NCBI GenBank assembly: GCA_012959275.1
Contig: DUDM01000043.1
Location: 2,910-66,909, forward strand
Direction: 5' to 3'
DNA length: 64,000 nt
Source of the DNA: Candidatus Poseidoniales archaeon
Lineage (GTDB): Archaea; Thermoplasmatota; Poseidoniia; Poseidoniales; Poseidoniaceae
Shown here: positions 1 through 64,000 of the stretch, piece after piece
Layout: the number at the start of each line of letters is the position of its first letter
How positions within the stretch are numbered: position 1 is the first letter of the stretch
Position numbers and translations under genes: made by a program
The notes under the pieces: generated by a model
Databases searched by the model: none
What the model was told of the DNA's origin: nothing
Seen by the model: only the letters and a program-made list of their open reading frames with translations

Positions 1-147
1 GTGGAGATACTGGCGAATTGCCATCGCACCCATTTTGGTCTGCGATTTCCCCAGCTCCTTGGCAGCACTTTTCCATTCATTCAACTCATCCAAGTTACGG
101 GCTTCAATACTGAAGACGGGGCGAGGGTTGGTTCCTTTGCGCGGCAT
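1..147 (-). CDS. Ribbon-helix-helix (CopG/Arc/MetJ-like) DNA-binding protein; start codon at 145-147, C-terminus runs off the window start (partial)
   Basis: Minus-strand translation from the ATG at 147: MPRKGTNPRPVFSIEARNLDELNEWKSAAKELGKSQTKMGAMAIRQYLH. This gives a beta-strand (VFSIEAR) followed by two helices, the RHH pattern. It is not in the ORF track because it has no stop inside the window. Preferred over the poor-looking + strand ORF 1..189. Confidence 0.4.
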   Translation of the reverse strand, partial: MPRKGTNPRPVFSIEARNLDELNEWKSAAKELGKSQTKMGAMAIRQYLH

Positions 148-197
148 CGAAATAATATTCGAAGGCCGACCCTCATAAACAGTTCCTAGGAACTAAA

Positions 198-272
198 TGC
201 TCGTAGCGGGATTCGAACCCGCGTGACCGCCTCGAAAGGGCGGGATGATGGACCGTGCTACACCATACAAGC
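198..272 (-). tRNA. tRNA-Glu (anticodon UUC)
   Basis: Reverse complement folds as a cloverleaf: acceptor GCUUGUA/UACGAGC with a G-U pair, anticodon stem CCGCC/GGCGG with loop CUUUCGA (anticodon UUC), T-arm GCGGG-UUCGAAU-CCCGC, discriminator A, no encoded CCA. The extended D-arm (UGGUGUAGCACGGUCCAUCAU) matches archaeal tRNA-Glu architecture. Confidence 0.8.
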
Positions 273-316
273 AGCAAGCCGCCGGCATGCCTCTCAGCCA
301 TAATATTACCCTTGCT

Positions 317-964
317 TCATTCCTCTTCATCAACAGGTGCAAGACCTTGCCACCATGACCAAGAAACAATTCCAATGCCAATTATTGCTAGCAGGGAGGC
401 CCCCATCAAAAATTCATGATCAACGAACCATGCAAGCCCGTCAAGCACCTTATCTCCATAGATTCCTATTAGTAATGCTTCAACTCCAAAGCGTAGACCT
501 CTACCAAGCAGTCCAGCGATTATGAAAGGCCGTTTTTCCATTTCACCCATTCCTGCTACCCAGCCAAATACCTTGTAGGGAATTGGTGAAAATGCAGCAA
601 TGAATATTCCAAATGTTCCATAGCGCTGGGTGAGTGCTTCTAATTTGAGGACTGCCGAGTCAGATGAATATTTGTCTAGTAGAGTACGCCCCCATTTCCT
701 TCCTAACCAGTAACCGACTAATGAGCCAGCAACACTGCTGATGGTGACTACTAGCCAAAGCCAAATCACAATACTCATTGAATCTTGAGCATTGATTAGT
801 TGTGGGATATACATCAGGTCTGGCGGCACAGGCTGGATAATTGCCTCGGTGAATGAGAGTAATGCGAGGGCTGCTACACCGAATTGGTCGAACCATTCGA
901 GGATTGAATCCTCAAGCCCACCGAGAATGCCCACATAACGATGGGCCGACCTTTGGCATATCAA
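317..964 (-). CDS. DedA / SNARE-associated (TVP38/TMEM64) family membrane protein
   Basis: 215-aa ORF with multiple hydrophobic helices. The N-terminal LEWFDQFGVAALALLSFTEAIIQPVPPDLMYIP matches the DedA-family signature (Y-G-Y..LFLLLFLE...PIPSE). Confidence 0.75.
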   Translation of the reverse strand: MICQRSAHRYVGILGGLEDSILEWFDQFGVAALALLSFTEAIIQPVPPDLMYIPQLINAQDSMSIVIWLWLVVTISSVAGSLVGYWLGRKWGRTLLDKYSSDSAVLKLEALTQRYGTFGIFIAAFSPIPYKVFGWVAGMGEMEKRPFIIAGLLGRGLRFGVEALLIGIYGDKVLDGLAWFVDHEFLMGASLLAIIGIGIVSWSWWQGLAPVDEEE

Positions 965-1020
965 TGCTGATGCCGTGGGGCTTGGAAGAATACAAAAGCA
1001 GGAGGGTTTGAGGGAATGTC

Positions 1021-1497
1021 ATGGTTGATGTGCTGGATACCGCAGCATTGCTGAATTGGCCTGCTGAACGCATATGCTTGGGAATATGCGCTTTTTCCCA
1101 ATTACAGGAATTAGGCCGCTTATCCGAGCCGCGCTTATTGTTGGTCGAAGCAAATCCCCCAGACTTGCAAACTCCTACCAAGGAGGATTTGGAATTAGCC
1201 ATGAAAGCGGCAGCTAAGACTGGCGACCTCGATGGTCTATCTGAAGTCGATTTGGATGTCATGGCTTTGGCCATCAAACATACTGCTATTCTGCATACTG
1301 ATGATTATCGTTTGCAGAATATTGCCAAGGCTTCTGGTATTGCTTATCGCTCAGTTAGTACAAAGGGGATTAGCAGTTCATGGTCTTGGGAGTTACGTTG
1401 TAGTGGTTGCAGGGCAAGCGCAAAGGTTCCAGAAAATACACAGGTGCGGGAATGCGATATATGTGGCTCGCCACAGCAATTGAAACGTGTTCGTTGA
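1021..1497 (+). CDS. nob1: Nob1-like PIN-domain endonuclease with C-terminal zinc ribbon (pre-rRNA 3' end processing)
   Basis: 158 aa. N-terminal PIN-like region (VLDTAALL...DLDVMALAIKH...LHTDDYRLQNIA) followed by CSGC...x15...CDIC, a four-Cys zinc ribbon. This is the archaeal Nob1 architecture. Confidence 0.65.
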   Translation: MVDVLDTAALLNWPAERICLGICAFSQLQELGRLSEPRLLLVEANPPDLQTPTKEDLELAMKAAAKTGDLDGLSEVDLDVMALAIKHTAILHTDDYRLQNIAKASGIAYRSVSTKGISSSWSWELRCSGCRASAKVPENTQVRECDICGSPQQLKRVR

Positions 1498-1498
1498 C

Positions 1499-1807
1499 TT
1501 ACTCATCGGAATCAAGCGCTTCCAAAGCCTCGATTTTGGCCTTCAATTTACTGCTATCCATGCCAGCAGGGTCGATTCCAACCGCTTTTGCGCGCTCGAA
1601 AAGGATTTGTTCAGCAGTTCTTCCACCGGCCTCAAGGTCGGCTTCGGTATCCTTTGGCATTTCCGTTATTTCTTTCAGACCTTTGTGGAATTCACCCTTG
1701 GATTGGCCCAGTGAGCGTGCCATCTTTGGTAGTCGTTCTGCTCCAAATAATATGAAAAAGAAGACTAGGATGATTATCAGTTCTGTAGAGCCAAGTCCGC
1801 CAACCAT
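1499..1807 (-). CDS. tatA: Sec-independent protein translocase TatA/E
   Basis: 102 aa. N-terminal TM helix (LIIILVFFFILFG), then the amphipathic FG..RLPK.ARSLGQSKGEFHKG motif typical of TatA, then an acidic tail. Confidence 0.8.
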   Translation of the reverse strand: MVGGLGSTELIIILVFFFILFGAERLPKMARSLGQSKGEFHKGLKEITEMPKDTEADLEAGGRTAEQILFERAKAVGIDPAGMDSSKLKAKIEALEALDSDE

Positions 1808-1858
1808 CTTCCTTCCTCACCTTCCCGTCATAGATTGAACCTTCAAACATTGCTATGT

Positions 1859-2092
1859 TTAACCCCCAGAAAGGGGCGGAAGCAAAGCAACCTCCATCCC
1901 TTCAGTGAGTATTGAATCAGATGTTGCCATCTCGCCGTTAATTGCAAATGCTAAGCCAGCAGTATTCCAAACTTCGATTCCTAATTGTGATACCAAATCA
2001 ATAATTCTCGCTGCATCAGGCAATATCACTTGCCTATTTCTCCAGCCAAGCGCCTCAGCCAGCGGCCCAAAGCATAGAACTTCTATGTGCAT
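1859..2092 (-). CDS. MoaD/ThiS-family small sulfur-carrier / SAMP-like protein
   Basis: 77 aa, beta-grasp-like sequence ending in the diglycine ...LPPLSGG* that characterises MoaD/ThiS/SAMP carriers. Confidence 0.6.
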   Translation of the reverse strand: MHIEVLCFGPLAEALGWRNRQVILPDAARIIDLVSQLGIEVWNTAGLAFAINGEMATSDSILTEGMEVALLPPLSGG

Positions 2093-2169
2093 GTTATTGT
2101 CGAGTGGCTTCGACTTTTTCAGTGTGTGTCATGATTTTGCTTATTCACTGCTACCTCTTCGCAGCCTGC

Positions 2170-2865
2170 ATGGCGACAGTATTGGAAGGGCGCGGTCTTT
2201 GGAAGATTTACCAAAGTGGTTCAAACAAGATTGAGGCTTTGAGAGAAATTTCATTGACTATTGAGGCAGGTGAAATGGTTGCAATCATGGGTCCAAGTGG
2301 TTGTGGCAAGACCACGCTGTTGAACTGTTTGAGCGGTCTTGATGAATTGACTGCGGGTGAAGTATTGGTTGAAGGTATTTCTTTGACAGCCTCGGATGAT
2401 AAGCATCGAACAAATGTCCGAGGCAGAAATCTTGGCTTCATTTTTCAGAGTTTTAATCTGATTCCAGTACTAACGGCGGTTGAGAATGTCGAGATGCCTC
2501 TTCTTTTACAAGGAATTCCGGCCAAAGAGGCACGTCAACGTTCCTTAGATGCCCTGGATTTAGTTGGCCTGAAGAACTGGTCCACCCATCGCCCGATGGA
2601 GTTGAGCGGAGGGCAGCGACAAAGAGTCACCATTGCCAGAGCCTTTGTCCACGAACCAGCCGTTATTCTGGGGGATGAGCCTACCGGAAATCTCGATACC
2701 CGTACCAGCAACGAGGTCATGGATTTGTTATTCGAATTGAATGCAGAACGCGGCACTACGCTGCTAGTGGTAACTCATGATTCGGAAATTGCTGCCCGCT
2801 GTAGTCGAATCTTGCACATGGAAGACGGTTTAATCGTCAGGGATGAGAAAAGCGAAGAGGAATGA
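2170..2865 (+). CDS. ABC transporter ATP-binding protein, MacB/LolD/FtsE type
   Basis: Walker A GPSGCGKTT, Q-loop, ABC signature LSGGQRQRVTIARA, Walker B ILGDEPTGNLD, H-loop VTHD. Start placed at the internal ATG (MATVLEGRGLWKIY) rather than the ORF-track start at 2104. Directly upstream of the FtsX-type permease. Confidence 0.85.
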   Translation: MATVLEGRGLWKIYQSGSNKIEALREISLTIEAGEMVAIMGPSGCGKTTLLNCLSGLDELTAGEVLVEGISLTASDDKHRTNVRGRNLGFIFQSFNLIPVLTAVENVEMPLLLQGIPAKEARQRSLDALDLVGLKNWSTHRPMELSGGQRQRVTIARAFVHEPAVILGDEPTGNLDTRTSNEVMDLLFELNAERGTTLLVVTHDSEIAARCSRILHMEDGLIVRDEKSEEE

Positions 2866-2874
2866 GGTGTTCTA

Positions 2875-5800
2875 ATGTCTGAAACGCTCGTATTATCTGT
2901 TGGCTTAGGCCTGCATTTACTATGGGTTTGCGTTGCGCAATTTGTTACTAATCCTAGTACTAGGTCATTGAATTGGAAGAAGCATCTATTGGTCATTTTT
3001 TCTGTTCCTTTGATTTCTGTGCTGAGTCTTTGGTTAACTTTGGAGATGGGCGTATTCACCGCTTTTTGTTTTTCTTTAATGGTGGGTATTCTACTACACC
3101 AGGGCTTGTTGGTTGTTCTTTCTCCTCGCCATTTGGTGCTTTGGCGCTTGGCTTGGAATAATTTGGTTCGGCGTCGCCGCAATACCGCCTTGATGATGAT
3201 TGGACTTTTGGTTGGTGCCGCGATGGTCTCCTCTAGTCTAGTAGTTGGAGATTCGATGGATGCTACGATTAGTGCTGAAGTTCTGCTCCGTAGTGACACA
3301 TCCGACCTGCAAATTTCGGGGAGAGACCCTTTGACCGGTGCATTGCGGGAGTTGAATGAATCACGAATGCGTGAATTTGGTGAATTTCTGTTCAGTGATT
3401 CAAAATCACGAGAACATATCGACGGTTTTTCTATCAGTCGTAAGAAGTCGATATCCGTCATCAATGAGGCTGCATCCTTGGCTGAACCGGATGCACATTG
3501 GTGGGCTAGCGATCCGACTTTGGATGGCGCAGGTGGTTGGAGTTCAATCGGAGGAGTCTCATATTCTCAATTAGCCCATGAGGAATCAGTCCTTGGTCGT
3601 TCGATTTTTATCATCAACGAGGTCCTAGCAGATGAGGTCGGAGCAGGGCCTGGAGATACATTACTCATCAGTTGGAGTAGTTATGATGAAGATTATGTGC
3701 GAACAGATTATTCTGAAAATGTAGAGATTTGGAAGGTTGTGCCGATGCAAGGTGCGGCTGCTATTCAAGGCTCAAAGGGTGGTGTCATCTTTTCCACTCT
3801 TGCATCTGCCCAAGCCTTACAGGATGCTCAATCCTTGGTCAATATAATTCGCATTTCTGCAACTGGGGGCATCGATGATAGCCTTGATGCTGAGAAACTT
3901 CTCTATCCGCATGTTAGCCGCATCTTGGATGAGGCACTAGTGGCGCAAGATGCGTGGCTATTCACCGAAGGAGACCTTGACCTTGGCATCATCTCTCTCG
4001 TTAAATCCAGTCCTGTTTCGCGTCTTTCAGGCGAGCAGGTTAATGATTTGCGCAATAATTCAGTCGAGATGCTTGGCGAAACAGAAATCACCGAATTATT
4101 GCAGGCGCCCTTATTCGGGCTACGCTCAGCCGCAGGGCAAATTTTGACAGGATTACTTAGTAAGGAAATCAATGCGATAATTCCGGACGGGTCTGCAACA
4201 TGGTACATCCACCCAGAAGGCGTTAGCCGAGAATCAAACTTGGGAATATGGAATACTTGGCAGGTGCCGAATGGAACGCTATTACGCGATTACCAATTAT
4301 TAGAGGACGGGTTAGCAGTTTACCATGACGATGGAGTCGTCTTACTCGATGAGAATGCAGAGGAATTAGAATGGGGCGAATGGGACGAAAGCGACGAAAG
4401 TGACGATAATGCCTCTCCCCTCAAACTTAATGTGGGCTTTAACGATTCATTATATTCTCTATTTTTGCTTGATTCCATGCCATCTGTCTCGGACGGTTTG
4501 CAGTTAATTTCCCCAGATGCATGGAATTATGAAGTTCAAAATGCAGCCTTGTACAATACCTCCGAGGGCTTGGTAACCCACCTTGAAGGACTCCTGAAAA
4601 TTGAGACTTGGTTATTCGATGGAACTTGGCAATTACTCGCCGATGGCCCACAACATAAAATTGCAATAATCAACTCGCAGTTATTCATTGACGAAGGTCA
4701 AGGATATACCAACTTAGCAAATCAAACAACTACAGATTTAGGCCTACCAGAACTTGAGATTCTAAGTTTTAGCGGCTCTGACCTGATGCTCAGCGATTCA
4801 AGCATTTGGACCTTAAACAATAGTTTCACCAATACATCAATTGTATTAGACGATAAATGTGATGGGAATGCTTTTTTGAGGACAGAGGAATTGAGGTGTA
4901 CTACCTCATTTGGGGTCATAGTTGTTGAGGATGGAGAGAGCAGCATTAGATTACCAACCACGACAGAGTTAGAGGGGCTTGGAAAGATTCCCCTTTTGGT
5001 TATCGCTTCAAATTCTAATGCTGATTTGCCGGCTGTAAATGAAACTGAAGTTCGTCTAAGTTCTTGGGCAAATGAAGCACTACAAGGCCAAGATGGCGTG
5101 ACATTGGTTGGTGCATTTTCTGCCAGTCGCGGTAATACAACTGGAATTTTATTGGTTATCGGCGATGAAATACCTCTTATTCCTACTGTCCCAGGCCAGC
5201 CCGGAATCGCCGATGTTATCGTCGGCGTTGTCAACTTCAGTGTTGCAGAGCGATTGGCTTCAGCCGATGTTGATGAAAGAAATCTGCTAATGTTTAGTAG
5301 TTCAAATCTAAAACAACAATTTACCATGGATGCAGCCCTTGCCAACTTGCAGATTTGGATGGATGAAGAGGCTGACCAAGAAAGCGCGGGAATAATGGTT
5401 AACCGCGTTAAAAAAGAAGGTCTTGAGAATTCCAAAATGGCAAGTGGGAGCCTATCTGCTTTATTCATCGTATTCGGTTCTTTTACCATGTTAGCTGGAA
5501 TGTTGCTAGTTGTCAACATCTTCGTGATGCTTGCTGAGGAACGCAAAGTGGAGATGGGAATGATTCGAGCCCTTGGCTTACAACGCCCTGACCTGCGGGC
5601 ATTATTCGTTTTGGAAGGCTCTTTGGCTGCTGCTATCTCCAGCATCATCGGCTCGATTGTAGGATTATTCATCGGCTGGATTGTCGCAACCGGATTCGCC
5701 TGGGCCCTTTCCTCTCTTGATGGTGCATTCGTCTATGCATGGACATGGTCAAGCGTTATTGCTGGGGCAGCAGTTGGCTTCCTTGTCTCTTGGGCTTCAC

Positions 5801-7581
5801 TCTGGGCAACTGCAATGCGCAATAGCCGCCTCAATGTTGTTGCCGCAATGAGGAACTTGCCGCCTACAAGAGAAGACGGTCCTGCATGGTGGTCATGGCT
5901 ACTTCTAATCGGCCTAACTGGTTCCTCTTTGCTTTGTGTTGCTTGGTTTTTCCTCGGGGCAAGGGATTCGGCATTTGGGCATGGTCTTTGGAACCTTTCT
6001 GGTATTCTTGCATTACTCGGTGGAATTCCATTACTCCTCTATAATCTACCAAGCCTACTTTCCAATAAATTCACTCTTGCCGCAAAACTTCAGAGAAACT
6101 GTGCCCGAAACACCATGGCCGTTCTGGGTATTTCTCTAATTTTATGGGTCATGCTACCTGATTGGATTGACCCATTCCGCAAGGATTTGCTGCCAAATGA
6201 GTTCTCATTCATCGTGGTCGGCATCTCAAGTGTTGCTGCTGGTGTCATGCTCCTAACCTCAGTTGCACCCTTGTTGGCATCTGCAGTTGGACGTGCTGCA
6301 ACTGTCACAAAGCGTATTGGCCCTGTTGTGCCAACTGCCCTCGCTTATCCTCTTGCAACTCCATTCCGAACCGCATTAACTCTTGGAATGTTTAGCCTAA
6401 CGGTGTTCTCTGTTGTAGTACTGGCCGGATATAGCGCCCAATTTGAGTCTTATAGTGAATCATTTGTGGATGACGTTTCGGGAGACTTTGACCTCTTAGG
6501 AACAACTTCCTCTTGGGACCGACCTCTTCCATTGGAGGGAGGTTACGAAACGTGGGATTGGCCAGCAGATGTTCAAGCAGATGATTTCGACGGCATTGGA
6601 GTAGTTTCTCTAGGGGTTGTCAGATATGCCGATGCCGAGGATATCAATGCCGGTGAGACTGAACGAGTTCAACTGATTAGAGGAATAGATTCTGGTTTTG
6701 CTGAGCATGGGGGCTTACCACTCCACATCTGGGATCCCGCACTTGGGGATGATGAAAAGTCGGCTTGGCAAGCAGTTGCAAGCAATCCTAATTTAGCAAT
6801 CCTCGACGCCTCTTTTGGCATGGAATTTCAAGGTGCAGTTGACGAATCATCACCATTTTATCAACTCACTTTTTCAATTGGAGATTCGATTTTAGCAATT
6901 GACCCCGAAAACCCATCAATAAGCAAAGAGTTCACTGTAGTAGGCTTCCTTGATGAGGGCTCATTATGGTCGGCTCCAGGCATCTGGGTCAACCACTTAA
7001 GCAGTGCTGAGGAATTTGGTGCAAGATACACAAGATTGTACCTTTCTGTACCGGAAGGAACTAGCATGCAAGAAAAGGAAGAACTCGTTGAAGCAATGGA
7101 AAGAGGTTTCATCGATGACGGCATGGAAGTAGAAATCATTGAAGTCAGCGTAAAGGAGTTCCAGAGCGTTTTATTTGGCATTTTCAATATCTTCCAATCT
7201 TATTTGATGCTTGGCCTAGTTGTAGGCATCGCTGGATTAGGAATAGTTACTATCCGTTCAGTCAGCGAACGTTCTCACCAAACGGGAATCTTACGGGCTA
7301 TTGGATTCCAGCGAAGAATGGTAGTGGCAGGATACATTTTAGAATTAAGTTGGATCAGTTTGCTTGGAATTTTGAATGGTGTTGTTATCGGTATTGGATT
7401 CCATTGGTACCTCTATGACCGGTTTTGGCGCTCTGAAGGAGCTGAATTCACCATGCCTTGGCTTTCAATAGTTTCCATTATCCTTGCTGCATGGCTACTT
7501 GTATTGTTGGTTACAGCACTGCCTGTTCGACGTGCTGCGGCCATACGTCCGGCTGAAGCATTGCGTGAATTAACTTCTTAG
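2875..7581 (+). CDS. Giant ABC transporter permease with two FtsX/MacB-type modules and very large extracytoplasmic domains (1568 aa)
   Basis: N-terminal MacB-type start (LAWNNLVRRRRNTALMMIGLLVGAAMVSS). An extracytoplasmic domain of about 700 aa. First FtsX domain (MIRALGLQRPDLRALFVLEGSLAAAISSIIGSIVGLFIGWIVA). More TM helices and a second extracytoplasmic domain of about 280 aa. C-terminal FtsX domain (ILRAIGFQRRMVVAGYILELSWISLLGILNGVVIGIGF). Adjacent to the ABC ATPase. Confidence 0.8.
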   Translation: MSETLVLSVGLGLHLLWVCVAQFVTNPSTRSLNWKKHLLVIFSVPLISVLSLWLTLEMGVFTAFCFSLMVGILLHQGLLVVLSPRHLVLWRLAWNNLVRRRRNTALMMIGLLVGAAMVSSSLVVGDSMDATISAEVLLRSDTSDLQISGRDPLTGALRELNESRMREFGEFLFSDSKSREHIDGFSISRKKSISVINEAASLAEPDAHWWASDPTLDGAGGWSSIGGVSYSQLAHEESVLGRSIFIINEVLADEVGAGPGDTLLISWSSYDEDYVRTDYSENVEIWKVVPMQGAAAIQGSKGGVIFSTLASAQALQDAQSLVNIIRISATGGIDDSLDAEKLLYPHVSRILDEALVAQDAWLFTEGDLDLGIISLVKSSPVSRLSGEQVNDLRNNSVEMLGETEITELLQAPLFGLRSAAGQILTGLLSKEINAIIPDGSATWYIHPEGVSRESNLGIWNTWQVPNGTLLRDYQLLEDGLAVYHDDGVVLLDENAEELEWGEWDESDESDDNASPLKLNVGFNDSLYSLFLLDSMPSVSDGLQLISPDAWNYEVQNAALYNTSEGLVTHLEGLLKIETWLFDGTWQLLADGPQHKIAIINSQLFIDEGQGYTNLANQTTTDLGLPELEILSFSGSDLMLSDSSIWTLNNSFTNTSIVLDDKCDGNAFLRTEELRCTTSFGVIVVEDGESSIRLPTTTELEGLGKIPLLVIASNSNADLPAVNETEVRLSSWANEALQGQDGVTLVGAFSASRGNTTGILLVIGDEIPLIPTVPGQPGIADVIVGVVNFSVAERLASADVDERNLLMFSSSNLKQQFTMDAALANLQIWMDEEADQESAGIMVNRVKKEGLENSKMASGSLSALFIVFGSFTMLAGMLLVVNIFVMLAEERKVEMGMIRALGLQRPDLRALFVLEGSLAAAISSIIGSIVGLFIGWIVATGFAWALSSLDGAFVYAWTWSSVIAGAAVGFLVSWASLWATAMRNSRLNVVAAMRNLPPTREDGPAWWSWLLLIGLTGSSLLCVAWFFLGARDSAFGHGLWNLSGILALLGGIPLLLYNLPSLLSNKFTLAAKLQRNCARNTMAVLGISLILWVMLPDWIDPFRKDLLPNEFSFIVVGISSVAAGVMLLTSVAPLLASAVGRAATVTKRIGPVVPTALAYPLATPFRTALTLGMFSLTVFSVVVLAGYSAQFESYSESFVDDVSGDFDLLGTTSSWDRPLPLEGGYETWDWPADVQADDFDGIGVVSLGVVRYADAEDINAGETERVQLIRGIDSGFAEHGGLPLHIWDPALGDDEKSAWQAVASNPNLAILDASFGMEFQGAVDESSPFYQLTFSIGDSILAIDPENPSISKEFTVVGFLDEGSLWSAPGIWVNHLSSAEEFGARYTRLYLSVPEGTSMQEKEELVEAMERGFIDDGMEVEIIEVSVKEFQSVLFGIFNIFQSYLMLGLVVGIAGLGIVTIRSVSERSHQTGILRAIGFQRRMVVAGYILELSWISLLGILNGVVIGIGFHWYLYDRFWRSEGAEFTMPWLSIVSIILAAWLLVLLVTALPVRRAAAIRPAEALRELTS

Positions 7582-7693
7582 TTCCTATCAAAACCTCATC
7601 AATACTCACAAATCATCACCCAAAATCATCAGAAAAGAAGTTGCAAAGCCGGGAAAATGTAATTTATCTTTCCCAAATATTACTAAAATCCGC

Positions 7694-7708
7694 CTATACT
7701 ATAAATAC
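7694..7708 (+). promoter_or_regulatory. Putative archaeal TATA box/BRE for the 7758 surface-protein gene; GGAGG ribosome-binding site at 7746-7750
   Basis: ccgCCTATACTATAAATACgg lies about 50 nt upstream of the ATG at 7758, in an A/T-rich intergenic region. GGAGG sits 8 nt upstream of the start codon. Confidence 0.35.
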
Positions 7709-7757
7709 GGCAGGGTCTGTGCACGAAGGCACCGACTAATAGGTTGGAGGACTGAAT

Positions 7758-10700
7758 ATGAAGAATATTGTGCCAATGACACTGATTCTGCTGATGTTTG
7801 CGAGTGTATTCGCGAACACAGCATGGATTGAAATGAATGAGAATGAAATGGACGGGGCTGCTGATGGACGTGCTGACGATGATGTCGGCATACTAGGCAT
7901 CCTTGAGCCAAGAGCGACCAAGACCGATACAATGACCGGAGAACTTCGGAACACTGTAAAGGCCGGTGATGAAGTTAACTTCGTCGTTTCTGTGAAGAAC
8001 CATGGAACCAACAATGTGACTGAGATGAATATCGAAGCCACCATCTATCTTGCAGATGGAACTGTTGCCACGGATTTTGCAGGAAATGACTTAACTTGGT
8101 TAGATGCAGTTATCTGTGATGATGCACAATCATGTCCAGTTCAGTCGTTGGCTGCTGGAGCATACCTTAACGGTGGTTCATACTCCGTTAGAGATGCATC
8201 AGGCGCTGCTATTGCATGGGCTGCACCACTTGGTGCTTACACAATCGCAATTGAACTCGATGTAATGAGTGGCGATGATGATATCACCAATGATGAATTC
8301 ACTGTTGACATCACAGTTGTTAACTGGTATGACATTGCTATTGACCTTGAATGGAATCCTTCCGTCGAACAGGCTGAAGGCGCTGGGCCTCATGATTTCA
8401 CACTGACTGTCTCCACAGATGGTTCTGAAGAATGGTCTGCTCGCAGTGTAGTCGTCGACTTGATGATAACTGGAGCCGCATTAGATACTGCAGTTGACGG
8501 TGATGGCAATGATATCAAAGGAACCACTACTCACGAAACCGGAACTTCTCAAATAGTGGACGTCTTCTTTAACGAGAGTGCTCCATGTGACGACCCAGGA
8601 CCTGACAATATTACTGGTACTGCTGACGATGGACCTTGTGATGCACGCAACGGTAATGGTAGTAGATTAGTTATCGATTACCAAGACTCTTGGACCTACT
8701 CAGGAACAGTAACACCAGATGCTAATGCAAATGGTGGCTACCAAGTTGAGGCAGCTCTAGTTAACTACACACTGTACGGAGCCGCAGCAGAGTGTCAAGA
8801 ATCTGGCGAGGTAACGATAGACAATGGGCCTGATGGAATTGAAGGAACTGAAGATGATATTAGAGAGATTAGAACATTCATGAATATTTGTGAAGTTCCA
8901 GTTGAAACCGATGACAATAACTCAAACAATGAAGATAAAATCACTGGATTCATCGGTTCTTACCACAACATTGGGGTATCTAGCCTCGTCATTGCACAAG
9001 GATACGATTCCACCGGTAATGGTGAAGCAACCTCGATGCGTGGGGACCAAGATGAAATTGATGTTGGATTTAGTCGATTACATGCAATGGTAGAACACCG
9101 TGGTTCATCTGGCACAGGTCCTTATGATTGGGAAGTTACCTTCGTAGTGACGGATGTATATGACAATAACTCTGTCGTTGCAACTTACACTGCTGATGAA
9201 TGTCCTGCTGGAGTAGCACCTCCTTATACACACCTAGACCTCGGTGAGGGACTGACTGCACAACCTGCAGGATATGCATGTTCATCCCACGAATTCGATT
9301 CTGGAACCTACAAGATTACAGCAACAGTCGCAATGGTCAATCCAACCAACCCTGACGAGAGCAGCGTTGACGATTCACAAACTGCAACAGTTGAAGCACG
9401 TAATCACGACCCAGTCATCAGCCTATCATTGACTAGCGAGGGCGACATTGTAGTTGGAGACATTGTTTCCTTCGACGTCAGTGCTTTCGATGCTGAGGAT
9501 ATTACTGGAGAGAGTTTGACTTACTCATGGAGCCGCATTACCACAGACAGCATGAGCGTAGATATCGGTGAATGCAGTCCGAGTGATGATGGCGCTGGTG
9601 GATTAACCAAAGGAGAGCGCACTTGTGCAGTACCTGTTGATGGTTCATGGGCAACGACTCTACCAGTCACTGTCAAGGTCACCGACCCACATGGTGGAGA
9701 AGCATCCGATAAGGTCGATCTAAAAGTTTGGAACAGGCAGGTTGCAGAAGCAACAGCAGCAAGTGATGCAGTTAGCATTTCATATGACCTAACATACATG
9801 GCAGTTGCAGATTTCAGTATCACCGCTTCCGACTCTGCTGCGATCGAGGGAGTCCTACTTGGAAACTCCGAGGAAGGCGCAGATTCAGTCTACGTTATTG
9901 ACTACGCACCTGTGACCAACTACGGCCCTGGAGATGTAGGCAGCAATGCTTTGTCAATCACCTTCCCTGGAAGCAGCACCGAAGATTACAGCCTATGGTA
10001 TCAATATCCAGGCCAAGATTGGATTCTTCTTGATGGAGAGGCAGAGCAAGATGGTGCGACCAACATGAAGTTGGAATGGGTCAATCTTACCTCTGGAACG
10101 CTCAATAATGGTTTATTGGGAATCTTCAATGCAGCAGCTGGAACTGGCGCTGTACCAGCCAATGGAGTTAGCAATGCAATTGGTGTTAACATGGCAGGCG
10201 GTCTAATCGCTGTTCAGTGGACACTCGAGAATGGTGGCGTAGACCTTCTAAGCGGTGATAAGATTCAAATCTGTAGCGTTACTAATGCAAATGAGACTTG
10301 TACCAGTGTTGATAAGGATGCAACTCAGCACCTTCTAACTGGTACACACGGGCAGGTCTTCGATGTCACTGTGAGTGTAATCAATGTTAATGGAGCAAAT
10401 GCAAATGTCAAAACTTTCACTACTACTGCTGATGCAGAAGTATCACCTGTACCGACTACTACATTCGGTTCCATTGCAAATGGAAGCACCGCTTGGACTT
10501 TCACCATAACCACCGCTGATGCTGGAAATGCAGTAAAGTTGTACGTTTGTTGGAAGGATTCTACATACGAGGCATCCCAGTTGACCCCTGATGATTTGAG
10601 TTGTCAGCCAATGGATATTGCAGATGCTAGTGTTGATATTACCAAGCCATCAGTCACCTCCGAGACCGTTTACCACTTCTCTATATTCGCAGAGGATAGT

Positions 10701-10931
10701 TCTGGAAACGTTGTAGCACTATCAGATAAAACTACCCAGATTCGCTATGGTGAACTCGACGATCCAGGCGCAGGCACTGATACTCTCGATGATGACAAGA
10801 GTGGAACAACAGGTGTTCCAACTTGGACATGGGGAGTTATCATCGGCATAGTCGTTGTAGCATTCGGAATTGGCGCATTCATCCTTAGCCGTGGTGGCGA
10901 GGGTGGAGAAGGCAAGGAATGGGATTATTGA
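7758..10931 (+). CDS. Large cell-surface protein (1057 aa): signal peptide, CARDB/Ig-like beta-sandwich domains, C-terminal TM anchor
   Basis: N-terminal signal peptide MKNIVPMTLILLMFASVFANTAW. CARDB-like segment (GDEVNFVVSVKNHGTNNVTEMNIEATIYLADG). Acidic, Thr/Asp-rich Ig-like repeats. C-terminal helix GVIIGIVVVAFGIGAFILS followed by RGGEGGEGKEWDY. Confidence 0.75.
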   Translation: MKNIVPMTLILLMFASVFANTAWIEMNENEMDGAADGRADDDVGILGILEPRATKTDTMTGELRNTVKAGDEVNFVVSVKNHGTNNVTEMNIEATIYLADGTVATDFAGNDLTWLDAVICDDAQSCPVQSLAAGAYLNGGSYSVRDASGAAIAWAAPLGAYTIAIELDVMSGDDDITNDEFTVDITVVNWYDIAIDLEWNPSVEQAEGAGPHDFTLTVSTDGSEEWSARSVVVDLMITGAALDTAVDGDGNDIKGTTTHETGTSQIVDVFFNESAPCDDPGPDNITGTADDGPCDARNGNGSRLVIDYQDSWTYSGTVTPDANANGGYQVEAALVNYTLYGAAAECQESGEVTIDNGPDGIEGTEDDIREIRTFMNICEVPVETDDNNSNNEDKITGFIGSYHNIGVSSLVIAQGYDSTGNGEATSMRGDQDEIDVGFSRLHAMVEHRGSSGTGPYDWEVTFVVTDVYDNNSVVATYTADECPAGVAPPYTHLDLGEGLTAQPAGYACSSHEFDSGTYKITATVAMVNPTNPDESSVDDSQTATVEARNHDPVISLSLTSEGDIVVGDIVSFDVSAFDAEDITGESLTYSWSRITTDSMSVDIGECSPSDDGAGGLTKGERTCAVPVDGSWATTLPVTVKVTDPHGGEASDKVDLKVWNRQVAEATAASDAVSISYDLTYMAVADFSITASDSAAIEGVLLGNSEEGADSVYVIDYAPVTNYGPGDVGSNALSITFPGSSTEDYSLWYQYPGQDWILLDGEAEQDGATNMKLEWVNLTSGTLNNGLLGIFNAAAGTGAVPANGVSNAIGVNMAGGLIAVQWTLENGGVDLLSGDKIQICSVTNANETCTSVDKDATQHLLTGTHGQVFDVTVSVINVNGANANVKTFTTTADAEVSPVPTTTFGSIANGSTAWTFTITTADAGNAVKLYVCWKDSTYEASQLTPDDLSCQPMDIADASVDITKPSVTSETVYHFSIFAEDSSGNVVALSDKTTQIRYGELDDPGAGTDTLDDDKSGTTGVPTWTWGVIIGIVVVAFGIGAFILSRGGEGGEGKEWDY

Positions 10932-10984
10932 ATCCCAAGCCGACTCCAGCATGAATGAGTAATTTAACTGCATAGCAGTAATAC

Positions 10985-11030
10985 GGCCAGCAGGGTCCTT
11001 GAGGGGGCCCTGCTGGCGACCTTTTTTTCT
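10985..11030 (+). terminator. Hairpin plus T7 tract terminator downstream of the 1057-aa surface-protein gene
   Basis: CCAGCAGGG-tccttgagg-gCCCTGCTGG (perfect 9-bp stem) followed by cgaccTTTTTTTc. Archaeal termination at oligo-T. Confidence 0.55.
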
Positions 11031-11490
11031 TAACATCAACAGCACAGCAGTGAGGATTACAATCCTTGGTTGTGTTAATTTCTTGAAATTTTATGTAGCC
11101 GCATTTTGTTGGCAAAAGAAAATTCCACTTGATTTTCAAATGATTATCAGCTCAGGCCATTGGATTATTATTAAAATTGGAAATAATATTCAATGTCAAG
11201 TAATTTCGTCCTCTGATAATACTCCTGTTCTGGCTTAATCCCCATGCCATTTTTCAAATCCTCTAGGCAATATCGCCAAATTAGTTGGAAAATGGCCTCC
11301 GGCCGCGCCTAGTGTATAAGGGTCATCCTACTTACAAACGGATTGTTCTGCCAAGTGCCGGAGAATTGTTACGGAAAAGGGCCTAATCCGCTCTAAGTCT
11401 ATCGCTTTTTCAAATAAGATGTACCCCAACACTCATAAGGAAAACAATTACTCCAGCAGCCTGCATACAGTCCGTAAGGGGTTTGATGAC

Positions 11491-14400
11491 ATGATAAATG
11501 GAAGCAAGATGAAGAAGACAACAATCTGGGGTGGGCTCTTTAGCGCCCTCCTCCTTTGTGCACTGATGGCAATTATGCCATTCAGCAGCATGGTGGATAA
11601 CCCGGTGAGCGAGACTGACTATACAGAGTCAGAAACGGCAGAACAGAAAGATGATCCTTTCCACCTGCCCGAAACGATTGAACAAGTAGAATGGGAGTAT
11701 GCCCTCGAAGATGAACTTCAGGGTATGCGCGATGTAAACCAAAAAGCCTTCGTACACGATGGTGAAATTTCGGTGCTAACAAGCAGCGAACCTTTGCACT
11801 ATCTTGAAGCAGGCGCTTGGGAAAATATCGATACCAACATAGTACCAACCGCATTCGGCTGGGAAGTCTCGAAGAACGTCTTCAAGACTACATTCTCGTC
11901 TGATGTTGGAGCTGGTGTAGCGGTTCAGATGGACCCTAATGTTGACCCAATTATCGTGGGAATTGCCCCACAGATTGTAACTCTCGATGAAGCAGGCGTG
12001 GCGCCGGAAATGCACCATGTTGCACCTTCACATGATGCAATCAGCGTTGGTGGAAATGTAATCCGCTACCCTGTTGCAGATGGTTATGATTTGGATTATG
12101 AGGTTTCATCCGTACAGATGAAGCAGAACCTTGTTATCCGTCAACAGCCAGTTCTCGATGAATCCGTTGCTTGGTTCGGTCTACGCGAAATTATTCGCTT
12201 ACCAGCAGGCTATGCTCTATTCATCGGTGATGAAGTGGTTGGAGAAGAAATCGTCTCTACTCAAGAACTGATGACAATCCGTAGTCTTGAGACTGGAGAG
12301 GTATTAGCAGAAATTCCAGTACCAGTGGTATTGGAACCTGGAGCCGAAGAACAGTACACCGCTACTTTCTTCGTCAGTTTCACTAATGGACAAATCGTCT
12401 TGACTACAGCAATTGATACTGATTGGTTAATGGATGAGGACCGAGTTTTCCCTCTTTCTCTTGACCCAACAATCAAGCGCACGTCATCTACAGGAGGATA
12501 CTGCTATCGCTACTACGCATATTGCTACAGTGGAAATAGCCGTTATTTCTACCGCTATAATGCACGCATCTACTATCTACCTTGGAGCAAGTACCAGTTT
12601 AGTAGCAGCAATGCTATGCCTAGTGGCTCAACAACCTCCTCAGTAAAGTGGAAGCAATATGTTGGCTACAGCAATACCTGGGGAAGTAGTTCCTATGATG
12701 CTGCAATAATGATGACTTGTGGGACTGCAAGTCGTTATTCTTACAGTATTGCCAGTGCATCCTGTTCCAGCACTTTGCTTGGAATGCCCTCAAGTTCCCA
12801 GTATGGGAATACGAAGGCCCGCAAGATGGTTAGTTCCATTTGGAACAGTCCAAGCGTTGGAACCTTTTCCACCGGAACCGGTTGGAAAACAGTTACTGTA
12901 AATAGTGCATATGAGGGTATCATTACAAATGCTGCCAATAATTCTGCATCAATCGGTATGACTCACATCAATACTAACAGTAATTATTACTACATGTATG
13001 CCCGCTATGGCGGTTCATACGACAGTTATTTGGAAATCACCTATACTGGTGGTTCCGATAGCACTCCACCATCTGCTGATTTCGTACCATACGAGGTAAC
13101 ATCGTACAAGGAGGGTGCCCGTACTTTCTTCACCACCCTCACCGATCCCGCTGGTATTGACACAACATCGTCTGGAAACCCACGCCTTTTCTACAAAATA
13201 GGCAGCGGTTCATGGACTGGCGTTAGTGCATCAAGTATTGGAACCTGTAGCAGCAGTGCTGCAAAGTGTAGATTCAAGGCAACTACCGCAAGCATCAGTG
13301 CTGGCGACTCAGTTGACTACTACTGGGCTTTCCAAGACTTGGCATATGCCGCAGGAATGGCACAGTCAAACAACTTCGCCACACTACCTGCTGGTGGAAG
13401 TGGTTCACCAAGTTCAAACACACCACCATCTACAGTCTTTAATTTCGATGTTGAAGACGTGGCTAACGCAGGAACAGCCAGGAAGATGACCATCCTAACT
13501 ACTGATGTACACGCAGGAAACCGCTATACACCATCAAAGTGGTTCGACAGACAGGTCACCTATTACGACGACAATGATGAATATGTATTCGAGTTCGACA
13601 CCTCAGATTGTGGAAGCGGCGCTAGTTCATGTTTCTATGCAACTAGCTATTATTTCTACAGTCAATGGCAGATGCAGTGGACTACTTCACCATCTTCAGG
13701 ATATAATGGACTTGGTGGTACCAAGTCTGGTGATGCAAAATTCCACAAGGATGACTTCGGATACCTATCCATAACCACAAACAATGGGCCTGGAATGAAT
13801 TTGATTTATGTTTATGACAGCACCTCAAATAAGTGGGCAATGGTCGGATTAGGAGATGCAAGCACTGGAATCGATGAGCCACTTTCTGGCGGAGACGTTG
13901 AGCCCTCTTACAGGTCATCCTATGGATATACTCAGGCATACAACATCAAGGTGCCAGGGGATATCACTGGAACATTCGGTAAGTTTGATTTCAATAATAC
14001 TTACTCCTCGAGTAAGGCAAACTGGATGTGCGTTGGGACCAATGGATGGATTTACTTCTTCCGTTCTACCAGCAGTAATCCAATATGCACCTCTGGATAT
14101 TACTACATCTACAGTACCTCCTACAGGTGGAGTGGATTCGCAATGGGTAGCGGCTATTACGGTCGCATGGCAAGTAGCGGAGAGGTTTCCTCCAAGGTTG
14201 GAAGGGTCGCACCAACTCCTGATATTTATGCCCCTGAAATTGTACATTCAGCACTGAAGGACAGTCACTCAAGAGACAGGACCTTCACCTTTGAAATTAC
14301 AGATGCTGGGGACCCCCCATCCGGACTAAACACCTCGTCCGCTGCTGGCGTTGGGCCAACATTGTACTACACAATTACAGATCCTGATGGCACAGTTAAT

Positions 14401-17400
14401 GCGCAACAATCAAAGGTACTATCACCAGATGATACCCGTGCAAACTGTATAGCATCTACATGTGTTTGGAGTGCTGAGTTGACCGACATAGAGCGTGGCG
14501 CATCCCTATCATACCATACCACAGCAAGAGACATATCGACTGTAAGCAGTGGAACAAATAGTGTAACTACTTCTGCTAACAGTTTCGAAGTTGGAGACCC
14601 AAATAAGGTCTTCATCATAGAGTGGCACGACATGGGCTACACCAATTCATACACCTGTACTTATCAGGTCAAATTGTATGATGTAACCAATGAAATAGAG
14701 TTCCACTATGATACTGGCTGCAGGGTCTATTACGACTATGCAACTGTCGGCTATCAAGACAGTACTCGTACAAAGGGTGCAACTCTACGCACAGAACAGG
14801 GCTACATGGCTGGTGGAAATCCACATACTAACAACTACCGTATCACAACAGATGCAAGTAGCCACAGTTCAGAAACTTTTACCGCAGGATTGACTGAGAT
14901 TACCAATTACCAGACTGCAATTGCCGGTAATAGCAACGGTATGCCATACGGATACTATTGTGCTAGCTCCTACTACTGGAACTCTTACAAAAATGGCTGT
15001 GATGCTAACCTCGATATGCCTGATGGTTTCACTTTCGATTACTTCGGAAACACCTTCAATGGTAGTTCTTCTACAAGTCGTGTTATGATTTCAAGACAAG
15101 GTTCGATGTCATTGAAGAGTACATCCTCAACTCAACCTGAGCGCGCAATGACTACTTGGTACACGACAATGCCGAAACTACCATACTCTAGCAACACGTA
15201 CTCAAGAGCAAACTTGATTGCACCATGGTGGGGATACTACACATCCTACTACTGCTATGATAACACTGCTCTCGATTGTGGCGTACGCTACCGCGTAATG
15301 CCATTCGAAGGCAAGGGAACAGATATTGATGCTGACATCACTCAAGATACATCTTGGGATCTTGTTGACAGCCCGATTCGTGTTAACCCAAGCGGTGATT
15401 ACTTGTCCGTTAACGCTAACTTGAATATCGAGCCAGGCGTAGTGGTACAGGTTGCACAGGGCAAGGGAATTTCCTTTGACGGTGCTTGTGATACATTCAC
15501 AGTATCTGGAAATGATACTGATGGTGACAATAATCACGTTCGCTTTGAAGGACAATACGGCCAGACTTGGACCGGTATTGCCTTTACTGACAGTTGTACA
15601 ACAACTGATGGAACAAATGACCGCCACCAATTCTCATATGTAGACTTCGTAAATACTAGTGACTATGCAATTGCAGCAGGTAGCCGCCACGGCAGCAGCC
15701 CAAGCAGCAATGCAAATGTTGGAAACTTTACTATGGACCATGTAACCTTCAGTAATGTGAAGGGTGCCGTTTCACACGGTAGTGGACAAGGTACAGTATT
15801 CGATATCAGTGACTTCGAAGTCAACGATGCGAGCGAGAGTTGTTTCTTGTTCCCTGATGATGCAATTGTAACACTCACTGATGGAGAAATGGATGGTTGC
15901 AACAGCGACAATTCATACCAACATGGAGCAGTTACTGATGCAACCAGTGGCGCAAGTAGTTCCAGTACCGGTACTGCTTCTGGTTCACTCACTGTAGAGA
16001 ACGTAGCAATCACTGATTCTGAAGCAAACTTAATCCGTTCATTTGCAGAAAACATTTACATTTCAAATGTTTCTGCTACATCTAGCGCAAATCAGGCAAG
16101 ATATGCATTGAGGCTACTAGGTAGTGGAGGAAGCGGTACACACAGTGCTGTGATAAACAACTTTACTGCAACATCATATGGTTATGGTGTGAAAATTGGA
16201 GCAGAGGATTCCTACAGTTTAACTAATGTAGACATCGGAACTTCTACTTTAACGCTTAGCCCAGGAACATCGACGACCAGTGGACCTGTTGGAGATGATG
16301 CAGTTATCGATTCATTGGAAGCAGGTGGAATGGGCATTCAACGCACATTGCCAACAATGTCAAATATCGACCTCGGAACTGGTGAGTTATCTATTACTGG
16401 AAACAGCCCATCCTCAACGCAAACAAGCATCTCTGATCTTGATGCAGGCGGCATAGGAGTTTCTGGTTGTGGCTACAACCTATACTTCGGCAACGTGGAT
16501 ATCTCGGATACAAGCGATACTGGATACTTGAGCGGCAGTTGTTCAAGCAGTGCTGCACAAAACACCATCCTCGTTGAAGGCGGAACAATGGCAAGCAGCC
16601 AATCTTCTAACAACATCATCTATGCGCGCAACTCCAAGATAACTCTTGGTGGAGTGGCCATTACAGGTCAGACTGCAATGGGCAACTACGTTGCTAAGGC
16701 AAGCACCAACGGGCGCATCACCTTAATCGATGTCACCTTTGGAGGCAATGATTGTGCTGATGCAGGCGGCGATGCTGGTAATTGCTGGCTTGAGGTTTCC
16801 TCAAGCAGCGGTAGTATTTGGCTAGGTGGAATTGGAACAGCAACCACATTCAAGGAGAAGAATTCAGTTCGAACCCTGAAGCCTGGAACTACTGTAACAT
16901 CATTCGTGATGGACAGTTCCGGTGCATCCTTGTTCATGATTGGAACTCAGGTCACCGACTCCAATGGTGAAGCAGATGTCTGGACAATCTCTGGAACCTG
17001 TGTTAGTGCAGGATGTAGCAGCCACGACCATGGTACCTATTTCGATGCATATGGCCCTGCTGGAATTCACAGCGCTGCCAACACATCATTTGGACTCGGA
17101 GATGACACCTTCCTAAGATTAACACAACCACCAATCACTCTATCGGATAGCGGAATGGATTGTGCTTACTTAGCAACAAACCAGTCGATGTCAGCCCTTG
17201 ATACTGCTGGCGATGGCATTTATATCCTTGATGATGGTTCAATCCTATTGGATGCCGACCTAACACTAGATGGTTGTACAATACAGATGACTGAGTCAAA
17301 ATTCATCATCCGTAGTGATGCAACCAATTCCCCAACTCTAACTATCAACAATGGTGGAGAGTTGGAGATGATTAAAGGATCAGGCGGCACATTTTCAGAA

Positions 17401-20400
17401 TTGAAGGCAGCATCTGCAGCATATCCACTACACATCACTCTCGGTGATGGTGGAACTCTTGACTTGCAGGGTGTTTACGCCCGCAACTTTGCTCAGGACA
17501 GTACTCAACAGGGTGCTCTCATTATTGGCCCTGGAGCAACAGTCAGTTTGACTGACGGCACAGTAGTTTACGGGGATGCGGCAAGTAGCAAAGATATGGC
17601 GACCATCAAGGTAAACGGAGGAACACTTTCTGTTCTCGATGCAAGCGTAATCAACAATGGCGGTACAGGAACTGGAATTTGGTTTGAACAAACATCAAGC
17701 ACACTTTCTGACATTACTGTTAGCAATGCAGAAGTTGGAATGAAGTCGCATAATGCAGCACCTATAGTCAATGGATTTACTCTTTCTAACAATGATGTTG
17801 GATTGGATTTCTATGGTGGCATGTCTCTTCCTACTATTTACCGCAGTACCTTATTGTCTGGTGAGAGCAACGGATGGACAACCTACGGCTTTGATTTAAG
17901 TTCGTTAATCGGTAAGCAATACGTACAACTTGGTTTTGAGTCAGTCTTCGCGGGCGGAAACGCCCACCCAAGATACAATTACTACACAAGCAAGTATTAC
18001 AACATCTACGACCGCATGCAGTATGAGGTCACTCTTGATAACGGCGCAGTATTCAATTATTCAATCGATCAAGCCGGAAAGGACAGTGCAGGATATTGGG
18101 ATGACCCAACATCCGATAGTTCAGACTATGGTGGCTGGGGTAATTACAGCTGTGGCCTATATGGCTATGTGCAGAACCCTGCTTACCGAGATTATGGTTA
18201 TTATTACTATTTCCATAATTACGGACCCTACACTCAAAGCAGTAATGGCTACTATGGCGCAAACGCCGAACCAGATCAGTTCGGATTCCGCTGGGAAGCA
18301 GGAGAAACAAGCACCGCTAGTTCCTTGTATTACCCATACCATTACTGGGGATACTACTGGCCATCTTCCCAATTCGGAAGCAACTACCAAGGTGGAATCT
18401 ATGAACCACCATCCGGTTTTGATGGCTTGTGGAGTAATTACAATGTCTGTATTGATTACGCATATACATACTACCAGAGCCCTGGAACCGGCGCTCGTTT
18501 GGCAATGCCAATTATCGACACACTGAATACAGGTACTAATTCCGGAACCTCTGGAAATATTGTAGGATTGAAATTATACATCGATGTTCTACACAAAGGT
18601 GCCGATTACTATCAGGACCGCTTGGACTTCGTTGGACGTTCATCGAATAATCACAATGATATGGGTGATTGGGCACGTGAATCTGGAAAGCCTACCTTCA
18701 CTCAAGGAACAATCACTGGTGCAGATATAGGAATTGAGATTGGTGGAAACTTTGCAGCAGCAGTTGTTGAAAACGTTGAGATCACCAGCCCAACCACAAC
18801 TGGTTTGAAGGTCTCTGGTTCAACAGCATCCTCATTCGACTACCTGAATGTTTCAGGTGGAAGTTATGGAGCGTACACAACATTGACCAGCCGAGGCAAA
18901 CTCCATTTGAAGAATATTGACTTCGATAATCAAGGCGTTGCTGGTGTTTCTTATCTCAAGGACATAGCCGGTAGTATCTCTGGAAGTGTTACCAACAGCG
19001 CAGGTGCCGCAATTAGCTACGGTGTATTGACTACTGCCGAACGCAATTTAGGAATCGACCTTTCAGGAAATGCAATCGGAGTATTGACTGCAGGAAGTGG
19101 AGATATTAATTTGGAGGGCAACACCTTTGCTAATGCAAAGGACTTCGTAATAAGCGGGTCATCGACGGTGACATTTATTGATGGAACGGTAGATGAAAGT
19201 ACGGTAGACGTGTCAGGCAATGGTGTCTTCAATAGAGCCCGAAGCCTTATCGCATCTATTACTGCTGATTCAAACGATGTTGTCGGCGCTGAGGTATACC
19301 TGATGGATAGCTCTGGGAAACCTACTGGTAACGGCGTTACTGATGCTAATGGTGATGCAGATGGAATCATATACTATACTGCAGTTGTTAACAAGGCAGG
19401 ATTAACTAACCCTGTCCTAGCTGGATACAAGTTAGCAACGGTTGCACAGATTGGCGCATACAGTTCATCAACTGCAGATTTCCGCTACTACTATGATAGC
19501 GTAACTCTCGATGCGAACGCTGCAACAATTGCGGACGTTGCATTAACCAATAAGTTCGATGCAAGGGTTTGCTATAGTTTCACTAGTACTTCATACCATA
19601 TGATTGCACCATGTGCCAGCTCTCTTTCAACAAATGGAAAGAGAACAATTGGTACCATGGTGGAGTATGGATATTATGGAGCAGTAGATTGGGATATGTC
19701 TGGAAAGACGATCATGGTCGACGCACCATACATGTACCTCAAAGGTAAGAGTGGAACCAATATCAACGATTGGAGCGATAGCACCATTATCAATACAGGT
19801 TCTTACGATTATTATGGTACGACTAATTATCGTTCCACATACCCATATAATGCGAAATTCCACGTAGAAAATAGTACTATGATTGCTCTTTCAGGAGTGG
19901 ATGAAAACACTGGAGTGCCATTTGGTTTCGACCTCGGATATTATGCATGGTCAGATGTTAATCCATACTACAAGAACAGCACCTTTATTGGCCTGCAGAC
20001 AATCGCAGCAGCAAATGAATATGGAAACGTAATGCCTGATAGATTCGTCGTTGAAGACAACATTATTGTCAGCAACACACCTGTTGTACCAGGCTCAACC
20101 AGTTTCTACTATGATGAGATGTGTGTTGTGAACGGAGCAGTAAATGGTGCATCAGTTGCAAGGAACCAATTCTCTGGTTGCGCAATTGGAGTTCGCAGCA
20201 TGAATACTATCTACTCCTACTACTATGGGAGAAGCACATGGGGTGCTGATAACATGACCATCGAGGGTAATACCTTCGATGGCGGTGTACTCGATGTATG
20301 GTTCGCTCTTGGCAGTTATTCAGATGACAACGTGGTCAAAGATAACATCCACACGGGTGCTACTCAGACCGAATACGCAATTTATGCACAGGATAGAAAC

Positions 20401-23400
20401 ACTGTACGTCCGGTCATTGAAGGAAACACCATCTATAACTCGAAAGAACCAATCTACATGCGCGGTGCACTAGGCTGGGACATTAGCGAGAACACCATCT
20501 ATGGTGATGGAAATTCCGGACACGCTGGAATTTACGTCAAGGATGGATACGGTTCTATTGATGGAAACATCCTTATCGATGCAGATGGTGGAATCCTCGT
20601 AGACGGTCTATCCTATGGCTACTCAGCCTCGGTGACCAACAACGAGATCTACCAATCCAATGGAAGAACTGCAGTTAGTGCAGTCGGAATTTGGGCAGAA
20701 GATTGTGGAACATCAACTCTCGAGACTGGTGGCAATGACATTACCATAATGGGCAATGCACTTGTCACTGATGGATGCGATATCGAAGATACAGGCAGCG
20801 TATTTACCGGAACCGGCGGAAGCGGCGGAATGGTCTACACTGTCAACATCATGGCAGGTTATTTCGCACCACAGAACTTGAGCATTAACGAAGGAGACAC
20901 TGTCAAGTGGCGCCTACAGAATTACTCGAGTGGCACAAACTACCAACACGGTACCATCTCAAATGATACCGATGGAAGTGGCTCACCACTCTGGGATTCT
21001 GGTGCAATGAACTTGGGAGGTACCTTCACCCACCTCTTCACCACTGCTGGAACCTACAACTACTCTTGTACAAACCACCCTACCACTATGTGGGGAACAA
21101 TCACTGTTGCCTCAGGTTCAACCTCATCTTTCACCAGCATCGGATTAGATGTTGTGGGAAGTAATGATGATGTTTCCTTGAATGGTACAGAAATCAGCGG
21201 CTTCACTACTGCTTACGAGCAATCTGGTGGAAGCCTCTTCCTGAATGGTGGAGCTGATTTGGAAGGTGGCGACTATGCAGTTGACATCGATGGAACTGAT
21301 GTTTCATCAGATGGCGGAATGTTGTCAGCAACCTCTGCTACTGGAGTAGGTCTATACTTCACCGGTGGTGGTGCTCTTGCACTAGTCGATTTATCGACTG
21401 ATGCACCTCAGGGTGTCTACATCGATGGAAGCACAGATGGATTGTTCGACTGGAATGGTGGAACTGTCTACAGTGGTACTGGTCTCTATGCGGTCGACAA
21501 GGCTGAAGGAGATATTCAGAACATGACTTGGACAGACGCAAGCACCCAAATCTATGCGGGTAGCGACACCAAGATTACCAGTGTTGGAAACACACTCGAC
21601 GAGAACAAATTGGTAGTTGTCACCGGTGCAGAAGTTCATGAAGCAAACTTGCTTGACTTGAACGTTAACCACTTAGGTGCAGCATCAAGCAACGTTGGAC
21701 TGTTGATTACTTCCGAGAGCGGCAACAAGGCAGCATACGTTAGCCCTGACATGCGCAATACCGGAGTATTGGCTGTTGGAACATCTGGTGACGCTGGAGA
21801 CTTATCCGACTGGTTCGGTAATGTTGACAACCCATCTGATGACCTGATGCCTGGTGTTATGTCAAGCGATGGCGCTGGTGAAGACTTCATGGCTACATGG
21901 GATGAGACAAACTTGTTCCTCGCTCTAACTGGAGTCGACATGGATAATGGAGATCTAATGATCTTCCTAGACACTGCTGATGATGGAAGCACAGACGGCT
22001 GGGAGTGGGACGGTACAACACCATCCCTCGGCTACAGCGCAAACTATGCTTTCTGGGCAGAGGACGGTAGCGATTCGCCAAATGATGGAGATACAACTTA
22101 CAGTTACTCCTTGAAGAAGTGGCGCGGTGACAAGTGGGATGACAGCCTAGGCTGCACCAACATGGCCGCTCACGTCGGATGGACGGATAACACCAACACA
22201 GAGTTGAAGATTCCGTGGGATTGTATCGGAAGCCCAAGCAACCGCTGGGTCCGCATGTCAGTAGTTGTTCTTGAGGAGACTGGTGGCGTAGTTGCCAGCA
22301 ACCACCCAAGCACCGGCTACCTCAGCATGAACCTCGGCAAGGCTAACCTTGGCGATGGTACTCTATCTGATGAGCGCTTAAACTACCGCAGTTATATCGG
22401 TAGCAACTCGCCAAGCCCATCTGAGGATTACAACATCTTAGCAAAGGTAGCTGCAGATTGCGCAGAAGACTGGGGCAACATCGACGGACTAGATATGTCA
22501 GAAAACCGCGACGAGGACATCGACATTCTACGTGCATGTCCAATCATCACTGGTATTGAAGACGTTTCATACGATGAAGACAGTGGAGCCCAAACCATCT
22601 CCTTGACAGACAAGGCAGATGATGTACAGGATTCGGCAGCTTCTCTATCATGGACTCTTGAAAGCGATGTTGATGCTGATGGCGACTTGTTAACTGTAGT
22701 TCTAGTCGCTCACGACTTGACTATCACGCCTAAGGACAACGAGTTCGGCACCTACCTGATTTTACTAACTGTAGAAGACAGCAATGGTCTAAGCGCTTCC
22801 AAGTCGATGTTGATTACCGTCAACAACGTCAACGATGCACCAACAATCTGCAACACAGGACGCACCGATTGTATGCCAGTGTTCAGCGATGATGGATTCG
22901 ATAACCTAAACGTTCTCGATGAAGGATTCGGTAGCCACAGCAAGCCACTCGGTTTGATTGCAAACAGCGCTGGTTCATACATCACCGATCAGGCCAACGA
23001 GCAAACACAGACTCTATCTAACTCAGAGAATGTACCTCAGGCTTACATCTTCGGTGCAAGCGTACCAGCTGAGTGTGGCGCATTCAGCGTTGCAGTTGCC
23101 AACAATGAGTTGAGCATCACAGAAGTAGCAGATAACGAACTTGGTGGAGTTTGTACAGTCACTCTAACATTGAGCGACGGTGCAAGCGTCAACGATGCAG
23201 CAACAAGTGTTGATGTTGACTTCACAGTCAACCCAGTCAACGATGTGCCAGTTATCCCAGAGTACGATGTCAATACCGATGCACACCTCACCACCGGTGA
23301 GGGGGTTGCAGTTGCAACACCATGGTCAGTATCAGTGACAGAGGACACAGGCTGCGTAAATGCAGTTTGTGCTAACACCGATGCTCTAACCTTCGACCTA

Positions 23401-25008
23401 TCTGGCTTGAAGGCTGATAACGACCACAATGATGCAGACTTAACTTGGACTTGGGTAGAGACATCAAGTTGTGATGTTGACAATTACTTCGAGGATATTT
23501 CCTTTAACGGAAACGATTTGGAGTTCACCCTGATTCAGGATGCAGCAACCAACGTGCCATCTGAGGAAATTGATTTCTTGGATGACGGTGGAATACACCA
23601 GCAAGTGCCACTCAGTGGAGAATACTGTCCGATTAAGGTTGTACTGAGCGATTCGCCAAGTGCACCTTCGTACATCCCTAACTATGGTCTAACTACTGCA
23701 ACATACAACCAAGAGACCACCTCCACAATCTTCAGCATACGTGTTGAGAATACCCGTGAGATGGTAGCAGACTACTTGTTAGATGTAGACACTGGCTTTG
23801 ACTTTAACAGTGTCAACTTCATCATGCCAGGAACTAACATCCCAATTGATGTTGACATCCAGCACGAAGGAGATGAGGGACCATACAAGTACGACCAACT
23901 ACTCAAGGTTCAGTTCTTGAGCAACGGTGCTGGCGGATTAGCCACCAGAGACACACAGTTCATCGTACCACCAGCATGGGGACAATCTGTCAGCCTTGGT
24001 AGCAAGGTACTGATTGATGAGTCAACCACCCGTGTCGGAGTGCGTGTTGACGTCTTGACTTGTAAGGCAGCTTCCTGTCCAAGCCCAAGTGCAGCAACAC
24101 CAACTGACTTCATCACCAACAGCCCAGCAGCACACCGTGCAGCAGACACACCTAACTCCGCATGGAGCGAGCCAGGAGCAATCGGATACGATGCTACTAC
24201 TGGTGTCTACTCACAACGCAGACCTGCACTAGAAGATGGCAACTGGTCAAACAATGCAATGTTCTCATCATTGATTGCATCTGACCCATCAGGTATTCTA
24301 GACAGCGGACAAGATCTACCAGTAATGGTCGACACAATGGCACCATCTGCGGTACCATCTTTCGCACCAGGTCTAGTGGCAATCAGCGCAGCAGGATTAT
24401 TCGTTGCTGGTCTAATGTTGGCAAGTCAACGCCGCATCGATGATGATGAAGAGTTTGTACAATCAGCACTTGTTGATGACGAGCAGGCAGTCAGCCCAGT
24501 TATTGCTACCATCTTGATGGTCGCAATAACAGTGGTTTTGTCTGGTGTAGTATACGTATGGGCCAGTGATCTAGCTGACCAGCCAAGCAAGTCGGTTCCA
24601 CGAATCGCCTTCAAGGTTGAGAAGACAGACCCAGGTACCAACGGATACTGGTCCATCATCGTGACCAGCGCAAAGGAGCCAATAGCAACACAGGCGACTG
24701 TAGTAATGGTCGAGTGGGTCAACGATACCGGAAGTCAAATCGAGTCATTCAAGTTGTCTGATTCTGAGGGCACATACGGTTTCGCCCCGGTCAATTCGGA
24801 AAGCTTCATCACATTCTCTGACAGTATCAAGTGTGAGGCTGCGGATGAGTGCACCTCAACATATGGAGATGGAGATGCAATCCACATCAGGATGAGCGAC
24901 CCGAGTGGTTTCCTGTTAAAGGACAACGGAGTACGTGTTACACTGAAGTACGTCCCACAGGGAGTTGGAACTGCAAGCGTTCTGAAGACCTTCAACCTTG
25001 AAATTTGA
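11491..25008 (+). CDS. Giant cell-surface protein (about 4500 aa; uninterrupted ORF 11419..25008): signal peptide, parallel beta-helix repeats, cadherin-like repeats, embedded cupredoxin domain, C-terminal TM anchor plus pilin-like module
   Basis: Single 13.6-kb ORF with no stop. Likely start at MINGSKMKK (11491) or MKK (11509), which places the signal peptide MKKTTIWGGLFSALLLCALMAIMPFSS at the N-terminus. Ser/Thr/Gly/Tyr/Asn-rich with many N-x-S/T sequons. Beta-helix-like repeats (e.g. NNGGTGTGIWFEQTSSTLSDITVSNAEVGMKS). Cadherin-like repeats with NVNDAPTI / NPVNDVPVI. Cupredoxin domain at 20830-21110. C-terminal hydrophobic anchor ...GLFVAGLMLASQRR followed by a DUF1628/archaeal-pilin-like segment. 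Confidence 0.8.
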   Translation: MINGSKMKKTTIWGGLFSALLLCALMAIMPFSSMVDNPVSETDYTESETAEQKDDPFHLPETIEQVEWEYALEDELQGMRDVNQKAFVHDGEISVLTSSEPLHYLEAGAWENIDTNIVPTAFGWEVSKNVFKTTFSSDVGAGVAVQMDPNVDPIIVGIAPQIVTLDEAGVAPEMHHVAPSHDAISVGGNVIRYPVADGYDLDYEVSSVQMKQNLVIRQQPVLDESVAWFGLREIIRLPAGYALFIGDEVVGEEIVSTQELMTIRSLETGEVLAEIPVPVVLEPGAEEQYTATFFVSFTNGQIVLTTAIDTDWLMDEDRVFPLSLDPTIKRTSSTGGYCYRYYAYCYSGNSRYFYRYNARIYYLPWSKYQFSSSNAMPSGSTTSSVKWKQYVGYSNTWGSSSYDAAIMMTCGTASRYSYSIASASCSSTLLGMPSSSQYGNTKARKMVSSIWNSPSVGTFSTGTGWKTVTVNSAYEGIITNAANNSASIGMTHINTNSNYYYMYARYGGSYDSYLEITYTGGSDSTPPSADFVPYEVTSYKEGARTFFTTLTDPAGIDTTSSGNPRLFYKIGSGSWTGVSASSIGTCSSSAAKCRFKATTASISAGDSVDYYWAFQDLAYAAGMAQSNNFATLPAGGSGSPSSNTPPSTVFNFDVEDVANAGTARKMTILTTDVHAGNRYTPSKWFDRQVTYYDDNDEYVFEFDTSDCGSGASSCFYATSYYFYSQWQMQWTTSPSSGYNGLGGTKSGDAKFHKDDFGYLSITTNNGPGMNLIYVYDSTSNKWAMVGLGDASTGIDEPLSGGDVEPSYRSSYGYTQAYNIKVPGDITGTFGKFDFNNTYSSSKANWMCVGTNGWIYFFRSTSSNPICTSGYYYIYSTSYRWSGFAMGSGYYGRMASSGEVSSKVGRVAPTPDIYAPEIVHSALKDSHSRDRTFTFEITDAGDPPSGLNTSSAAGVGPTLYYTITDPDGTVNAQQSKVLSPDDTRANCIASTCVWSAELTDIERGASLSYHTTARDISTVSSGTNSVTTSANSFEVGDPNKVFIIEWHDMGYTNSYTCTYQVKLYDVTNEIEFHYDTGCRVYYDYATVGYQDSTRTKGATLRTEQGYMAGGNPHTNNYRITTDASSHSSETFTAGLTEITNYQTAIAGNSNGMPYGYYCASSYYWNSYKNGCDANLDMPDGFTFDYFGNTFNGSSSTSRVMISRQGSMSLKSTSSTQPERAMTTWYTTMPKLPYSSNTYSRANLIAPWWGYYTSYYCYDNTALDCGVRYRVMPFEGKGTDIDADITQDTSWDLVDSPIRVNPSGDYLSVNANLNIEPGVVVQVAQGKGISFDGACDTFTVSGNDTDGDNNHVRFEGQYGQTWTGIAFTDSCTTTDGTNDRHQFSYVDFVNTSDYAIAAGSRHGSSPSSNANVGNFTMDHVTFSNVKGAVSHGSGQGTVFDISDFEVNDASESCFLFPDDAIVTLTDGEMDGCNSDNSYQHGAVTDATSGASSSSTGTASGSLTVENVAITDSEANLIRSFAENIYISNVSATSSANQARYALRLLGSGGSGTHSAVINNFTATSYGYGVKIGAEDSYSLTNVDIGTSTLTLSPGTSTTSGPVGDDAVIDSLEAGGMGIQRTLPTMSNIDLGTGELSITGNSPSSTQTSISDLDAGGIGVSGCGYNLYFGNVDISDTSDTGYLSGSCSSSAAQNTILVEGGTMASSQSSNNIIYARNSKITLGGVAITGQTAMGNYVAKASTNGRITLIDVTFGGNDCADAGGDAGNCWLEVSSSSGSIWLGGIGTATTFKEKNSVRTLKPGTTVTSFVMDSSGASLFMIGTQVTDSNGEADVWTISGTCVSAGCSSHDHGTYFDAYGPAGIHSAANTSFGLGDDTFLRLTQPPITLSDSGMDCAYLATNQSMSALDTAGDGIYILDDGSILLDADLTLDGCTIQMTESKFIIRSDATNSPTLTINNGGELEMIKGSGGTFSELKAASAAYPLHITLGDGGTLDLQGVYARNFAQDSTQQGALIIGPGATVSLTDGTVVYGDAASSKDMATIKVNGGTLSVLDASVINNGGTGTGIWFEQTSSTLSDITVSNAEVGMKSHNAAPIVNGFTLSNNDVGLDFYGGMSLPTIYRSTLLSGESNGWTTYGFDLSSLIGKQYVQLGFESVFAGGNAHPRYNYYTSKYYNIYDRMQYEVTLDNGAVFNYSIDQAGKDSAGYWDDPTSDSSDYGGWGNYSCGLYGYVQNPAYRDYGYYYYFHNYGPYTQSSNGYYGANAEPDQFGFRWEAGETSTASSLYYPYHYWGYYWPSSQFGSNYQGGIYEPPSGFDGLWSNYNVCIDYAYTYYQSPGTGARLAMPIIDTLNTGTNSGTSGNIVGLKLYIDVLHKGADYYQDRLDFVGRSSNNHNDMGDWARESGKPTFTQGTITGADIGIEIGGNFAAAVVENVEITSPTTTGLKVSGSTASSFDYLNVSGGSYGAYTTLTSRGKLHLKNIDFDNQGVAGVSYLKDIAGSISGSVTNSAGAAISYGVLTTAERNLGIDLSGNAIGVLTAGSGDINLEGNTFANAKDFVISGSSTVTFIDGTVDESTVDVSGNGVFNRARSLIASITADSNDVVGAEVYLMDSSGKPTGNGVTDANGDADGIIYYTAVVNKAGLTNPVLAGYKLATVAQIGAYSSSTADFRYYYDSVTLDANAATIADVALTNKFDARVCYSFTSTSYHMIAPCASSLSTNGKRTIGTMVEYGYYGAVDWDMSGKTIMVDAPYMYLKGKSGTNINDWSDSTIINTGSYDYYGTTNYRSTYPYNAKFHVENSTMIALSGVDENTGVPFGFDLGYYAWSDVNPYYKNSTFIGLQTIAAANEYGNVMPDRFVVEDNIIVSNTPVVPGSTSFYYDEMCVVNGAVNGASVARNQFSGCAIGVRSMNTIYSYYYGRSTWGADNMTIEGNTFDGGVLDVWFALGSYSDDNVVKDNIHTGATQTEYAIYAQDRNTVRPVIEGNTIYNSKEPIYMRGALGWDISENTIYGDGNSGHAGIYVKDGYGSIDGNILIDADGGILVDGLSYGYSASVTNNEIYQSNGRTAVSAVGIWAEDCGTSTLETGGNDITIMGNALVTDGCDIEDTGSVFTGTGGSGGMVYTVNIMAGYFAPQNLSINEGDTVKWRLQNYSSGTNYQHGTISNDTDGSGSPLWDSGAMNLGGTFTHLFTTAGTYNYSCTNHPTTMWGTITVASGSTSSFTSIGLDVVGSNDDVSLNGTEISGFTTAYEQSGGSLFLNGGADLEGGDYAVDIDGTDVSSDGGMLSATSATGVGLYFTGGGALALVDLSTDAPQGVYIDGSTDGLFDWNGGTVYSGTGLYAVDKAEGDIQNMTWTDASTQIYAGSDTKITSVGNTLDENKLVVVTGAEVHEANLLDLNVNHLGAASSNVGLLITSESGNKAAYVSPDMRNTGVLAVGTSGDAGDLSDWFGNVDNPSDDLMPGVMSSDGAGEDFMATWDETNLFLALTGVDMDNGDLMIFLDTADDGSTDGWEWDGTTPSLGYSANYAFWAEDGSDSPNDGDTTYSYSLKKWRGDKWDDSLGCTNMAAHVGWTDNTNTELKIPWDCIGSPSNRWVRMSVVVLEETGGVVASNHPSTGYLSMNLGKANLGDGTLSDERLNYRSYIGSNSPSPSEDYNILAKVAADCAEDWGNIDGLDMSENRDEDIDILRACPIITGIEDVSYDEDSGAQTISLTDKADDVQDSAASLSWTLESDVDADGDLLTVVLVAHDLTITPKDNEFGTYLILLTVEDSNGLSASKSMLITVNNVNDAPTICNTGRTDCMPVFSDDGFDNLNVLDEGFGSHSKPLGLIANSAGSYITDQANEQTQTLSNSENVPQAYIFGASVPAECGAFSVAVANNELSITEVADNELGGVCTVTLTLSDGASVNDAATSVDVDFTVNPVNDVPVIPEYDVNTDAHLTTGEGVAVATPWSVSVTEDTGCVNAVCANTDALTFDLSGLKADNDHNDADLTWTWVETSSCDVDNYFEDISFNGNDLEFTLIQDAATNVPSEEIDFLDDGGIHQQVPLSGEYCPIKVVLSDSPSAPSYIPNYGLTTATYNQETTSTIFSIRVENTREMVADYLLDVDTGFDFNSVNFIMPGTNIPIDVDIQHEGDEGPYKYDQLLKVQFLSNGAGGLATRDTQFIVPPAWGQSVSLGSKVLIDESTTRVGVRVDVLTCKAASCPSPSAATPTDFITNSPAAHRAADTPNSAWSEPGAIGYDATTGVYSQRRPALEDGNWSNNAMFSSLIASDPSGILDSGQDLPVMVDTMAPSAVPSFAPGLVAISAAGLFVAGLMLASQRRIDDDEEFVQSALVDDEQAVSPVIATILMVAITVVLSGVVYVWASDLADQPSKSVPRIAFKVEKTDPGTNGYWSIIVTSAKEPIATQATVVMVEWVNDTGSQIESFKLSDSEGTYGFAPVNSESFITFSDSIKCEAADECTSTYGDGDAIHIRMSDPSGFLLKDNGVRVTLKYVPQGVGTASVLKTFNLEI
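20830..21110 (+). other. Cupredoxin (type-1 blue copper, plastocyanin/halocyanin-like) domain embedded in the giant surface protein
   Basis: MVYTVNIMAGYFAPQNLSINEGDTVKWRLQNYSSGTNYQHGTISND...GTYNYSCTNHPTTMWGTITVA. Upstream His ligand (YQHG) and C-x2-H-x3-M (YSCTNHPTTM) on a beta-sandwich-like sequence, the T1 copper ligand set. In frame with the giant ORF. Confidence 0.6.
24487..25008 (+). other. Archaeal type IV pilin / DUF1628 (archaeal flagellin N-terminal-like) module forming the last 173 aa of the giant ORF
   Basis: AVSPVIATILMVAITVVLSGVVYVWASD... matches the hallmark hydrophobic N-terminus of archaeal class-III-signal-peptide pilins (consensus roughly [KR]G-VSPVIATVLLIAITVVLAAVLY), followed by a beta-rich domain of about 140 aa. 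Here it is preceded by a TM anchor (24337-24435) and a 17-aa acidic linker instead of a short basic leader. Confidence 0.5.
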
Positions 25009-25027
25009 GGCTGGAAAGAAGCGAGAT

Positions 25028-25095
25028 AGGCTGGCACTCGTGCCAGTCTTTACGGCGGGAGTAATCCCTTCGCAGTCGCAAGGCTGCGAAGGGAA
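25028..25095 (+). terminator. Two stem-loops downstream of the giant gene (possible terminator or processing structures)
   Basis: CTGGCAC-tc-GTGCCAG (7-bp stem) followed by tcttta. Then CCTTCGCAG-tcgcaagg-CTGCGAAGG (9-bp stem). Located between the stop at 25008 and the next gene. Confidence 0.35.
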
Positions 25096-25128
25096 CTTCC
25101 AATCGTATTCGTTCATTCAGAGCAGGAT

Positions 25129-25821
25129 GTGTTAGCGATGATACGTTGTGTCGCATTCGATTGCGACGGGGTCTTAGCTGATGCAATTAGTTCCTGGAGA
25201 ACTTTGCACGATCATTTCGGCACCGATACAGGAGAGATGCTGCGACGCTTCATCGCTAAGGAAATTAGCGATGAGGAATTCATGCGCTATGATATCCAAT
25301 TGTGGAAATCCGTTCAAGCGGAGATTCACAGGGATGATTTGTTTCGAGCATATGCAGGCATCAAACTGATTACCGGTGCCCGTGAAGTGGTTGCAAGATT
25401 GCAAGAGGATGGAATACTGGTTGTTATTATCAGTGCAGGAATCGATATATTTGTTGGAGCAATCGCTGCAATGTTGAAAGTCGATGATTGGATTGCCAAT
25501 GGCTTCGAATTCGATGATGATGGATTCCTTTTAGATGAAGGTATCGTGAGAGTTTCTGCCCACAAAAAGGCAAGTGCTGTTGCACGAGTAATAGAGATGC
25601 ATGACCTTAGTGCTGAGGAAGTAGCCTGTATAGGTGATAGCGAGGTCGATTTGTCGATGCATGTGGAGGGTTCAACCTTCATTGGATTCAATCCAACGAG
25701 GAAGAGTTCCTTTGATGCGTTTGCAGAAGCGGGAGTTCCAATTGTTGAGAGTCGGGATTTGCGAGATATTTGGGTTCACCTGTTTGGTCAACCGTTTGAG
25801 GCGAAGGCATCAAGCCACTGA
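25129..25821 (+). CDS. HAD-superfamily hydrolase, phosphoserine-phosphatase-like (subfamily IB)
   Basis: Motif I FDCDGVL (DxDG), motif IV IGDSEVD near the C-terminus, alpha-helical cap region between them. 230 aa; an alternative start at 25138 (MIRC...) is possible. Confidence 0.7.
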   Translation: MLAMIRCVAFDCDGVLADAISSWRTLHDHFGTDTGEMLRRFIAKEISDEEFMRYDIQLWKSVQAEIHRDDLFRAYAGIKLITGAREVVARLQEDGILVVIISAGIDIFVGAIAAMLKVDDWIANGFEFDDDGFLLDEGIVRVSAHKKASAVARVIEMHDLSAEEVACIGDSEVDLSMHVEGSTFIGFNPTRKSSFDAFAEAGVPIVESRDLRDIWVHLFGQPFEAKASSH

Positions 25822-25837
25822 ATGCCATGCGTAGGAC

Positions 25838-27112
25838 ATGGCGCCTGCCAAGTCATCGTTGAGTATCATACTCACGTTGCTAGTGTTAAGCGCTGGATGT
25901 TTGTCTGATTCGCTTGATGATAGCGGTGTAACTTCTACAGAGGAAGTCTCCGGAAACTTGGTAATTTGGTCAACCTACGAGTCTGATTCAAAGGAAGAAG
26001 AGGCATTTTTGGATTCAGTTTCAGCCTGGCAAAAAATACATCCTGAAGTGGAAGTAGAAGTCACATCAAAACCATTCTATCAGGCAGTTCAGGCTTACAA
26101 GATTGCAGCCCTTGGTGGAGAGGCACCTGATTTGATGCGCTTTTCTAATGACCAATTAGGTAGCATTGCACCAGTTAGAGATAGAGGCAACCCACTTTTG
26201 GAGGACTTACGCCCTTGGTTAACCCCTGCTCAGCGTTCAGTATGGGATCCTATTGCCCTAGAATCGATGCGTTATGATGACGCACTTATGGCAATCCCAG
26301 TCAGTCAAGATTGTGTGAGTCTATTCTTCAATCGCGCCCTCTTTGATGAAGCCGGAATCAATTATCCCGATGAAAACTGGACAACTGCTGACTTTTTATC
26401 TGCAGCTCAAGACATGACCTTTGGCGAGCAAGTTGGCTTGTCTATTCCTACCAAGGACCCTTTTCGTTGGTTCTCGCTCAATAGCGGCTATGGGGGGAGT
26501 TTGTTCACTGCCAATGGTGAGGCGAACCTCGATGGAAATGGCTCGGCAGATGCTCTGCGTTTCTGGTTAGACCTAGAATTAAAACACGAAATCGTTCCGA
26601 CTGGAACAAACGTTGAGACCATGAAACAGCAATTCCTCAGTGGCAAGGCTGCGATGATTATTGATGGGCCTTGGCATTGGCCAACCTATACCGCCGCTCG
26701 CCTAGATGTTGGACAAGCCCTGCTTCCTATCGTTGAGGAGACTGGACTTCGAATGTCACCAATGGTCGGGTACAAGGGGTGGGCAGTCTCAAAACAAAGT
26801 CCAAACAAAGAATCTGCAATCTCTCTGGCGCTATATCTCTCATCTTCTGAGGTTGTCAAATACGCAGCCCTTGAAACTATGACTATGCCTGTACTCAGCA
26901 ATCTTTACGATGACCCCGATATCCATTCTGATGTCGCACTAAGGGGTTTCATCGCTCAAGCAAGACTAGGTTTCCCTGCACCTACAAGCAAAGGGATGTC
27001 AGCAATTTACGATATTCTTCCAACCGCAATTGAAAATTCTTATGTCGGTGAGATGAGTACCCAAGCAGCATTAACTGCGGCCAATCAAGAATTAAAGGAG
27101 GAAATGCGATGA
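25838..27112 (+). CDS. malE: ABC transporter substrate-binding protein, family 1 (maltose/maltodextrin-binding, MalE-like), lipobox-type signal peptide
   Basis: Signal peptide with LLVLSAGC lipobox-like Cys. NLVIWSTYESD...FLDSVSAWQKIHPEVEVEVT...APDLMRFSNDQLG parallels MalE (KLVIWINGDKGYNGL...GPDIIFWAHDRFG). First gene of a sugar-uptake/amylase operon. Confidence 0.75.
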   Translation: MAPAKSSLSIILTLLVLSAGCLSDSLDDSGVTSTEEVSGNLVIWSTYESDSKEEEAFLDSVSAWQKIHPEVEVEVTSKPFYQAVQAYKIAALGGEAPDLMRFSNDQLGSIAPVRDRGNPLLEDLRPWLTPAQRSVWDPIALESMRYDDALMAIPVSQDCVSLFFNRALFDEAGINYPDENWTTADFLSAAQDMTFGEQVGLSIPTKDPFRWFSLNSGYGGSLFTANGEANLDGNGSADALRFWLDLELKHEIVPTGTNVETMKQQFLSGKAAMIIDGPWHWPTYTAARLDVGQALLPIVEETGLRMSPMVGYKGWAVSKQSPNKESAISLALYLSSSEVVKYAALETMTMPVLSNLYDDPDIHSDVALRGFIAQARLGFPAPTSKGMSAIYDILPTAIENSYVGEMSTQAALTAANQELKEEMR

Positions 27113-28554
27113 AGTATTTTTTCTGGATAATTTTGGCTGTTTTCCTATTACCGGTAGTTTCTGCTCAGTCTCTCGACGTCCAAAGCGATTCTTCTGCTGC
27201 AGGTTTCAAACGGGTGCGAGTTTCAGTAGAAATTGAATCCTTCTCGGGTAATGGGAGCCTTGAGTTTCACGTATCAGAGACCTTCCATTCTGCGGTTGTT
27301 ATCATCCAAGGTCAAGCGGGAGAAATGACTCAACCACAAGTTGGAGAATGGTATGATGACTGCTGGACATCTAATAACTCGGGACTAAATTGGACCGAGA
27401 TTCATCGCGATGAAAACGGTCAGGCCCACGCCTTCTATTCCTCCCCCCAAATTCTTTCAATTCGTTGTGATTTAACCGGCATATCTCAATCTAAAGAGGA
27501 CAACCTTTCAGTGCGTCTTTTCGATGAAAACCAAGAATTGGATAGGATTGACACCGCTATTATAGCCTTGACAGCCGATGTCCTCCCCCCTCCTCCCGAC
27601 TCCAGTCCGGTCCTCTTTGCCATCGGAAGTATTGCATTGACCATCATCGCCTTGTTTGGCTATCTGCGCTGGAAAGACCGCAAGAGCATGAATCGTCACG
27701 GATTGGCATTCGTACTACCAGCATTCTTAGCCCTGGTTCTGCTGAGTTTCTATCCCGTCGCATATGGAATGGTTTTGTCTTTTACCGATGCTCATGAAGA
27801 ATCAATCGGCGATGAAGAATATAATGGTCTTGAAAATTACCTCGATGTTTTCACTTCAGGAGGTTTCCTTCGAGTCCTCTTCTTTACACTCGTCTGGACA
27901 TTTACCAATGTAATCTTCCACGTTGGAATCGGCGGTGCCTTAGCGATGTTATTACAACAAAAAGTCAGAGGAAAACTCGCTTATCGAACTCTGCTTTTAC
28001 TCCCTTGGGCTATTCCATCCTATATTTCGGTCCTCGTCTGGAAGGGGATGTTTCATCCTGAAGGCCTAGTCAACGTATTACTCGGTACGGAAACTGATTT
28101 CTTTTCTGGAGTGACAGAAGCCCAGACAATGGTCATCTTGGTTAATATCTGGTTAGGGGTGCCATTCATGATGATGAGTATCAGTGGAGCGCTCCAATCA
28201 ATCCCCGAGGATTTGCATGAAGCAGCAAAGGTCGAAGGTGTTAGTGATTGGGCCCGCTTACGACATATCACAATCCCATTGCTGAAGCCAACCGTTGTTC
28301 CACTGGCTTTGATGGGATTCATCTGGACATTCAATATGTTCAACGTCATCTTCCTTCTGACGAATGGTGGGCCTCAACTTTGGTTTGGAGAGCCGGGAGG
28401 AACTGATATTTTGATCACCTATGTTTATGATGTGGCCTTCGTCAAAGGAGAACTTGGCTTGGCAGCGGCTTGGTCAGTTGTCATCTTCATCATGCTAATG
28501 GCCTTTAGTTGGGCATATACAAAGGGTAGTAAGGCAACGGAGGCGGCGGTATGA
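27109..28554 (+). CDS. malF: ABC sugar transporter permease (MalF-like) with long N-terminal extracytoplasmic region
   Basis: Multiple TM helices. Binding-protein-dependent permease EAA loop: EAAKVEGVSDWARLRHITIPLLKPTVVPLAL. Start overlaps the malE stop by 4 nt (operon). Confidence 0.8.
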   Translation: MKYFFWIILAVFLLPVVSAQSLDVQSDSSAAGFKRVRVSVEIESFSGNGSLEFHVSETFHSAVVIIQGQAGEMTQPQVGEWYDDCWTSNNSGLNWTEIHRDENGQAHAFYSSPQILSIRCDLTGISQSKEDNLSVRLFDENQELDRIDTAIIALTADVLPPPPDSSPVLFAIGSIALTIIALFGYLRWKDRKSMNRHGLAFVLPAFLALVLLSFYPVAYGMVLSFTDAHEESIGDEEYNGLENYLDVFTSGGFLRVLFFTLVWTFTNVIFHVGIGGALAMLLQQKVRGKLAYRTLLLLPWAIPSYISVLVWKGMFHPEGLVNVLLGTETDFFSGVTEAQTMVILVNIWLGVPFMMMSISGALQSIPEDLHEAAKVEGVSDWARLRHITIPLLKPTVVPLALMGFIWTFNMFNVIFLLTNGGPQLWFGEPGGTDILITYVYDVAFVKGELGLAAAWSVVIFIMLMAFSWAYTKGSKATEAAV

Positions 28555-29819
28555 GCGAAGATTTGTCAAGTTCAGAATTGCCCCAAACGGACTTGGCTCG
28601 CCGTTGGTATATTCCATACGAGATGGAATTGATGCGCCGAGGTGCCATCCTCGTCATCCTAATCTGCCTCCCTATGTTCTGGATAGCAAGCCTACGAGGT
28701 GATGGCTGGCAAACTATCGCAATGGGGTTAGCAGGTGGACTACTCGCTGTATGGGCATTGCAGCAAAAAAACCGAGATATCATGTTAGTCTCGTCTGCTC
28801 TGATACTATTTTCTGGATTGATGCAGGCATTTTTTGCTTTGGAGGTCAAAGTTGCAGCCATCGATGTATGGTATTCTACAATCACAGTCGCATTAGGTGG
28901 CGGTGGGTTATGGGTTCTCAGCAGCCCCCACATGTCGCGCTGGCTTTCTTCAAGGTTGGAACTCGAAGAAGCAGAACGAGGTCTTGCTCGAAATAATAAA
29001 TTATCACCCCGTTGGAAAGCAGCAACAACTCATGCAATCCTTCTTCACTTCGTAGTCATCGTTCTCGTGCCAATTATCTGGATAATAGACGTAGCATTCT
29101 CACCTGGCCAATCCGCATCTGGAGAATTGGGTATTTCAGACTGGACAATCACCCACTTTGATGCAGTTCTATCGGGCTCGGACTTCTGGACTTGGGGATT
29201 GAACTCCGTTATCGTCTCTATTGGCACAACCATGGTTGGTTTGATGTTAGCAATCCCAGCCGGCTATGCATTTTCTCGCTACAAATTCAGCGGTCATGGC
29301 ATCATGATGTTCAGTCTTCTACTTGTCCAGATGTTCCCTGGAATAATCATCCTCGTTCCATATTTTATGGTCATGAAAACTCTTGGCCTGCTCAATACAT
29401 CGCTAGGTCTAATCCTCGCTTATTCGGTAACGGCCCTGCCATTCTGCGTCTGGATGCTAAAGGGCTGGTTCGACACAATACCTCGTGAATTAGAAGAAGC
29501 CGCAGCCTTGGATGGATGCACAACTTTCTCCACCTTCTGGCGAATCATCCTTCCCCTCTCATTGCCAGCAATTGCGGTAACTGCCTTATTCTCATTTTTG
29601 GCAGCATGGAATGAATTCCTCTTGGCATTGGTCTTCAATACCGACTCCAGTATGTACACCTTACCGGTTGGCCTAGCCTCTTACATTTCTGAGGCAAGTG
29701 CAAGATGGGGGGACTTCGCTGCGATGTCGCTAATCGTCTCCTTGCCGGTAGTTTTGCTATTCATCTTCTTCCAGAAATCCCTAATTCAGGGACTGTCTTC
29801 AGGGAGCGTCAAAGGTTGA
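28551..29819 (+). CDS. malG: ABC sugar transporter permease (MalG-like) with extra N-terminal TM helices
   Basis: EAA loop ELEEAAALDGCTTFSTFWRIILPLSLPAIAVTALFSF. Translationally coupled to the upstream permease (ATGA overlap). Confidence 0.8.
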   Translation: MSEDLSSSELPQTDLARRWYIPYEMELMRRGAILVILICLPMFWIASLRGDGWQTIAMGLAGGLLAVWALQQKNRDIMLVSSALILFSGLMQAFFALEVKVAAIDVWYSTITVALGGGGLWVLSSPHMSRWLSSRLELEEAERGLARNNKLSPRWKAATTHAILLHFVVIVLVPIIWIIDVAFSPGQSASGELGISDWTITHFDAVLSGSDFWTWGLNSVIVSIGTTMVGLMLAIPAGYAFSRYKFSGHGIMMFSLLLVQMFPGIIILVPYFMVMKTLGLLNTSLGLILAYSVTALPFCVWMLKGWFDTIPRELEEAAALDGCTTFSTFWRIILPLSLPAIAVTALFSFLAAWNEFLLALVFNTDSSMYTLPVGLASYISEASARWGDFAAMSLIVSLPVVLLFIFFQKSLIQGLSSGSVKG

Positions 29820-29828
29820 GGTGAGAAT

Positions 29829-30899
29829 ATGAGTGGAGTATCATTTGAAGGAATACGCAAAGTCTACGATGATGGAACAGTGGCGGTCAAAGGACTAGAC
29901 CTTACGATAAAAGACGGCGAATTCCTAGTCTTAGTAGGGCCATCAGGTTGCGGTAAATCAACAACATTGAGAATGTTGGCAGGCCTAGAAGACCTAACAG
30001 AAGGCAGCATAAAAATCGGCGAAGCAACAGTGGACCACCTTCCAGCAAGAGCCCGTGGACTCGGCATGGTTTTCCAATCATACGCCCTATACCCGCACAT
30101 GTCGGTCCAAGATAACTTGACTTTTGGACTACGAATGTTAGCCAAAACTGAGCGCCCCGACCCCCCAGAAATGAAGCGAATGGTTCAGGAAACTGCTAGC
30201 ATGTTAGGCATCGATGATATCCTTGAAAAGCGACCGCGAGACCTCTCCGGAGGACAGCGACAAAGAGTAGCACTCGGTAGAGCCTTGATACGAAAACCAA
30301 AGGTCATTCTAATGGATGAGCCCCTCTCAAACTTAGATGCAAAACTACGTAATCAAATGCGCGTAGAATTGCGAAGACTGCACGATGAACTAGGTTTCAC
30401 CACTGTCTATGTAACTCACGACCAAGTGGAAGCGATGACCTTAGCAGACCGAATCGCAGTCATGAAGGACGGAGAATTACAACAACATTGCCCTCCCTTA
30501 GAGGCCTATCACCAACCAGCCAATACATTCGTTGCCTCATTCTTGGGCACCCCTGCGATGAACTTAATCGAAGGCCAAGCAGAAGCTGGAGTATTCACCA
30601 GTAATGGGCTCTCATTCCCACTTCCAGATCACTTAAGTGATTGCACAGGAAAGGGAACCTTTGGCATCAGGCCAGAAAACGTGAAGGTGCTAAAATCCAA
30701 CGCTATGGAAGCAGAAATACGCGGAGTCGAGCGACTTGGTTCAGAAAGCGTCTATCATCTAAATGTCGGAGGAACCGATATCAAAGCCCTCTGGCATCGT
30801 TCTGGTGAAGAGGCGTGGGATGCGGAGAAAGGTGGTTGGCCAGAAGAAAATATGTTCATTTCCTTCAATGACCCTTCAGCACTATGGTTTAGCGCATGA
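29829..30899 (+). CDS. malK: ABC transporter ATP-binding protein MalK/UgpC type with C-terminal TOBE/regulatory domain
   Basis: Walker A GPSGCGKST, signature LSGGQRQRVALGRAL, Walker B ILMDEPLSNLD, H-loop VTHDQ. C-terminal extension of about 120 aa as in MalK. Confidence 0.85.
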   Translation: MSGVSFEGIRKVYDDGTVAVKGLDLTIKDGEFLVLVGPSGCGKSTTLRMLAGLEDLTEGSIKIGEATVDHLPARARGLGMVFQSYALYPHMSVQDNLTFGLRMLAKTERPDPPEMKRMVQETASMLGIDDILEKRPRDLSGGQRQRVALGRALIRKPKVILMDEPLSNLDAKLRNQMRVELRRLHDELGFTTVYVTHDQVEAMTLADRIAVMKDGELQQHCPPLEAYHQPANTFVASFLGTPAMNLIEGQAEAGVFTSNGLSFPLPDHLSDCTGKGTFGIRPENVKVLKSNAMEAEIRGVERLGSESVYHLNVGGTDIKALWHRSGEEAWDAEKGGWPEENMFISFNDPSALWFSA

Positions 30900-30908
30900 G
30901 GTGATAAG

Positions 30909-33900
30909 ATGAGGAAAGCAGTGGTATTGGCATTCTTGCTATTATCCGTGTTACTGCCTATCTCAAATGCAGATTCAGACTTTCAAAGGCCGCGTTCTAC
31001 AAGCACAGAGTTCAGTTATTCGGGGGATGCAGAAGATGTCGTCCTACGCGGTGAATGGAATTGGATTGAAGAAACTCCTCTAAGCCTCAATAACGGAGTA
31101 TGGGGTGTTTCTCTTGAACTTCAAGAAGGGATGTACTGCTACAAGTTCGTGGTTGATGATGTTTGGATTTTGGACCCCCTAAACAGCGAAACAACTTGGT
31201 GTGATGGCTTTGAGAATTCTCTAATCAGAATTGATGATAAAACAAAACCCAAACTCTCAGTAGAATCTCTCTCAATTGATAATAACTCGTTTTCAGCCAG
31301 CATTCTCTATTCTGGTTCAACACCAGACCAAGTCATTGCCACCTTAGACAAGGGAAGCGGCGGCATCTCCAGCACTTGGAATCTAGCAGATTGGAGTCTT
31401 GATATCAGCGCCAATAATCTTCAAGACGGGAAATACCGAATCAGAGTATCAGCCAGCGATGGGGAGCAAAATCAGGCAGAGGACCTCCTCCTTCCCTTTT
31501 GGATTGAAGAACAAAAATTCCAGTGGGATGATGCAGTCATCTACATGATAATGACCGACCGCTACATCAATGCCAATACCTCGAATGACCCAGCACCACT
31601 TTCTGGTGCCGCCAATGGCGGTGATTGGCTTGGCGGGGACATCGAAGGCATAACATCAAACCTCGATAATCTGCAAGAACTTGGCATCAACACATTGTGG
31701 TTAAGCCCACTTAATCAAGGGCCAAGCCATTTGGAAATAGCAGGAGATGGAGAGCATCAAGTCGCAGGCTACCACGGCTATTGGCCGGTTCAACCTAGAA
31801 CGATCGACAGCCGCCTTGGAGACGAAGCCCAACTAAACACTCTTGTCGATGCAGCACATAGTAGGGGCATCAGAGTGATGGCAGACATGGTTTTGAACCA
31901 TGTTCACGAAGACCATCCTTACTATACAGATAATCCGCAATGGTTCAACCAAGGTTGCCTATGTGGAAGCAGTGATTGCGATTGGACAGAGCGCCGCCTT
32001 GACTGCTTATTCATGCCATACATGCCCGATATCGATTGGCGCAACCGCAATGCCAGCGAGCAATTCATCAGCGATGCAATTTGGTGGGCGGAGCAGTTTA
32101 ATTTCGATGGCATGCGCCTTGATGCAGTCAAGCACGTTGATGATAACGCCATCAATAATATCGCAGCCCGAATATCTGAAAAATTTGAAGCAAGCGGACT
32201 GCGATTCTATCTCAAAGGTGAGACTGCAATGGGTTGGGTTGACGGCAGCGTAGCCGATAACCGAGAACAATATGATACCATCAATCGTTACATGGGCGAA
32301 GGGGGGTTAGATGGTCAAGCGGATTTTGTCCTATATCATGCGGTTGTGGATAATGTCCTTACAAGTGCTAACAAAGGGCTGATTCATCTCGATTATTGGA
32401 CCAAGCAAAGCCAAGAAGAATTCACAGAAGGCTCCATCATGGTTCCTTACATCGGCAGTCATGATGTACCGCGATTCATTTCGCGAGCAGACCCTGATGC
32501 AAACGGCGTTTGGAATCAATGGCAAGATTTGCCAACCAACACAACCAACAACACAGCATTTCAACGCTGGGAAATGGCGATGGCTTGGCTCCTAACAATT
32601 CCAGGTGCACCACTAATCTATGCTGGAGATGAGCATGCTATGGTTGGGGGAGCCGACCCTGATAATCGTAGAATGTTTGATGAATCAGCAAGGGATTCAG
32701 ACTGGGTACAATACTTTGCAAAAGCCAGAGCAGAACTTGAACCCTTGAGGAGAGGAGAATACGTTCAACTAACTGCCGAAGAGGATATCATGGCTTTTGC
32801 AAGACAAAGTGAGGAAGAGCATGTAGTAGTGGTGCTGAATCGCGGTGGCAATAGCATCAATCTATCCGCTCATCAATGGTTGGGCAATATGAGTAATTAT
32901 CTCGGCGAGATAGAATGGAATGGCGGAGTTATCGAGATGGATGGAGTTTCAGCTGCAATCTTCGTTCAAACTAAGCAAGCACCTTGTCCGCCACTAACTC
33001 TACAAGTGGAAAATACAACTGGAGAATTAGCAGATGCCCTACCAAAGGAAATCGATGTTTTTGGAATAAAACTGCTCGCTACAAGTGGGGTTATGGACGA
33101 TACATTATTGCATGCAGCGGGTATAATGGCAGGTTATCTCGACAATGATGGCGATGGTAAGCCAGATGACCAATCGGTGGTAGATGCAATGGTGGCAGCA
33201 AATGCCATGATGTTCATTCCCCGCAATGAAAATGAAATGGAGCAACTATTCGATATAATTCCAGAATCATTCCTCATCAAGGTGGATTCAGGAGAATACC
33301 AAGTCCAAGACTTGTTTGAAGATGAAATCAGGCCTGGTGGAAAGTCAGGTATGGGCTTTGATGCAAGCCTTGAGGAAGTGTTGCATCTCATCACCCACGT
33401 TGGATATGTCAATGCATACCCTGCTGTTTTCTCCGAGATGACGGGCAGTGAATTGACCAATGCGATGGACCTTGCCAGAGGTGGGCACTTTGAGGAAGAC
33501 GATGCATCATCTTGCGAGGATGACGAAGGGCAATGTGCAATTCCTGTTCAAGGTTATCCACAAACAGCATGGTATCATTATGAGGACCCTACCTGTGATT
33601 ATGCTTGTATGGCCACAGAATACCTCTACTGGGGATTAACAACATACATGGGAGTTCAAAGCGAGAGATGTGAATGGATATCAGAAGAATGGGAGGCGTG
33701 TACGCGCTATCAATTATCTGTGATGGATGAGGGGATGTTTTCATTGATTGAGCAGAGCACTTTGCCCAGAATAGCCCCTGATGGTGAAGTTTGTGATTCA
33801 ATTGTAGGGGATAACCATACACTTCCTGAAGAGAATAATACCACTTCAGAAGAGAATAATACCAACCCTGAGGATAATACTACTGTGCCTGTTGACAATA

Positions 33901-34037
33901 ATACAGGCAATGGGACTTCGGTTGAGGTTGAAAGTAAGTCAAGTGGCTTGATGGCGGAAAGTGCGAAATGGGTATTGTTAGGTTTGATTGGAATTGTTGT
34001 TGGGGCCTTAGTTTTCACTTCAAGACGAAGAGAATGA
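30909..34037 (+). CDS. Extracellular membrane-anchored GH13 alpha-amylase-family glycoside hydrolase with N-terminal CBM48/E-set starch-binding-like domain (1042 aa)
   Basis: Signal peptide MRKAVVLAFLLLSVLLPISNA. CBM48-like VLRGEWNWIE...GMYCYKFVVDDVWILDPLN. GH13 conserved regions: I GIRVMADMVLNHV, II GMRLDAVKHV, III YLKGETAMGW, IV YIGSHDVP. C-terminal TM helix WVLLGLIGIVVGALVFTS followed by RRRE. Confidence 0.85.
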   Translation: MRKAVVLAFLLLSVLLPISNADSDFQRPRSTSTEFSYSGDAEDVVLRGEWNWIEETPLSLNNGVWGVSLELQEGMYCYKFVVDDVWILDPLNSETTWCDGFENSLIRIDDKTKPKLSVESLSIDNNSFSASILYSGSTPDQVIATLDKGSGGISSTWNLADWSLDISANNLQDGKYRIRVSASDGEQNQAEDLLLPFWIEEQKFQWDDAVIYMIMTDRYINANTSNDPAPLSGAANGGDWLGGDIEGITSNLDNLQELGINTLWLSPLNQGPSHLEIAGDGEHQVAGYHGYWPVQPRTIDSRLGDEAQLNTLVDAAHSRGIRVMADMVLNHVHEDHPYYTDNPQWFNQGCLCGSSDCDWTERRLDCLFMPYMPDIDWRNRNASEQFISDAIWWAEQFNFDGMRLDAVKHVDDNAINNIAARISEKFEASGLRFYLKGETAMGWVDGSVADNREQYDTINRYMGEGGLDGQADFVLYHAVVDNVLTSANKGLIHLDYWTKQSQEEFTEGSIMVPYIGSHDVPRFISRADPDANGVWNQWQDLPTNTTNNTAFQRWEMAMAWLLTIPGAPLIYAGDEHAMVGGADPDNRRMFDESARDSDWVQYFAKARAELEPLRRGEYVQLTAEEDIMAFARQSEEEHVVVVLNRGGNSINLSAHQWLGNMSNYLGEIEWNGGVIEMDGVSAAIFVQTKQAPCPPLTLQVENTTGELADALPKEIDVFGIKLLATSGVMDDTLLHAAGIMAGYLDNDGDGKPDDQSVVDAMVAANAMMFIPRNENEMEQLFDIIPESFLIKVDSGEYQVQDLFEDEIRPGGKSGMGFDASLEEVLHLITHVGYVNAYPAVFSEMTGSELTNAMDLARGGHFEEDDASSCEDDEGQCAIPVQGYPQTAWYHYEDPTCDYACMATEYLYWGLTTYMGVQSERCEWISEEWEACTRYQLSVMDEGMFSLIEQSTLPRIAPDGEVCDSIVGDNHTLPEENNTTSEENNTNPEDNTTVPVDNNTGNGTSVEVESKSSGLMAESAKWVLLGLIGIVVGALVFTSRRRE

Positions 34038-35657
34038 GCGGTAAATTCGAACATACTCATCCAACATCCTAGCAGCAGTAAAACGCGCACTGGTCGAAAT
34101 AGCAGCCCTGCAAAATCCCCCCCATCTTTCATCCCCAGAATCCCACGCCGGTAGCACCTCATTTTCCAAAGAATCAAGCAAATCACGATTATCACGCTCG
34201 TCATCACGATCATCATCATTATTTCCTACAGCCCAACCATTTACCCCATGCTGACATCCTTCAGGCCACCAACCATCGAGAATAGAACAATTTGGAACCC
34301 CATTCATTACGGCCTTCATTCCACTAGTGCCACTCGCTTCCATCGGCCGCACGGGGTTATTCATCCAGACATCGACTCCACTGGTCATCGCTAAGCCTGT
34401 AGCCATTGAATAATCTTCAAGGAATACTACGGGAATGTCATCACCAAGTTTCTTTGCTGCAGCGTGGATATTACGAATCAGAGTCTTACCGCCCTCATCT
34501 TTTGGATGGGCCTTGCCGGCGAATACGAATTGCATTCTTCCTGTTCCTATCTGTCTTAATCTCTCAAGGTCATGGAATACCAAATCCGCTCGCTTGTAGG
34601 TGGCAAAGCGTCGAGCAAAGCCGATTGTCAATCTATCTTCGTGTAGTTCCACTCCACTCATCGATTGTACAATGTCGCGTAGGATGGCGCGCGATTTACT
34701 CCTTGCCACTACTAACTCAGGGGTTGGAATACGTCCAGCATGTGAGAGTAGTAAGGGGTCCTTTCGCCATCCTGCTATCTGTTCATCATAGAGTTCAGCC
34801 ATCGGCCCTGAAGTCCATGTAATGTGATGGGCTCCATTTGTGATCGGTTGAATATGATGCTCAGGAAACATCCCACTGGCAACATGGGCGTTGAGATTTG
34901 ATACTGCGTTTGCAGAGCCGCATAGGCTGATGGCGAGATGGCTCATCGATGCCCTATCAAGGCCTGCTAATTGTTGAGCATCGTCTGGTAGGAGTTTTCC
35001 AAGGACAACCTTCATCTCCTGCCAACTGAACCTATCGTGGCCGGCTGGAACAGGGGTATGAGTGGTGAATAGACTTCTATCCTTCAGTTCTTCTCTTGTC
35101 CATCCTTGGTCTAGCATTTCCAAGGCAGCAAAGGCACAATGTCCTTCGTTAAGATGGATTCCTTGTAGTGGCCAAACTCCCAATGCCTTGAGAGCCCTGA
35201 TACCACCTACTCCGAGCAGGTATTCTTGGCGGATGCGTGTGGAGTCATCGCCACCATAGAGGCGTTGAGCAAGGGTGGCATGTTCGGGAGAGTTATCGGG
35301 ATGTTGAGTGTCGAGGAATAGTACTTCTACGCTTTTTCCTGTAACTCCTGTTATGGTTTTCTTCCAGATTCTTGAATGCAGTTTTCGGCCATCAAGGTCA
35401 AGTGCCATGTCAATTCCAGTGTCGACCAAGAATTCCTTCGGCTCAAATTCGGGATAAGTTTCGCTCTGAATTCCATCTTCGTCTAAGTGCTGTCTTCCAT
35501 AGCCTTGGCGATAGAGCAATGTGATGGCTATGAAGTCCAAACCGGCATCTGCTGCTGCCTTGACGTGGTCGCCTGCTAATACTCCTAATCCACCTGAATA
35601 GGTAGGAAGCCGCGACTCCAAACCAATCTCCGCCGAGAAGTAAGCAATAGTGGCCAT
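34020..35657 (-). CDS. glgP: Alpha-glucan (maltodextrin/glycogen) phosphorylase, short archaeal GT35 type
   Basis: N-terminal MATIAYFSAEIGLESRLPTYSGGLGVLAGDHVKAAADAGLDFIAITLLYRQGYGRQ is the canonical alpha-glucan phosphorylase start. PLP-lysine region EASGTSGMKAVMNGV. 545 aa. Confidence 0.85.
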   Translation of the reverse strand: MATIAYFSAEIGLESRLPTYSGGLGVLAGDHVKAAADAGLDFIAITLLYRQGYGRQHLDEDGIQSETYPEFEPKEFLVDTGIDMALDLDGRKLHSRIWKKTITGVTGKSVEVLFLDTQHPDNSPEHATLAQRLYGGDDSTRIRQEYLLGVGGIRALKALGVWPLQGIHLNEGHCAFAALEMLDQGWTREELKDRSLFTTHTPVPAGHDRFSWQEMKVVLGKLLPDDAQQLAGLDRASMSHLAISLCGSANAVSNLNAHVASGMFPEHHIQPITNGAHHITWTSGPMAELYDEQIAGWRKDPLLLSHAGRIPTPELVVARSKSRAILRDIVQSMSGVELHEDRLTIGFARRFATYKRADLVFHDLERLRQIGTGRMQFVFAGKAHPKDEGGKTLIRNIHAAAKKLGDDIPVVFLEDYSMATGLAMTSGVDVWMNNPVRPMEASGTSGMKAVMNGVPNCSILDGWWPEGCQHGVNGWAVGNNDDDRDDERDNRDLLDSLENEVLPAWDSGDERWGGFCRAAISTSARFTAARMLDEYVRIYRSFSSS

Positions 35658-35681
35658 GCCTTTGCCGCTCTCCCATTATGC

Positions 35682-36929
35682 CTATGATGATGACGACGGT
35701 GGACTCAGATTGAATGAAGGCAAGTCTTGCCATTGGAATTGCCATTTCCAGTTTCCAAATGTTGTTCCTGGGACATTCATTCTTGCGCTTGTGCCCAATT
35801 CCATGATGTCTTGGAGGGGAATTATTGCCATTCCTGAATTGCAGTTGAGTGCTATGTTGATTAGAGTCTGACAAACAGATTTACCTTCCATTATTGAGAA
35901 TTCCTTTGGGGGAGAAATCCCCCAACTGGCGGTTGTATCATTATCGTGGGTGCCTGTATAGACCACTTGGTCTGCTTGGATATTATTTGGCCGGTTGGAG
36001 TTTTCGGGACTTCCTTCGAAGCCAAATTGCAGAACTGCCATGCCTTCGAGTTGGTGGCGCTTGCGTAATTCAATGACGGCAGGGGGGATTATTCCGAGGT
36101 CTTCAGCAATGATGCAGCGTGGACTTTTGGCAATATCGAGGAGTTGTTCTAACAATTCGTCTTTAGGGCCTTCTTGCCATTGGCCGTGCCTAGCGTTCTC
36201 GTCATCAGCCGGAATAGCCCATGCTGAATCAAACCCACGAAAGTGATCTATTCTGACGATATCGAATTGTCTCAGTAATCTTGCCATTCGTTGGCGCCAC
36301 CATTGCCAGCCCTCGGCTCTATGGGCATCCCAATCATAGAGTACAGTCCCCCATTTTTGTCCCTCTTCGCTGAAGTAATCAGGTGGCACTCCAGCCACTA
36401 CTGTTGGCATTCCATTTGCATCCAATTGGAATAATTCTCGGTGTGCCCAGACATCGGCTGAATCATGGGCGATGTAGAGGGGTAGGTCTCCAATCAGGCT
36501 GATTCCTTTGCTGGTCGCATATTGGCGTAGTTGATTCCATCGGTAGTTGAATTGTCTTTGGCAATCCGTGTTGATAATGACTTTGGAGAGTGTGGCTGGT
36601 TCACGTTCACGAAGTTCTGTCGGCCATTCGTACCATGGCGCCCCGCCCTGTTGCTTTTTGATGGCCTCATATAATGCCCAATCATCAAGCCAATATTCAT
36701 CTTCATCTGAAGTATCTAGTTGGCAATCGGATTGATTCAATTCGCACCATGCGGCAAATGCGGAGGGCGAAGAATAGGGGGAATTATGCTCATCTGGCGG
36801 GGTAATGGGGAGCATTTGCCAAACTGTTGCTCCTGATTTTGCGAGGATGTCGATGAATTGTTCTGCATCGTCGAGGTTGCCTGATGGTAATGAGGTGAGG
36901 TGACAGAGCACTCCCGTATACTGCACCAT
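35682..36929 (-). CDS. malQ: 4-alpha-glucanotransferase (amylomaltase, GH77)
   Basis: YTGVLCHLTSLPSG...WQMLPITPPDEHNSPYSSPSAFAAWCELN and downstream GH77 blocks (LIGDLPLYIAHDSADVW, DHFRGFDSAWAIP). Start placed at the internal ATG (MVQYTGVL...) because the 48-codon upstream extension of the ORF track overlaps the GH57 gene start. Confidence 0.8.
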   Translation of the reverse strand: MVQYTGVLCHLTSLPSGNLDDAEQFIDILAKSGATVWQMLPITPPDEHNSPYSSPSAFAAWCELNQSDCQLDTSDEDEYWLDDWALYEAIKKQQGGAPWYEWPTELREREPATLSKVIINTDCQRQFNYRWNQLRQYATSKGISLIGDLPLYIAHDSADVWAHRELFQLDANGMPTVVAGVPPDYFSEEGQKWGTVLYDWDAHRAEGWQWWRQRMARLLRQFDIVRIDHFRGFDSAWAIPADDENARHGQWQEGPKDELLEQLLDIAKSPRCIIAEDLGIIPPAVIELRKRHQLEGMAVLQFGFEGSPENSNRPNNIQADQVVYTGTHDNDTTASWGISPPKEFSIMEGKSVCQTLINIALNCNSGMAIIPLQDIMELGTSARMNVPGTTFGNWKWQFQWQDLPSFNLSPPSSSS

Positions 36930-36979
36930 GTTGCTGCGTGGCAGGCGAAAACCTTTGACATTGTGACAGCAGCGCATGT

Positions 36980-39900
36980 TTGATGCGTGGAGTTGCCCTG
37001 CTGATTTGCAGCATTCTAGTTTTGACTCCTTGGACCTCTTTAGTCGCCGCTGACAAGGATATTGACGGCTCATTAGATGATTGGGATGCTACAACCTTGA
37101 TGGCAACAGATTCCAATGAAGTTTCCTTCTTTATGGATTGGAATGCAAGCCATCTTTCCTTTGCTTGGAATAATACAGATTGGTCAAATTTGTCTTCAGG
37201 TGCTGATTTATTCATCTATCTCAATACTACTGAAAATGGTGCTGCGATGTCTAAGGATTGGGGTTTTGCTCATGTACTTCCTTTTGCTGCTGATTATGCT
37301 TTTATTTTGGAAGACATGAATTATTTCAGGTTGATTCAATGGAATGGCACTGGATGGGAAGATGGCGAGCAAGGTGGAATCAACGCATATATTGCCAATG
37401 ATGGCGAAAAGAAGAGTGAAATTAGCATTCCTCTCACTTCACTTTCTTCACCTAATGAATTTGGAGTATTATCATGGGCCCAAAATCAAGGCGAGGGGAA
37501 AGTATGGACTTCATTCCCTCCTCAAAACCCAGCCTTTCAAAACGCAGCAGAGACCTTTACCCATTATTACCAAGTCAACTTGAGTAATGCCACAAACCCT
37601 TCAGATTCACCCGTCTATGAAGATGAAAGGACAAGCGTAAAAGTGGATAATCCGCTTAATTTGGCCCTAGTTTTCCACCAGCATCAACCATATTACCGAA
37701 ACATGCTGACTGGAATGTATGAGATGCCTTGGGTCAGAGTCCATTCGATGACCGAATACGTGGACAGTCCTGGGATTTTGGCAAAATATCCAGATACAAA
37801 AATCGTCTATAATTTAGTCCCTTCTTTGATGGAACAGATGATTGACTACAACCAAAATGAAACTCTTGATATTCATACCGATTGGGCGAGGAGGACTTGG
37901 CCTGTTGATGAAGATGGCATGGTTACTGGTTATCCTGAAATGACTGAATATGAAATGCACAATATGCAGTTCCAATCTTTTTGGAATAGTGGTTGGATTT
38001 ACAATGTTAGCCAAGATGATGAGGAAAATGGTTGGCTATACCCTGCTTCGCTTGCCTACAAGGGATTCCAAGACAGAACTCTTCACAATCTAAAGCCGGC
38101 TACTATCATGAATGATGAACTGCTTCCTCCTCAAGATTTGTTGGACTTACAAGTTCTGTGGTTGCTTTTCCAGATTTCTCCTGATTATGTAAGGGGAGAT
38201 TATGCAGATGTGGGAGACCCTGAAGCAGATGGACGCAGCCCTCATTTTAATCAGTCTATAATCGACCTCTTCATACAGGGAAGTGGCTTCAAACCAACAG
38301 ACATCCTGATGGTGCTCGATTATCAACACGACCAGATGGGTAATGTTCTGCCGATGTATTCTGACTTAGCCGCCAGTGGTCAAGTTGAATTGACTACTAC
38401 TCCGTATTACCATCCAATAATGCCACTATTGATGAAAGATGGTTGGACAATGGAAGATGGGATTACAGTTCGCAAAGAGGCTTGGCCTGATGATACTGCA
38501 AAGCAATTAACGCGGGGTATGGATTTATTTGAATCTCAAATGGGCTTTCGCCCCGTAGGGATGTGGCCCAGCGAGCAATCTACTTCGCCTGCAATGATTC
38601 AGCCTGTGGTCGATGTTGGAGTCGAATGGTTCGTTAGCGATGAGGAAAACCTCGGCCGCTCATTTTTGGCTGACGGTAGCCATCCCGATACCGATGATGC
38701 TTCTGTCCTTACTTCTCCTTGGAGAGTTACTGGTGCTGATGGTGGAGAAGTTTCGGCATTCTTCCGGGACCGAGTAATTTCAGATAGAATCGCCTTCCAA
38801 TATGGTACAATGACGCCTGAGGCTGCGGTTACCGATTTCCTCTCCTATCTCGATGGTATTCGAGATGAACTTGTCGCTGCAGGCGAGGACCCAAGCGAAC
38901 ACATCATCACGGTTGCATTGGATGGTGAGAACTGGATGTTCATGTCGGAGTTTCAGCATCATGACAATGCAAGGCCATTCATGGAAGAATGGTATTCACG
39001 CCTTTCAAGCCATCCAACAATCCAGACCATGACGCCTGCAGAATTTTTGGATAACAACAATGTCTCTCGCGATATCGATGTCATCAATACCGGTTCATGG
39101 ATTGATGGAACCCTCTCTACTTGGGCAGGCGAAGAAGAAGAATCCCTTGCTTGGATAAGGCTTGTTGAAGCCCGCAAAGCATTGGTGGAATTTGAAGCAG
39201 CAAATCCAGGTCATAGCGGCCTTGAATCCGCTTGGGAATCATTGTATATCTCTGAAGGCAGCGATTGGTATTGGTGGTATGGTCTTGACCAAGATAGCGG
39301 TTATGATGAGTTATGGGATACTCTCTTCAAAGTACACCTCTCCAATATCTATCGGGCAGTTGACCTTGATTTACCACCCTACCTTCTCGATTTGTGGACC
39401 AATCCGGCAACCCCTGAAGAATCTGCAAATGCTATTATCGAGCCGATGATCGACGGCATTGCCTTGGCTGGGGAATGGGATGGCGCAGCCATCTATGATG
39501 CTTCATCTATCGATGGCGGCGACCTTGACATCAGCAAATTCTACCTCGGTTATGATTCAAGTAATGTCCATATTAGAGTTGACCTTGCCAATGCTACTCC
39601 TGCCGAAATAGATACTTGGAGCGATAAAAACGTCGACCTCTCCATTTACTTCATGCAATCCAACGCCATTAATTTTAATGAGGTCGAGACTAATTTCAGA
39701 ACATATTATGGCAATGAAATTCTTGGCTTCCCAGCCAAATACATGGTCTCATTTGATTTCTCTGAACTACGTGATGATGGGCGGGCCAAATGGAATCTAT
39801 TCGAAGCCAAGGGCAAGGTCGGCGAAAAGGAAAAGTGGAATCTAATCGCCACTTCAAATCTTGGCGCTTGCGCCGCAAAAGATGTCTATGAATTCAGCAT

Positions 39901-41452
39901 CCCTTGGTCGGAAATCGGCTTAGCGCCAAGATATACAACTCGCATCAAAGTTCTAACTTCATTCTACGAATCAACTGCCTACGGCGACGGCCAAGACCAA
40001 GAAATGGCACCCCCTGCCCCTGCAGAAATAATCCTTCCAGATTTGGAGGAATGGATAACTCTGCTCGATATCGACGATGCAATTGGAGACGATGATAGAG
40101 ATGGAGCAATCCAAATGCCATTGGCAACGGACTTCGCAAGTGACGGTAGCCTATGGGATATCCAACACTTGAAGATTTCACAAAGTTCGTGGAATGCCCG
40201 CTTCGAAGTGGAGGTTGATGACATTACAAACATCTGGGGCATGAGCAATGGATTCAGCCATCAAATTCTCCAAATCTACGTCGACCAAGGCAATAGCAGC
40301 AGTGGAAAAACTGCCATGCTAGAAGGAGCAAATGCTGTCGTAGCAGATGACTGGGCTTGGGAAGTTGCACTCTCAGCAACTGGAGAGCCAGGGGCAGTCA
40401 AGGCAGTAATGGCAGAAAGTGGAGAGACCATTTCCAAAGGAATTGAAGTATCAGCAAATAGCGATACAGACACCATCACTCTAACCGTCAACAAAGATGT
40501 CATTGGCCAAGATGTTGCAAGCTATCGGTACATCATCGTCTTAGGAAGTCAAGATGGCTTTGGCGATGGCAAATGGCGAGGAATAGATGCCAGTGCTAAG
40601 ACTTGGAGATTAGGGGGCGGTGCTGACCCAGCAAGCGATGATGGCATAGAATACGACCCCAATATTCTCGATATGATGACTCCAGAAGGTGTTGACCAGA
40701 ATGCAATGTTGGCAGATTATTCAGCAACTACTCATAAATTTGCAGCACTTACAGGAATAGAGATACCTGAATTGGAACAACAAATATTCGGAGCAACTGT
40801 TGTAGGAGCAACAGCCAGCAGCGCTATCATAGGATTCCAAACTACTCAAGCAACAACCTCGACCGTCTCGTGTGGGCAAAATACGGCAGTTGGAGCCAAT
40901 ACCACATCACATACAGTAACGGTGAATGGATTAACAACAGCAACAAATTACAGTTGTATAATCTCCGTACCTGGTATTGACAATATCAGTATTGAAGTCC
41001 AGACTTCAGCAGTCGAGGATACAACCCTGCCTGAAATTCTCAACGTGGTAGTCGTGGTCTCAGAAGATGGAGTGGCAAGTATAACTTGGTATACTTCAGA
41101 AGCCGCAACCGAAGCAATAGTCCTAACAAAAGGAAATGAAGAAATCCACATTGATGGCAGCCAAATCGCAATCTCAAAGAATCACCACCTCAGCAGTAAT
41201 ACGCCATTGTCAAGAGGTCAATGGACGGTTGGTGTAACTGCAATTGATGCGTCTGGAAATAGCAATACTAGCCATAGCGAATTCAGCGTCGAGGAAACTA
41301 CAGCAGCAACTCCAGAGGAGTCTGAAGAAAAAACAGAGACAACAAACTCGGGGAATATTTTTGCCGATACAAAGTTGCAAATTATGTTCTTAGTAGTCGT
41401 GCTATTGACAACCTTAGCAATGTTGCGCGGTAGAAGGAGCGACACCATCTAA
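36980..41452 (+). CDS. Extracellular membrane-anchored GH57-family alpha-glucan hydrolase (amylopullulanase/alpha-amylase-like), 1490 aa
   Basis: Signal peptide MMRGVALLICSILVLTPWTSLVAA. GH57 motifs LALVFHQHQPYY, TPYYHPIMPLL, ITVALDGENWMF. Long C-terminal beta-sandwich/Ig-like extensions. C-terminal TM helix IMFLVVVLLTTLAML followed by RGRRSDTI. Confidence 0.8.
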   Translation: MMRGVALLICSILVLTPWTSLVAADKDIDGSLDDWDATTLMATDSNEVSFFMDWNASHLSFAWNNTDWSNLSSGADLFIYLNTTENGAAMSKDWGFAHVLPFAADYAFILEDMNYFRLIQWNGTGWEDGEQGGINAYIANDGEKKSEISIPLTSLSSPNEFGVLSWAQNQGEGKVWTSFPPQNPAFQNAAETFTHYYQVNLSNATNPSDSPVYEDERTSVKVDNPLNLALVFHQHQPYYRNMLTGMYEMPWVRVHSMTEYVDSPGILAKYPDTKIVYNLVPSLMEQMIDYNQNETLDIHTDWARRTWPVDEDGMVTGYPEMTEYEMHNMQFQSFWNSGWIYNVSQDDEENGWLYPASLAYKGFQDRTLHNLKPATIMNDELLPPQDLLDLQVLWLLFQISPDYVRGDYADVGDPEADGRSPHFNQSIIDLFIQGSGFKPTDILMVLDYQHDQMGNVLPMYSDLAASGQVELTTTPYYHPIMPLLMKDGWTMEDGITVRKEAWPDDTAKQLTRGMDLFESQMGFRPVGMWPSEQSTSPAMIQPVVDVGVEWFVSDEENLGRSFLADGSHPDTDDASVLTSPWRVTGADGGEVSAFFRDRVISDRIAFQYGTMTPEAAVTDFLSYLDGIRDELVAAGEDPSEHIITVALDGENWMFMSEFQHHDNARPFMEEWYSRLSSHPTIQTMTPAEFLDNNNVSRDIDVINTGSWIDGTLSTWAGEEEESLAWIRLVEARKALVEFEAANPGHSGLESAWESLYISEGSDWYWWYGLDQDSGYDELWDTLFKVHLSNIYRAVDLDLPPYLLDLWTNPATPEESANAIIEPMIDGIALAGEWDGAAIYDASSIDGGDLDISKFYLGYDSSNVHIRVDLANATPAEIDTWSDKNVDLSIYFMQSNAINFNEVETNFRTYYGNEILGFPAKYMVSFDFSELRDDGRAKWNLFEAKGKVGEKEKWNLIATSNLGACAAKDVYEFSIPWSEIGLAPRYTTRIKVLTSFYESTAYGDGQDQEMAPPAPAEIILPDLEEWITLLDIDDAIGDDDRDGAIQMPLATDFASDGSLWDIQHLKISQSSWNARFEVEVDDITNIWGMSNGFSHQILQIYVDQGNSSSGKTAMLEGANAVVADDWAWEVALSATGEPGAVKAVMAESGETISKGIEVSANSDTDTITLTVNKDVIGQDVASYRYIIVLGSQDGFGDGKWRGIDASAKTWRLGGGADPASDDGIEYDPNILDMMTPEGVDQNAMLADYSATTHKFAALTGIEIPELEQQIFGATVVGATASSAIIGFQTTQATTSTVSCGQNTAVGANTTSHTVTVNGLTTATNYSCIISVPGIDNISIEVQTSAVEDTTLPEILNVVVVVSEDGVASITWYTSEAATEAIVLTKGNEEIHIDGSQIAISKNHHLSSNTPLSRGQWTVGVTAIDASGNSNTSHSEFSVEETTAATPEESEEKTETTNSGNIFADTKLQIMFLVVVLLTTLAMLRGRRSDTI

Positions 41453-42985
41453 TCAGGCGAATGGAATAGATGCAGTTTTGTGAGTTCCCAAATTCACCAC
41501 CGTCAATATACAGGGTTGTGGCTGGAAACCCAGCATTCTCTGGTAGGAAGTCTGGTCCTGCCAAGTCGAAGAACAAACTAAAGTAGTCCCTTTGTGATTG
41601 ATACAGGAATGCCCATGCACGTGGCCAGTTACAAAAATATCCGGAATCGTCGAGATAACCAAATTATCTTGAGGCTCCGGCGAAAGAGGAGTCTTACCTC
41701 CCCATTGAGGCGCCAAATGCCTCTGCAGCATCATCTGCTTCATCGCATCAACTGGAGAGCCATAGGTGATTGTCCTCATGCCGGCAACGAAATCGTCGAT
41801 ACTCTTGCCATGATAGGACAGTAGGCGTACGCCATGCAGTGAAAACTCACAGGGATTGCCAACAAATTTTGTAGTATTGTAGTCTTGTTGAATATCTGGT
41901 TCCAAGGCTGGTTGAGGTTCTGCGGGTCTCACAGCATCGTGGTTTCCCGGCAATAGGATACATTCAACCCAATCAGGAAGCAACTCGATGAGGCGGGCAA
42001 AGTGAGAATATTGATGATACAAATCGGTTATTGCCAATTCCTTGTCTTGATTAGGATAAATACCAACTCCATCAACCACATCACCTGATAGAATCAGATA
42101 CTTGATGGTGTGCCCAAGTGGGTCTTCTCGCATCCATTGTGCCATCTTATACCACTGATCTTCCAAGAAGGTCTTGGAGCCGACGTGGATATCAGAAAGA
42201 AAAGCAACGCTAACGCCTTGTTCAGCATTAACGCGTTGACGGTTGGGTAAGTCAGGCCAATGTAGGTCTGAGATGTAAAATAAATCACCATCTCGGCTGA
42301 ACGAACCAGAAACGCCAATCACATTATCGGGAAGTATTCCAGAAGTAACTACTGGATTTGGGTCCTCATCATCCTTGCGCAATAAGCAGGTCATGGCGCC
42401 CGTATGGTCCTCCAAATCGAAGATTAGATGGCCATTTTTCGTGCTTCGCGGTTCGTTAACCAGACCTATAGCACAAGCGATATTTTCGTAGCCAGTGAAG
42501 CGAATACGCTCGGATTGTAGGCGAGCAATATCGCTGCAACGAGTAGGCAATCCGGCTTTGACTATCATTTGTTTGATTTTTTTCAAGCGGTCATTGAAGC
42601 AAGAGCGAATATCATCCATACGCCCTTCAGTAACGCTATTTCCGGTAATCTCCCAATGCACTTCAATGTCCGAAGAGGCATCTGTCGCTTTCATTGGAAA
42701 ATCATCCATGTTATAATCCGCCAAGCCATGAATCTTGAACACCGGCACGGGCGCGGTTTCAACCAAAGGCGCAATTACACGCGCTAAGTCGGCAGGGCTT
42801 TCATCGAGCACCTTCACAGGTGCCCCGAAATCCTCAAGTTTGAGAAATCCAGGCTCTGCTTTTTCTACGATAGACATCGGGTTATCCATCTCAAGCAATT
42901 TTTCTTTGACACCGCGTTTGATGAGGATACCATTGGCCATGCAATATTGGAGGATATCCTGCCAATCCGCCTGCGCCATAGCCAC
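41453..42985 (-). CDS. polB: DNA polymerase II (PolD) small subunit DP1 (calcineurin-like phosphoesterase/exonuclease)
   Basis: N-terminal DP1 domain, OB fold, and metallophosphatase motifs VAFLSDIHVGS, ILSGDVVDGVGIYP, LLPGNHDAVR, GHVHGHS. 510 aa. Confidence 0.85.
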   Translation of the reverse strand: MAMAQADWQDILQYCMANGILIKRGVKEKLLEMDNPMSIVEKAEPGFLKLEDFGAPVKVLDESPADLARVIAPLVETAPVPVFKIHGLADYNMDDFPMKATDASSDIEVHWEITGNSVTEGRMDDIRSCFNDRLKKIKQMIVKAGLPTRCSDIARLQSERIRFTGYENIACAIGLVNEPRSTKNGHLIFDLEDHTGAMTCLLRKDDEDPNPVVTSGILPDNVIGVSGSFSRDGDLFYISDLHWPDLPNRQRVNAEQGVSVAFLSDIHVGSKTFLEDQWYKMAQWMREDPLGHTIKYLILSGDVVDGVGIYPNQDKELAITDLYHQYSHFARLIELLPDWVECILLPGNHDAVRPAEPQPALEPDIQQDYNTTKFVGNPCEFSLHGVRLLSYHGKSIDDFVAGMRTITYGSPVDAMKQMMLQRHLAPQWGGKTPLSPEPQDNLVISTIPDIFVTGHVHGHSCINHKGTTLVCSSTWQDQTSYQRMLGFQPQPCILTVVNLGTHKTASIPFA

Positions 42986-43053
42986 AACCCTGTTGAGGGG
43001 CTCTTCAAGGCTTTCGATGTCGAACAGTCAAAATCCTTAACAGAATCAAAGGG

Positions 43054-43737
43054 CTATTTTTCCCATTCGACATCTCCACCAATGTCGCGGTCAGCCTTTA
43101 CGGGTCGGTCCCATACTTGTTCTTGCCAAGGTGCAGAGGCCTTTGCTTTTGCTTCTGCAATCAGTCGCTTGAGGCGCTTTTCTTCTTCGATAACACGAGT
43201 AGCTTCACGCTTTTGAACATCCTCTGCTTCCATTTTCGCATCTTTATCTCGCATTAAATCCCATTGTCGGATTGCGAATTGCAAAGCAAAGGCTACGAAT
43301 GATTCTTTGTTTTCTTGGCGTGAACCGCCAAATCGGGCTTGTTTTGTGCGCTCACCTTCTTCTGTTGAAACGCCAACATAAACGATGCCTATCGGTTTAT
43401 TAGTTTCATCAGCCTTTGGCCCTGCGATTCCAGTTATTGAAATGGCGAAAGTTGTACCTGCTCTTTCACGGGCTCCTTTGGCCATAGCCATCGCTACATC
43501 CGAAGAGACTGCACCATGTTCTGCTAACATTTCAACTCCGACGCCTAAATGTCGATGCTTAGCCTCGTTGGTATAGGTAATCCATGATTGGCGGTACCAA
43601 GCACTCGCCCCAGATAAATCGGTTAAAGTGCTAGAAAGCAGACCGCCTGTGCATGACTCTGCGCATGAAATGGTTCCCTCGACACCTTTCAGCCGGCGCC
43701 CTAATCGAGCAGCCAAGGCACTAACAGCCTCATCCAT
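43054..43737 (-). CDS. CinA C-terminal domain protein (PncC-like NMN deamidase family) with K/E-rich C-terminal extension
   Basis: ISCAESCTGGLLSSTLTDLSGAS...GAVSSDVAMAMAKGARER...ISITGIAGP...PIGIVYVGV matches the CinA_C/PncC signature. About 70 aa of charged low-complexity tail. Confidence 0.65.
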   Translation of the reverse strand: MDEAVSALAARLGRRLKGVEGTISCAESCTGGLLSSTLTDLSGASAWYRQSWITYTNEAKHRHLGVGVEMLAEHGAVSSDVAMAMAKGARERAGTTFAISITGIAGPKADETNKPIGIVYVGVSTEEGERTKQARFGGSRQENKESFVAFALQFAIRQWDLMRDKDAKMEAEDVQKREATRVIEEEKRLKRLIAEAKAKASAPWQEQVWDRPVKADRDIGGDVEWEK

Positions 43738-43819
43738 ATATTGTTTGTAGAGCCATCTTATTCATCAAGGTTGGCTTGCCGACGATTTGAAGGGGGATAG
43801 GTGCAGCCCAAGGCTTGTA

Positions 43820-43892
43820 GGGCCCGTGGTCTAGTGGTTATGACAACGCCCTTACAAGGCGTGGATCACCGGTTCAAATCCGGTCGGGCCCA
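43820..43892 (+). tRNA. tRNA-Val (anticodon UAC)
   Basis: GGGCCCG/CGGGCCC acceptor, anticodon stem ACGCC/GGCGU with loop CUUACAA (UAC), T-arm ACCGG-UUCAAAU-CCGGU, discriminator A. 73 nt, no encoded CCA. Confidence 0.85.
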
Positions 43893-44015
43893 CTAAAAGT
43901 TGCTAACAGCCTCGGCAATGAAGGGATTTGCACTCAACTGAGCAATTCATGGGAAGAACCCTCAAGGGTGGATGTCTACAAAACCTTTGAATGGCAGTTC
44001 TAGCCACCGTATAGG

Positions 44016-46331
44016 GTGCAGTCGCGCTGGTACCTCACCCTGCTAGGAATCTTCATTCTCATTTGCAATATTTCAGGAGTATTGGCTGTTGATACAGATG
44101 GCGATGGTGTTGATGATGAATTAGATTCATTCCCTTTCGATTCAAGTCAGCAATTAGATAGTGATTTTGATGGCTTTGGAGATAGTCCAGTTGGCAATAA
44201 TTCAGACGATTGCCCTTCGGAATATGGTACAAGTCTGACTGAAAATCTTGGTTGTGTTGACGATGATGGAGATGGGATACGAAATAGCGATGATCAATTC
44301 CCTTTTGATGACCAACAATGGCTTGACCGCGATGGTGATGGTTTTGGAGATAATTTGGTGGGAGAATATGGAGATGCATGTCCTGATGAAGCCAATAAAG
44401 GCAATCATGGATGTGCTGAAAGGCAGCAAGCGAAGGCTGAAAAAATCCAAGGTGAGGCCGGAACTCCAATCTTTAACCTCTCAATTTTAATCTCGATTGT
44501 AGTGGGAGTTATTGTTGGAATAAAACTTCCAAAAATTTCAGATGCAGAAAATATGTGGCAGCAAGAGAATGATAAACCATTACTCAGTATTTTATTTGGA
44601 GTTCTTCTTCTTACATCATTAATTCCTGCATTTGCTCTACTTACAGACGTAGCAGCTGATGGGACAGGGGTGGATGGGGTAGAAATTTGGTTTGATGATA
44701 ATCACACCTATCTGGCATGGTGGGGAGATGAAGAAGGTAACACGGAAGGGTTTTGGGTTTATTATGAGGTAGAAACAAATGAAACGGATGATGTTGAGTT
44801 GCGCGTTCAGGCAAACATTACAATTCAGGCTGAGCCTGAGCATTCGATTAATGAGAGAACAGAAATTATATTTTACCATACTAATATTTCTAATTCAACT
44901 CCTGATGCAGAGGTTCCAATTCCGATAACCCCTTGGGCGGTTGGAAGCTATACTGCTGAGTTATGGGTTCAAAGAATTATAGATGGTATTCCGTCGGGTG
45001 ATGAACTGACTGACTATTTTGATAACCAAACAATATATGTGGAACAAATGGATCACTACCCCACTATGGAAGCAGTAGTCGAGGGAGAACTATTGGATGG
45101 ACTTCCATGTTCTTTTCAGGTGGAAATAAATGATAAGGTTGGAGAGGATTGGGATAAGGAAGGGAGTTGGGATGTGATTTCATTTGCTGGAATACCAATC
45201 GAAGGATCAGATCCTCCAAGGTATGATTGCCAAAATGCTGGTGATGGGGTACATGACTTTGAATTTACATACACTTCATATTTTGGTGATATCACGACTG
45301 TTTTATTCAGCATCAACATTATTTTACAATCCGAGGATGATGGCTATTGCGACAATGGAGAAGAGCGCGACGAAATGGGGTATTGTCCTGGTGAGCGTGT
45401 TAGCAGTCTACTAATTTTTGACACGGACCCTCTTTCAGAGTCCTTCCTAAACCTTACCGCCGAGATACAAAGTTCAAATTTGGTAATAGGAGATTCATAT
45501 GACGTAGATTACTACTTGTGGCATTCAGGAGTTGATTCAGAAGCCCCGCTCGATACGGGTTATTACGCGTTTCCCGCCCTCTCAGAAGAATACGAAGAAT
45601 GGGATGAATGGACCTTAAGTGACCCTGAAAGCGCGACTGGTATTATTGATAGAGGCGAAACATATTGTCTTAGAGTGGAGTTGTGGGAGGTTATGGATGA
45701 GGGACACCCTAATGACCCACTTGCATTGGATAATTCTTCTTGTGTAACTATACCTTATTTTGAAGCGGAAAGCAATAGCACTGGAGAGGAAAACAATAGC
45801 ATTGGAGGGAGTGAAGACCCATTGAAAACACCTCCTTTAATTCCGGTTGATGTGTCGCTTTCATCAGAAATATTTACTCTTTTTGAGGCAAATGAATGTT
45901 GGCTTAACCTAAGCGTAAATGAATGGACAAATACTAGCAGTATTGTTATCAAAGGAAGCCCTATTGCTGGTATTAAGAACTCTAATAATCTGACTATTGA
46001 CTGTTCAAACTGGCCGGTTGGTGTCCACCATTTAAGCCTCAATTCTAGTGCCACTAATGGCCAATATCAAGTGTCTATGGTTTCTTTAATCATCGAAGAT
46101 GAAGAGTTAGTTGCATTGTCAAATACTGCACAACTCGTCGATGAATTGGAATCAACATCCATTGGAAAGGTACTTGGAACTCTGATAGGACTTTGCGTTG
46201 GAATAATGGCTGCTGTTGCGATTGTAGTTGGAGTAATTTATTCTCGAATGAATAGAATAGTCAGCATAGATATTGAAGAAGGTGCTGGAGTCATGATGAA
46301 CTTTCAGCATAACTCCAAACTAAGGGAATAA
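44016..46331 (+). CDS. Surface/membrane protein with thrombospondin-type-3-like calcium-binding repeats and C-terminal TM anchor (771 aa)
   Basis: Signal peptide MQSRWYLTLLGIFILICNISGVLA. Repeated DxDGDGxxDxxDxFPxD motifs (DTDGDGVDDELDSFPFD, DDDGDGIRNSDDQFPFD, DRDGDGFGDN). Internal TM segments. C-terminal helix VLGTLIGLCVGIMAAVAIVVGVIY. Confidence 0.7.
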   Translation: MQSRWYLTLLGIFILICNISGVLAVDTDGDGVDDELDSFPFDSSQQLDSDFDGFGDSPVGNNSDDCPSEYGTSLTENLGCVDDDGDGIRNSDDQFPFDDQQWLDRDGDGFGDNLVGEYGDACPDEANKGNHGCAERQQAKAEKIQGEAGTPIFNLSILISIVVGVIVGIKLPKISDAENMWQQENDKPLLSILFGVLLLTSLIPAFALLTDVAADGTGVDGVEIWFDDNHTYLAWWGDEEGNTEGFWVYYEVETNETDDVELRVQANITIQAEPEHSINERTEIIFYHTNISNSTPDAEVPIPITPWAVGSYTAELWVQRIIDGIPSGDELTDYFDNQTIYVEQMDHYPTMEAVVEGELLDGLPCSFQVEINDKVGEDWDKEGSWDVISFAGIPIEGSDPPRYDCQNAGDGVHDFEFTYTSYFGDITTVLFSINIILQSEDDGYCDNGEERDEMGYCPGERVSSLLIFDTDPLSESFLNLTAEIQSSNLVIGDSYDVDYYLWHSGVDSEAPLDTGYYAFPALSEEYEEWDEWTLSDPESATGIIDRGETYCLRVELWEVMDEGHPNDPLALDNSSCVTIPYFEAESNSTGEENNSIGGSEDPLKTPPLIPVDVSLSSEIFTLFEANECWLNLSVNEWTNTSSIVIKGSPIAGIKNSNNLTIDCSNWPVGVHHLSLNSSATNGQYQVSMVSLIIEDEELVALSNTAQLVDELESTSIGKVLGTLIGLCVGIMAAVAIVVGVIYSRMNRIVSIDIEEGAGVMMNFQHNSKLRE

Positions 46332-46339
46332 TCTGAAAT

Positions 46340-47821
46340 CTATTCAGAGAATAGGGCTTGTTGTTCTATATCATCCATAGACCCTAAAGCACCACCAATA
46401 CCAACCGCATCCATGCCAATTCCAAACATCTTCTCAACATCTTCAGCCATAACACCACCAACCGGAATCAACACAACCTCAGGCATTAATTCCCTAATCT
46501 TCACCATTTCCACTATTCTCCAATCATTTTTCGAATGGAAGAGTTTCAAGCAAACAGCCCCTTGGGAGACTGCCGCTTCTGCTTCCTCGATACTAGAAAC
46601 TCCCGGAATTGCCAATGAATTGAACATCTTACATTCCTCGATAAATCCTTTAGGGTTATTTGGAGAAAGGAAGAATCTGGCCCCTCTCCTATATGACTTC
46701 AATACTACTTCGGTAGGTATCTGTACGGTGCCGACTCCCTTCAGTATTTCCTTTTCTCTGATGCTACCTAGGAGCCGGATACAATCGGGAGTATCGAGTG
46801 AAATTTCGATGCACTGTGCTCCATTATCGAGAACCCTTCTCGCTTCTTTTTCCGCTATTTCCCTTGAAGATGAACGGATAATTGGGATGATTCCAGCATT
46901 GACAATTCCGCTTATTGTTTCAAATTCAGCGCTTTGGCAATCGACATTATTTGAAAGGAAAAAGTCACCGAATGTAGATTGTTGAATGACCGCAATCACA
47001 TCAGCATTCTTCTCATTTTGAATAACCCCTGCTACCCATGCATCGCCCGAACCGAGATGTTCAATGGGTCTGTGAAGGATTTTATTCTCTCTCGATGATT
47101 CTACTTCCGAAGGAGTTGCAACTATCGACCAGCGCTTTTGCCAGCCCTGTAGCCTCCCAGTTTGAGTTTCTTTGAAAGTACATCCAACTCTATTGATGAG
47201 CCACTTACGGGCAATTTGTTTGCAAATTTCTTCTTCGCTCCCCGACATGCCTTCTTTGGAGGCGATCCAATGGAGGTCTTGTTCTGACATCGATAGGAGG
47301 TGGACTTTGCGAAGATGTGGCTCAATAACATCCCACAGTTCATCTCGACTACAAAGGGCTGGTCGATGATTGATGTCGAGGCTCAATTTTATGTCGTCAA
47401 GTTCAGAAAATATCATCACTCTATTCCAGAGTGCTCTTGGACCCTGCCCAAGAAATGGCGTGATACCAGTTAGGTGCACCCATTCATGCCCTTGCATGAA
47501 AGTTCGAATATTGATATCGTCTGGGTCCATCAATGCGAAGGCAGAACCTTCTCTCTGGTATTGCACTCTTTGCTCATCCTCAATTACAGTGTATTTGCCA
47601 ACCTCTCCATCATTTCTAATTATCACTGATTCGACACCAGTCCGAGATATAGCAGCAATCATTCCTTCATCATTTTCGGGCAGCACACTAAGCCAAGTGG
47701 TTTTCCAACCAAGGGAACTAAGGGCAACTGCGACGTTTAGTTCGGCTCCGCCAATACTTTGTTTTCCAGTCTTTGACATGTAGCGCTTCATCGCTTCACC
47801 GATGCAGATGATTCTTGCCAT
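46340..47821 (-). CDS. Bifunctional fusion: PfkB-family 2-keto-3-deoxygluconate kinase (N-terminal) / KDPG (KHG) aldolase Eda (C-terminal)
   Basis: N-terminal half: ribokinase/PfkB fold with IICIGEAM..., and the GSGDAWVAGVI anion-hole motif (cf. KdgK AAGDSFSAGYL). C-terminal about 200 aa aligns to Eda (IPIIRSS / GAQCIEISLDTP / GVGTV / GARFFLSPN / IPGVSSIEE / KLFHS / IPVGGV versus E. coli VPVIVV / GVRVLEVTLRT / GAGTV / GAQFAISPG / IPGISTVSE / KFFPA / CPTGGI). Confidence 0.75.
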   Translation of the reverse strand: MARIICIGEAMKRYMSKTGKQSIGGAELNVAVALSSLGWKTTWLSVLPENDEGMIAAISRTGVESVIIRNDGEVGKYTVIEDEQRVQYQREGSAFALMDPDDINIRTFMQGHEWVHLTGITPFLGQGPRALWNRVMIFSELDDIKLSLDINHRPALCSRDELWDVIEPHLRKVHLLSMSEQDLHWIASKEGMSGSEEEICKQIARKWLINRVGCTFKETQTGRLQGWQKRWSIVATPSEVESSRENKILHRPIEHLGSGDAWVAGVIQNEKNADVIAVIQQSTFGDFFLSNNVDCQSAEFETISGIVNAGIIPIIRSSSREIAEKEARRVLDNGAQCIEISLDTPDCIRLLGSIREKEILKGVGTVQIPTEVVLKSYRRGARFFLSPNNPKGFIEECKMFNSLAIPGVSSIEEAEAAVSQGAVCLKLFHSKNDWRIVEMVKIRELMPEVVLIPVGGVMAEDVEKMFGIGMDAVGIGGALGSMDDIEQQALFSE

Positions 47822-47830
47822 CTTAGCAAC

Positions 47831-48886
47831 TCACATTTTGAAGCGTAATAAAGCCACGGCTCCACCAAAGCCGAGTAATTGTTGTCCGGCATCGTGCTCG
47901 GTTGAGCATTGTTGGACCGTGGCATTGATGTCGGCCAAATCATCTACCCATTTGCTCCAACTTTCGCCATTAATTTTATCTTCTGAACGAAGTAAATCAG
48001 CACTGATGAGTAGAGTTTCCACGGCACCTTCTTCGAGGGCTTTTTGCAATTGCTCCTTGCCATAAGCAACTGGGCCATCGACTGCTAGGCGCCGCCAGCA
48101 TTCCTCAAGTAATCCGATTTCTTTGACCAAACCATGTTCTTCGAGTAATTCCCCTGCCAACCCTTCTGCCAATACTTCGTTGACTCCTGAGCGTCCGCCA
48201 ATTGAAGTCCCCACCGTTTTCAGAGTTCTTCCAGTATGTTTCATTTCAGAGAGTAATGCCTCTCTTGCAAGGCCAGGGCCGGCTAATAATAGCGCTACCT
48301 TTTCGGGTAATTGTAGGTGCAAATCCTTGGCGACTTTTGCTCTAAATGAATCTTGGACTTCTTGACTGGCTCGTATCCCTCCGCTGTATTTTCCTCCACC
48401 GCGCATGGTGAATTGAGCAACTTCTCTGATTCCGTGTAATGCTAATTCGTAGAGCGTAATTTCATCGTGTTCGACAATTGCAATTGCCAATCTTGATTCT
48501 CCGCTGGCTTTGCTGGCTTTTTCCAAAAGGTCCCAGTCTACTTGGGGGAATGATTCGGCTGTTATTTCCACCTCATCCCCAACTGCAATCATGTGGGTGT
48601 GGTGACTACCCTTGTCGATTTGTGCTTTTTCGATAATCCCGTGCACTCTCAGAGTTTCGCTAAAGGCTTGGACTTCATGTGACTCAACTCGTAGAACAAT
48701 CCACATTCTTTTTCGCTCGGCGACTTTCGCTCTCCCGCCTTCTTGACCAGCGGTAGTTTGGTCTCGTCGCTCTCCAAGCATCCCGAGTAATCTGCCCTTT
48801 CTGCAAAGGTGAGCAAGGCTCCACAAATCATCTTCGCTTCGAACCCTGATTCTCATCAATTCTTCAGAGCGTTTGATAATTTGCAT
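47831..48886 (-). CDS. pelA: Pelota (Dom34 homolog), mRNA surveillance/ribosome rescue factor
   Basis: 351 aa. N-terminal MQIIKRSEELMRIRVRSEDDLWSLAHL and eRF1-like central and C-terminal domains typical of archaeal Pelota. Confidence 0.85.
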   Translation of the reverse strand: MQIIKRSEELMRIRVRSEDDLWSLAHLCRKGRLLGMLGERRDQTTAGQEGGRAKVAERKRMWIVLRVESHEVQAFSETLRVHGIIEKAQIDKGSHHTHMIAVGDEVEITAESFPQVDWDLLEKASKASGESRLAIAIVEHDEITLYELALHGIREVAQFTMRGGGKYSGGIRASQEVQDSFRAKVAKDLHLQLPEKVALLLAGPGLAREALLSEMKHTGRTLKTVGTSIGGRSGVNEVLAEGLAGELLEEHGLVKEIGLLEECWRRLAVDGPVAYGKEQLQKALEEGAVETLLISADLLRSEDKINGESWSKWVDDLADINATVQQCSTEHDAGQQLLGFGGAVALLRFKM

Positions 48887-48898
48887 CGCATCACCAAA

Positions 48899-50614
48899 TC
48901 AACTAAATATTCCGGTCAAGTTTCCGTTTTCATCCATGTCCATATCAGCCGCAGCAGGGCGCTTTGGTAGTCCAGGCATGGTCATGATATCACCAAGAAC
49001 TGCTACTACGAATCCGGCACCGGCATTTAGTCTGAATTCTTTGATTGGTACTTCGAAGCCGCTTGGTGCTCCCAGTAAATGGGGGTCATGAGAGAATGAG
49101 TATTGGCTCTTAGCCATACAAATGGGGAGGTTTCCGTACCCCCACTTATTGATTTGAGTTAATTGGCGGTGGGCTTTGGAGTGGATATTGATTCCCGCTC
49201 CACCGTAAATATGAGTTACCACTTTGAGGGCTTTTTCTGCTAGTGGAGCATCTTTCTCAAAGAGAGGAGTGAATGGTCTGCCGGCTGCGATGTGCTCCTC
49301 GCTGGCTCCAATCACTGCCTTTGCTAATTCTAAGCCGCCAATCCCGCCGCGTGCATGGCCATCGAAGACGATTGCATCTTTGGCTCCTGATTCTAATGCT
49401 ACCAAACGCAAAACATCTATTTCGGCTTGAGTATCGCTGTGGAATTTGTTTATGCTAACAATAACTGGTACACCGAATTGCAACATGTTTCTAACATGGC
49501 GGTCGAGGTTGGTCTTGGCTCCTGCTTTTACGGCCTCCACATTTTCTTGGGACATCTCTTCTAAAGTTTGTCTGCGACCGCCAATATCTCCAAAGGCTCC
49601 ACCGTGTAACTTCATCGAACGAATAGTCACATTCATGACTACACAATCTGGGGCTCTACCACTTGTTGCTACCTTGATATGCATGAATTTCTCGGCTCCC
49701 ATGTCAGAACCAAATCCTGCTTCAGTGACTACGTAATCAGCGCATGATAACGCTAATCTATCGGCAATGATACTAGAGTTTCCGTGGGCAATATTTGCGA
49801 ATGGGCCGCCATGAATGAAGGCAGGGTCCTTTTCCAAAGTCTGAACCAAATTAGGTAGGAATGCTTGTCTTAGAAGTAGAGCCATTGAACCTGGTGCTTC
49901 CAATTGCTCGGCACGTACAGGGTTTCCTGCAGTATCTTGCCCTACTACGATGTCGCCTAGTCGATTTCTCAAGTCTTTGTAATCTGAAGCAAGTACGAGA
50001 ATAGCCATCACTTCACTTGCTGCTGTAATGTCGAAGCGGTCTTCCCGAACATAACCATTAGCAGCCCCACCTTTGCCAACTGTCACATTTCTTAGGGCTC
50101 GGTCATTGAGGTCGATAACGCGTGGCCAAGTCAACCTTAGAGGGTCTATTTGGAGGTCATTCCCATGTTTGATATGATTATCAAGCAAAGTCGATAATAA
50201 GTTGTGAGCGGATGTGACAGCGTGCAAATCACCTGTGAAATGAAGGTTGATTTCTTCCATCGGCAAAACTTGAGAGAATCCACCTCCGGCTGCCCCTCCC
50301 TTAATTCCGAATACTGGTCCCATACTTGGTTCACGAATTGCACAAACGGCCTTGGCACCATAGCGGTTGAGGGCTTGGGAAAGGCCGATGGTGGTGACTG
50401 TTTTACCTTCTCCAAATGGCGTTGGGTTAACAGATGTGACCAGTATCAAATTTCCTTGTGGCTTGCTGAGGCGGGCTTTTATTGCCGACCATTTGACCTT
50501 TGCAATGCCACTGCCAAAATGCATGATGTCTTCAATGGGTATAGATAACTTCCAAGCAATCTCCTCAATTGGCTCGATGGTTGCAGCTCTTGCGATATCT
50601 AGGTCACTGTCCAT
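48899..50614 (-). CDS. fhs: Formate--tetrahydrofolate ligase (formyltetrahydrofolate synthetase)
   Basis: 571 aa. DIEIA...I.LKPI/IE... N-terminus, P-loop region TPFGEGKTVTTIGLSQAL, and a length characteristic of FTHFS. Confidence 0.9.
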   Translation of the reverse strand: MDSDLDIARAATIEPIEEIAWKLSIPIEDIMHFGSGIAKVKWSAIKARLSKPQGNLILVTSVNPTPFGEGKTVTTIGLSQALNRYGAKAVCAIREPSMGPVFGIKGGAAGGGFSQVLPMEEINLHFTGDLHAVTSAHNLLSTLLDNHIKHGNDLQIDPLRLTWPRVIDLNDRALRNVTVGKGGAANGYVREDRFDITAASEVMAILVLASDYKDLRNRLGDIVVGQDTAGNPVRAEQLEAPGSMALLLRQAFLPNLVQTLEKDPAFIHGGPFANIAHGNSSIIADRLALSCADYVVTEAGFGSDMGAEKFMHIKVATSGRAPDCVVMNVTIRSMKLHGGAFGDIGGRRQTLEEMSQENVEAVKAGAKTNLDRHVRNMLQFGVPVIVSINKFHSDTQAEIDVLRLVALESGAKDAIVFDGHARGGIGGLELAKAVIGASEEHIAAGRPFTPLFEKDAPLAEKALKVVTHIYGGAGINIHSKAHRQLTQINKWGYGNLPICMAKSQYSFSHDPHLLGAPSGFEVPIKEFRLNAGAGFVVAVLGDIMTMPGLPKRPAAADMDMDENGNLTGIFS

Positions 50615-50676
50615 GTCTGTCGGGCTTTGCCTCGCCTCTTCAAGCGTTTCCCATTCTAAGGTCCTAAGGGCCTTGT

Positions 50677-52080
50677 TCAGTTCTCAGCATCTTCTGCCAT
50701 GCTGCCTAGATAAGAAGGCAGGTCAACCCCAGCCATCTTTGCAACATCATGTAGTGGTGGTAAGGTATTGATTAGGTTTGAGACGAAGTTGGATGTACTC
50801 GAGCCTTCACCTGCATTACCCCCTGAATCCCAGACGGTTATCTTGTCAATCTTCAAGTTGGAGATTGCTTCGACCTGACTGGCGACAATGCTCTCAATCT
50901 TCTCTACCATCAATAAGGTGGCTGCTGCTTTTGGATCTCCTCCGCTGGCTGCTACCAACTTCTCATATCCTGCTGCCTTGGCATTCAGGACCTCAGCAAT
51001 TCCTTCCGCTTCTGCTCTGCGCAGTGAAAGTATTGCATCTGCTTCTCCCTGTGCGACTCTGCGAGTTCGCTCTGCTTCTGCTTCTGCTGCTATTTCCACT
51101 TGAGTTTTGGCGATTTCTTCACGCACGATTTCCTCGGCCTTTAGGCGCTCTTGTTCGAGTTTATACTGGGCCTTTTGGATTTCAGTTTCAGCACCCCTAC
51201 GGGCAACTTCTGCCCTCTGCAATGCCTCTGCTTCTTTTTCCGCAAGGCCTGCGTTATAGCCAGCGATTTCTGCCTTTGATTTGTTTTCTCCATCAATTCC
51301 TATGGATTCTTGTTCTTGAACGTAAACACGTTGATTGACAAATGCTGCTTTCTTTCCTTTTTCTGCTTCTGCATGATTTTCAGCAACTGCAACCTCTTTC
51401 TCTCGGTCTGCTTCTGCTTGTCCTACAGCACCATCTCTTTCTGCTTCTGCAACATCTACCTTGGCCTTGTTGACCGCTTCTGATGCAGCCTTCTTTCCAA
51501 TGCTCTCGATATAATCTGCTTCATCGGTGATATCTGTTATGTTGACGTTGATGAGGAATAGTCCCACTTTGCTCAATTCGGGCTCAACATTGGTGCGAAT
51601 TAATTCCAGAAAAGACTCCCTGTCCTGATTGATTTGCTCGATTGTCAGGGTAGCAACGGTCAGTCTCAACTGTCCGAAGATGATTTCTTTTGCCATTTCT
51701 TCAATGTTGGCGGGTTGTAATCCGAGCAATCTCTCTGCAGCATTCTGCATGATGTGCTTGACGGTGCTAACTCCGATGGTAAAGGTACTTGGTACGTTGA
51801 TGCGGATATTTTGCTGGGAGAGAGCATTCTGTAGGTCGATGTTTATCGTCATCGGTTTGAGGTCTAAGAAGGCATAATCTTGGAATAATGGCCAAACGAA
51901 TTTTCCTCCTCCGTGGTGAGTTTGAGCGAATTCTCCTTCGCCGGTTTTTCCATATATAACCAGAATCTTATCTGATGGGCAGCGCTTAAATCTCGATGCA
52001 TAAAGCACAACCGACATAAATAATAAGCCAATAAAGGCTAATATTGCAATCGTCATTATTCCTGTTCCGTCATCTGCCAT
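50677..52080 (-). CDS. Flotillin-like SPFH/band-7 domain protein (YqiK/FloA type)
   Basis: N-terminal TM helix, SPFH domain, then a long Ala/Glu-rich coiled-coil flotillin region (EAEAERTRRVAQGEADAILSLRRAEAEG...). Confidence 0.85.
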   Translation of the reverse strand: MADDGTGIMTIAILAFIGLLFMSVVLYASRFKRCPSDKILVIYGKTGEGEFAQTHHGGGKFVWPLFQDYAFLDLKPMTINIDLQNALSQQNIRINVPSTFTIGVSTVKHIMQNAAERLLGLQPANIEEMAKEIIFGQLRLTVATLTIEQINQDRESFLELIRTNVEPELSKVGLFLINVNITDITDEADYIESIGKKAASEAVNKAKVDVAEAERDGAVGQAEADREKEVAVAENHAEAEKGKKAAFVNQRVYVQEQESIGIDGENKSKAEIAGYNAGLAEKEAEALQRAEVARRGAETEIQKAQYKLEQERLKAEEIVREEIAKTQVEIAAEAEAERTRRVAQGEADAILSLRRAEAEGIAEVLNAKAAGYEKLVAASGGDPKAAATLLMVEKIESIVASQVEAISNLKIDKITVWDSGGNAGEGSSTSNFVSNLINTLPPLHDVAKMAGVDLPSYLGSMAEDAEN

Positions 52081-52082
52081 TC

Positions 52083-52727
52083 TTATTCCTCCTCTATTTT
52101 ATTTGCGTCATATGGTATGACGACCATCCTACCAGCCACGATTTTCTCAACGGTGACGGTTGCTCCAGTCTTCAAGTATAGACTACTATCTGAAGCGATG
52201 GCATCTAGTGTCCTCAACGCTCCTTGAATTGTTACCTGTATCTGTCCCACTGCTCCGGGCTTGATTCGCATGTAGACAGTGCCATCCTGTCCAACTGCAT
52301 TTTGAATATCCATATTGCCACTGCTTTGAACATTGTGGAATGCTTGGAACATTTTACCCATCGACCACATCGAAGCACCACCTGCTACTGTTCCTGCAAA
52401 TAATGCCATCATATCTCCTTGGTCGGAGCGGGAAAGGGCAAGTCCAACTAATCCAAACATCAGAATAAAGGCAATAATTCCCTGAAAAGTGAAGGCTTTG
52501 AATGAAAGGTCAGCACCCATGTCAACGTCAAGCCCGACGCCATCAAGAATGCCTCCGGCCAAGCCTCCCACCATCAGTAGGAAGAACCAGGCGATGAACA
52601 GAATACCACCTATCAGGGCAGCAGAGGCGAATAATAGGTCAAGACCGGTTACGTCACCAAGTCCTACCATCTCAAACAGATTAACCATCATTTCCCCCCT
52701 GTGCTCAGACCTTCTTCGCCTTGCCAC
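52083..52727 (-). CDS. NfeD-like membrane protein (YqiJ/YuaF type), partner of flotillin
   Basis: Immediately upstream of flotillin on the same strand with a 2-nt gap. N-terminal TM helices and a C-terminal OB-fold-like beta domain (VYMRIKPGAVGQIQVTIQGALRTLDAIASD). The true start may be the internal MMVNLFEM at about 52691. Confidence 0.7.
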   Translation of the reverse strand: MARRRRSEHRGEMMVNLFEMVGLGDVTGLDLLFASAALIGGILFIAWFFLLMVGGLAGGILDGVGLDVDMGADLSFKAFTFQGIIAFILMFGLVGLALSRSDQGDMMALFAGTVAGGASMWSMGKMFQAFHNVQSSGNMDIQNAVGQDGTVYMRIKPGAVGQIQVTIQGALRTLDAIASDSSLYLKTGATVTVEKIVAGRMVVIPYDANKIEEE

Positions 52728-52986
52728 TGGTGGTGGAGGCTTTACTGCTTTCGCCCGTTGCCTTATGTGCCCAAGCTACGAATTTATTTTCTAAGGTGAT
52801 TAAAGGGCCTAAACTTCCACCCACAATGATGGCTACCCAAATCTTATGAATCCCCAGTGCAATCCCTCCGAAGATCATCAATAATGGTACTCCAACCCAT
52901 AGAATCCGCCTAATGAAAATCCAATATCCACCGATTAAATTTTCATGCGTTTCATCACCGATTAGGCGATTCAGGCTACTGCTCAT
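52705..52986 (-). CDS. Small hypothetical membrane protein (two predicted TM helices), same operon as nfeD/flotillin
   Basis: 93 aa with two hydrophobic helices and a lysine-rich C-terminus. Minus-strand operon position only; no recognisable family. Confidence 0.35.
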   Translation of the reverse strand: MSSSLNRLIGDETHENLIGGYWIFIRRILWVGVPLLMIFGGIALGIHKIWVAIIVGGSLGPLITLENKFVAWAHKATGESSKASTTSGKAKKV

Positions 52987-52995
52987 TAGGAACCC

Positions 52996-53334
52996 TCAGA
53001 ACAACCACTTTGAGACTGCGAAAGCGATTGCGAACCAGATTATCGTTATTGTAAAACCGGAACTATCACGGCCCTTGATTGGTTCATTGATTAATCCCCC
53101 GTCTGCACCGCGAACCACCGCGCTGCGCTCATGTTTATCGTAGCCTTGAAGTTCAGAAAGGGACTCATTTCGCTTTTCCTGAATCCAGAAATATCCGGCC
53201 AAAACAATCATTGCTGCACCACTTGAACCGAATAATGTAGTCATCGGTCCTTCGAGTTCTTCCCACATTGACCACATCAGGAATATTTGTGATGCACCGA
53301 GCAACATCCACAGTAGAGAGCCGTTATTCTTCAT
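52996..53334 (-). CDS. Hypothetical membrane protein (start placed at internal MKNNGSLLWML...)
   Basis: Hydrophobic helices at both ends. The longer ORF-track version (to 53469) would overlap the divergent aroE-like gene, so a shorter start is preferred. No family recognised. Confidence 0.3.
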   Translation of the reverse strand: MKNNGSLLWMLLGASQIFLMWSMWEELEGPMTTLFGSSGAAMIVLAGYFWIQEKRNESLSELQGYDKHERSAVVRGADGGLINEPIKGRDSSGFTITIIWFAIAFAVSKWLF

Positions 53335-53424
53335 ATGCCTCGTGTACCGGAGAGTAGGGGTGCCATAAGAGGTTGATGCAGGACGATAGCGCAAACTTTG
53401 TACTATATCCATCGATGCCAATGC

Positions 53425-54423
53425 ATGGTCGCAGTTCGCTACGGTAGCGCCGGCGACCCAATCGCTCATTCTTTATCTCCAGTTTTGTCCCGCCTTGTAG
53501 TCTCCCATTTAGCGGGTGAAGGAGAGGGGAAACAGTCTGCAGATATTCAGATGAAACGAGTGATGATAATCCCTGCTCGTAAAGTTGAAGATGCACTTGC
53601 ATGGGCATATGTTGATGCCTTACCACATTCAGTAAATTGGTCATTAACCGACTTGCCACTCGAGAAATTCGCTTCTTACCATCGTCTAGAGAAGGCGGTT
53701 GCTGCAGCAACAAATGCGGTGAAGGATTGCCCTCCTTCATTATTACAAAAAGGTGATTTTCCACATCTACCGATTGGCCCAGATAGAATCCCGGGTTCAC
53801 ATGAAGAAGTGTGGTTATCTTTGACTAGTCCATTAAAACATCAACTTGGCGCAGCATCATTGCGCTATGTGGATGAATCAAAGGGTATTGAAAGCATCAA
53901 TTGTTTACGTTGGAATAACCGAGAGTGGTGGGCTGCATCAACCGATGGTCCAGGAATGGTTTTTGTTGCTGAATATCTTGGAATCGGGATGGATGATTCT
54001 CCCGTTCTTGATATGCGTGGAGGCGGTGGTGCTGCTCGTTCTACTGCTTGGGCTTGGTCATGCGAAGGTGGAAAATTGCGTTGGTTGGGTGGGCGGCGAG
54101 AATTGCGGGAAGATGGCCCATGGGAAGCCGCGATTGTTGATTCAAAAACACCTGCCCAACTTACTGTGGATTTCGAAGGTAATGACCATGACGAAGTCGA
54201 GGGTTTCTTCATGAATGCAGCCTACAAACCCATGATAGGTGATTATTTAGAGAGAATAGAGATTCTTTCAGATGTCGATAAGGCAGTTGATGGACGTTGG
54301 TTATTAGCCGCTCAACATCTCATTTCATGGTCTACTCTTTGGCGACCCGATTTAGCCCTTCAACTGCCTGAACTTGGATTATTGCTCGCAAGACTTGCCC
54401 ATGTAGAAGCCAACATCCTGTGA
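53425..54423 (+). CDS. aroE: Shikimate dehydrogenase-like oxidoreductase (AroE family), divergent with a large insertion
   Basis: AGDPIAHSLSPVLS (cf. GNPIAHSKSP), TSPLKH (cf. TVPFK), ASTDGPGMV (cf. DNTDGVGLL), MRGGGGAARSTAWAW (Rossmann GAGGA), C-terminal GRWLLAAQHLISWSTLW (cf. GLGMLVAQAAHAFLLW). Confidence 0.6.
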   Translation: MVAVRYGSAGDPIAHSLSPVLSRLVVSHLAGEGEGKQSADIQMKRVMIIPARKVEDALAWAYVDALPHSVNWSLTDLPLEKFASYHRLEKAVAAATNAVKDCPPSLLQKGDFPHLPIGPDRIPGSHEEVWLSLTSPLKHQLGAASLRYVDESKGIESINCLRWNNREWWAASTDGPGMVFVAEYLGIGMDDSPVLDMRGGGGAARSTAWAWSCEGGKLRWLGGRRELREDGPWEAAIVDSKTPAQLTVDFEGNDHDEVEGFFMNAAYKPMIGDYLERIEILSDVDKAVDGRWLLAAQHLISWSTLWRPDLALQLPELGLLLARLAHVEANIL

Positions 54424-54470
54424 AGAGTGGATGCGTATCATTGAAGACCGTCAGGCGTGCAGAGTAATAC

Positions 54471-57212
54471 ATGCGCAAGCGCATTGGAGTTATTGCATGG
54501 CTACTTTTGTCGGCTTTTTTTGCTCCAGTATTCGCTGAAGAAAACAGTAACTTCAGTCAGGTATTTGATTCACAAACTTTCAATGCCGGAAAGTTAAATC
54601 TAAACATCAACAAAAGTGTTGGAATAAACGAAAAATGGCAGGGAATAATGACCTATCCGGCTGAAAATCAAAGCGGTCAAGCAGTAGATTTCAATATCAG
54701 CGGAGCGCCATTTCCAGTCCTAGTTTATTGGGTGGATGACGGTGAGGAATTGGATAATTATGAGTGGATTACAGAACTTGCAAATTCGGGATATGTAGTC
54801 ATCGTTGCACCAACTTGGGATAATATGGAGGAAGAAGAATTGCTTGCAGATATGGCGATATTGATTTCTCAGTTGGCGGAATACAATACCAATGGCAGCA
54901 CTTCCGTAAACAATCTCATCGGGGCTTTAGACTTAGAACACTGGGGTGTTGCAGGTCACGGTACGGGTGCTATGAGTGCAGCACTGGTCAATGCCTTATG
55001 GCAATCTCAAAATTCAACAGTTAATCTACCACCACCCAGAGCATTATTTGCTCTTGGGATCGATATTAGTGATTCACGAGTTCAAAACCTCGCAGGTGGC
55101 ACACCTGCAGAACCTTCGATGGCTCTCTTCCTTACAGGAACAGCAGATGATTTAGCACCAGCCGCAGACAACCTCGACAAGGTCATCGAGAATTGGAATG
55201 GCGGTTGGCATCGAATGTCCCCGCATGGGGCGAATCATTTGCAATATGAAGATGAGAACGATTGGTGGGAGTTTGGAGATGGCTCAGGAGATATGGACAA
55301 AGAAGAACAACAGACTCATGCGATGGACCATATCCAACCTTATCTTGACCTTATCTTGAAGGGCGACCACACAAAGTGGGAAAATGCCAGCAATCGAGAT
55401 ATCGACCCTCAAACGATTTCAGATTCCGATGCTTATGTCGATGAAAACCTCAATAATTCTCGATTGCTGAAGATTACCGGTACAACTTCTCCGGATGAAG
55501 AATTACAACTTGGTCAATCCGCTAATTTGAGCATCAATCTCTCGCACCGCGATGGCTCAATCTTGGGTGCATCCTCCTCTTCTGCTTGGTGCCGCCATTG
55601 GAACGGCTCTCTAATTGCAGGTGGATTTGATGATGGAAACGACTCTGCTCACTGTACAATCGAAGGGGATATGTTAGTCCCAGGAGGACAAGTCATCACA
55701 TTATTCGCAGAATGGCATGGTATGATGGCATCGTATGATTTCACCCTAACCCGCGGGAATACTCCTTTGCAAGAAGTTCTCCCAACTCCACAAGTTTCCT
55801 TTGACCAGCACACCTCAATAACTCTGCAACCCAGCCTATTTGCTACAGACCCAGACGGCCAAGACATCATTTTCATGCAAGCCAACCTCAGTGGTAATGG
55901 CAGCGAAAACATTTCAATTTACAATAATGGAAGTGAAATCACCTTGACCCATGTTGGAGAGCCAGAATGGCAGGGTAGTTTGGCCCTAGATATTTGGTTA
56001 AGTGAAGTCTCATCAAATCCAGACTCCCTCAATCTCAGTACAGTAGTAACCTTGCTACCTGTAGATGATGCGGTAATCCAGTTGGCAGATATTCCCCAGC
56101 AATCTTTCGAGGAAGATAGCGATGGGTTGCAACTTAATCTTTCACAATGGTTTGAGGACCCTGAAGGTCAAGACCTTGTGGTTGTTGGAAGTAGTAATGA
56201 TGCTAACATCAGCCTCGACTGGCAAGACAACTTACTACACATTGATGCAGCAGAAAACTGGTCTGGTGCTGCCATTCTCAATATCAGTGTGAGCGACGGC
56301 GCTACAGCAGCCATTTGGGAGGCCTTCCCACTGAGAGTAAACTCCCTCCCTGACCCGCCTGTCTTCATTTTGACTAATTTTAGTTTTGAAGAAGATTCCA
56401 GTATTCAAATTCCACTTTCAAGCATTGCATATGATTCCGATAGTGGCAACCTGCAATATTCACTCTCTGATGAAGAATGTTCAGAACCACCTTTGACTGT
56501 AGCAATCAGCGGGGATTTCCTCGTCTTGAGTAGTCGCGCAAATTGGTTCGGAATAGAGGATTGTTGGCAAATCTCCGTAAATGATGGAAGTACCAATATC
56601 ACTTCTTCATTCACTGTTAATGTCTCTTCTGTTGATGATGCACCTTCCGTAGCATGGCATTCTCCCGAAGTCCGAGAAGATGGAAACATCAGTCTTGGTT
56701 TCACATTCTTCGATGATGATCAACCGATTACACACCAAGTCAGAATTGCATGGAGAGAAGGTGATTGGGTTGATATCAACGGTGCTGCATGCTTGGAATG
56801 GAGTGATGGCGCATTGGCTTGCACACTTCTACTCGAACCACTTTTCTTTAGCCTTGGAGAGCATTCAATTTGGGCAGAAATAGAATCACAAGGTGCAAGT
56901 ACCGGAGTTCAAAAATTAAGTTATTCAATTTCTGAAGGTGAAGAACAAGCCAATGCTGCCGAAGTCGAGGAGGTAGTATCAATGTTTGATGATATTAAAT
57001 TAAGAATAGCCGCTGGAGCAATTTTTGTATTACTCATTGTGGCCTTCCTCGGCAATATGCGTAAGTCAACCACCACCACCGTAGTCGAACAAACGATAAT
57101 CGGGCATCAACAACCCAAGGCAGTAATAGAAATCGTTGAGGATGTGATAGAAGTCTTCGAGGATGAAAAACCAGCAACTGGGCTACTTGACCTTGCCAAT
57201 CGGAGAAAGTGA
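54471..57212 (+). CDS. Large surface protein (913 aa): signal peptide, degenerate alpha/beta-hydrolase-like (PAF-AH/chlorophyllase-like) domain lacking the Ser nucleophile, cadherin-like repeats, C-terminal TM anchor
   Basis: Signal peptide MRKRIGVIAWLLLSAFFAPVFA. FPVLVYWV...SGYVVIVAPTW...GVAGHGTGAMSA aligns to FPLVVFSHG...GFIVAA...GHSFGGA, with Gly in place of the nucleophilic Ser. Repeats with VDDAPS / VDDAV. C-terminal helix IAAGAIFVLLIVAFLG followed by NMRK. Confidence 0.7.
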   Translation: MRKRIGVIAWLLLSAFFAPVFAEENSNFSQVFDSQTFNAGKLNLNINKSVGINEKWQGIMTYPAENQSGQAVDFNISGAPFPVLVYWVDDGEELDNYEWITELANSGYVVIVAPTWDNMEEEELLADMAILISQLAEYNTNGSTSVNNLIGALDLEHWGVAGHGTGAMSAALVNALWQSQNSTVNLPPPRALFALGIDISDSRVQNLAGGTPAEPSMALFLTGTADDLAPAADNLDKVIENWNGGWHRMSPHGANHLQYEDENDWWEFGDGSGDMDKEEQQTHAMDHIQPYLDLILKGDHTKWENASNRDIDPQTISDSDAYVDENLNNSRLLKITGTTSPDEELQLGQSANLSINLSHRDGSILGASSSSAWCRHWNGSLIAGGFDDGNDSAHCTIEGDMLVPGGQVITLFAEWHGMMASYDFTLTRGNTPLQEVLPTPQVSFDQHTSITLQPSLFATDPDGQDIIFMQANLSGNGSENISIYNNGSEITLTHVGEPEWQGSLALDIWLSEVSSNPDSLNLSTVVTLLPVDDAVIQLADIPQQSFEEDSDGLQLNLSQWFEDPEGQDLVVVGSSNDANISLDWQDNLLHIDAAENWSGAAILNISVSDGATAAIWEAFPLRVNSLPDPPVFILTNFSFEEDSSIQIPLSSIAYDSDSGNLQYSLSDEECSEPPLTVAISGDFLVLSSRANWFGIEDCWQISVNDGSTNITSSFTVNVSSVDDAPSVAWHSPEVREDGNISLGFTFFDDDQPITHQVRIAWREGDWVDINGAACLEWSDGALACTLLLEPLFFSLGEHSIWAEIESQGASTGVQKLSYSISEGEEQANAAEVEEVVSMFDDIKLRIAAGAIFVLLIVAFLGNMRKSTTTTVVEQTIIGHQQPKAVIEIVEDVIEVFEDEKPATGLLDLANRRK

Positions 57213-57213
57213 T

Positions 57214-58149
57214 TCACTCGACAGGCGGGGGAGTATATTCCTTGACGATAACCTTCCAAGTATAGGAACGGCTGTTGTGCCAAGGGTCGCCATCTTCCTC
57301 AAAAGTCACTTCAATTGTATGCACACCAATACCAAGTCCTTCTGTACTCAAGCGAATAGCAGTTCCAACATCTTCAGTATGAGGAAGCATTGTTGGCCAA
57401 GATAAATTGGCATCATTATCCTTCATTGACCCTCCCCATTCACTCAAATTAGCAAAATGAGATGAATTAGTACTCAAATTATGAACGCTCCCGTCAAACA
57501 ATGTTATTGTTCCAGAAACCGTTGCCTTCGATGTATCCATGTTATCTCTCAATCCGAATAAAAGCCAAACATCTCCGTTCAAGGATGATTGACCCTCAGG
57601 AAGATGAAATTCCATCTCATCGCCGCCGTCGAGGTCATCGTGAGTCATAACCAAGTCTTCTCCATCAACAACCACAACTGTCCATGCCGCAGCAGCCTCA
57701 GGAGCCCCAATATCCCCAAAAGGTGGATTTGACAAGAGGAAAGTAATCGCCAACCAACCGAAAACAAGTAGGAAAGATGCCTTGAACCAGGTCCCCTTTC
57801 CATAGTGCTCAAGCAACTCTTCTGACATTACGAGGCGGTGAAGGGAAGGAATAAGGAAAACTAAAGACATTGGAAGTACCCAAAGCAAGTCGCCATCTGA
57901 ATCTTCGAATGCAGGCATGACAGCATAGCGCATCATTAAGCCGACGACGATAGCAAAAAGGATAACCAGCCACATCGAGAGCATATCTGCACGTTCTTTG
58001 GAAACGTGCTTAACAGGGTCAAAAGCCTCTATTCCGTGGTTCCTACCACTACGGCTTTTTTTATCCCCGTCCTTTTTCTTCTGGCGTTCAGCACGTTCAG
58101 CTCTAGCAGCGGCCATCGCAGTTCCAATGTCCACCATGCGCCACGCCAC
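57214..58149 (-). CDS. Hypothetical membrane protein with basic N-terminal tail and C-terminal extracytoplasmic beta-rich domain
   Basis: 311 aa. K/R-rich N-terminus (ERQKKKDGDKKSRSGRNHG), two to three TM helices, acidic Asn/Thr-rich C-terminal domain with N-x-S/T sequons. No recognised family. Confidence 0.45.
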   Translation of the reverse strand: MAWRMVDIGTAMAAARAERAERQKKKDGDKKSRSGRNHGIEAFDPVKHVSKERADMLSMWLVILFAIVVGLMMRYAVMPAFEDSDGDLLWVLPMSLVFLIPSLHRLVMSEELLEHYGKGTWFKASFLLVFGWLAITFLLSNPPFGDIGAPEAAAAWTVVVVDGEDLVMTHDDLDGGDEMEFHLPEGQSSLNGDVWLLFGLRDNMDTSKATVSGTITLFDGSVHNLSTNSSHFANLSEWGGSMKDNDANLSWPTMLPHTEDVGTAIRLSTEGLGIGVHTIEVTFEEDGDPWHNSRSYTWKVIVKEYTPPPVE

Positions 58150-58407
58150 CCGAGCCCCGCCTTTTTATTCTCCGACTCAAAAAGCAGCCACAATCATGCA
58201 GTTCTAACATAATATGCTGAGACCTGAGCATTGCGCAGCAACAAGAATGGGCAATGTTTGCTGAGCACCAAGAATCCCGTACATCAAGAAGCAAGATGGC
58301 TGCGCATGCGAAAGGCATTTTTTTACGACAAATAATCAAAAACATAGCGTCGTGAATAATGCCAGGAGGGGGGGGTGAGTGAATCGCTTTCGATTCACGA
58401 AGAACAT

Positions 58408-58477
58408 CAAAAAACAATATTCCGGCCTCTCGGCACTGAATCAACAATAAATCATCAAACATCGTTGATTCAGTGCC
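58408..58477 (-). terminator. Perfect 14-bp inverted repeat hairpin plus T6 tract immediately 3' of the tRNA(CAU) on its strand (putative terminator or processing element)
   Basis: GGCACTGAATCAAC-(18-nt loop)-GTTGATTCAGTGCC at 58432-58477. The right arm overlaps the last 4 nt of the tRNA. On the tRNA strand it is followed by TTTTTT (58408-58416 on +). A second hairpin GTGAATCG-cttt-CGATTCAC (58379-58398) and a G8/C8 homopolymer (58368-58375) follow. Confidence 0.4.
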
Positions 58478-58603
58478 GGGAGTGGGGCTTGAACCCACGA
58501 CCTTCGGATGTCTCAGACACCACGGAGATTGACTTCAGCGCGAACATATGCCATTTCTGGCTGCCCTATGAGTCCGACGCGCCACCAACTACGCCACCCC
58601 GGC
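58474..58603 (-). tRNA. Intron-containing tRNA with anticodon CAU (elongator tRNA-Met or tRNA-Ile2); 57-nt intron at canonical position 37/38 (58510-58566)
   Basis: Exon 1: GCCGGGG-UG-GCGU-AGUUGGUG-GCGC-G-UCGGA-CUCAUA. Exon 2: A-UCCGA-AGGUC-GUGGG-UUCAAGC-CCCAC-UCCCGGC-A. Spliced length 73 nt with canonical numbering; anticodon 34-36 = CAU; G1:C72 so not an initiator. The intron interrupts one nucleotide 3' of the anticodon, as in archaeal BHB-spliced introns. Confidence 0.7.
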
Positions 58604-58699
58604 GACGAGCCCGCCGACTCGCCGCCCCGTCTTCAAGGGTGCGGCCGTAGCGACTGTCCGACGCGCAGCGTTGATGTGCCCCCAATTACCCGACTGTCC

Positions 58700-60061
58700 A
58701 TGGCGGATGTTGTTATGCCCTTGCTGGGAAGCCGCATAAGGATGGAAGTTTCCACATTTGCAGGAAAAACCGTGCATGAAGGAATGGTATTGCCTTCTGC
58801 AGGAGAAGGCCATGTCACTCTAAAATTGGTTAATGGCTACAATGTTAGCCATCCGCTAACAGAGGTCTCTTCACTTGAGGAATTATCGCCACCAGTTGAA
58901 TCTTCAAGCACCAGTACTCCTGAAGTTGAATTAGATCAATCATTGCCTTTGGTGAGGATTATCCATACAGGAGGTACAATCGCTAGTAAGGTGGACTATG
59001 CAACGGGGGCGGTCGTAGCCCGTTTTGAGCCTGAGGAGATGCTCGCCGCTTTTCCTGAAATGGCAAGTATCGCTAGGATTGAGGCTGTAAAACTTGGAAA
59101 TATGTGGTCGGATGACATGCGCCCTCAACATTGGAATCAGATTTCCTCTGCGATTGTTGATGCTTTTGCAGATGGTGCTACTGGGGTAGTGATTACCCAA
59201 GGTACTGATACAATGCACTTTACTTCAGCCGCTCTTTCCTATATGTGGGCTGGAAATGGGCAGCGGCCACCCGGAAGAATTGTCCTAACAGGGTCGCAAC
59301 GTTCCAGTGACAGAGGTTCAACAGATGCCGCTGAAAATATCATGGCTGCAGTTTATTGGGCGGCACATGGACCTTTGCCCGATGGTGGACTTGGAGATAC
59401 TGCGGTTATTGTCATGCATTCGAGTAGTGATGATGGGAGTTCTGTAGTTTTACCTGGATGTGCAGTAAGGAAGAGCCATTCAAGTAGAAGAGATGCCTTC
59501 CGTTGCGTTAATTCTCAACCAATAGCATATGTTTCAAATTCCCATGGCGAAATGAGCCATCAAATAATGGGGCATTACAAGCCTTCTTATTCAAGAGATA
59601 TAACGAATTCTCCTACTTCGATAAATGAGAATCTTAGAATCTGCCAACTGCTTGCAGGTCCTCACTTACATGCTGATATCATCAGTGCCTTATCAGGACT
59701 TGATTACGATGCATTATTGATTCATGGAACTGGTCTTGGGCATCTACCGATTGAGGATGCAATGGGCGATACACCAGAAAACATTGCACTTCACAAAGCC
59801 ATCGGAGAGTGGTGCTCTTCAGGAAGAATCGCAGTAGTCTCCACTCAGTGTATCCATGGACCGGTTAATTTAGCCGTTTATTCAAAGGGTCGTATTCAAC
59901 AAGAATTGGGGATGATTGGCCATGATAGTAATACAGGACCTGATTCTGCCTTGATTAAACTGCATTACTTACTCTCAACCCATGGCAGGGATTTCGAGCA
60001 AATCAAAGGTGCTTGGAATGATAATTTAATGGGTGAAAACCCTCCCAACTTGCAGAGTTGA
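58700..60061 (+). CDS. gatD: Glutamyl-tRNA(Gln) amidotransferase subunit D (GatD)
   Basis: N-terminal GatD-specific domain (EVSTFAGKTVHEGMVLPSAGEGHVTLKLVNGYNVS) followed by an L-asparaginase-like domain (VRIIHTGGTIAS, GVVITQGTDTM, HGTG). The ORF-track start at 58508 overlaps the opposite-strand tRNA; the true start was taken as MADVVMPL at 58700. Confidence 0.8.
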   Translation: MADVVMPLLGSRIRMEVSTFAGKTVHEGMVLPSAGEGHVTLKLVNGYNVSHPLTEVSSLEELSPPVESSSTSTPEVELDQSLPLVRIIHTGGTIASKVDYATGAVVARFEPEEMLAAFPEMASIARIEAVKLGNMWSDDMRPQHWNQISSAIVDAFADGATGVVITQGTDTMHFTSAALSYMWAGNGQRPPGRIVLTGSQRSSDRGSTDAAENIMAAVYWAAHGPLPDGGLGDTAVIVMHSSSDDGSSVVLPGCAVRKSHSSRRDAFRCVNSQPIAYVSNSHGEMSHQIMGHYKPSYSRDITNSPTSINENLRICQLLAGPHLHADIISALSGLDYDALLIHGTGLGHLPIEDAMGDTPENIALHKAIGEWCSSGRIAVVSTQCIHGPVNLAVYSKGRIQQELGMIGHDSNTGPDSALIKLHYLLSTHGRDFEQIKGAWNDNLMGENPPNLQS

Positions 60062-60117
60062 TAGTGTGCTTATACAACCGCGTTGGTCAAGAACTTGATT
60101 GCTATGGGAGTGGTTGG

Positions 60118-61674
60118 ATGAGCAGTCAAGATCACGTCGAGGATTTGCGCTCCTACCGTCAATCTGCCTTAGCGGGTGGCGGTATGAAGCGGCTCGAATC
60201 TATCCGCAATAGTGGCCGTAGGACTGCACGCGACAGAATCAGAGCCTTGCTTGATGAGGATAGTTTCCATGAGATTGACAGTTTTGTATCTCATCGTTCC
60301 ACTGATGATAATTTGCATTTATTGAATCATCTTGGAGATGGAGTTGTTACTGGCCATGGGACTATTGATGGACGCCGAATCTACTGTTTCGCTCAGGACT
60401 TTTCAGTTCATGGAGGTAGTATGGGTGAGATGCACGCTCAGAAAATCAGCAAACTTGTTGAAATGGCAGAGAGAGCCCGTGTGCCCATTATTTGCATTTG
60501 GGATGGCGGGGGTCAACGCGCTCAGGATGGAGTAACTGCCCTTGCTGGAACCGGTGTATTACTCGATAGATTGGTCCAATGCAGTGGTCGTATTCCGATG
60601 ATTAGTTTGGTCCTTGGCCCTGTAGTGGGTGTTTCTGCTCTGTCTGCAAGTCTTTCCGACTTTACAATCCTTGGTCGTGAGCATGGCCAATTATTCATGT
60701 CTAGCCCACTCGAGACTCCAGAAGTAATCTCTGGAGAAGTAGATTCAGCCGGACTTGGAGGAGCGGATTTGCACTCAAGTCGTTCGGGAATTGCCTGTCT
60801 CGTTGCTGAAGATGAAGATGATGCGATAGATATCGTTGCGATGTTGCTTTCGTACCTACCAGACCACAATATGGCAGAACCGCCTCACCTTCCTACGCCT
60901 GACCCCTTTGATAGAATATCTGAAGACCTGAAGGATATCGTGCCGGATAATCCAAATCGCCCATATGATATGGTCAAGGTCATCAAGGAAGTTGTTGATG
61001 AAGAAGAATTTTTGGAATTATTCCCCAGTTATGCCGAGAACATCGTCATTGGATTTGCTCGCTTAGATGGATATCCCGTTGGTGTAATTGCCAACCAACC
61101 AAAAGTATTGGCAGGTTGTCTTGATATTGACGCCTCAATCAAGGCTGCTCGTTTTATTCGCACATGTGATGCCTTTTCGATTCCCCTTCTTACCTTCGAG
61201 GATGTCCCCGGATTCCTTCCAGGAGTGGTTCAAGAATGGGGTGGAATCATTCGGCATGGCGCAAAATTACTGTTTGCATATGCTGAAGCAACTGTGCCGA
61301 AAATGACGGTGGTTGTACGCAAGGCCTACGGTGGAGCATATTTGGCGATGTCCTGCAAACATTTGCAATCCGACTATAATATTGCTTGGCCAACTGCAGA
61401 ATTAGCAGTCATGGGTGCTGAAGGTGCAGTAAATATCATTCATCGAAGAGAAATTGCTGCAGCAAGTGTCGAAGAGCGTGAAAATGTTAGAACTTCCCTG
61501 ATAGATGAGTACAAGGCAAAATTCGGCGACCCATATGTGGCAGCGAGAAATGGTTGGCTGGATGATGTCATCGAGCCACAAGAAACACGTCTCCGGTTAA
61601 TTCGCGCCTTGCGTTTGTTGAAGTCTAAGCGTGAGTGGACACCACCTAAGAAACACGGCAATATTCCCTTGTAG
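60118..61674 (+). CDS. Acyl-CoA carboxylase carboxyltransferase subunit (propionyl-CoA carboxylase beta / methylmalonyl-CoA decarboxylase alpha family)
   Basis: About 519 aa. N- and C-terminal crotonase-like carboxyltransferase halves (MKRLESIRNSGRRTARDRIRALLDEDSFHEID; GGSMGEMHAQKISKLVE; YGGAYLAMS; AWPTAELAVMGAEGAVNII) are characteristic of PccB/AccD5/MmdA. Confidence 0.8.
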   Translation: MSSQDHVEDLRSYRQSALAGGGMKRLESIRNSGRRTARDRIRALLDEDSFHEIDSFVSHRSTDDNLHLLNHLGDGVVTGHGTIDGRRIYCFAQDFSVHGGSMGEMHAQKISKLVEMAERARVPIICIWDGGGQRAQDGVTALAGTGVLLDRLVQCSGRIPMISLVLGPVVGVSALSASLSDFTILGREHGQLFMSSPLETPEVISGEVDSAGLGGADLHSSRSGIACLVAEDEDDAIDIVAMLLSYLPDHNMAEPPHLPTPDPFDRISEDLKDIVPDNPNRPYDMVKVIKEVVDEEEFLELFPSYAENIVIGFARLDGYPVGVIANQPKVLAGCLDIDASIKAARFIRTCDAFSIPLLTFEDVPGFLPGVVQEWGGIIRHGAKLLFAYAEATVPKMTVVVRKAYGGAYLAMSCKHLQSDYNIAWPTAELAVMGAEGAVNIIHRREIAAASVEERENVRTSLIDEYKAKFGDPYVAARNGWLDDVIEPQETRLRLIRALRLLKSKREWTPPKKHGNIPL

Positions 61675-61943
61675 TCACAGGCTCAAGATAACAGGAAATT
61701 CGTGGAGTAATTTTTGGCAAATTTTACGTATTCTTTTACGCCCTTTATTGTCTTTTATTTCGCTTCTTCTTTGTGCTCTGATTAAGCCTGCAAAAGGTGT
61801 CCAACATAATTTGTCTAACCATTGATCTCGTCGTCTCATCATTTCATCCCAACATTAGCATCAGGCTGAGGGGTATGTGATTTTCCAAGGGGGTTATTTA
61901 GGAAAACTGAAAGTAAAGTTCTTTAATTGAGAAAAGTGATTTT

Positions 61944-62900
61944 TCAATTGGACAGAGATTGGCAAATTCTAGCGGTTAAGGCATCGAGTTGTAGGTCTTC
62001 GCCTCCACCTTCGACAAGGCGAAAATCAATCTCTGCCATCAATTCGGTTAAGTCTAATTTAGCCCCTTCACTGAGGAAATCAGAATTGTATAATTCTCTA
62101 TGTAATTGATTGACTAAATCCGTTCCTGCAAGACCAAATTCATCAAGCAAAGTTCGCAGCCTTCTTCGGGCTGCATGGAAGCCATCTTCTCGACAAGCTA
62201 AAAGGTAGCCTTGCAAGGCTTCTGGAGGAGCAGTTGCAGTAGTTTCGTAAATCATTGAACGAGTGATATGTGGGTCAAGGGCGGCTGCAACTTGCAAGGC
62301 TGTAATCGCTTTGCGCAAGTCACCTCTGCTGATCAGAACTATCGCTTCAGCAGCGTCAGCATCTAATTCAACTCCTTCAATTTCTGAGACAGACATAATC
62401 TGGGATGTTACATCATCATTTGGCAGCGGCCTAAAGCGAAATACTGCACAGCGCGACTGAATAGGCTCAATTACCTTAGAGGAGTAATTACAGGATAGAA
62501 TAAATCTACAAGTTTGGGCATATTGCTCCATTATTCTTCGCAAAGCACCTTGAGCATCATTGGTCAATGCATCTGCCTCGTCGAGAAAAATAATCTTGAA
62601 AGCGGCACCATGTAGGGGTGCAGTTCTGGCAAACTGCTTGACTTTTGTGCGTATACTTTCCAGTTTTCTCTCATCGCTGGCATTCATTTCGAGGAGGTTA
62701 TCGCGAAATTTCTCCCCATATACATCTCTTGCTAAGGCCATTGCAGCAGTGGTCTTTCCGGTCCCTGGTGGGCCAGCGAAAAGCAAGTGTGGAAATTCCT
62801 TTTTTACAGCGTAAACTTTCAGCCGTTTAACTGCGCTGCTTTGTCCACGAATCTCCGTGACCGTCTTCGGTCGATGCTTCTCGACCCATAGTTCGCTCAT
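61944..62900 (-). CDS. rfcS: Replication factor C small subunit (clamp loader)
   Basis: MSELWVEKHRPKTVTEIRGQ, Walker A LLFAGPPGTGKTTAAMALA, DEAD box FKIIFLDEADALT, SRC motif ILSCNYSSKVIEPIQSRCAVFRF. No intein. Start taken at the internal Met of the ORF-track ORF (which begins with GTG); coordinate is approximate to within 1 nt. Confidence 0.85.
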   Translation of the reverse strand: MSELWVEKHRPKTVTEIRGQSSAVKRLKVYAVKKEFPHLLFAGPPGTGKTTAAMALARDVYGEKFRDNLLEMNASDERKLESIRTKVKQFARTAPLHGAAFKIIFLDEADALTNDAQGALRRIMEQYAQTCRFILSCNYSSKVIEPIQSRCAVFRFRPLPNDDVTSQIMSVSEIEGVELDADAAEAIVLISRGDLRKAITALQVAAALDPHITRSMIYETTATAPPEALQGYLLACREDGFHAARRRLRTLLDEFGLAGTDLVNQLHRELYNSDFLSEGAKLDLTELMAEIDFRLVEGGGEDLQLDALTARICQSLSN

Positions 62901-63018
62901 GCAATAAATGGGCTGATGGCGACGCCCATTGAACCTTGTCTTTGGAGCCTTTCTCATGGCCGCCCTACGGGCGGCCGAGGCGAAGCCTGATAACAAAGTC
63001 AGATTGTCCACTGCAACA

Positions 63019-64000
63019 TGGGCATGCTACAGACCACCACTTCACCAAAAAATAGTACCCGCGCATTGATTCTAGTGATTCTTTTTCTCTTTGCTGACTT
63101 GATGGTTCCACAATTATATCCCGCAACAACTTTGCAGGAAGATGGCAATCCTTCTCGAGTTTCTACAACATGGGATTTCAATGTTAGTATTGATACAATG
63201 ATTGAATCCAGCTCGCCACTGGCAAATCATGGTTCTGATGGTGCCGCATCGGTAGGAATTGATGGAATGTCAGAGAGCCGAATGTTGTTAGATTTTGTTT
63301 TGAATCTTAGTTCGGTGCAGGTCCATTCTGCTACATTGAATTTGGAATGCTCCCAAGGTGATGGCGAATCAGCGTTTTTCCAAATTTCAAACTTGACTCA
63401 TGGGTTTAACGAAAGCAATGCCAATTGGGGAAACTCCAACACTTCGGTGAGTTGGAGTGAAATGGGAGCAGAATCCCTCCTCGACCGTTCAGCATGGGAA
63501 CCCTCATTGGCAGTTTCAACCAATGGTACAGTGAACTTGAATGTGACTCGACTTGTGCAACAACGTGTTCTCAATGCATGGACTTCAATGCGATTTATCG
63601 TGGCTGGTACAGATTCACAATATGAGTGCTATACCAGCGATGACAGTAATACCTCCTTACACCCTACTTTGAGTATTGAATTCAGTAACAACACAGCATC
63701 CTCACTTGGCAGTATCCTTCCAAATTGGATTGAAGATGGCGCATCATTGATGACTGGAGATTTCATTTTGGCTGCAGATACCACACCAACTATGACTTGG
63801 ACCAACCTATCTGGAGATGCAGTATTGGTTCAGGTATCAGGTTCTGATAAGTTTAGGATGGAATCAGACTTTGGAAGTCATTGGAATTCCATTGACGACC
63901 CTTCGATGTTCACTCTTGCAGGCAATGGAAGTATGAGCATTGGCTCCTCAAATGCCCTTAGTAATGGTTCAACTATTTACTATCGAATGCGGGCTATGAA
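63019..64000 (+). CDS. Secreted hypothetical protein, N-terminal part (ORF runs off the window end)
   Basis: Open frame from the ATG at 63019 to the window end with no stop. MGMLQTTTSPKNSTRALILVILFLFADLMVPQL is signal-peptide-like. Thr/Ser/Asn-rich with many N-x-S/T sequons, resembling the other surface proteins in the window. Divergent from rfcS. Confidence 0.5.

Follow-up and report, generated by a model that had tools for sequence, protein, structure and literature searches.

A giant surface protein of marine Poseidoniales continues, in frame and past its membrane anchor, into a genuine and complete archaeal type IV pilin, identified as such by HMM and by fold. The gene fusion is genuine and conserved in every related Poseidoniales locus that we examined. 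We analysed a window of 64,000 nt (the whole stretch of DNA, in which all coordinates below are positions). No description of a giant surface protein ending in a type IV pilin was found in the searchable literature, in agreement with an earlier note on this DNA that had taken the architecture to be undescribed. The junction between the two parts resembles the cleavage site of genuine pilin leaders, and the reading that we prefer, with a probability of roughly 0.45, is that of a prepilin whose 'leader' would be the giant protein with its TM hairpin, and from which a class III signal peptidase would release a single minor pilin for each copy of the giant protein. The arrangement suggests a previously unrecognised coupling of a giant surface protein with pilus-type machinery in the abundant marine Poseidoniales.

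Architecture of the giant gene

The frame is free of interruption from 11419 to its stop codon at 25006-25008; judging by homologue N-termini, the true start is probably the ATG at 11509 (MKKTT...). The features of the gene and its neighbourhood are as follows.

2104-2865, + strand: ABC ATPase (Pfam), upstream syntenic
2875-7581, + strand: FtsX/MacB-type permease, 1,568 aa (Pfam), upstream syntenic
7758-10931, + strand: 1,057-aa protein with signal peptide and C-terminal TM helix, last of the upstream syntenic block 2104..10931
11419..25008, + strand: giant surface protein gene, single open frame of 4,529 codons counted from the first ATG
11509..11589, + strand: predicted Sec signal peptide, MKKTTIWGGLFSALLLCALMAIMPFSS
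20860..21108, + strand: cupredoxin (plastocyanin/azurin-like) domain inside the ectodomain (PF00127, 25.8 bits, cut-off 21.2)
24352..24372, + strand: VPSFAP[GS] motif (VPSFAPG here), just outside TM1
24373..24435, + strand: TM1 LVAISAAGLFVAGLMLA plus SQRR, predicted stop-transfer anchor with positive charge inside (hydropathy, AF2, homologues)
24436..24486, + strand: acidic, putatively cytoplasmic loop IDDDEEFVQSALVDDEQ, 17 aa
24487..24489, + strand: invariant Ala(-1), Ala in 79/79 aligned loci and in all homologues inspected
between 24489 and 24490, + strand: predicted class III signal peptidase site (sequence pattern)
24490..24576, + strand: pilin H-domain (alpha-1 helix), VSPVIATILMVAITVVLSGVVYVWASDLA (PF07790, TIGR02537; conservation 0.98)
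24577..25005, + strand: pilin head, Ig-like beta-sandwich, 143 aa (AF2 mean pLDDT 87.2; Foldseek)
25129..25821, + strand: HAD hydrolase gene (Pfam), immediately downstream, synteny marker

The layout is thus VPSFAP motif, TM helix, RR, acidic loop, invariant Ala, invariant pilin helix and beta-sandwich head. Translated, 23800-25008 gives ...VPSFAPGLVAISAAGLFVAGLMLASQRR-IDDDEEFVQSALVDDEQ-AVSPVIATILMVAITVVLSGVVYVWASD... up to the stop, exactly the in-frame succession of anchor, 17-aa acidic linker and pilin helix that the earlier note had described. Its claim that neither stop nor start separates the two parts holds as well, since they share one 4,529-codon frame and the window sequence has no in-frame ATG, GTG or TTG from RR to AVSP. 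Hydrophobic 19-mers with a Kyte-Doolittle value >1.6 fall into two regions, residues 4311-4337 and 4355-4386, and the pilin motif begins at residue 4,357 of 4,529. In the remaining TM-anchored proteins of the window, 6 to about 55 residues follow the C-terminal TM helix, roughly the 10-40 aa originally given.

The last 173 residues match PF07790 with 43.4 bits (curated cut-off 25.2) and TIGR02537 with 45.7 bits (curated cut-off 20), far above chance, which bears out the pilin identity proposed before. The module also matches the Haloferax volcanii pilus subunit 8fj5_A in sequence (E = 1.9e-6, to its residues 12-64). AF2 models the first 20 residues of the H-domain as a helix with block-mean pLDDT of 86 and 95, and the head, carrying two Cys and one N-x-T sequon, agrees with the globular domain of about 140 aa expected earlier. 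Among the best 15 Foldseek matches in the PDB there are only archaeal pilins, archaellins and FlaF, led by the H. volcanii pilin, a Methanococcus maripaludis archaellin and the Natrinema and Cuniculiplasma pilins.

TM1 proper spans 24373-24423 and SQRR 24424-24435; AF2 gives TM1 as a helix with low confidence, and homologues share a GLFVxAL core followed by [SG]RR. The loop behind it has a net charge of -8 in the window, because it holds five D and three E and no K or R. It lies inside both ranges seen in the linkers of the other 80 loci (56 unique), namely 15-18 aa and -7 to -11. At the N-terminus, homologues P0122, P0126, P0130 and P0136 begin with the basic-then-hydrophobic pattern common to full-length homologues, so that MKKTTIWGGLFSALLLCALMAIMPFSS is predicted to be a Sec signal peptide. 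Since this peptide, the RR behind TM1 and the orientation of class III signal peptides all fit, we infer the topology put forward in the earlier note: the ectodomain would lie outside, followed by TM1, a cytoplasmic acidic loop, a pilin helix oriented N-in/C-out and an external head.

Conservation of the fusion

The same layout is found in frame in 80/80 related Poseidoniales loci, with both families represented; these loci come from 79 assembly records, which are independent assemblies. Wherever the flank allows, the upstream frame is open over all of its ~3,380 codons (80 loci), and linkers differ in length between loci by whole codons only. Among independent gene calls, seven (3,639-5,559 aa) end in the pilin module, with the same junction in those inspected, and those of full length (4,372-5,559 aa) all start with a signal peptide and finish with the pilin. 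Protein record P0121 is 97% identical across the pilin module, with a lone I-to-M change in the junction shown. In 80/80 loci the pilin stop codon is closely followed by the HAD hydrolase gene. The giant protein is colinear from N- to C-terminus with its orthologues in L089 (43% identity), L091 (35%, 4,481 residues) and L090 (31%), and L089 and L091 have the same three-gene order directly upstream of it. Each 500-aa block between residues 1001 and 4500 matches 47-84 fetched loci, with a median identity of 33-53%.

These data effectively refute the idea that we are dealing with two genes, whether a tail-anchored giant protein joined to a downstream pilin gene by an assembly or sequencing error, as the earlier note had allowed, or a pilin translated from an internal start. 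An assembly fusion is excluded by the in-frame module in all loci of independent assemblies and by the full-length calls. Some database calls do seem to speak for separate pilins: P0067, P0074 and P0091 start inside the linker, and P0099 appears standalone. However, the linker Met residues found in other loci are not conserved, and the long-read assembly behind P0099 (L085) is full of frameshifts. Likewise, the seeming break in L005 is a pair of overlapping ORFs and indicates a frameshift. Calls that look 'standalone' are artefacts of frameshifts or fragments at contig edges, and a genuine gene fission was found in none of the loci inspected.

Cleavage or retention at the junction

We compared the junction with those of 108 canonical, N-terminally led relatives carrying the same helix. 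Their consensus is [DN](-4), [ED](-3), x(-2) and [AG](-1) followed by VSPVIA, with A, G or S found at -1. The fused junction, D-[DE]-x-A, matches it: positions -3 and -4 are acidic (D/E(N) and D(N,S), respectively, in the 56 unique linkers), and VSPVIA follows the Ala without variation. The earlier note had concluded that the module stays uncleaved from the missing basic residue at -2. This argument does not stand, as only 22/108 canonical relatives have K/R there, and 'DAVS' is the site in two listed PibD substrates of H. volcanii, PilA1 and PilA3 (PMC4371748, Table 1). Also, P0269, a canonical pilin of 409 aa with the leader MKIDRRVNFDKA directly before VSPVIATILMVAITVVLSGVLYVWA, has a helix near-identical to that of the fused module, and the EF-2 on its contig is 90-91% identical to EF-2 proteins named Poseidoniales or Poseidoniaceae. 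Given this likeness, the same class III signal peptidase and a type-IV-pilus-type platform would most likely serve both.

On the reading that we prefer, a giant surface protein of ~4,300 residues would be exported by Sec, and stop-transfer TM1, the acidic cytoplasmic loop and the type IV pilin would follow. The giant protein and the TM hairpin would stand in for the prepilin leader peptide, with TM1 and its RR setting the N-in orientation, a job normally done by basic leader residues. The pilin helix would re-insert, exporting the head, and the peptidase would cut between A and VSPVIA on the cytoplasmic face. The products would be the giant protein, held by TM1 and carrying a short acidic tail, and exactly one mature pilin for each copy, so that the pilin could only be a minor subunit, initiating or terminating. 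A pilus-type structure would in this way be placed beside the giant protein, and probably be bound to it.

Several observations count against such processing. The K/R found at -5/-6 in most canonical relatives is missing from the fused loop, and we know of no class III peptidase substrate with a TM helix in its leader. Two independent cleavage products should tolerate fission, which we found in no locus inspected. No pilus ATPase, platform or peptidase genes occur in the window or the fetched flanks, and the fusion extends to a locus bearing the name Thalassarchaeum (L074). In the summary by Rinke et al. (PMC6461757), the first MGIIb genomes have no motility genes, and the archaellum operon is confined to half of the MGIIb genera.

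It is nearly as likely that the module is a permanently uncleaved, pilin-like second anchor, with the hairpin of TM1, loop and pilin helix intact and the giant protein tethered in the membrane. In that case its only place in a pilus of canonical pilins would be that of the lowest subunit, embedded in the membrane, or it would bundle laterally with other copies through its invariant helix; in both cases the giant protein would be physically linked to a pilus base or would cap pilus growth. The covalent tether to a fibre envisaged in the earlier note is therefore one of two nearly equal possibilities. The fusion is kept without exception, and a 1:1 ratio with a 4,300-aa protein would make no sense for a major pilin. 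The narrow range of loop length and charge, together with the conserved TM1 core (TM1 conservation is 0.73, higher than in the ectodomain), suggests a lasting role of the hairpin itself, and the missing basic residues at -5/-6 fit here too. However, a plain loop residue ought to vary as much as the remainder of the linker (conservation 0.58), whereas the Ala is invariant and the -4 to -1 pattern is that of genuine leaders of the cleaved type. To our knowledge, uncleaved prepilins are not assembled in the characterised type IV systems. The helix is all but identical to its counterpart in a canonical Poseidoniales pilin, a sign that both use one enzyme and one set of partners.

A less probable alternative is that the module derives from a pilin but no longer serves any type IV filament, its membrane-proximal Ig-like domain and helix having been turned to envelope architecture. 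It could bind the surface layer in the manner of ArlF/ArlG, or organise a coat of the giant protein, with no need for a pilus ATPase or platform. This would suit the lack of pilus machinery nearby, the standing of the giant gene as a syntenic core gene of the order, as expected of a basic envelope component, and its occurrence in the Thalassarchaeum-named locus. The soluble domains of FlaF and FlaG also turn up in the fold search, with E = 5e-4 to 5e-3, and JGI automatically names family members 'FlaG/FlaF family flagellin'. Yet the best matches in fold and sequence are filament-forming pilins, the helix, near-invariant and close to that of the canonical Poseidoniales pilin, bears the signature of contacts with a filament core or assembly machinery, and an exapted anchor should no longer have a cleavage-type junction.

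Comparison with known systems

The archaeal Pilin_N/DUF1628 pilins (H. volcanii PilA1-6, PDB 8fj5; Natrinema PilA1/2; Cuniculiplasma CdiPB, PDB 8rey) share with the fused module the fold, a helix plus beta-sandwich, and the helix sequence itself, A followed by VSPVI(A/G)xILMVAITV. In PilA1 and PilA3 an acidic residue precedes the -1 Ala, as in the fused junction. The H. volcanii paralogues share a nearly identical H-domain (PMC4371748); in Poseidoniales the sharing is between the fused module and a canonical pilin. In known archaeal pilins, however, the precursor is small and the motif comes within its first 10-30 residues or so; here an ectodomain of giant size, a TM helix and an acidic loop come first, and the loop has no basic residue close to the site. 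ArlF/ArlG (FlaF/FlaG), the archaellum stator proteins, likewise combine an N-terminal hydrophobic helix with an archaellin/pilin-fold beta-sandwich, and would also resemble the module in being membrane-anchored components outside the filament shaft. However, their fold matches are weaker than those of true pilins, the giant gene lies outside any archaellum operon, and its junction and H-domain are of the DUF1628 type.

In bacterial modular type IV pilins and tip adhesins, such as Streptococcus sanguinis PilB/PilC, or PilY1 with minor pilins, the pilin module is N-terminal with the extra domain after it, and for this reason the two stay joined upon a single cleavage. The giant fusion would resemble them in combining a pilin with a large adhesive or functional module as a low-abundance subunit that adds to pilus function. 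Its order is reversed, the large part coming first, so that an extra TM helix is needed to restore topology and cleavage would separate the parts.

The VPSFAP motif reaches a mean column conservation of 0.95, versus 0.63-0.73 in the flanking ectodomain and TM1 (79 loci). By eye it looks PGF-CTERM-like. As in PGF-CTERM/archaeosortase tail anchors, a short conserved Pro-containing motif (here PSF-AP[GS]) precedes a TM helix and an Arg cluster; unlike them, it is not C-terminal, a further 190 residues following, and no NCBIfam sorting-signal model matches it. A literal PGF occurs in the distant homologue P0137. Finally, the cupredoxin domain of the ectodomain carries its C-x2-H-x4-M motif at 21067, reading CTNHPTTM, and PF00127 is also recorded on the distant homologue in L090.

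The pilin module at the end of the giant protein

The ORF at 11419-25008 on the + strand is one unbroken frame of 4,529 codons. Close to its end the translation reads VPSFAPGLVAISAAGLFVAGLMLASQRR / IDDDEEFVQSALVDDEQ / AVSPVIATILMVAITVVLSGVVYVWASD, with about 143 further residues before the stop at 25006-25008. The pilin helix begins at residue 4,358 of 4,529, and 190 residues lie C-terminal to the motif, the TM helix TM1 and RR. The segments follow each other in this order:

24352-24372, + strand: VPSFAPG motif, just outside TM1
24373-24423, + strand: TM1
24424-24435, + strand: SQRR
24436-24486, + strand: acidic linker
24487-24489, + strand: Ala(-1), the residue just before the pilin helix
24490-24576, + strand: pilin helix
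24577-25005, + strand: pilin head

An earlier note had described the pilin as fused in frame, with neither a stop nor a start between the two parts. Indeed, there is a single frame and no in-frame ATG, GTG or TTG from RR to AVSP in the window, which rules out an internal translation start here; the Met seen in other linkers is not conserved. The observation that the window's other TM-anchored proteins end soon after their TM helix also stands, with a measured range of 6 to about 55 residues in place of 10-40.

The assignment of the C-terminal 173 residues to the archaeal pilins was borne out by both profile models. PF07790 (Pilin_N) matches them with 42-43.4 bits (cut-off 25.2), and TIGR02537 (archaellin/type IV pilin N-terminal domain; cut-off 20) scores 38.1 bits on the module alone and 45.7 bits with a 223-residue query that includes anchor and linker. 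There is also a sequence match (E = 1.9e-6) to 8fj5_A, a type IV pilus subunit of Haloferax volcanii, and this alignment opens exactly at the AVSPVIG of 8fj5_A. An AlphaFold2 model of the module (mean pLDDT 87.2) has a 27-residue helix followed by a beta-sandwich. The 15 PDB structures that Foldseek ranks highest for this model are without exception archaeal pilins, archaellins or FlaF, with 8fj5_A again on top (E = 2.5e-5, TM-score on target 0.56) and FlaF and FlaG ranking beneath true pilins. An earlier model with TM1 included agreed with this. Archaeal pilins have a small residue (G/A/S) at -1 directly before a hydrophobic H-domain of ~20-30 residues; the module has Ala there, invariant in 79 loci, before a helix of 29 residues, and its predicted alpha-1 helix and Ig-like beta-sandwich head are those of solved archaeal pilins. 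By sequence and predicted fold, the module belongs with the DUF1628/Pilin_N pilins.

Parts of the pilin head (query residues ~105-160) also match other large secreted proteins that lack the helix (P0123, P0151, P0141, P0142, P0146), with 26 such matches in the 2,981-aa P0123. The whole head or just one of its sub-motifs may also serve as a repeat unit elsewhere. Besides Pilin_N, a Pfam scan of all 4,529 residues matched a cupredoxin domain only (PF00127, 20860-21108), which lies in the giant ectodomain and carries a type-1-copper-like C-x2-H-x4-M motif, CTNHPTTM, at 21067; PF00127 is also recorded on a distant homologue (in locus L090), and a similar copper-type motif is visible in the homologue P0127. 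The first ATG (11419) adds 30 residues that are missing from the inspected homologues, whose N-termini open directly with the signal peptide. These N-termini indicate that the true start is probably the ATG at 11509 (MKKTT...), immediately before the signal peptide. Rfam, promoter and terminator scans of 23500-25500 were empty, the promoter model being bacterial and hence uninformative here.

Conservation of the fusion

With the final 223 residues of the giant protein as query, a protein search returned many homologues of 43-50% identity, laid out as V(P/A)SFAP[SG], TM helix, [SG]RR, acidic linker and AVSPVIATILMVAITVVLSG. Prokaryotic genomes, sampled at one per species, gave at least 531 related stretches, and we analysed the best 80 loci. 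Apart from three contigs in bacterial MAGs, these come from MAGs of Poseidoniales (Marine Group II), with both families represented, or from unclassified euryarchaeal MAGs; the fusion is present in loci named Thalassarchaeaceae and Thalassarchaeum (L066, L074). The three contigs carry the archaeal locus under the labels Yoonia sp. (L003), Verrucomicrobiales bacterium (L026) and 'uncultured bacterium' (L002), which looks like binning contamination of public MAGs.

When the orthologous loci were compared for a fusion versus a separate pilin gene, the pilin helix was in frame with the upstream ORF in 80/80 of these best loci, and the upstream frame was open through all ~3,380 codons in every locus with a 10 kb flank. 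The sole seeming exception, L005, consists of two ORFs, whose overlap indicates a frameshift. The giant protein is colinear and 31-72% identical over the loci of the in-frame comparison, and orthologues are colinear along its whole length at 31-43% identity. Six full-length gene calls of 4,372-5,559 aa (P0122, P0126, P0130, P0135, P0136, P0137) each have an N-terminal Sec-type signal peptide and the module at the extreme C-terminus. In the HMMER search that gave these six calls, exhaustive over 1.84 billion representatives, a complete pilin module, helix included, stood at the extreme C-terminus only in the giant family. A separate record, P0121, is 97% identical across the module and has the same junction with one I-to-M change. 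The alternative raised in the earlier note, that assembly or sequencing had joined a tail-anchored giant protein to an adjacent pilin gene, is hardly credible: it is essentially excluded by the 80 in-frame loci, the whole-codon linkers and the full-length gene calls.

A candidate standalone pilin, P0099, was rejected as a frameshift artefact of the long-read assembly L085. In this Pilon-polished sequence (positions 1-10590) the giant gene is split into ~20 small ORFs, yielding the spurious entry; in L088, from the same assembly series, the EF-2 and amino-acid kinase genes are split. Gene calls that start within linker sequence fall into fragments of 77-116 aa (P0139-P0149) and full-length pilin modules on 4.6-13.8 kb contigs (P0067, P0074, P0091).

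Literature searched for the architecture, for pilins or giant proteins of Poseidoniales and for an MGII prepilin peptidase yielded nothing relevant. The architecture has, as the earlier note supposed, no description or interpretation in those sources, and only automatic annotation flags the domain: the NCBI pipeline names the full-length MEC8576648.1 (4,578 aa) 'archaellin/type IV pilin N-terminal domain-containing protein', and the JGI name for family members is 'FlaG/FlaF family flagellin'. A giant protein that ends, after a TM hairpin, in a prepilin-type module is a new arrangement of a domain already auto-annotated. The giant protein differs from bacterial modular pilins in domain order.

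The junction and the fate of the pilin

The module had been read as an uncleaved anchor because its -2 residue (counting back from the helix) is not basic. This reasoning fails, for only 22/108 canonical relatives carry K/R there. These relatives are non-redundant pilin precursors, small or modular, with the same helix at residues ~8-30 behind an ordinary N-terminal leader; 86 have no K/R at -2, of which 54 have D/E and 32 have no charged residue at that position. Compared with class III signal peptide proteins, the fused module misses the N-terminal position behind a short leader and the charged -2 (Q in the window), the latter being missed by many canonical relatives too. The consensus of the 108 leaders has K/R at -5/-6, D/N at -4, E/D at -3, mostly E, K, D or Q at -2, and A or G at -1. 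From this comparison, the fused junction, D-[DE]-x-A↓VSPVIA (the arrow marking the candidate class III signal peptidase site), equals the clade's N-terminal class III consensus from -4 to -1, and differs from canonical leaders solely in the absence of the distal basic residues, whose orienting role we infer the RR after TM1 takes over. In H. volcanii PilA1 and PilA3 the PibD site is given as 'DAVS', and the general requirement at -1 is G, A or S (PMC4371748).

A canonical Poseidoniales pilin of 409 aa (P0269), MKIDRRVNFDKA↓VSPVIATILMVAITVVLSGVLYVWA, has a helix near-identical to the fused one. Its surroundings are a housekeeping region, and the EF-2 encoded on its contig shares 90-91% identity with EF-2 proteins that bear the name Poseidoniales or Poseidoniaceae. 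This pair, with its near-identical helices, parallels the six PilA paralogues of H. volcanii, which have one H-domain in common (PMC4371748).

Column conservation by segment, computed over 79 aligned loci
Last ectodomain stretches: 0.63-0.67
VPSFAP[GS] motif: 0.95
TM1: 0.73
Linker: 0.58
Ala(-1): 1.0
29-residue pilin helix: 0.98
Pilin head: 0.67

The 56 distinct linkers span 15-18 residues and have a net charge of -7 to -11; their -4 is D (rarely N or S), their -3 is D or E (rarely N), and their -2 is unconstrained (A 19, M 14, Q 7, E 6, T 4, G 2, and V, L, R and S 1 each). Segment conservation and linker data together show two sharply conserved islands, one bordering TM1 on its outer side and the other bordering the pilin helix on its inner side, with a loop of set length and charge between them.

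The outer island, VPSFAP[GS], nearly matches the pilin helix in conservation and by eye only resembles a PGF-CTERM-type sorting motif; a distant homologue, P0137, has a literal PGF at this position. Sorting-signal families (e.g. TIGR04126) matched neither the 223-aa query (max E-value 1) nor five anchor segments of 41-42 aa (max E-value 10). Membership in PGF-CTERM was rejected, being without HMM support: motif, TM helix and RR are all there, but, unlike in PGF-CTERM anchors, the signal is not at the extreme C-terminus. No mention of an archaeosortase with Poseidoniales was found in the literature searched.

As to topology, we infer that the N-terminal signal peptide would send the ectodomain through Sec, that TM1 and RR would halt transfer, that the acidic loop would remain cytoplasmic, and that the pilin helix would re-insert N-in/C-out with the head exported. 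A class III peptidase would then cut at A↓V, leaving a TM1-anchored giant protein and one mature pilin. Since there would be one pilin per giant protein, the released pilin would be a minor, initiating or terminating subunit beside it. We prefer this processed model, at a probability of roughly 0.45, with the uncleaved reading nearly equal; the invariant Ala(-1), the leader-like pattern from -4 to -1 and the helix common to a canonical pilin all point to it. If uncleaved, the hairpin would persist and the module would be a tether, which could enter a filament solely at the very base, as a membrane-embedded subunit, or could bundle with copies of itself. This second reading is a serious but somewhat weaker contender, and gene fission being wholly absent, the fixed length and charge of the loop and the conserved TM1 core all speak for it.

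A filament-independent role of the module, like that of ArlF/ArlG, is unlikely. Such a role would fit a core gene with no machinery close by, but it accounts poorly for the invariant helix and junction. Junction, helix and gene context also set the giant protein apart from ArlF/ArlG, the neighbours of its gene being an ABC/FtsX transporter, a 1,057-aa protein and a HAD hydrolase, with no archaellum operon. More speculative still, and quite improbable, is a doubly processed polyprotein cassette, in which VPSFAP[GS] and A↓VSPVIA would both be processing sites, the hairpin of TM1, RR and acidic loop would be excised as a spacer, and the ectodomain would come free of its own anchor and be passed to the co-translated pilin, non-covalently or by sortase-like transfer, to be carried on a type-IV-pilus-like fibre. 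The conserved MacB/FtsX-type ABC machine encoded upstream may aid extraction. If true, this would be a new route for showing a giant adhesin on an archaeal pilus.

The cell surface of Poseidoniales is, to our knowledge, essentially unknown. Among the planktonic archaea of surface oceans, this group (Marine Group II) is described as the most abundant and as having no cultured representatives (PMC6461757). The giant protein is a syntenic core surface protein of the group, and all related loci examined have the prepilin-type junction inside it. Cleavage would extend class III signal peptidase substrates to leaders with a TM helix and thousands of residues, and would make this a polyprotein route to one pilin per giant protein; the uncleaved form would be a pilin-based membrane tether of a new kind. 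In both cases type IV filament biology would gain a link to a giant adhesin-like protein, which bears on particle attachment by Poseidoniales.

Gene neighbourhood

A HAD hydrolase gene follows the pilin stop codon in 80/80 of the best loci. Neither the window nor the fetched flanks contain a gene for a pilus ATPase or platform protein of PilB/PilC type or for a peptidase such as PibD, FlaK or EppA, and the 91 fetched loci have no further pilin genes or T2SSE-type ATPases. The archaellum operon occurs in all MGIIa genera and in only half of the MGIIb genera, the first MGIIb genomes having been summarised as without motility (Rinke et al., PMC6461757).

Directly before the giant gene, in both families, lies a cluster (2104-10931 in the window, 926-9560 in L089, 1-9139 in L091) of an ABC ATPase, an unusually large FtsX/MacB-type permease (~1,550 aa; 1,529-1,623 aa) and an anchored protein of ~1,050 aa (1,057 aa in the window) with a signal peptide, a C-terminal TM helix and no Pfam match. 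MacB-type machines act by mechanotransmission on extracytoplasmic substrates, and a functional link between this cluster and the giant protein is therefore conceivable.

The distant high-GC homologue in L090 (1-1028 and 10001-23119), which lies on a 3.0-Mb contig and shows 31% identity, retains both the TM hairpin and the pilin fusion, has a literal PGF before TM1 and lacks the ABC/FtsX neighbours. A T2SSF (PilC-like) gene is found ~9.9 kb upstream in this locus only, with two small membrane-protein ORFs also ~9-10 kb upstream; on the downstream side the locus shares PolD small subunit and CinA with the window. Also downstream in the window, at 25838-41452, is an alpha-glucan utilisation cluster. 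Its members are a solute-binding protein with two permeases and an ATPase; an alpha-amylase of 1,042 aa that is membrane-anchored and has a glycogen-binding module; a glycogen phosphorylase-like gene; a GH77 4-alpha-glucanotransferase; and an anchored GH57 enzyme of 1,490 aa with a glucodextranase-type C-terminal module.

Follow-up and report, generated by a model that had tools for sequence, protein, structure and literature searches.

A probable alpha-glucan utilization locus conserved among Poseidoniales (Marine Group II) archaea

The DNA described here, a stretch of 64,000 nucleotides referred to below as the window, comes from a marine planktonic archaeon of the Poseidoniales (Marine Group II, MGII). 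The nine genes that the original prediction had named in it were all present and intact at the positions given, with family assignments above curated cut-offs (ORF calls with Pfam and NCBIfam) and Pfam scores well over them. These genes, and one additional domain within the fifth of the run that begins with the binding protein, are as follows.

25138..25821, plus strand: HAD-IB phosphatase-like protein (phosphoserine-phosphatase-like, archaeal type); Pfam HAD, 60.5 bits.
25838..27112, plus strand: maltodextrin-type substrate-binding protein (SBP; CUT1 family) with a signal peptide and a lipobox-like LSAGC; SBP_bac_1, 92.7 bits against a cut-off of 26.
27109..28554, plus strand: MalF-like permease; BPD_transp_1, and NCBIfam MalF at 190 bits over aa 239-475.
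28551..29819, plus strand: MalG-like permease with an N-terminal hydrophobic extension of ~150 aa (hydropathy); BPD_transp_1, and NCBIfam MalG at 188 bits over aa 150-422.
29829..30899, plus strand: MalK/UgpC-type ABC ATPase with a C-terminal regulatory OB/TOBE domain; ABC_tran, 121 bits, with OB_MalK and TOBE_2.
30909..34037, plus strand: predicted surface-anchored GH13 alpha-amylase, 1042 aa; Alpha-amylase PF00128, 140.4 bits against 22.
32964..33827, plus strand: extra domain inside the GH13 gene (aa 686-973, 288 aa), belonging to a family of secreted marine bacterial proteins.
34020..35657, minus strand: alpha-glucan (maltodextrin) phosphorylase of the short GT35 type, 545 aa; TIGR02094, 500 bits against 191.7.
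35682..36929, minus strand: GH77 4-alpha-glucanotransferase (amylomaltase), 415 aa; Glyco_hydro_77 PF02446, 402.8 bits.
36983..41452, plus strand: predicted surface-anchored GH57 enzyme of the amylopullulanase type, 1489 aa; Glyco_hydro_57 PF03065, 182.8 bits against 21.2.

The spacing of the plus-strand genes, with 4-nt overlaps between SBP and MalF and between MalF and MalG and 9-nt gaps before MalK and before GH13, is compatible with an operon-type organization. On the minus strand, GT35 and GH77 make up another unit, which converges on GH13 and diverges from GH57. The probable transcription units are (HAD)-SBP-MalF-MalG-MalK-GH13, GH77-GT35, and GH57 on its own, transcribed away from GH77. 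The GH77 start is most likely the Met at 36929, which gives 415 aa, as in three related contigs, and removes an apparent 94-nt overlap with GH57. Similarly, the GH57 enzyme itself was found as predicted, but its length of 1490 aa (from 36980) is probably 1489 aa, from an ATG at 36983, as in six related contigs. The HAD gene had been placed at 25129-25821 and is called here from an ATG at 25138 (227 aa); its score against TIGR01491 (144 bits) is slightly under the cut-off of 151.9. The gap to the SBP start is 16 nt, two hairpins are found between the stop of the giant gene upstream and the HAD start, and the gene is possibly co-transcribed with the SBP operon. Its adjacency, suggested earlier, holds in this window, but among 69 related loci only 26 have it beside SBP, and it is therefore a clade-specific upstream neighbour and not a core part of the cluster.

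The importer genes form a complete and contiguous MalEFGK2-type (CUT1) set, comprising an SBP, a pair of BPD_transp_1 permeases and a MalK-type ATPase that has the regulatory domain. The closest native solved relative of the SBP is the maltodextrin-binding protein of P. furiosus (1ELJ), with 6FFL, GacH, 2GH9 and 2ZYK also among the best, and the ligands of the nearest of these are maltodextrin, cyclodextrin or acarbose; the maltodextrin-type assignment thus agrees with the specificities of its relatives. The exact ligand can only be inferred, because the best NCBIfam model was that for the galacto-oligosaccharide protein GanS (118 bits against a cut-off of 700), ahead of MalE (96 against 291), and both scores are far under the equivalog cut-offs, as are those of the permeases and the ATPase (UgpC 408 bits, MalK 348 bits); maltodextrin is the ligand that we infer. 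Both permeases carry additional N-terminal sequence. In the MalF-like protein, hydropathy indicates a signal/anchor helix, an extracellular domain of ~145 aa (27166-27606) and one transmembrane helix (TM) before the 6-TM core; this domain had no match in Pfam and is weakly conserved in other Poseidoniales, where the MalG-like extension shows 25-32% identity.

The GH13 protein consists of a signal peptide, a CBM48 (AMPK1_CBM PF16561, 44.6 bits against 26.8, aa 32-110) that is found in nearly all orthologs, an Ig-like domain, the catalytic domain (aa 201-589), domain C (aa 616-685), the extra domain of 288 aa, a linker rich in N-glycosylation sequons, a TM (aa ~1013-1035) and an RRRE tail. The catalytic triad that had been proposed as a check of this enzyme (Asp in region II, Glu in III and Asp in IV) is intact, as D405 (GMRLD405AVKH), E438 (YLKGE438) and D519 (GSHD519). 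These residues and regions I-IV align with Geobacillus/Anoxybacillus alpha-amylases, the closest solved relatives (4E2O, 168 bits; 5A2A/B, 136 bits), which we take to be GH13_36 'intermediary' alpha-amylases; region V reads MPDID. The enzyme in the window differs from them in its CBM48, Ig-like domain, 288-aa domain, sequon-rich linker and TM anchor.

In some Thermococcales and Thermoanaerobacterales, a cyclodextrin route has been suggested. For this locus it would mean that the GH13 enzyme is a CGTase, which converts starch to cyclodextrins outside the cell for import through a cyclodextrin-binding ABC system. An ortholog (P0438) is labelled 'Cyclomaltodextrin glucanotransferase' in some sources, CGTases do occur among the solved relatives of the enzyme (~90-110 bits), and the SBP resembles both the cyclo/maltodextrin-binding protein 2ZYK (87 bits) and GanS, presumably the protein formerly named CycB. 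However, the plain alpha-amylases 4E2O and 5A2A are clearly ahead of the CGTases, Pfam found no CBM20 or domain D/E of the CGTase type in the GH13 protein, and the cluster holds no cytoplasmic cyclomaltodextrinase, its cytoplasmic enzymes being GH77 and GT35. We therefore regard this route as improbable and the GH13 protein as a probable alpha-amylase.

GH57 enzymes are defined by five conserved regions, with a Glu nucleophile in CSR-3 and an Asp proton donor in CSR-4 (Martinovicova and Janecek, 2018; PMC6037648). All five are recognizable in the window enzyme (HQHQP, GQVELTTTPYYHPI, WPSEQ, LDGENW and EGSDWYWWY), and the Glu/Asp pair, the check proposed for this family, is intact as E531 (WPSE) and D647 (LDGENW), both invariant in 9 orthologs. 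Its closest solved relatives are GH57 enzymes of 477 aa (9JLQ/8ZYI, 151 bits). A signal peptide is followed by a CBM9-like domain (37052-37648), the catalytic region (~37664-39280) and a region with no assignment; then come a Glucodextran_C domain (40064-40750, 168.6 bits), an Ig/FN3-like region, a linker rich in N-glycosylation sequons, a TM (~41351-41407) and a basic tail. The N-terminal domain was modelled with a pLDDT of 88.6, and its best fold match was the CBM9 7NWN (E=3.9e-4, probability 1.0, TM 0.47). The five regions and Glucodextran_C are shared with the long amylopullulanases, but the window enzyme has 1489 aa against a family mean of 814 aa (PMC6037648) and has the N-terminal CBM9-like module as well. 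The putative amylopullulanase specificity is drawn only from the combination of GH57 with Glucodextran_C and from the naming in Li et al. (2015); the enzyme probably cuts alpha-1,6 linkages besides alpha-1,4. This architecture also makes plausible the suggested division of labour in which GH13 and GH57 would act on amylose and on branched glucan, respectively.

Such large multi-module proteins, with CBM48, CBM9-like and Glucodextran_C domains, could conceivably be adhesins, one or both hydrolases having decayed to inactive, lectin-like surface proteins that only bind. We consider this highly improbable, as the catalytic residues and conserved regions are intact and invariant among orthologs down to 50% identity, reading frames are uninterrupted throughout the locus, and transcripts of the GH57 and GH77 families are known from Guaymas MG-II (PMC4660358). 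GH13 and GH57 are predicted to be C-terminally anchored secreted proteins, each with a signal sequence at aa 4-22 and a C-terminal TM. The earlier description of both as tail-anchored was right as to the C-terminal TM, but the cleavable-looking signal peptides exclude the term in its strict sense. Export signals were confined to SBP, GH13 and GH57; GT35, GH77 and MalK have neither a signal peptide nor a TM.

Catalytic residues are present in both cytoplasmic enzymes. The phosphorylase scored 411 bits against the model of the Thermococcales maltodextrin phosphorylase and 295 bits against PDB 9L6I/20YR, and it has the motif EASGTSGMK448 (SGTSGMK), in which K448 is presumably the PLP-binding lysine. 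The GH77 protein exceeded the cut-off for malQ (TIGR00217, 218.6 bits against 205.65) and contains RIDHFRGF, AEDLG and GTHDND; we assume that the catalytic Asp/Glu/Asp of the family lie within the RIDHF, AEDLG and THDND motifs. The families GT35, GH77, GH13 and GH57 also act in the glycogen metabolism of various prokaryotes, and GT35 and GH77 are cytoplasmic here, so the enzymes might serve the turnover of the cell's own storage glycogen, not the use of external glucans. Yet GH13 and GH57 carry signal peptides, sequon-rich linkers and C-terminal anchors, the hydrolases share an operon or a syntenic block with a binding-protein-dependent importer, and there is neither a glycogen synthase nor a branching enzyme in the locus; we see very little probability in such internal turnover.

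Catalytic residues, SBP relatives and export signals all agree with the core of the original prediction, which was depolymerization at the surface, ABC import, and disproportionation and phosphorolysis in the cytoplasm. Two refuting conditions had been set with it, a loss of catalytic residues in both hydrolases and a binding protein that groups with other specificities, and the results on both, the second judged by solved relatives, favour the prediction. Very probably, then, this is a conserved locus for the utilization of alpha-glucans (starch, glycogen or maltodextrin), as read from its gene content. In the pathway envisaged, surface GH13 and GH57 would cut particulate or dissolved alpha-glucan at alpha-1,4 linkages, as family knowledge suggests; the lipid-anchored MalE-like SBP would capture the maltodextrins and the MalFGK2-type importer would take them up. 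In the cytoplasm, GH77 would convert short maltodextrins to longer chains and glucose, and GT35 would then free glucose-1-phosphate, following the MalQ/MalP logic of E. coli. The claim that the pathway is self-contained holds as far as glucose-1-phosphate and glucose, but not beyond, for neither phosphoglucomutase nor glucokinase was found among the scanned window ORFs of at least 150 aa, and both would necessarily be encoded elsewhere.

Across Poseidoniales, the order SBP-MalF-MalG-MalK-GH13-GT35-GH77-GH57-PolD is kept, with amino-acid identities of 45-70%. JGI contig GBIDBA_10000199, which we take to come from Guaymas, is 99.9% identical to the window. This gene arrangement was also found in ~12 species-level genomes of Poseidoniales and on dozens (~70) of metagenome contigs, far beyond chance. 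GC content is flat throughout the window (0.45-0.48), no mobility genes were found among the window genes scanned, and the flanks are housekeeping genes, with the locus and its flank of PolD (DNA polymerase D) and CinA syntenic across Poseidoniales. The flat GC, the housekeeping flanks and the conserved gene order contradict the earlier description of the cluster as an island; it is an ancestral core locus of Poseidoniales. No TrmB-type regulator was seen adjoining it. Linkage of a gene for GH57 with Glucodextran_C to SBP-MalF-MalG was likewise seen in one genome of Thermoplasmata and in many of Chloroflexota, Thermotogota and Bipolaricaulota.

Much of this agrees with earlier work. GH57 amylopullulanase and GH77 4-alpha-glucanotransferase were among the abundant transcripts of Guaymas MG-II (Li et al., 2015; PMC4660358), and a maltose transporter, a glucanotransferase and starch/glycogen hydrolases have been described in MGII (Rinke, 2019; Tully, 2019). 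The occurrence of GH13, GH57 and GH77 in MGII has thus been published before, as has the transcription of the latter two families by MG-II at Guaymas, and the kit confirmed here, encoding the external cutting of starch-like sugars, import of the fragments and their internal breakdown, was largely known.

The mdx (Mal-II) operon of the Thermococcales, with its amylopullulanase (P. furiosus PF1938-1936 and PF1933; Noll et al., 2008, PMC2246101), follows a similar logic; in Thermococcales, mdxEFG and mdxK typically flank an amylopullulanase gene (PMC2246101). Both combine an archaeal CUT1 importer with a nearby gene for a large, C-terminally anchored GH57 enzyme of the amylopullulanase type, and 1ELJ, the best native solved relative of the window SBP, is itself from P. 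furiosus. However, the gene order in the window is EFGK, GH13, GT35/GH77 on the other strand and GH57, there is a second extracellular enzyme (the GH13 with CBM48), MalF and MalG have N-terminal extensions, and the host is mesophilic and planktonic. Furthermore, the window locus includes cytoplasmic enzymes, and its glucanotransferase is a GH77, whereas that of Thermococcus is a GH57 enzyme. With the MalEFGK2/MalQ/MalP/MalS system of E. coli, the locus shares the importer, the internal GH77 and GT35 and an exported GH13, and the NCBIfam MalF, MalG and MalK models are the best or near-best for its permeases and ATPase, but at scores far under the equivalog cut-offs. Unlike E. coli, it has no LamB or outer membrane, its enzymes are membrane-anchored and not periplasmic, it has the additional GH57, and its GT35 is short (545 aa, TIGR02094) and not of the ~800-aa MalP type.

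What is new here is that the GH13 stalk, from catalytic domain C to the anchor, is a site of domain swapping that holds add-on modules varying by lineage. In the window it holds the 288-aa domain, which had no match in Pfam, NCBIfam or PDB, profile search included. The domain belongs to a large, unannotated family (1021 clusters, formed at 50% identity, at E<=1e-3) of secreted proteins in marine Bacteroidota, Vibrio, Planctomycetota and others, with homologs at 40-57% identity. Its AF2 model (pLDDT 91) gives a confident fold with weak fold matches and no solved relative, and ~47 residues are near-invariant (His, Asp/Glu, Arg, Tyr/Trp and one Cys pair). Among close strains, at least 92% identical, some have the domain and others do not: a complete GH13 of 92% identity (P0542) is a short allele without it, and L004 has the short-allele junction. 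It is also fused to GH13 in L091 (85%) and L132/L137 (58.5%). Other lineages have, at the same position, a reprolysin-like protease (in a sister lineage), a cupredoxin or Cys-repeats.

A zincin metallopeptidase was considered for the domain and rejected: in its EEVLHLITH only E137, E138 and H141 are conserved (259 members) and the second His is not, the match to the M9 collagenase fold is weak (E=0.045, TM 0.27), and there were no profile matches.

A more speculative proposal, which we think rather unlikely, is that the stalk serves as a 'cargo slot' displaying interchangeable secreted modules, and that the 288-aa domain represents a new hydrolase family acting on the (glyco)protein coat of glucan-containing particles. 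The near-invariant residues, together with a confident fold that has no solved relative, suggest that it could be such a family. Action on a particle coat is suggested by bacterial members fused to trypsin-like, subtilisin-like and TAP-like peptidases, and by the reprolysin-like protease in the same slot of the sister lineage. If this were true, the domain in this GH13 would place its large, unannotated family of secreted proteins in a functional context for the first time, and the presence or absence of the domain would be a functional polymorphism segregating among these closely related strains.

Every ORF named in the original prediction was found where it had been placed, and uninterrupted. 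The genes of the locus and its upstream neighbours, with their Pfam assignments, are as follows:

11419-25008: 4529-aa ORF directly upstream (archaeal Pilin_N and a faint Copper-bind match in its Pfam record)
25129-25821, + strand: HAD hydrolase
25838-27112, + strand: SBP_bac_1 substrate-binding protein (SBP)
27109-28554, + strand: BPD_transp_1 permease (MalF-like)
28551-29819, + strand: BPD_transp_1 permease (MalG-like)
29829-30899, + strand: ABC ATPase with OB_MalK/TOBE (MalK)
30909-34037, + strand: GH13 protein of 1042 aa with AMPK1_CBM (CBM48), Alpha-amylase and Malt_amylase_C
34020-35657, - strand: phosphorylase (GT35; also NCBIfam TIGR02094)
35682-37073, - strand: Glyco_hydro_77 protein (GH77)
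36980-41452, + strand: GH57 protein of 1490 aa with Glyco_hydro_57 and Glucodextran_C

Related contigs suggest that HAD may start at ATG 25138, GH57 at ATG 36983 (1489 aa) and GH77 at Met 36929 (415 aa); with the last of these changes, the apparent GH77/GH57 overlap is gone. In NCBIfam, the phosphorylase matches TIGR02094, 'alpha-glucan family phosphorylase' (500 bits; cut-off 191.7), and carries the SGTSGMK lysine motif, and GH77 lies above the malQ cut-off (218.6 against 205.65), with its RIDHF, AEDLG and THDND motifs present.

The two hydrolases had been predicted to act outside the cell, and alignment to solved relatives and to orthologs found the catalytic residues intact in both. In GH13, the catalytic domain can be aligned to the alpha-amylases 4E2O (168 bits) and 5A2A (136 bits); region I (DMVLNH) is kept, as are the nucleophile, D405 (GMRLDAVKH), the acid/base residue, E438 (YLKGE), and D519 (GSHD). 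All five conserved regions are retained in GH57. Nine orthologs, the most distant at 50% identity, all keep its nucleophile, Glu E531 (WPSEQ), and its proton donor, Asp D647 (LDGENW), residues whose roles follow the definition in PMC6037648. By hydropathy scan, SBP, GH13 and GH57 each have an N-terminal signal-type helix, and GH13 and GH57 end in a single C-terminal transmembrane segment followed by basic residues; the same scan found neither a signal-type helix nor a transmembrane segment in MalK, GT35 and GH77. N-X-S/T sequons are numerous in both hydrolases and, in GH13, are clustered in an EENNTT-type linker directly before the anchor. The N-terminal 199 aa of GH57 form a beta-sandwich in an AlphaFold model (pLDDT 88.6), whose top solved match, spanning the full length of the domain, is the family-9 carbohydrate-binding module 7NWN (E=3.9e-4, probability 1.0, TM 0.47). 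Duplication of Glucodextran_C was rejected as the source of this domain, as a comparison of the two found no similarity, and a relaxed Pfam scan of the unassigned regions of GH57 gave no usable match.

The specificity of the importer is indicated by the solved relatives of its binding protein. The closest native one by sequence is 1ELJ, a maltodextrin-binding protein from P. furiosus (98 bits). With it stand a maltose/maltodextrin protein of Bdellovibrio, GacH, which binds acarbose/maltose, a maltose/maltodextrin binder of Thermus and the cyclo/maltodextrin binder 2ZYK; E. coli MalE comes next. The closest relatives thus bind maltodextrin or maltose, cyclodextrin and acarbose, in keeping with the predicted specificity. 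The best NCBIfam models for the permeases are MalF (190 bits) and MalG (188 bits); those matched by the ATPase are UgpC and MalK. Maltodextrin is the best-supported candidate ligand; it is kept as a candidate because the SBP, permease and ATPase scores all fall far below the NCBIfam equivalog cut-offs and GanS scores slightly above MalE for SBP. Both permeases also carry N-terminal extensions, which to our knowledge are not expected in typical MalF or MalG. That of MalF (aa 1-195; 27109-27690) comprises a signal/anchor helix, an extracellular domain of ~145 aa with four N-glycosylation sequons and an extra transmembrane segment; that of MalG (~150 aa, aa 1-155; 28551-29015) has several hydrophobic segments. 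Both are weakly conserved among other Poseidoniales, and a relaxed Pfam scan of them returned no usable match.

The locus had been described as an island, a term that it does not merit: GC is flat at 0.45-0.48 over the locus region and its flanks, and the gene order is kept in related genomes. Among 80 genome loci retrieved with the GH57 alignment and then searched by tblastn with the window proteins, about a dozen species-level Poseidoniales genomes (some labelled Poseidoniaceae or Poseidonia) carry, in this order, SBP-MalF-MalG-MalK-GH13, GT35 and GH77 on the opposite strand, GH57, the PolD small subunit and CinA, with 45-70% identity to the window proteins. The genes that flank the locus identify the host as an archaeon; they include those for a Pelota/aRF1-type protein, RFC, GatD and the small subunit of DNA polymerase II (PolD; 459 bits, cut-off 445). 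Source names of the GH57 and GH13 homologs conflict, and include Candidatus Poseidoniales, Thalassarchaeaceae and Poseidoniaceae; the database entry for the exact GH13 protein describes it only as a hypothetical protein from 'Candidatus Poseidoniales archaeon'. Window positions 25001-40899 are 99.9% identical to JGI contig GBIDBA_10000199, which from its sample name we take to be a Guaymas Basin plume assembly. A full Poseidoniales-type locus at 50% identity, with rearranged gene order (L017, PBNP01000035.1), is deposited in a MAG named Flavobacteriaceae, and a GT35 protein in an identical cluster (P0521) is labelled Deltaproteobacteria; both labels are probably binning errors in public MAGs. 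At about 30% identity, GH57 with Glucodextran_C lies beside SBP-MalF-MalG, often with GH13, in one Thermoplasmata MAG and in many genomes of Anaerolineae, Thermotogota and Bipolaricaulota.

Co-transcription of the HAD gene with the locus, which had been proposed, fits the window itself. The HAD stop lies only 16 nt before the SBP start, and two GC-rich hairpins (GGCTGGCAC..GTGCCAGTC and CCCTTCGCAG..CTGCGAAGGG), which may be a transcript-end structure, lie in 25009-25128, between the stop of the 4529-aa gene and the HAD start; because of this spacing and these hairpins, a transcription unit beginning at HAD is plausible. Among 80 metagenome loci centred on SBP, of which the 69 with at least 900 nt of upstream sequence were counted, HAD lies immediately upstream of SBP in only 26 and is absent from the captured 0.9-7 kb in the other 43. 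HAD is therefore a clade-specific neighbour of the locus. It resembles TIGR01491 (144 bits, slightly under the cut-off). Homologs of the C-terminus of the 4529-aa protein (34-41% identity) precede HAD-SBP in all 26 HAD-bearing loci, each of which has that stretch captured, so that within the HAD clade the neighbourhood of this protein, possibly a giant surface adhesin, is conserved.

The locus holds one surprise, the GH13 stalk, between catalytic domain C and the C-terminal anchor, which in the window holds an extra domain of 288 aa (aa 686-973; 32964-33827). Closely related strains differ in whether they have this domain. Four near-identical MAG scaffolds lack a GH13 gene call, owing to 100-N scaffold gaps; pseudogenisation was considered as the cause and rejected. 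The gaps run from window position 32964 to 33828, the boundaries of the variable domain, because a junction that skips aa 686-973 exists: in the related locus L004 (13137-13262), '...GVSAAIF' is joined directly to 'ALSDENNTTPEENNTT...', in a contig with 99.9%-identical flanks. A complete short allele of 771 aa (P0542) shares the signal peptide, linker and anchor and is 92% identical in its catalytic part. Long alleles include P0383, at 93% identity, and L091 and P0121, with 85% domain identity; P0121 is followed by GT35. The distant lineage of L132 and L137 also carries the long allele, its domain being 58.5% identical though SBP is only 53% identical. Among the 120 closest GH13 ortholog clusters, two have the domain. 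Direct repeats flanking the 864-nt segment, as a possible indel mechanism, were looked for and none was found; the composition of the segment is not deviant (GC 0.45 against 0.467) and thus gives no sign of recent foreign origin.

In other Poseidoniales lineages, the orthologous amylase has distinct modules at this point of its stalk:

Stalk content of GH13 orthologs
Nothing (775-aa forms)
One to four ~27-aa 'GCT(D/N)..NY..DDGSC' repeats (L009, L020, L023, L024, L028 and others, in the C-terminal 150-250 aa)
Beta-sandwich-like 'HCLIV.N' module
Cupredoxin-like domains
Reprolysin-like metallopeptidase, HEIGHLFGGRH (Reprolysin_4, 24.9 bits against a cut-off of 22)
Module of esterase-like appearance

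Orthologs with a reprolysin-like, cupredoxin-like or esterase-like module, or with none, include L008 and L022 (~aa 700-1000), P0398, P0401, P0477 and P0434. The Cys-containing repeat, 'GCT(D/N)xSAxNYxxxAxxDDGSCxY', stands in one to four copies before the anchor in about half of the GH13 orthologs and is often followed by a Cys-rich 'CEGCCG...' segment; no Pfam model covers it, its matches there being spurious ones to PsaN. The C-terminal anchor is kept in nearly all orthologs.

The 288-aa domain is real and conserved. Its family comprises 1021 clusters at 50% identity (E<=1e-3), mostly standalone proteins of 270-340 aa that bear a signal peptide, a lipoprotein signal or a T9SS tail; they occur in marine Bacteroidota, Vibrio, Ferrimonas, Planctomycetota and Opitutales, at 40-57% identity to the window domain. 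Fusions to Trypsin_2, Peptidase_S8, a TAP-like alpha/beta hydrolase or EF-hands are seen in some members. Neither phmmer nor the family profile matched the PDB, 29 members gave no Pfam match, and NCBIfam gave none. Foldseek against the PDB and BFVD returned weak matches only, to M9 collagenases and uncharacterised baculovirus ORFs. Membership of the zincin metallopeptidases was rejected, the second His of HLITH not being conserved. The genomic context of four bacterial homologs showed neither a PUL nor a conserved neighbour; one adjoins an S41 peptidase. The domain is probably enzymatic, and a peptidase-related role is only a weak lead.

Elsewhere, the window is rich in large surface or membrane proteins. 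Further large ORFs lie at 2875-7581, 7758-10931, 44016-46331 and 54471-57212; among them are a 1568-aa protein with C-terminal MacB_PCD/FtsX domains and a 913-aa protein with Big_9/cadherin-like domains, and the 1057-aa and 771-aa proteins had no Pfam match. At 46340-47821 (- strand), a PfkB-family sugar kinase domain and a KDPG/KHG aldolase domain are joined in one 493-aa protein, possibly a KDG kinase-aldolase fusion for an Entner-Doudoroff-type route.

Few uncultured heterotrophs of the ocean are as abundant as the Marine Group II (MGII) archaea, whose diet is still argued from gene inventories. At that level, the gene content of the locus is already known, because amylopullulanase (GH57) and 4-alpha-glucanotransferase (GH77) were among the abundant MG-II transcripts in Guaymas data (Li et al., 2015; PMC4660358), starch/glycogen-type hydrolases were described in MGIIa and basal MGIIb (Tully, 2019), a maltose transporter with an associated glucanotransferase was found to be lost by some genera (Rinke, 2019) and GH13, GH57 and GH77 were cited for one genus (Orellana, 2019). 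The coherence, conservation and topology of the locus are a modest addition. The more distant loci with GH57 beside SBP-MalF-MalG share their theme with the Thermococcales mdx operon, in which an amylopullulanase gene typically lies between mdxEFG and mdxK (PMC2246101). The window locus is an archaeal maltodextrin locus of the mdx type, with a MalQ/MalP-type cytoplasmic route in addition; the original prediction was a real finding, and its interpretation was essentially right.

In summary, the alpha-glucan genes of MGII are not scattered matches: the surface and cytoplasmic enzymes and the importer together make up a single unit, coherent and conserved. The locus supplies a concrete set of proteins for expression and assay and, in practice, a marker by which metatranscriptomes can be screened for starch/glycogen use. 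Two features deserve follow-up, the variable amylase stalk and the unannotated domain family: the stalk domain offers one handle on a widespread family of proteins, and module swapping in the stalk is a small new clue to the way in which MGII archaea tailor their cell surface.
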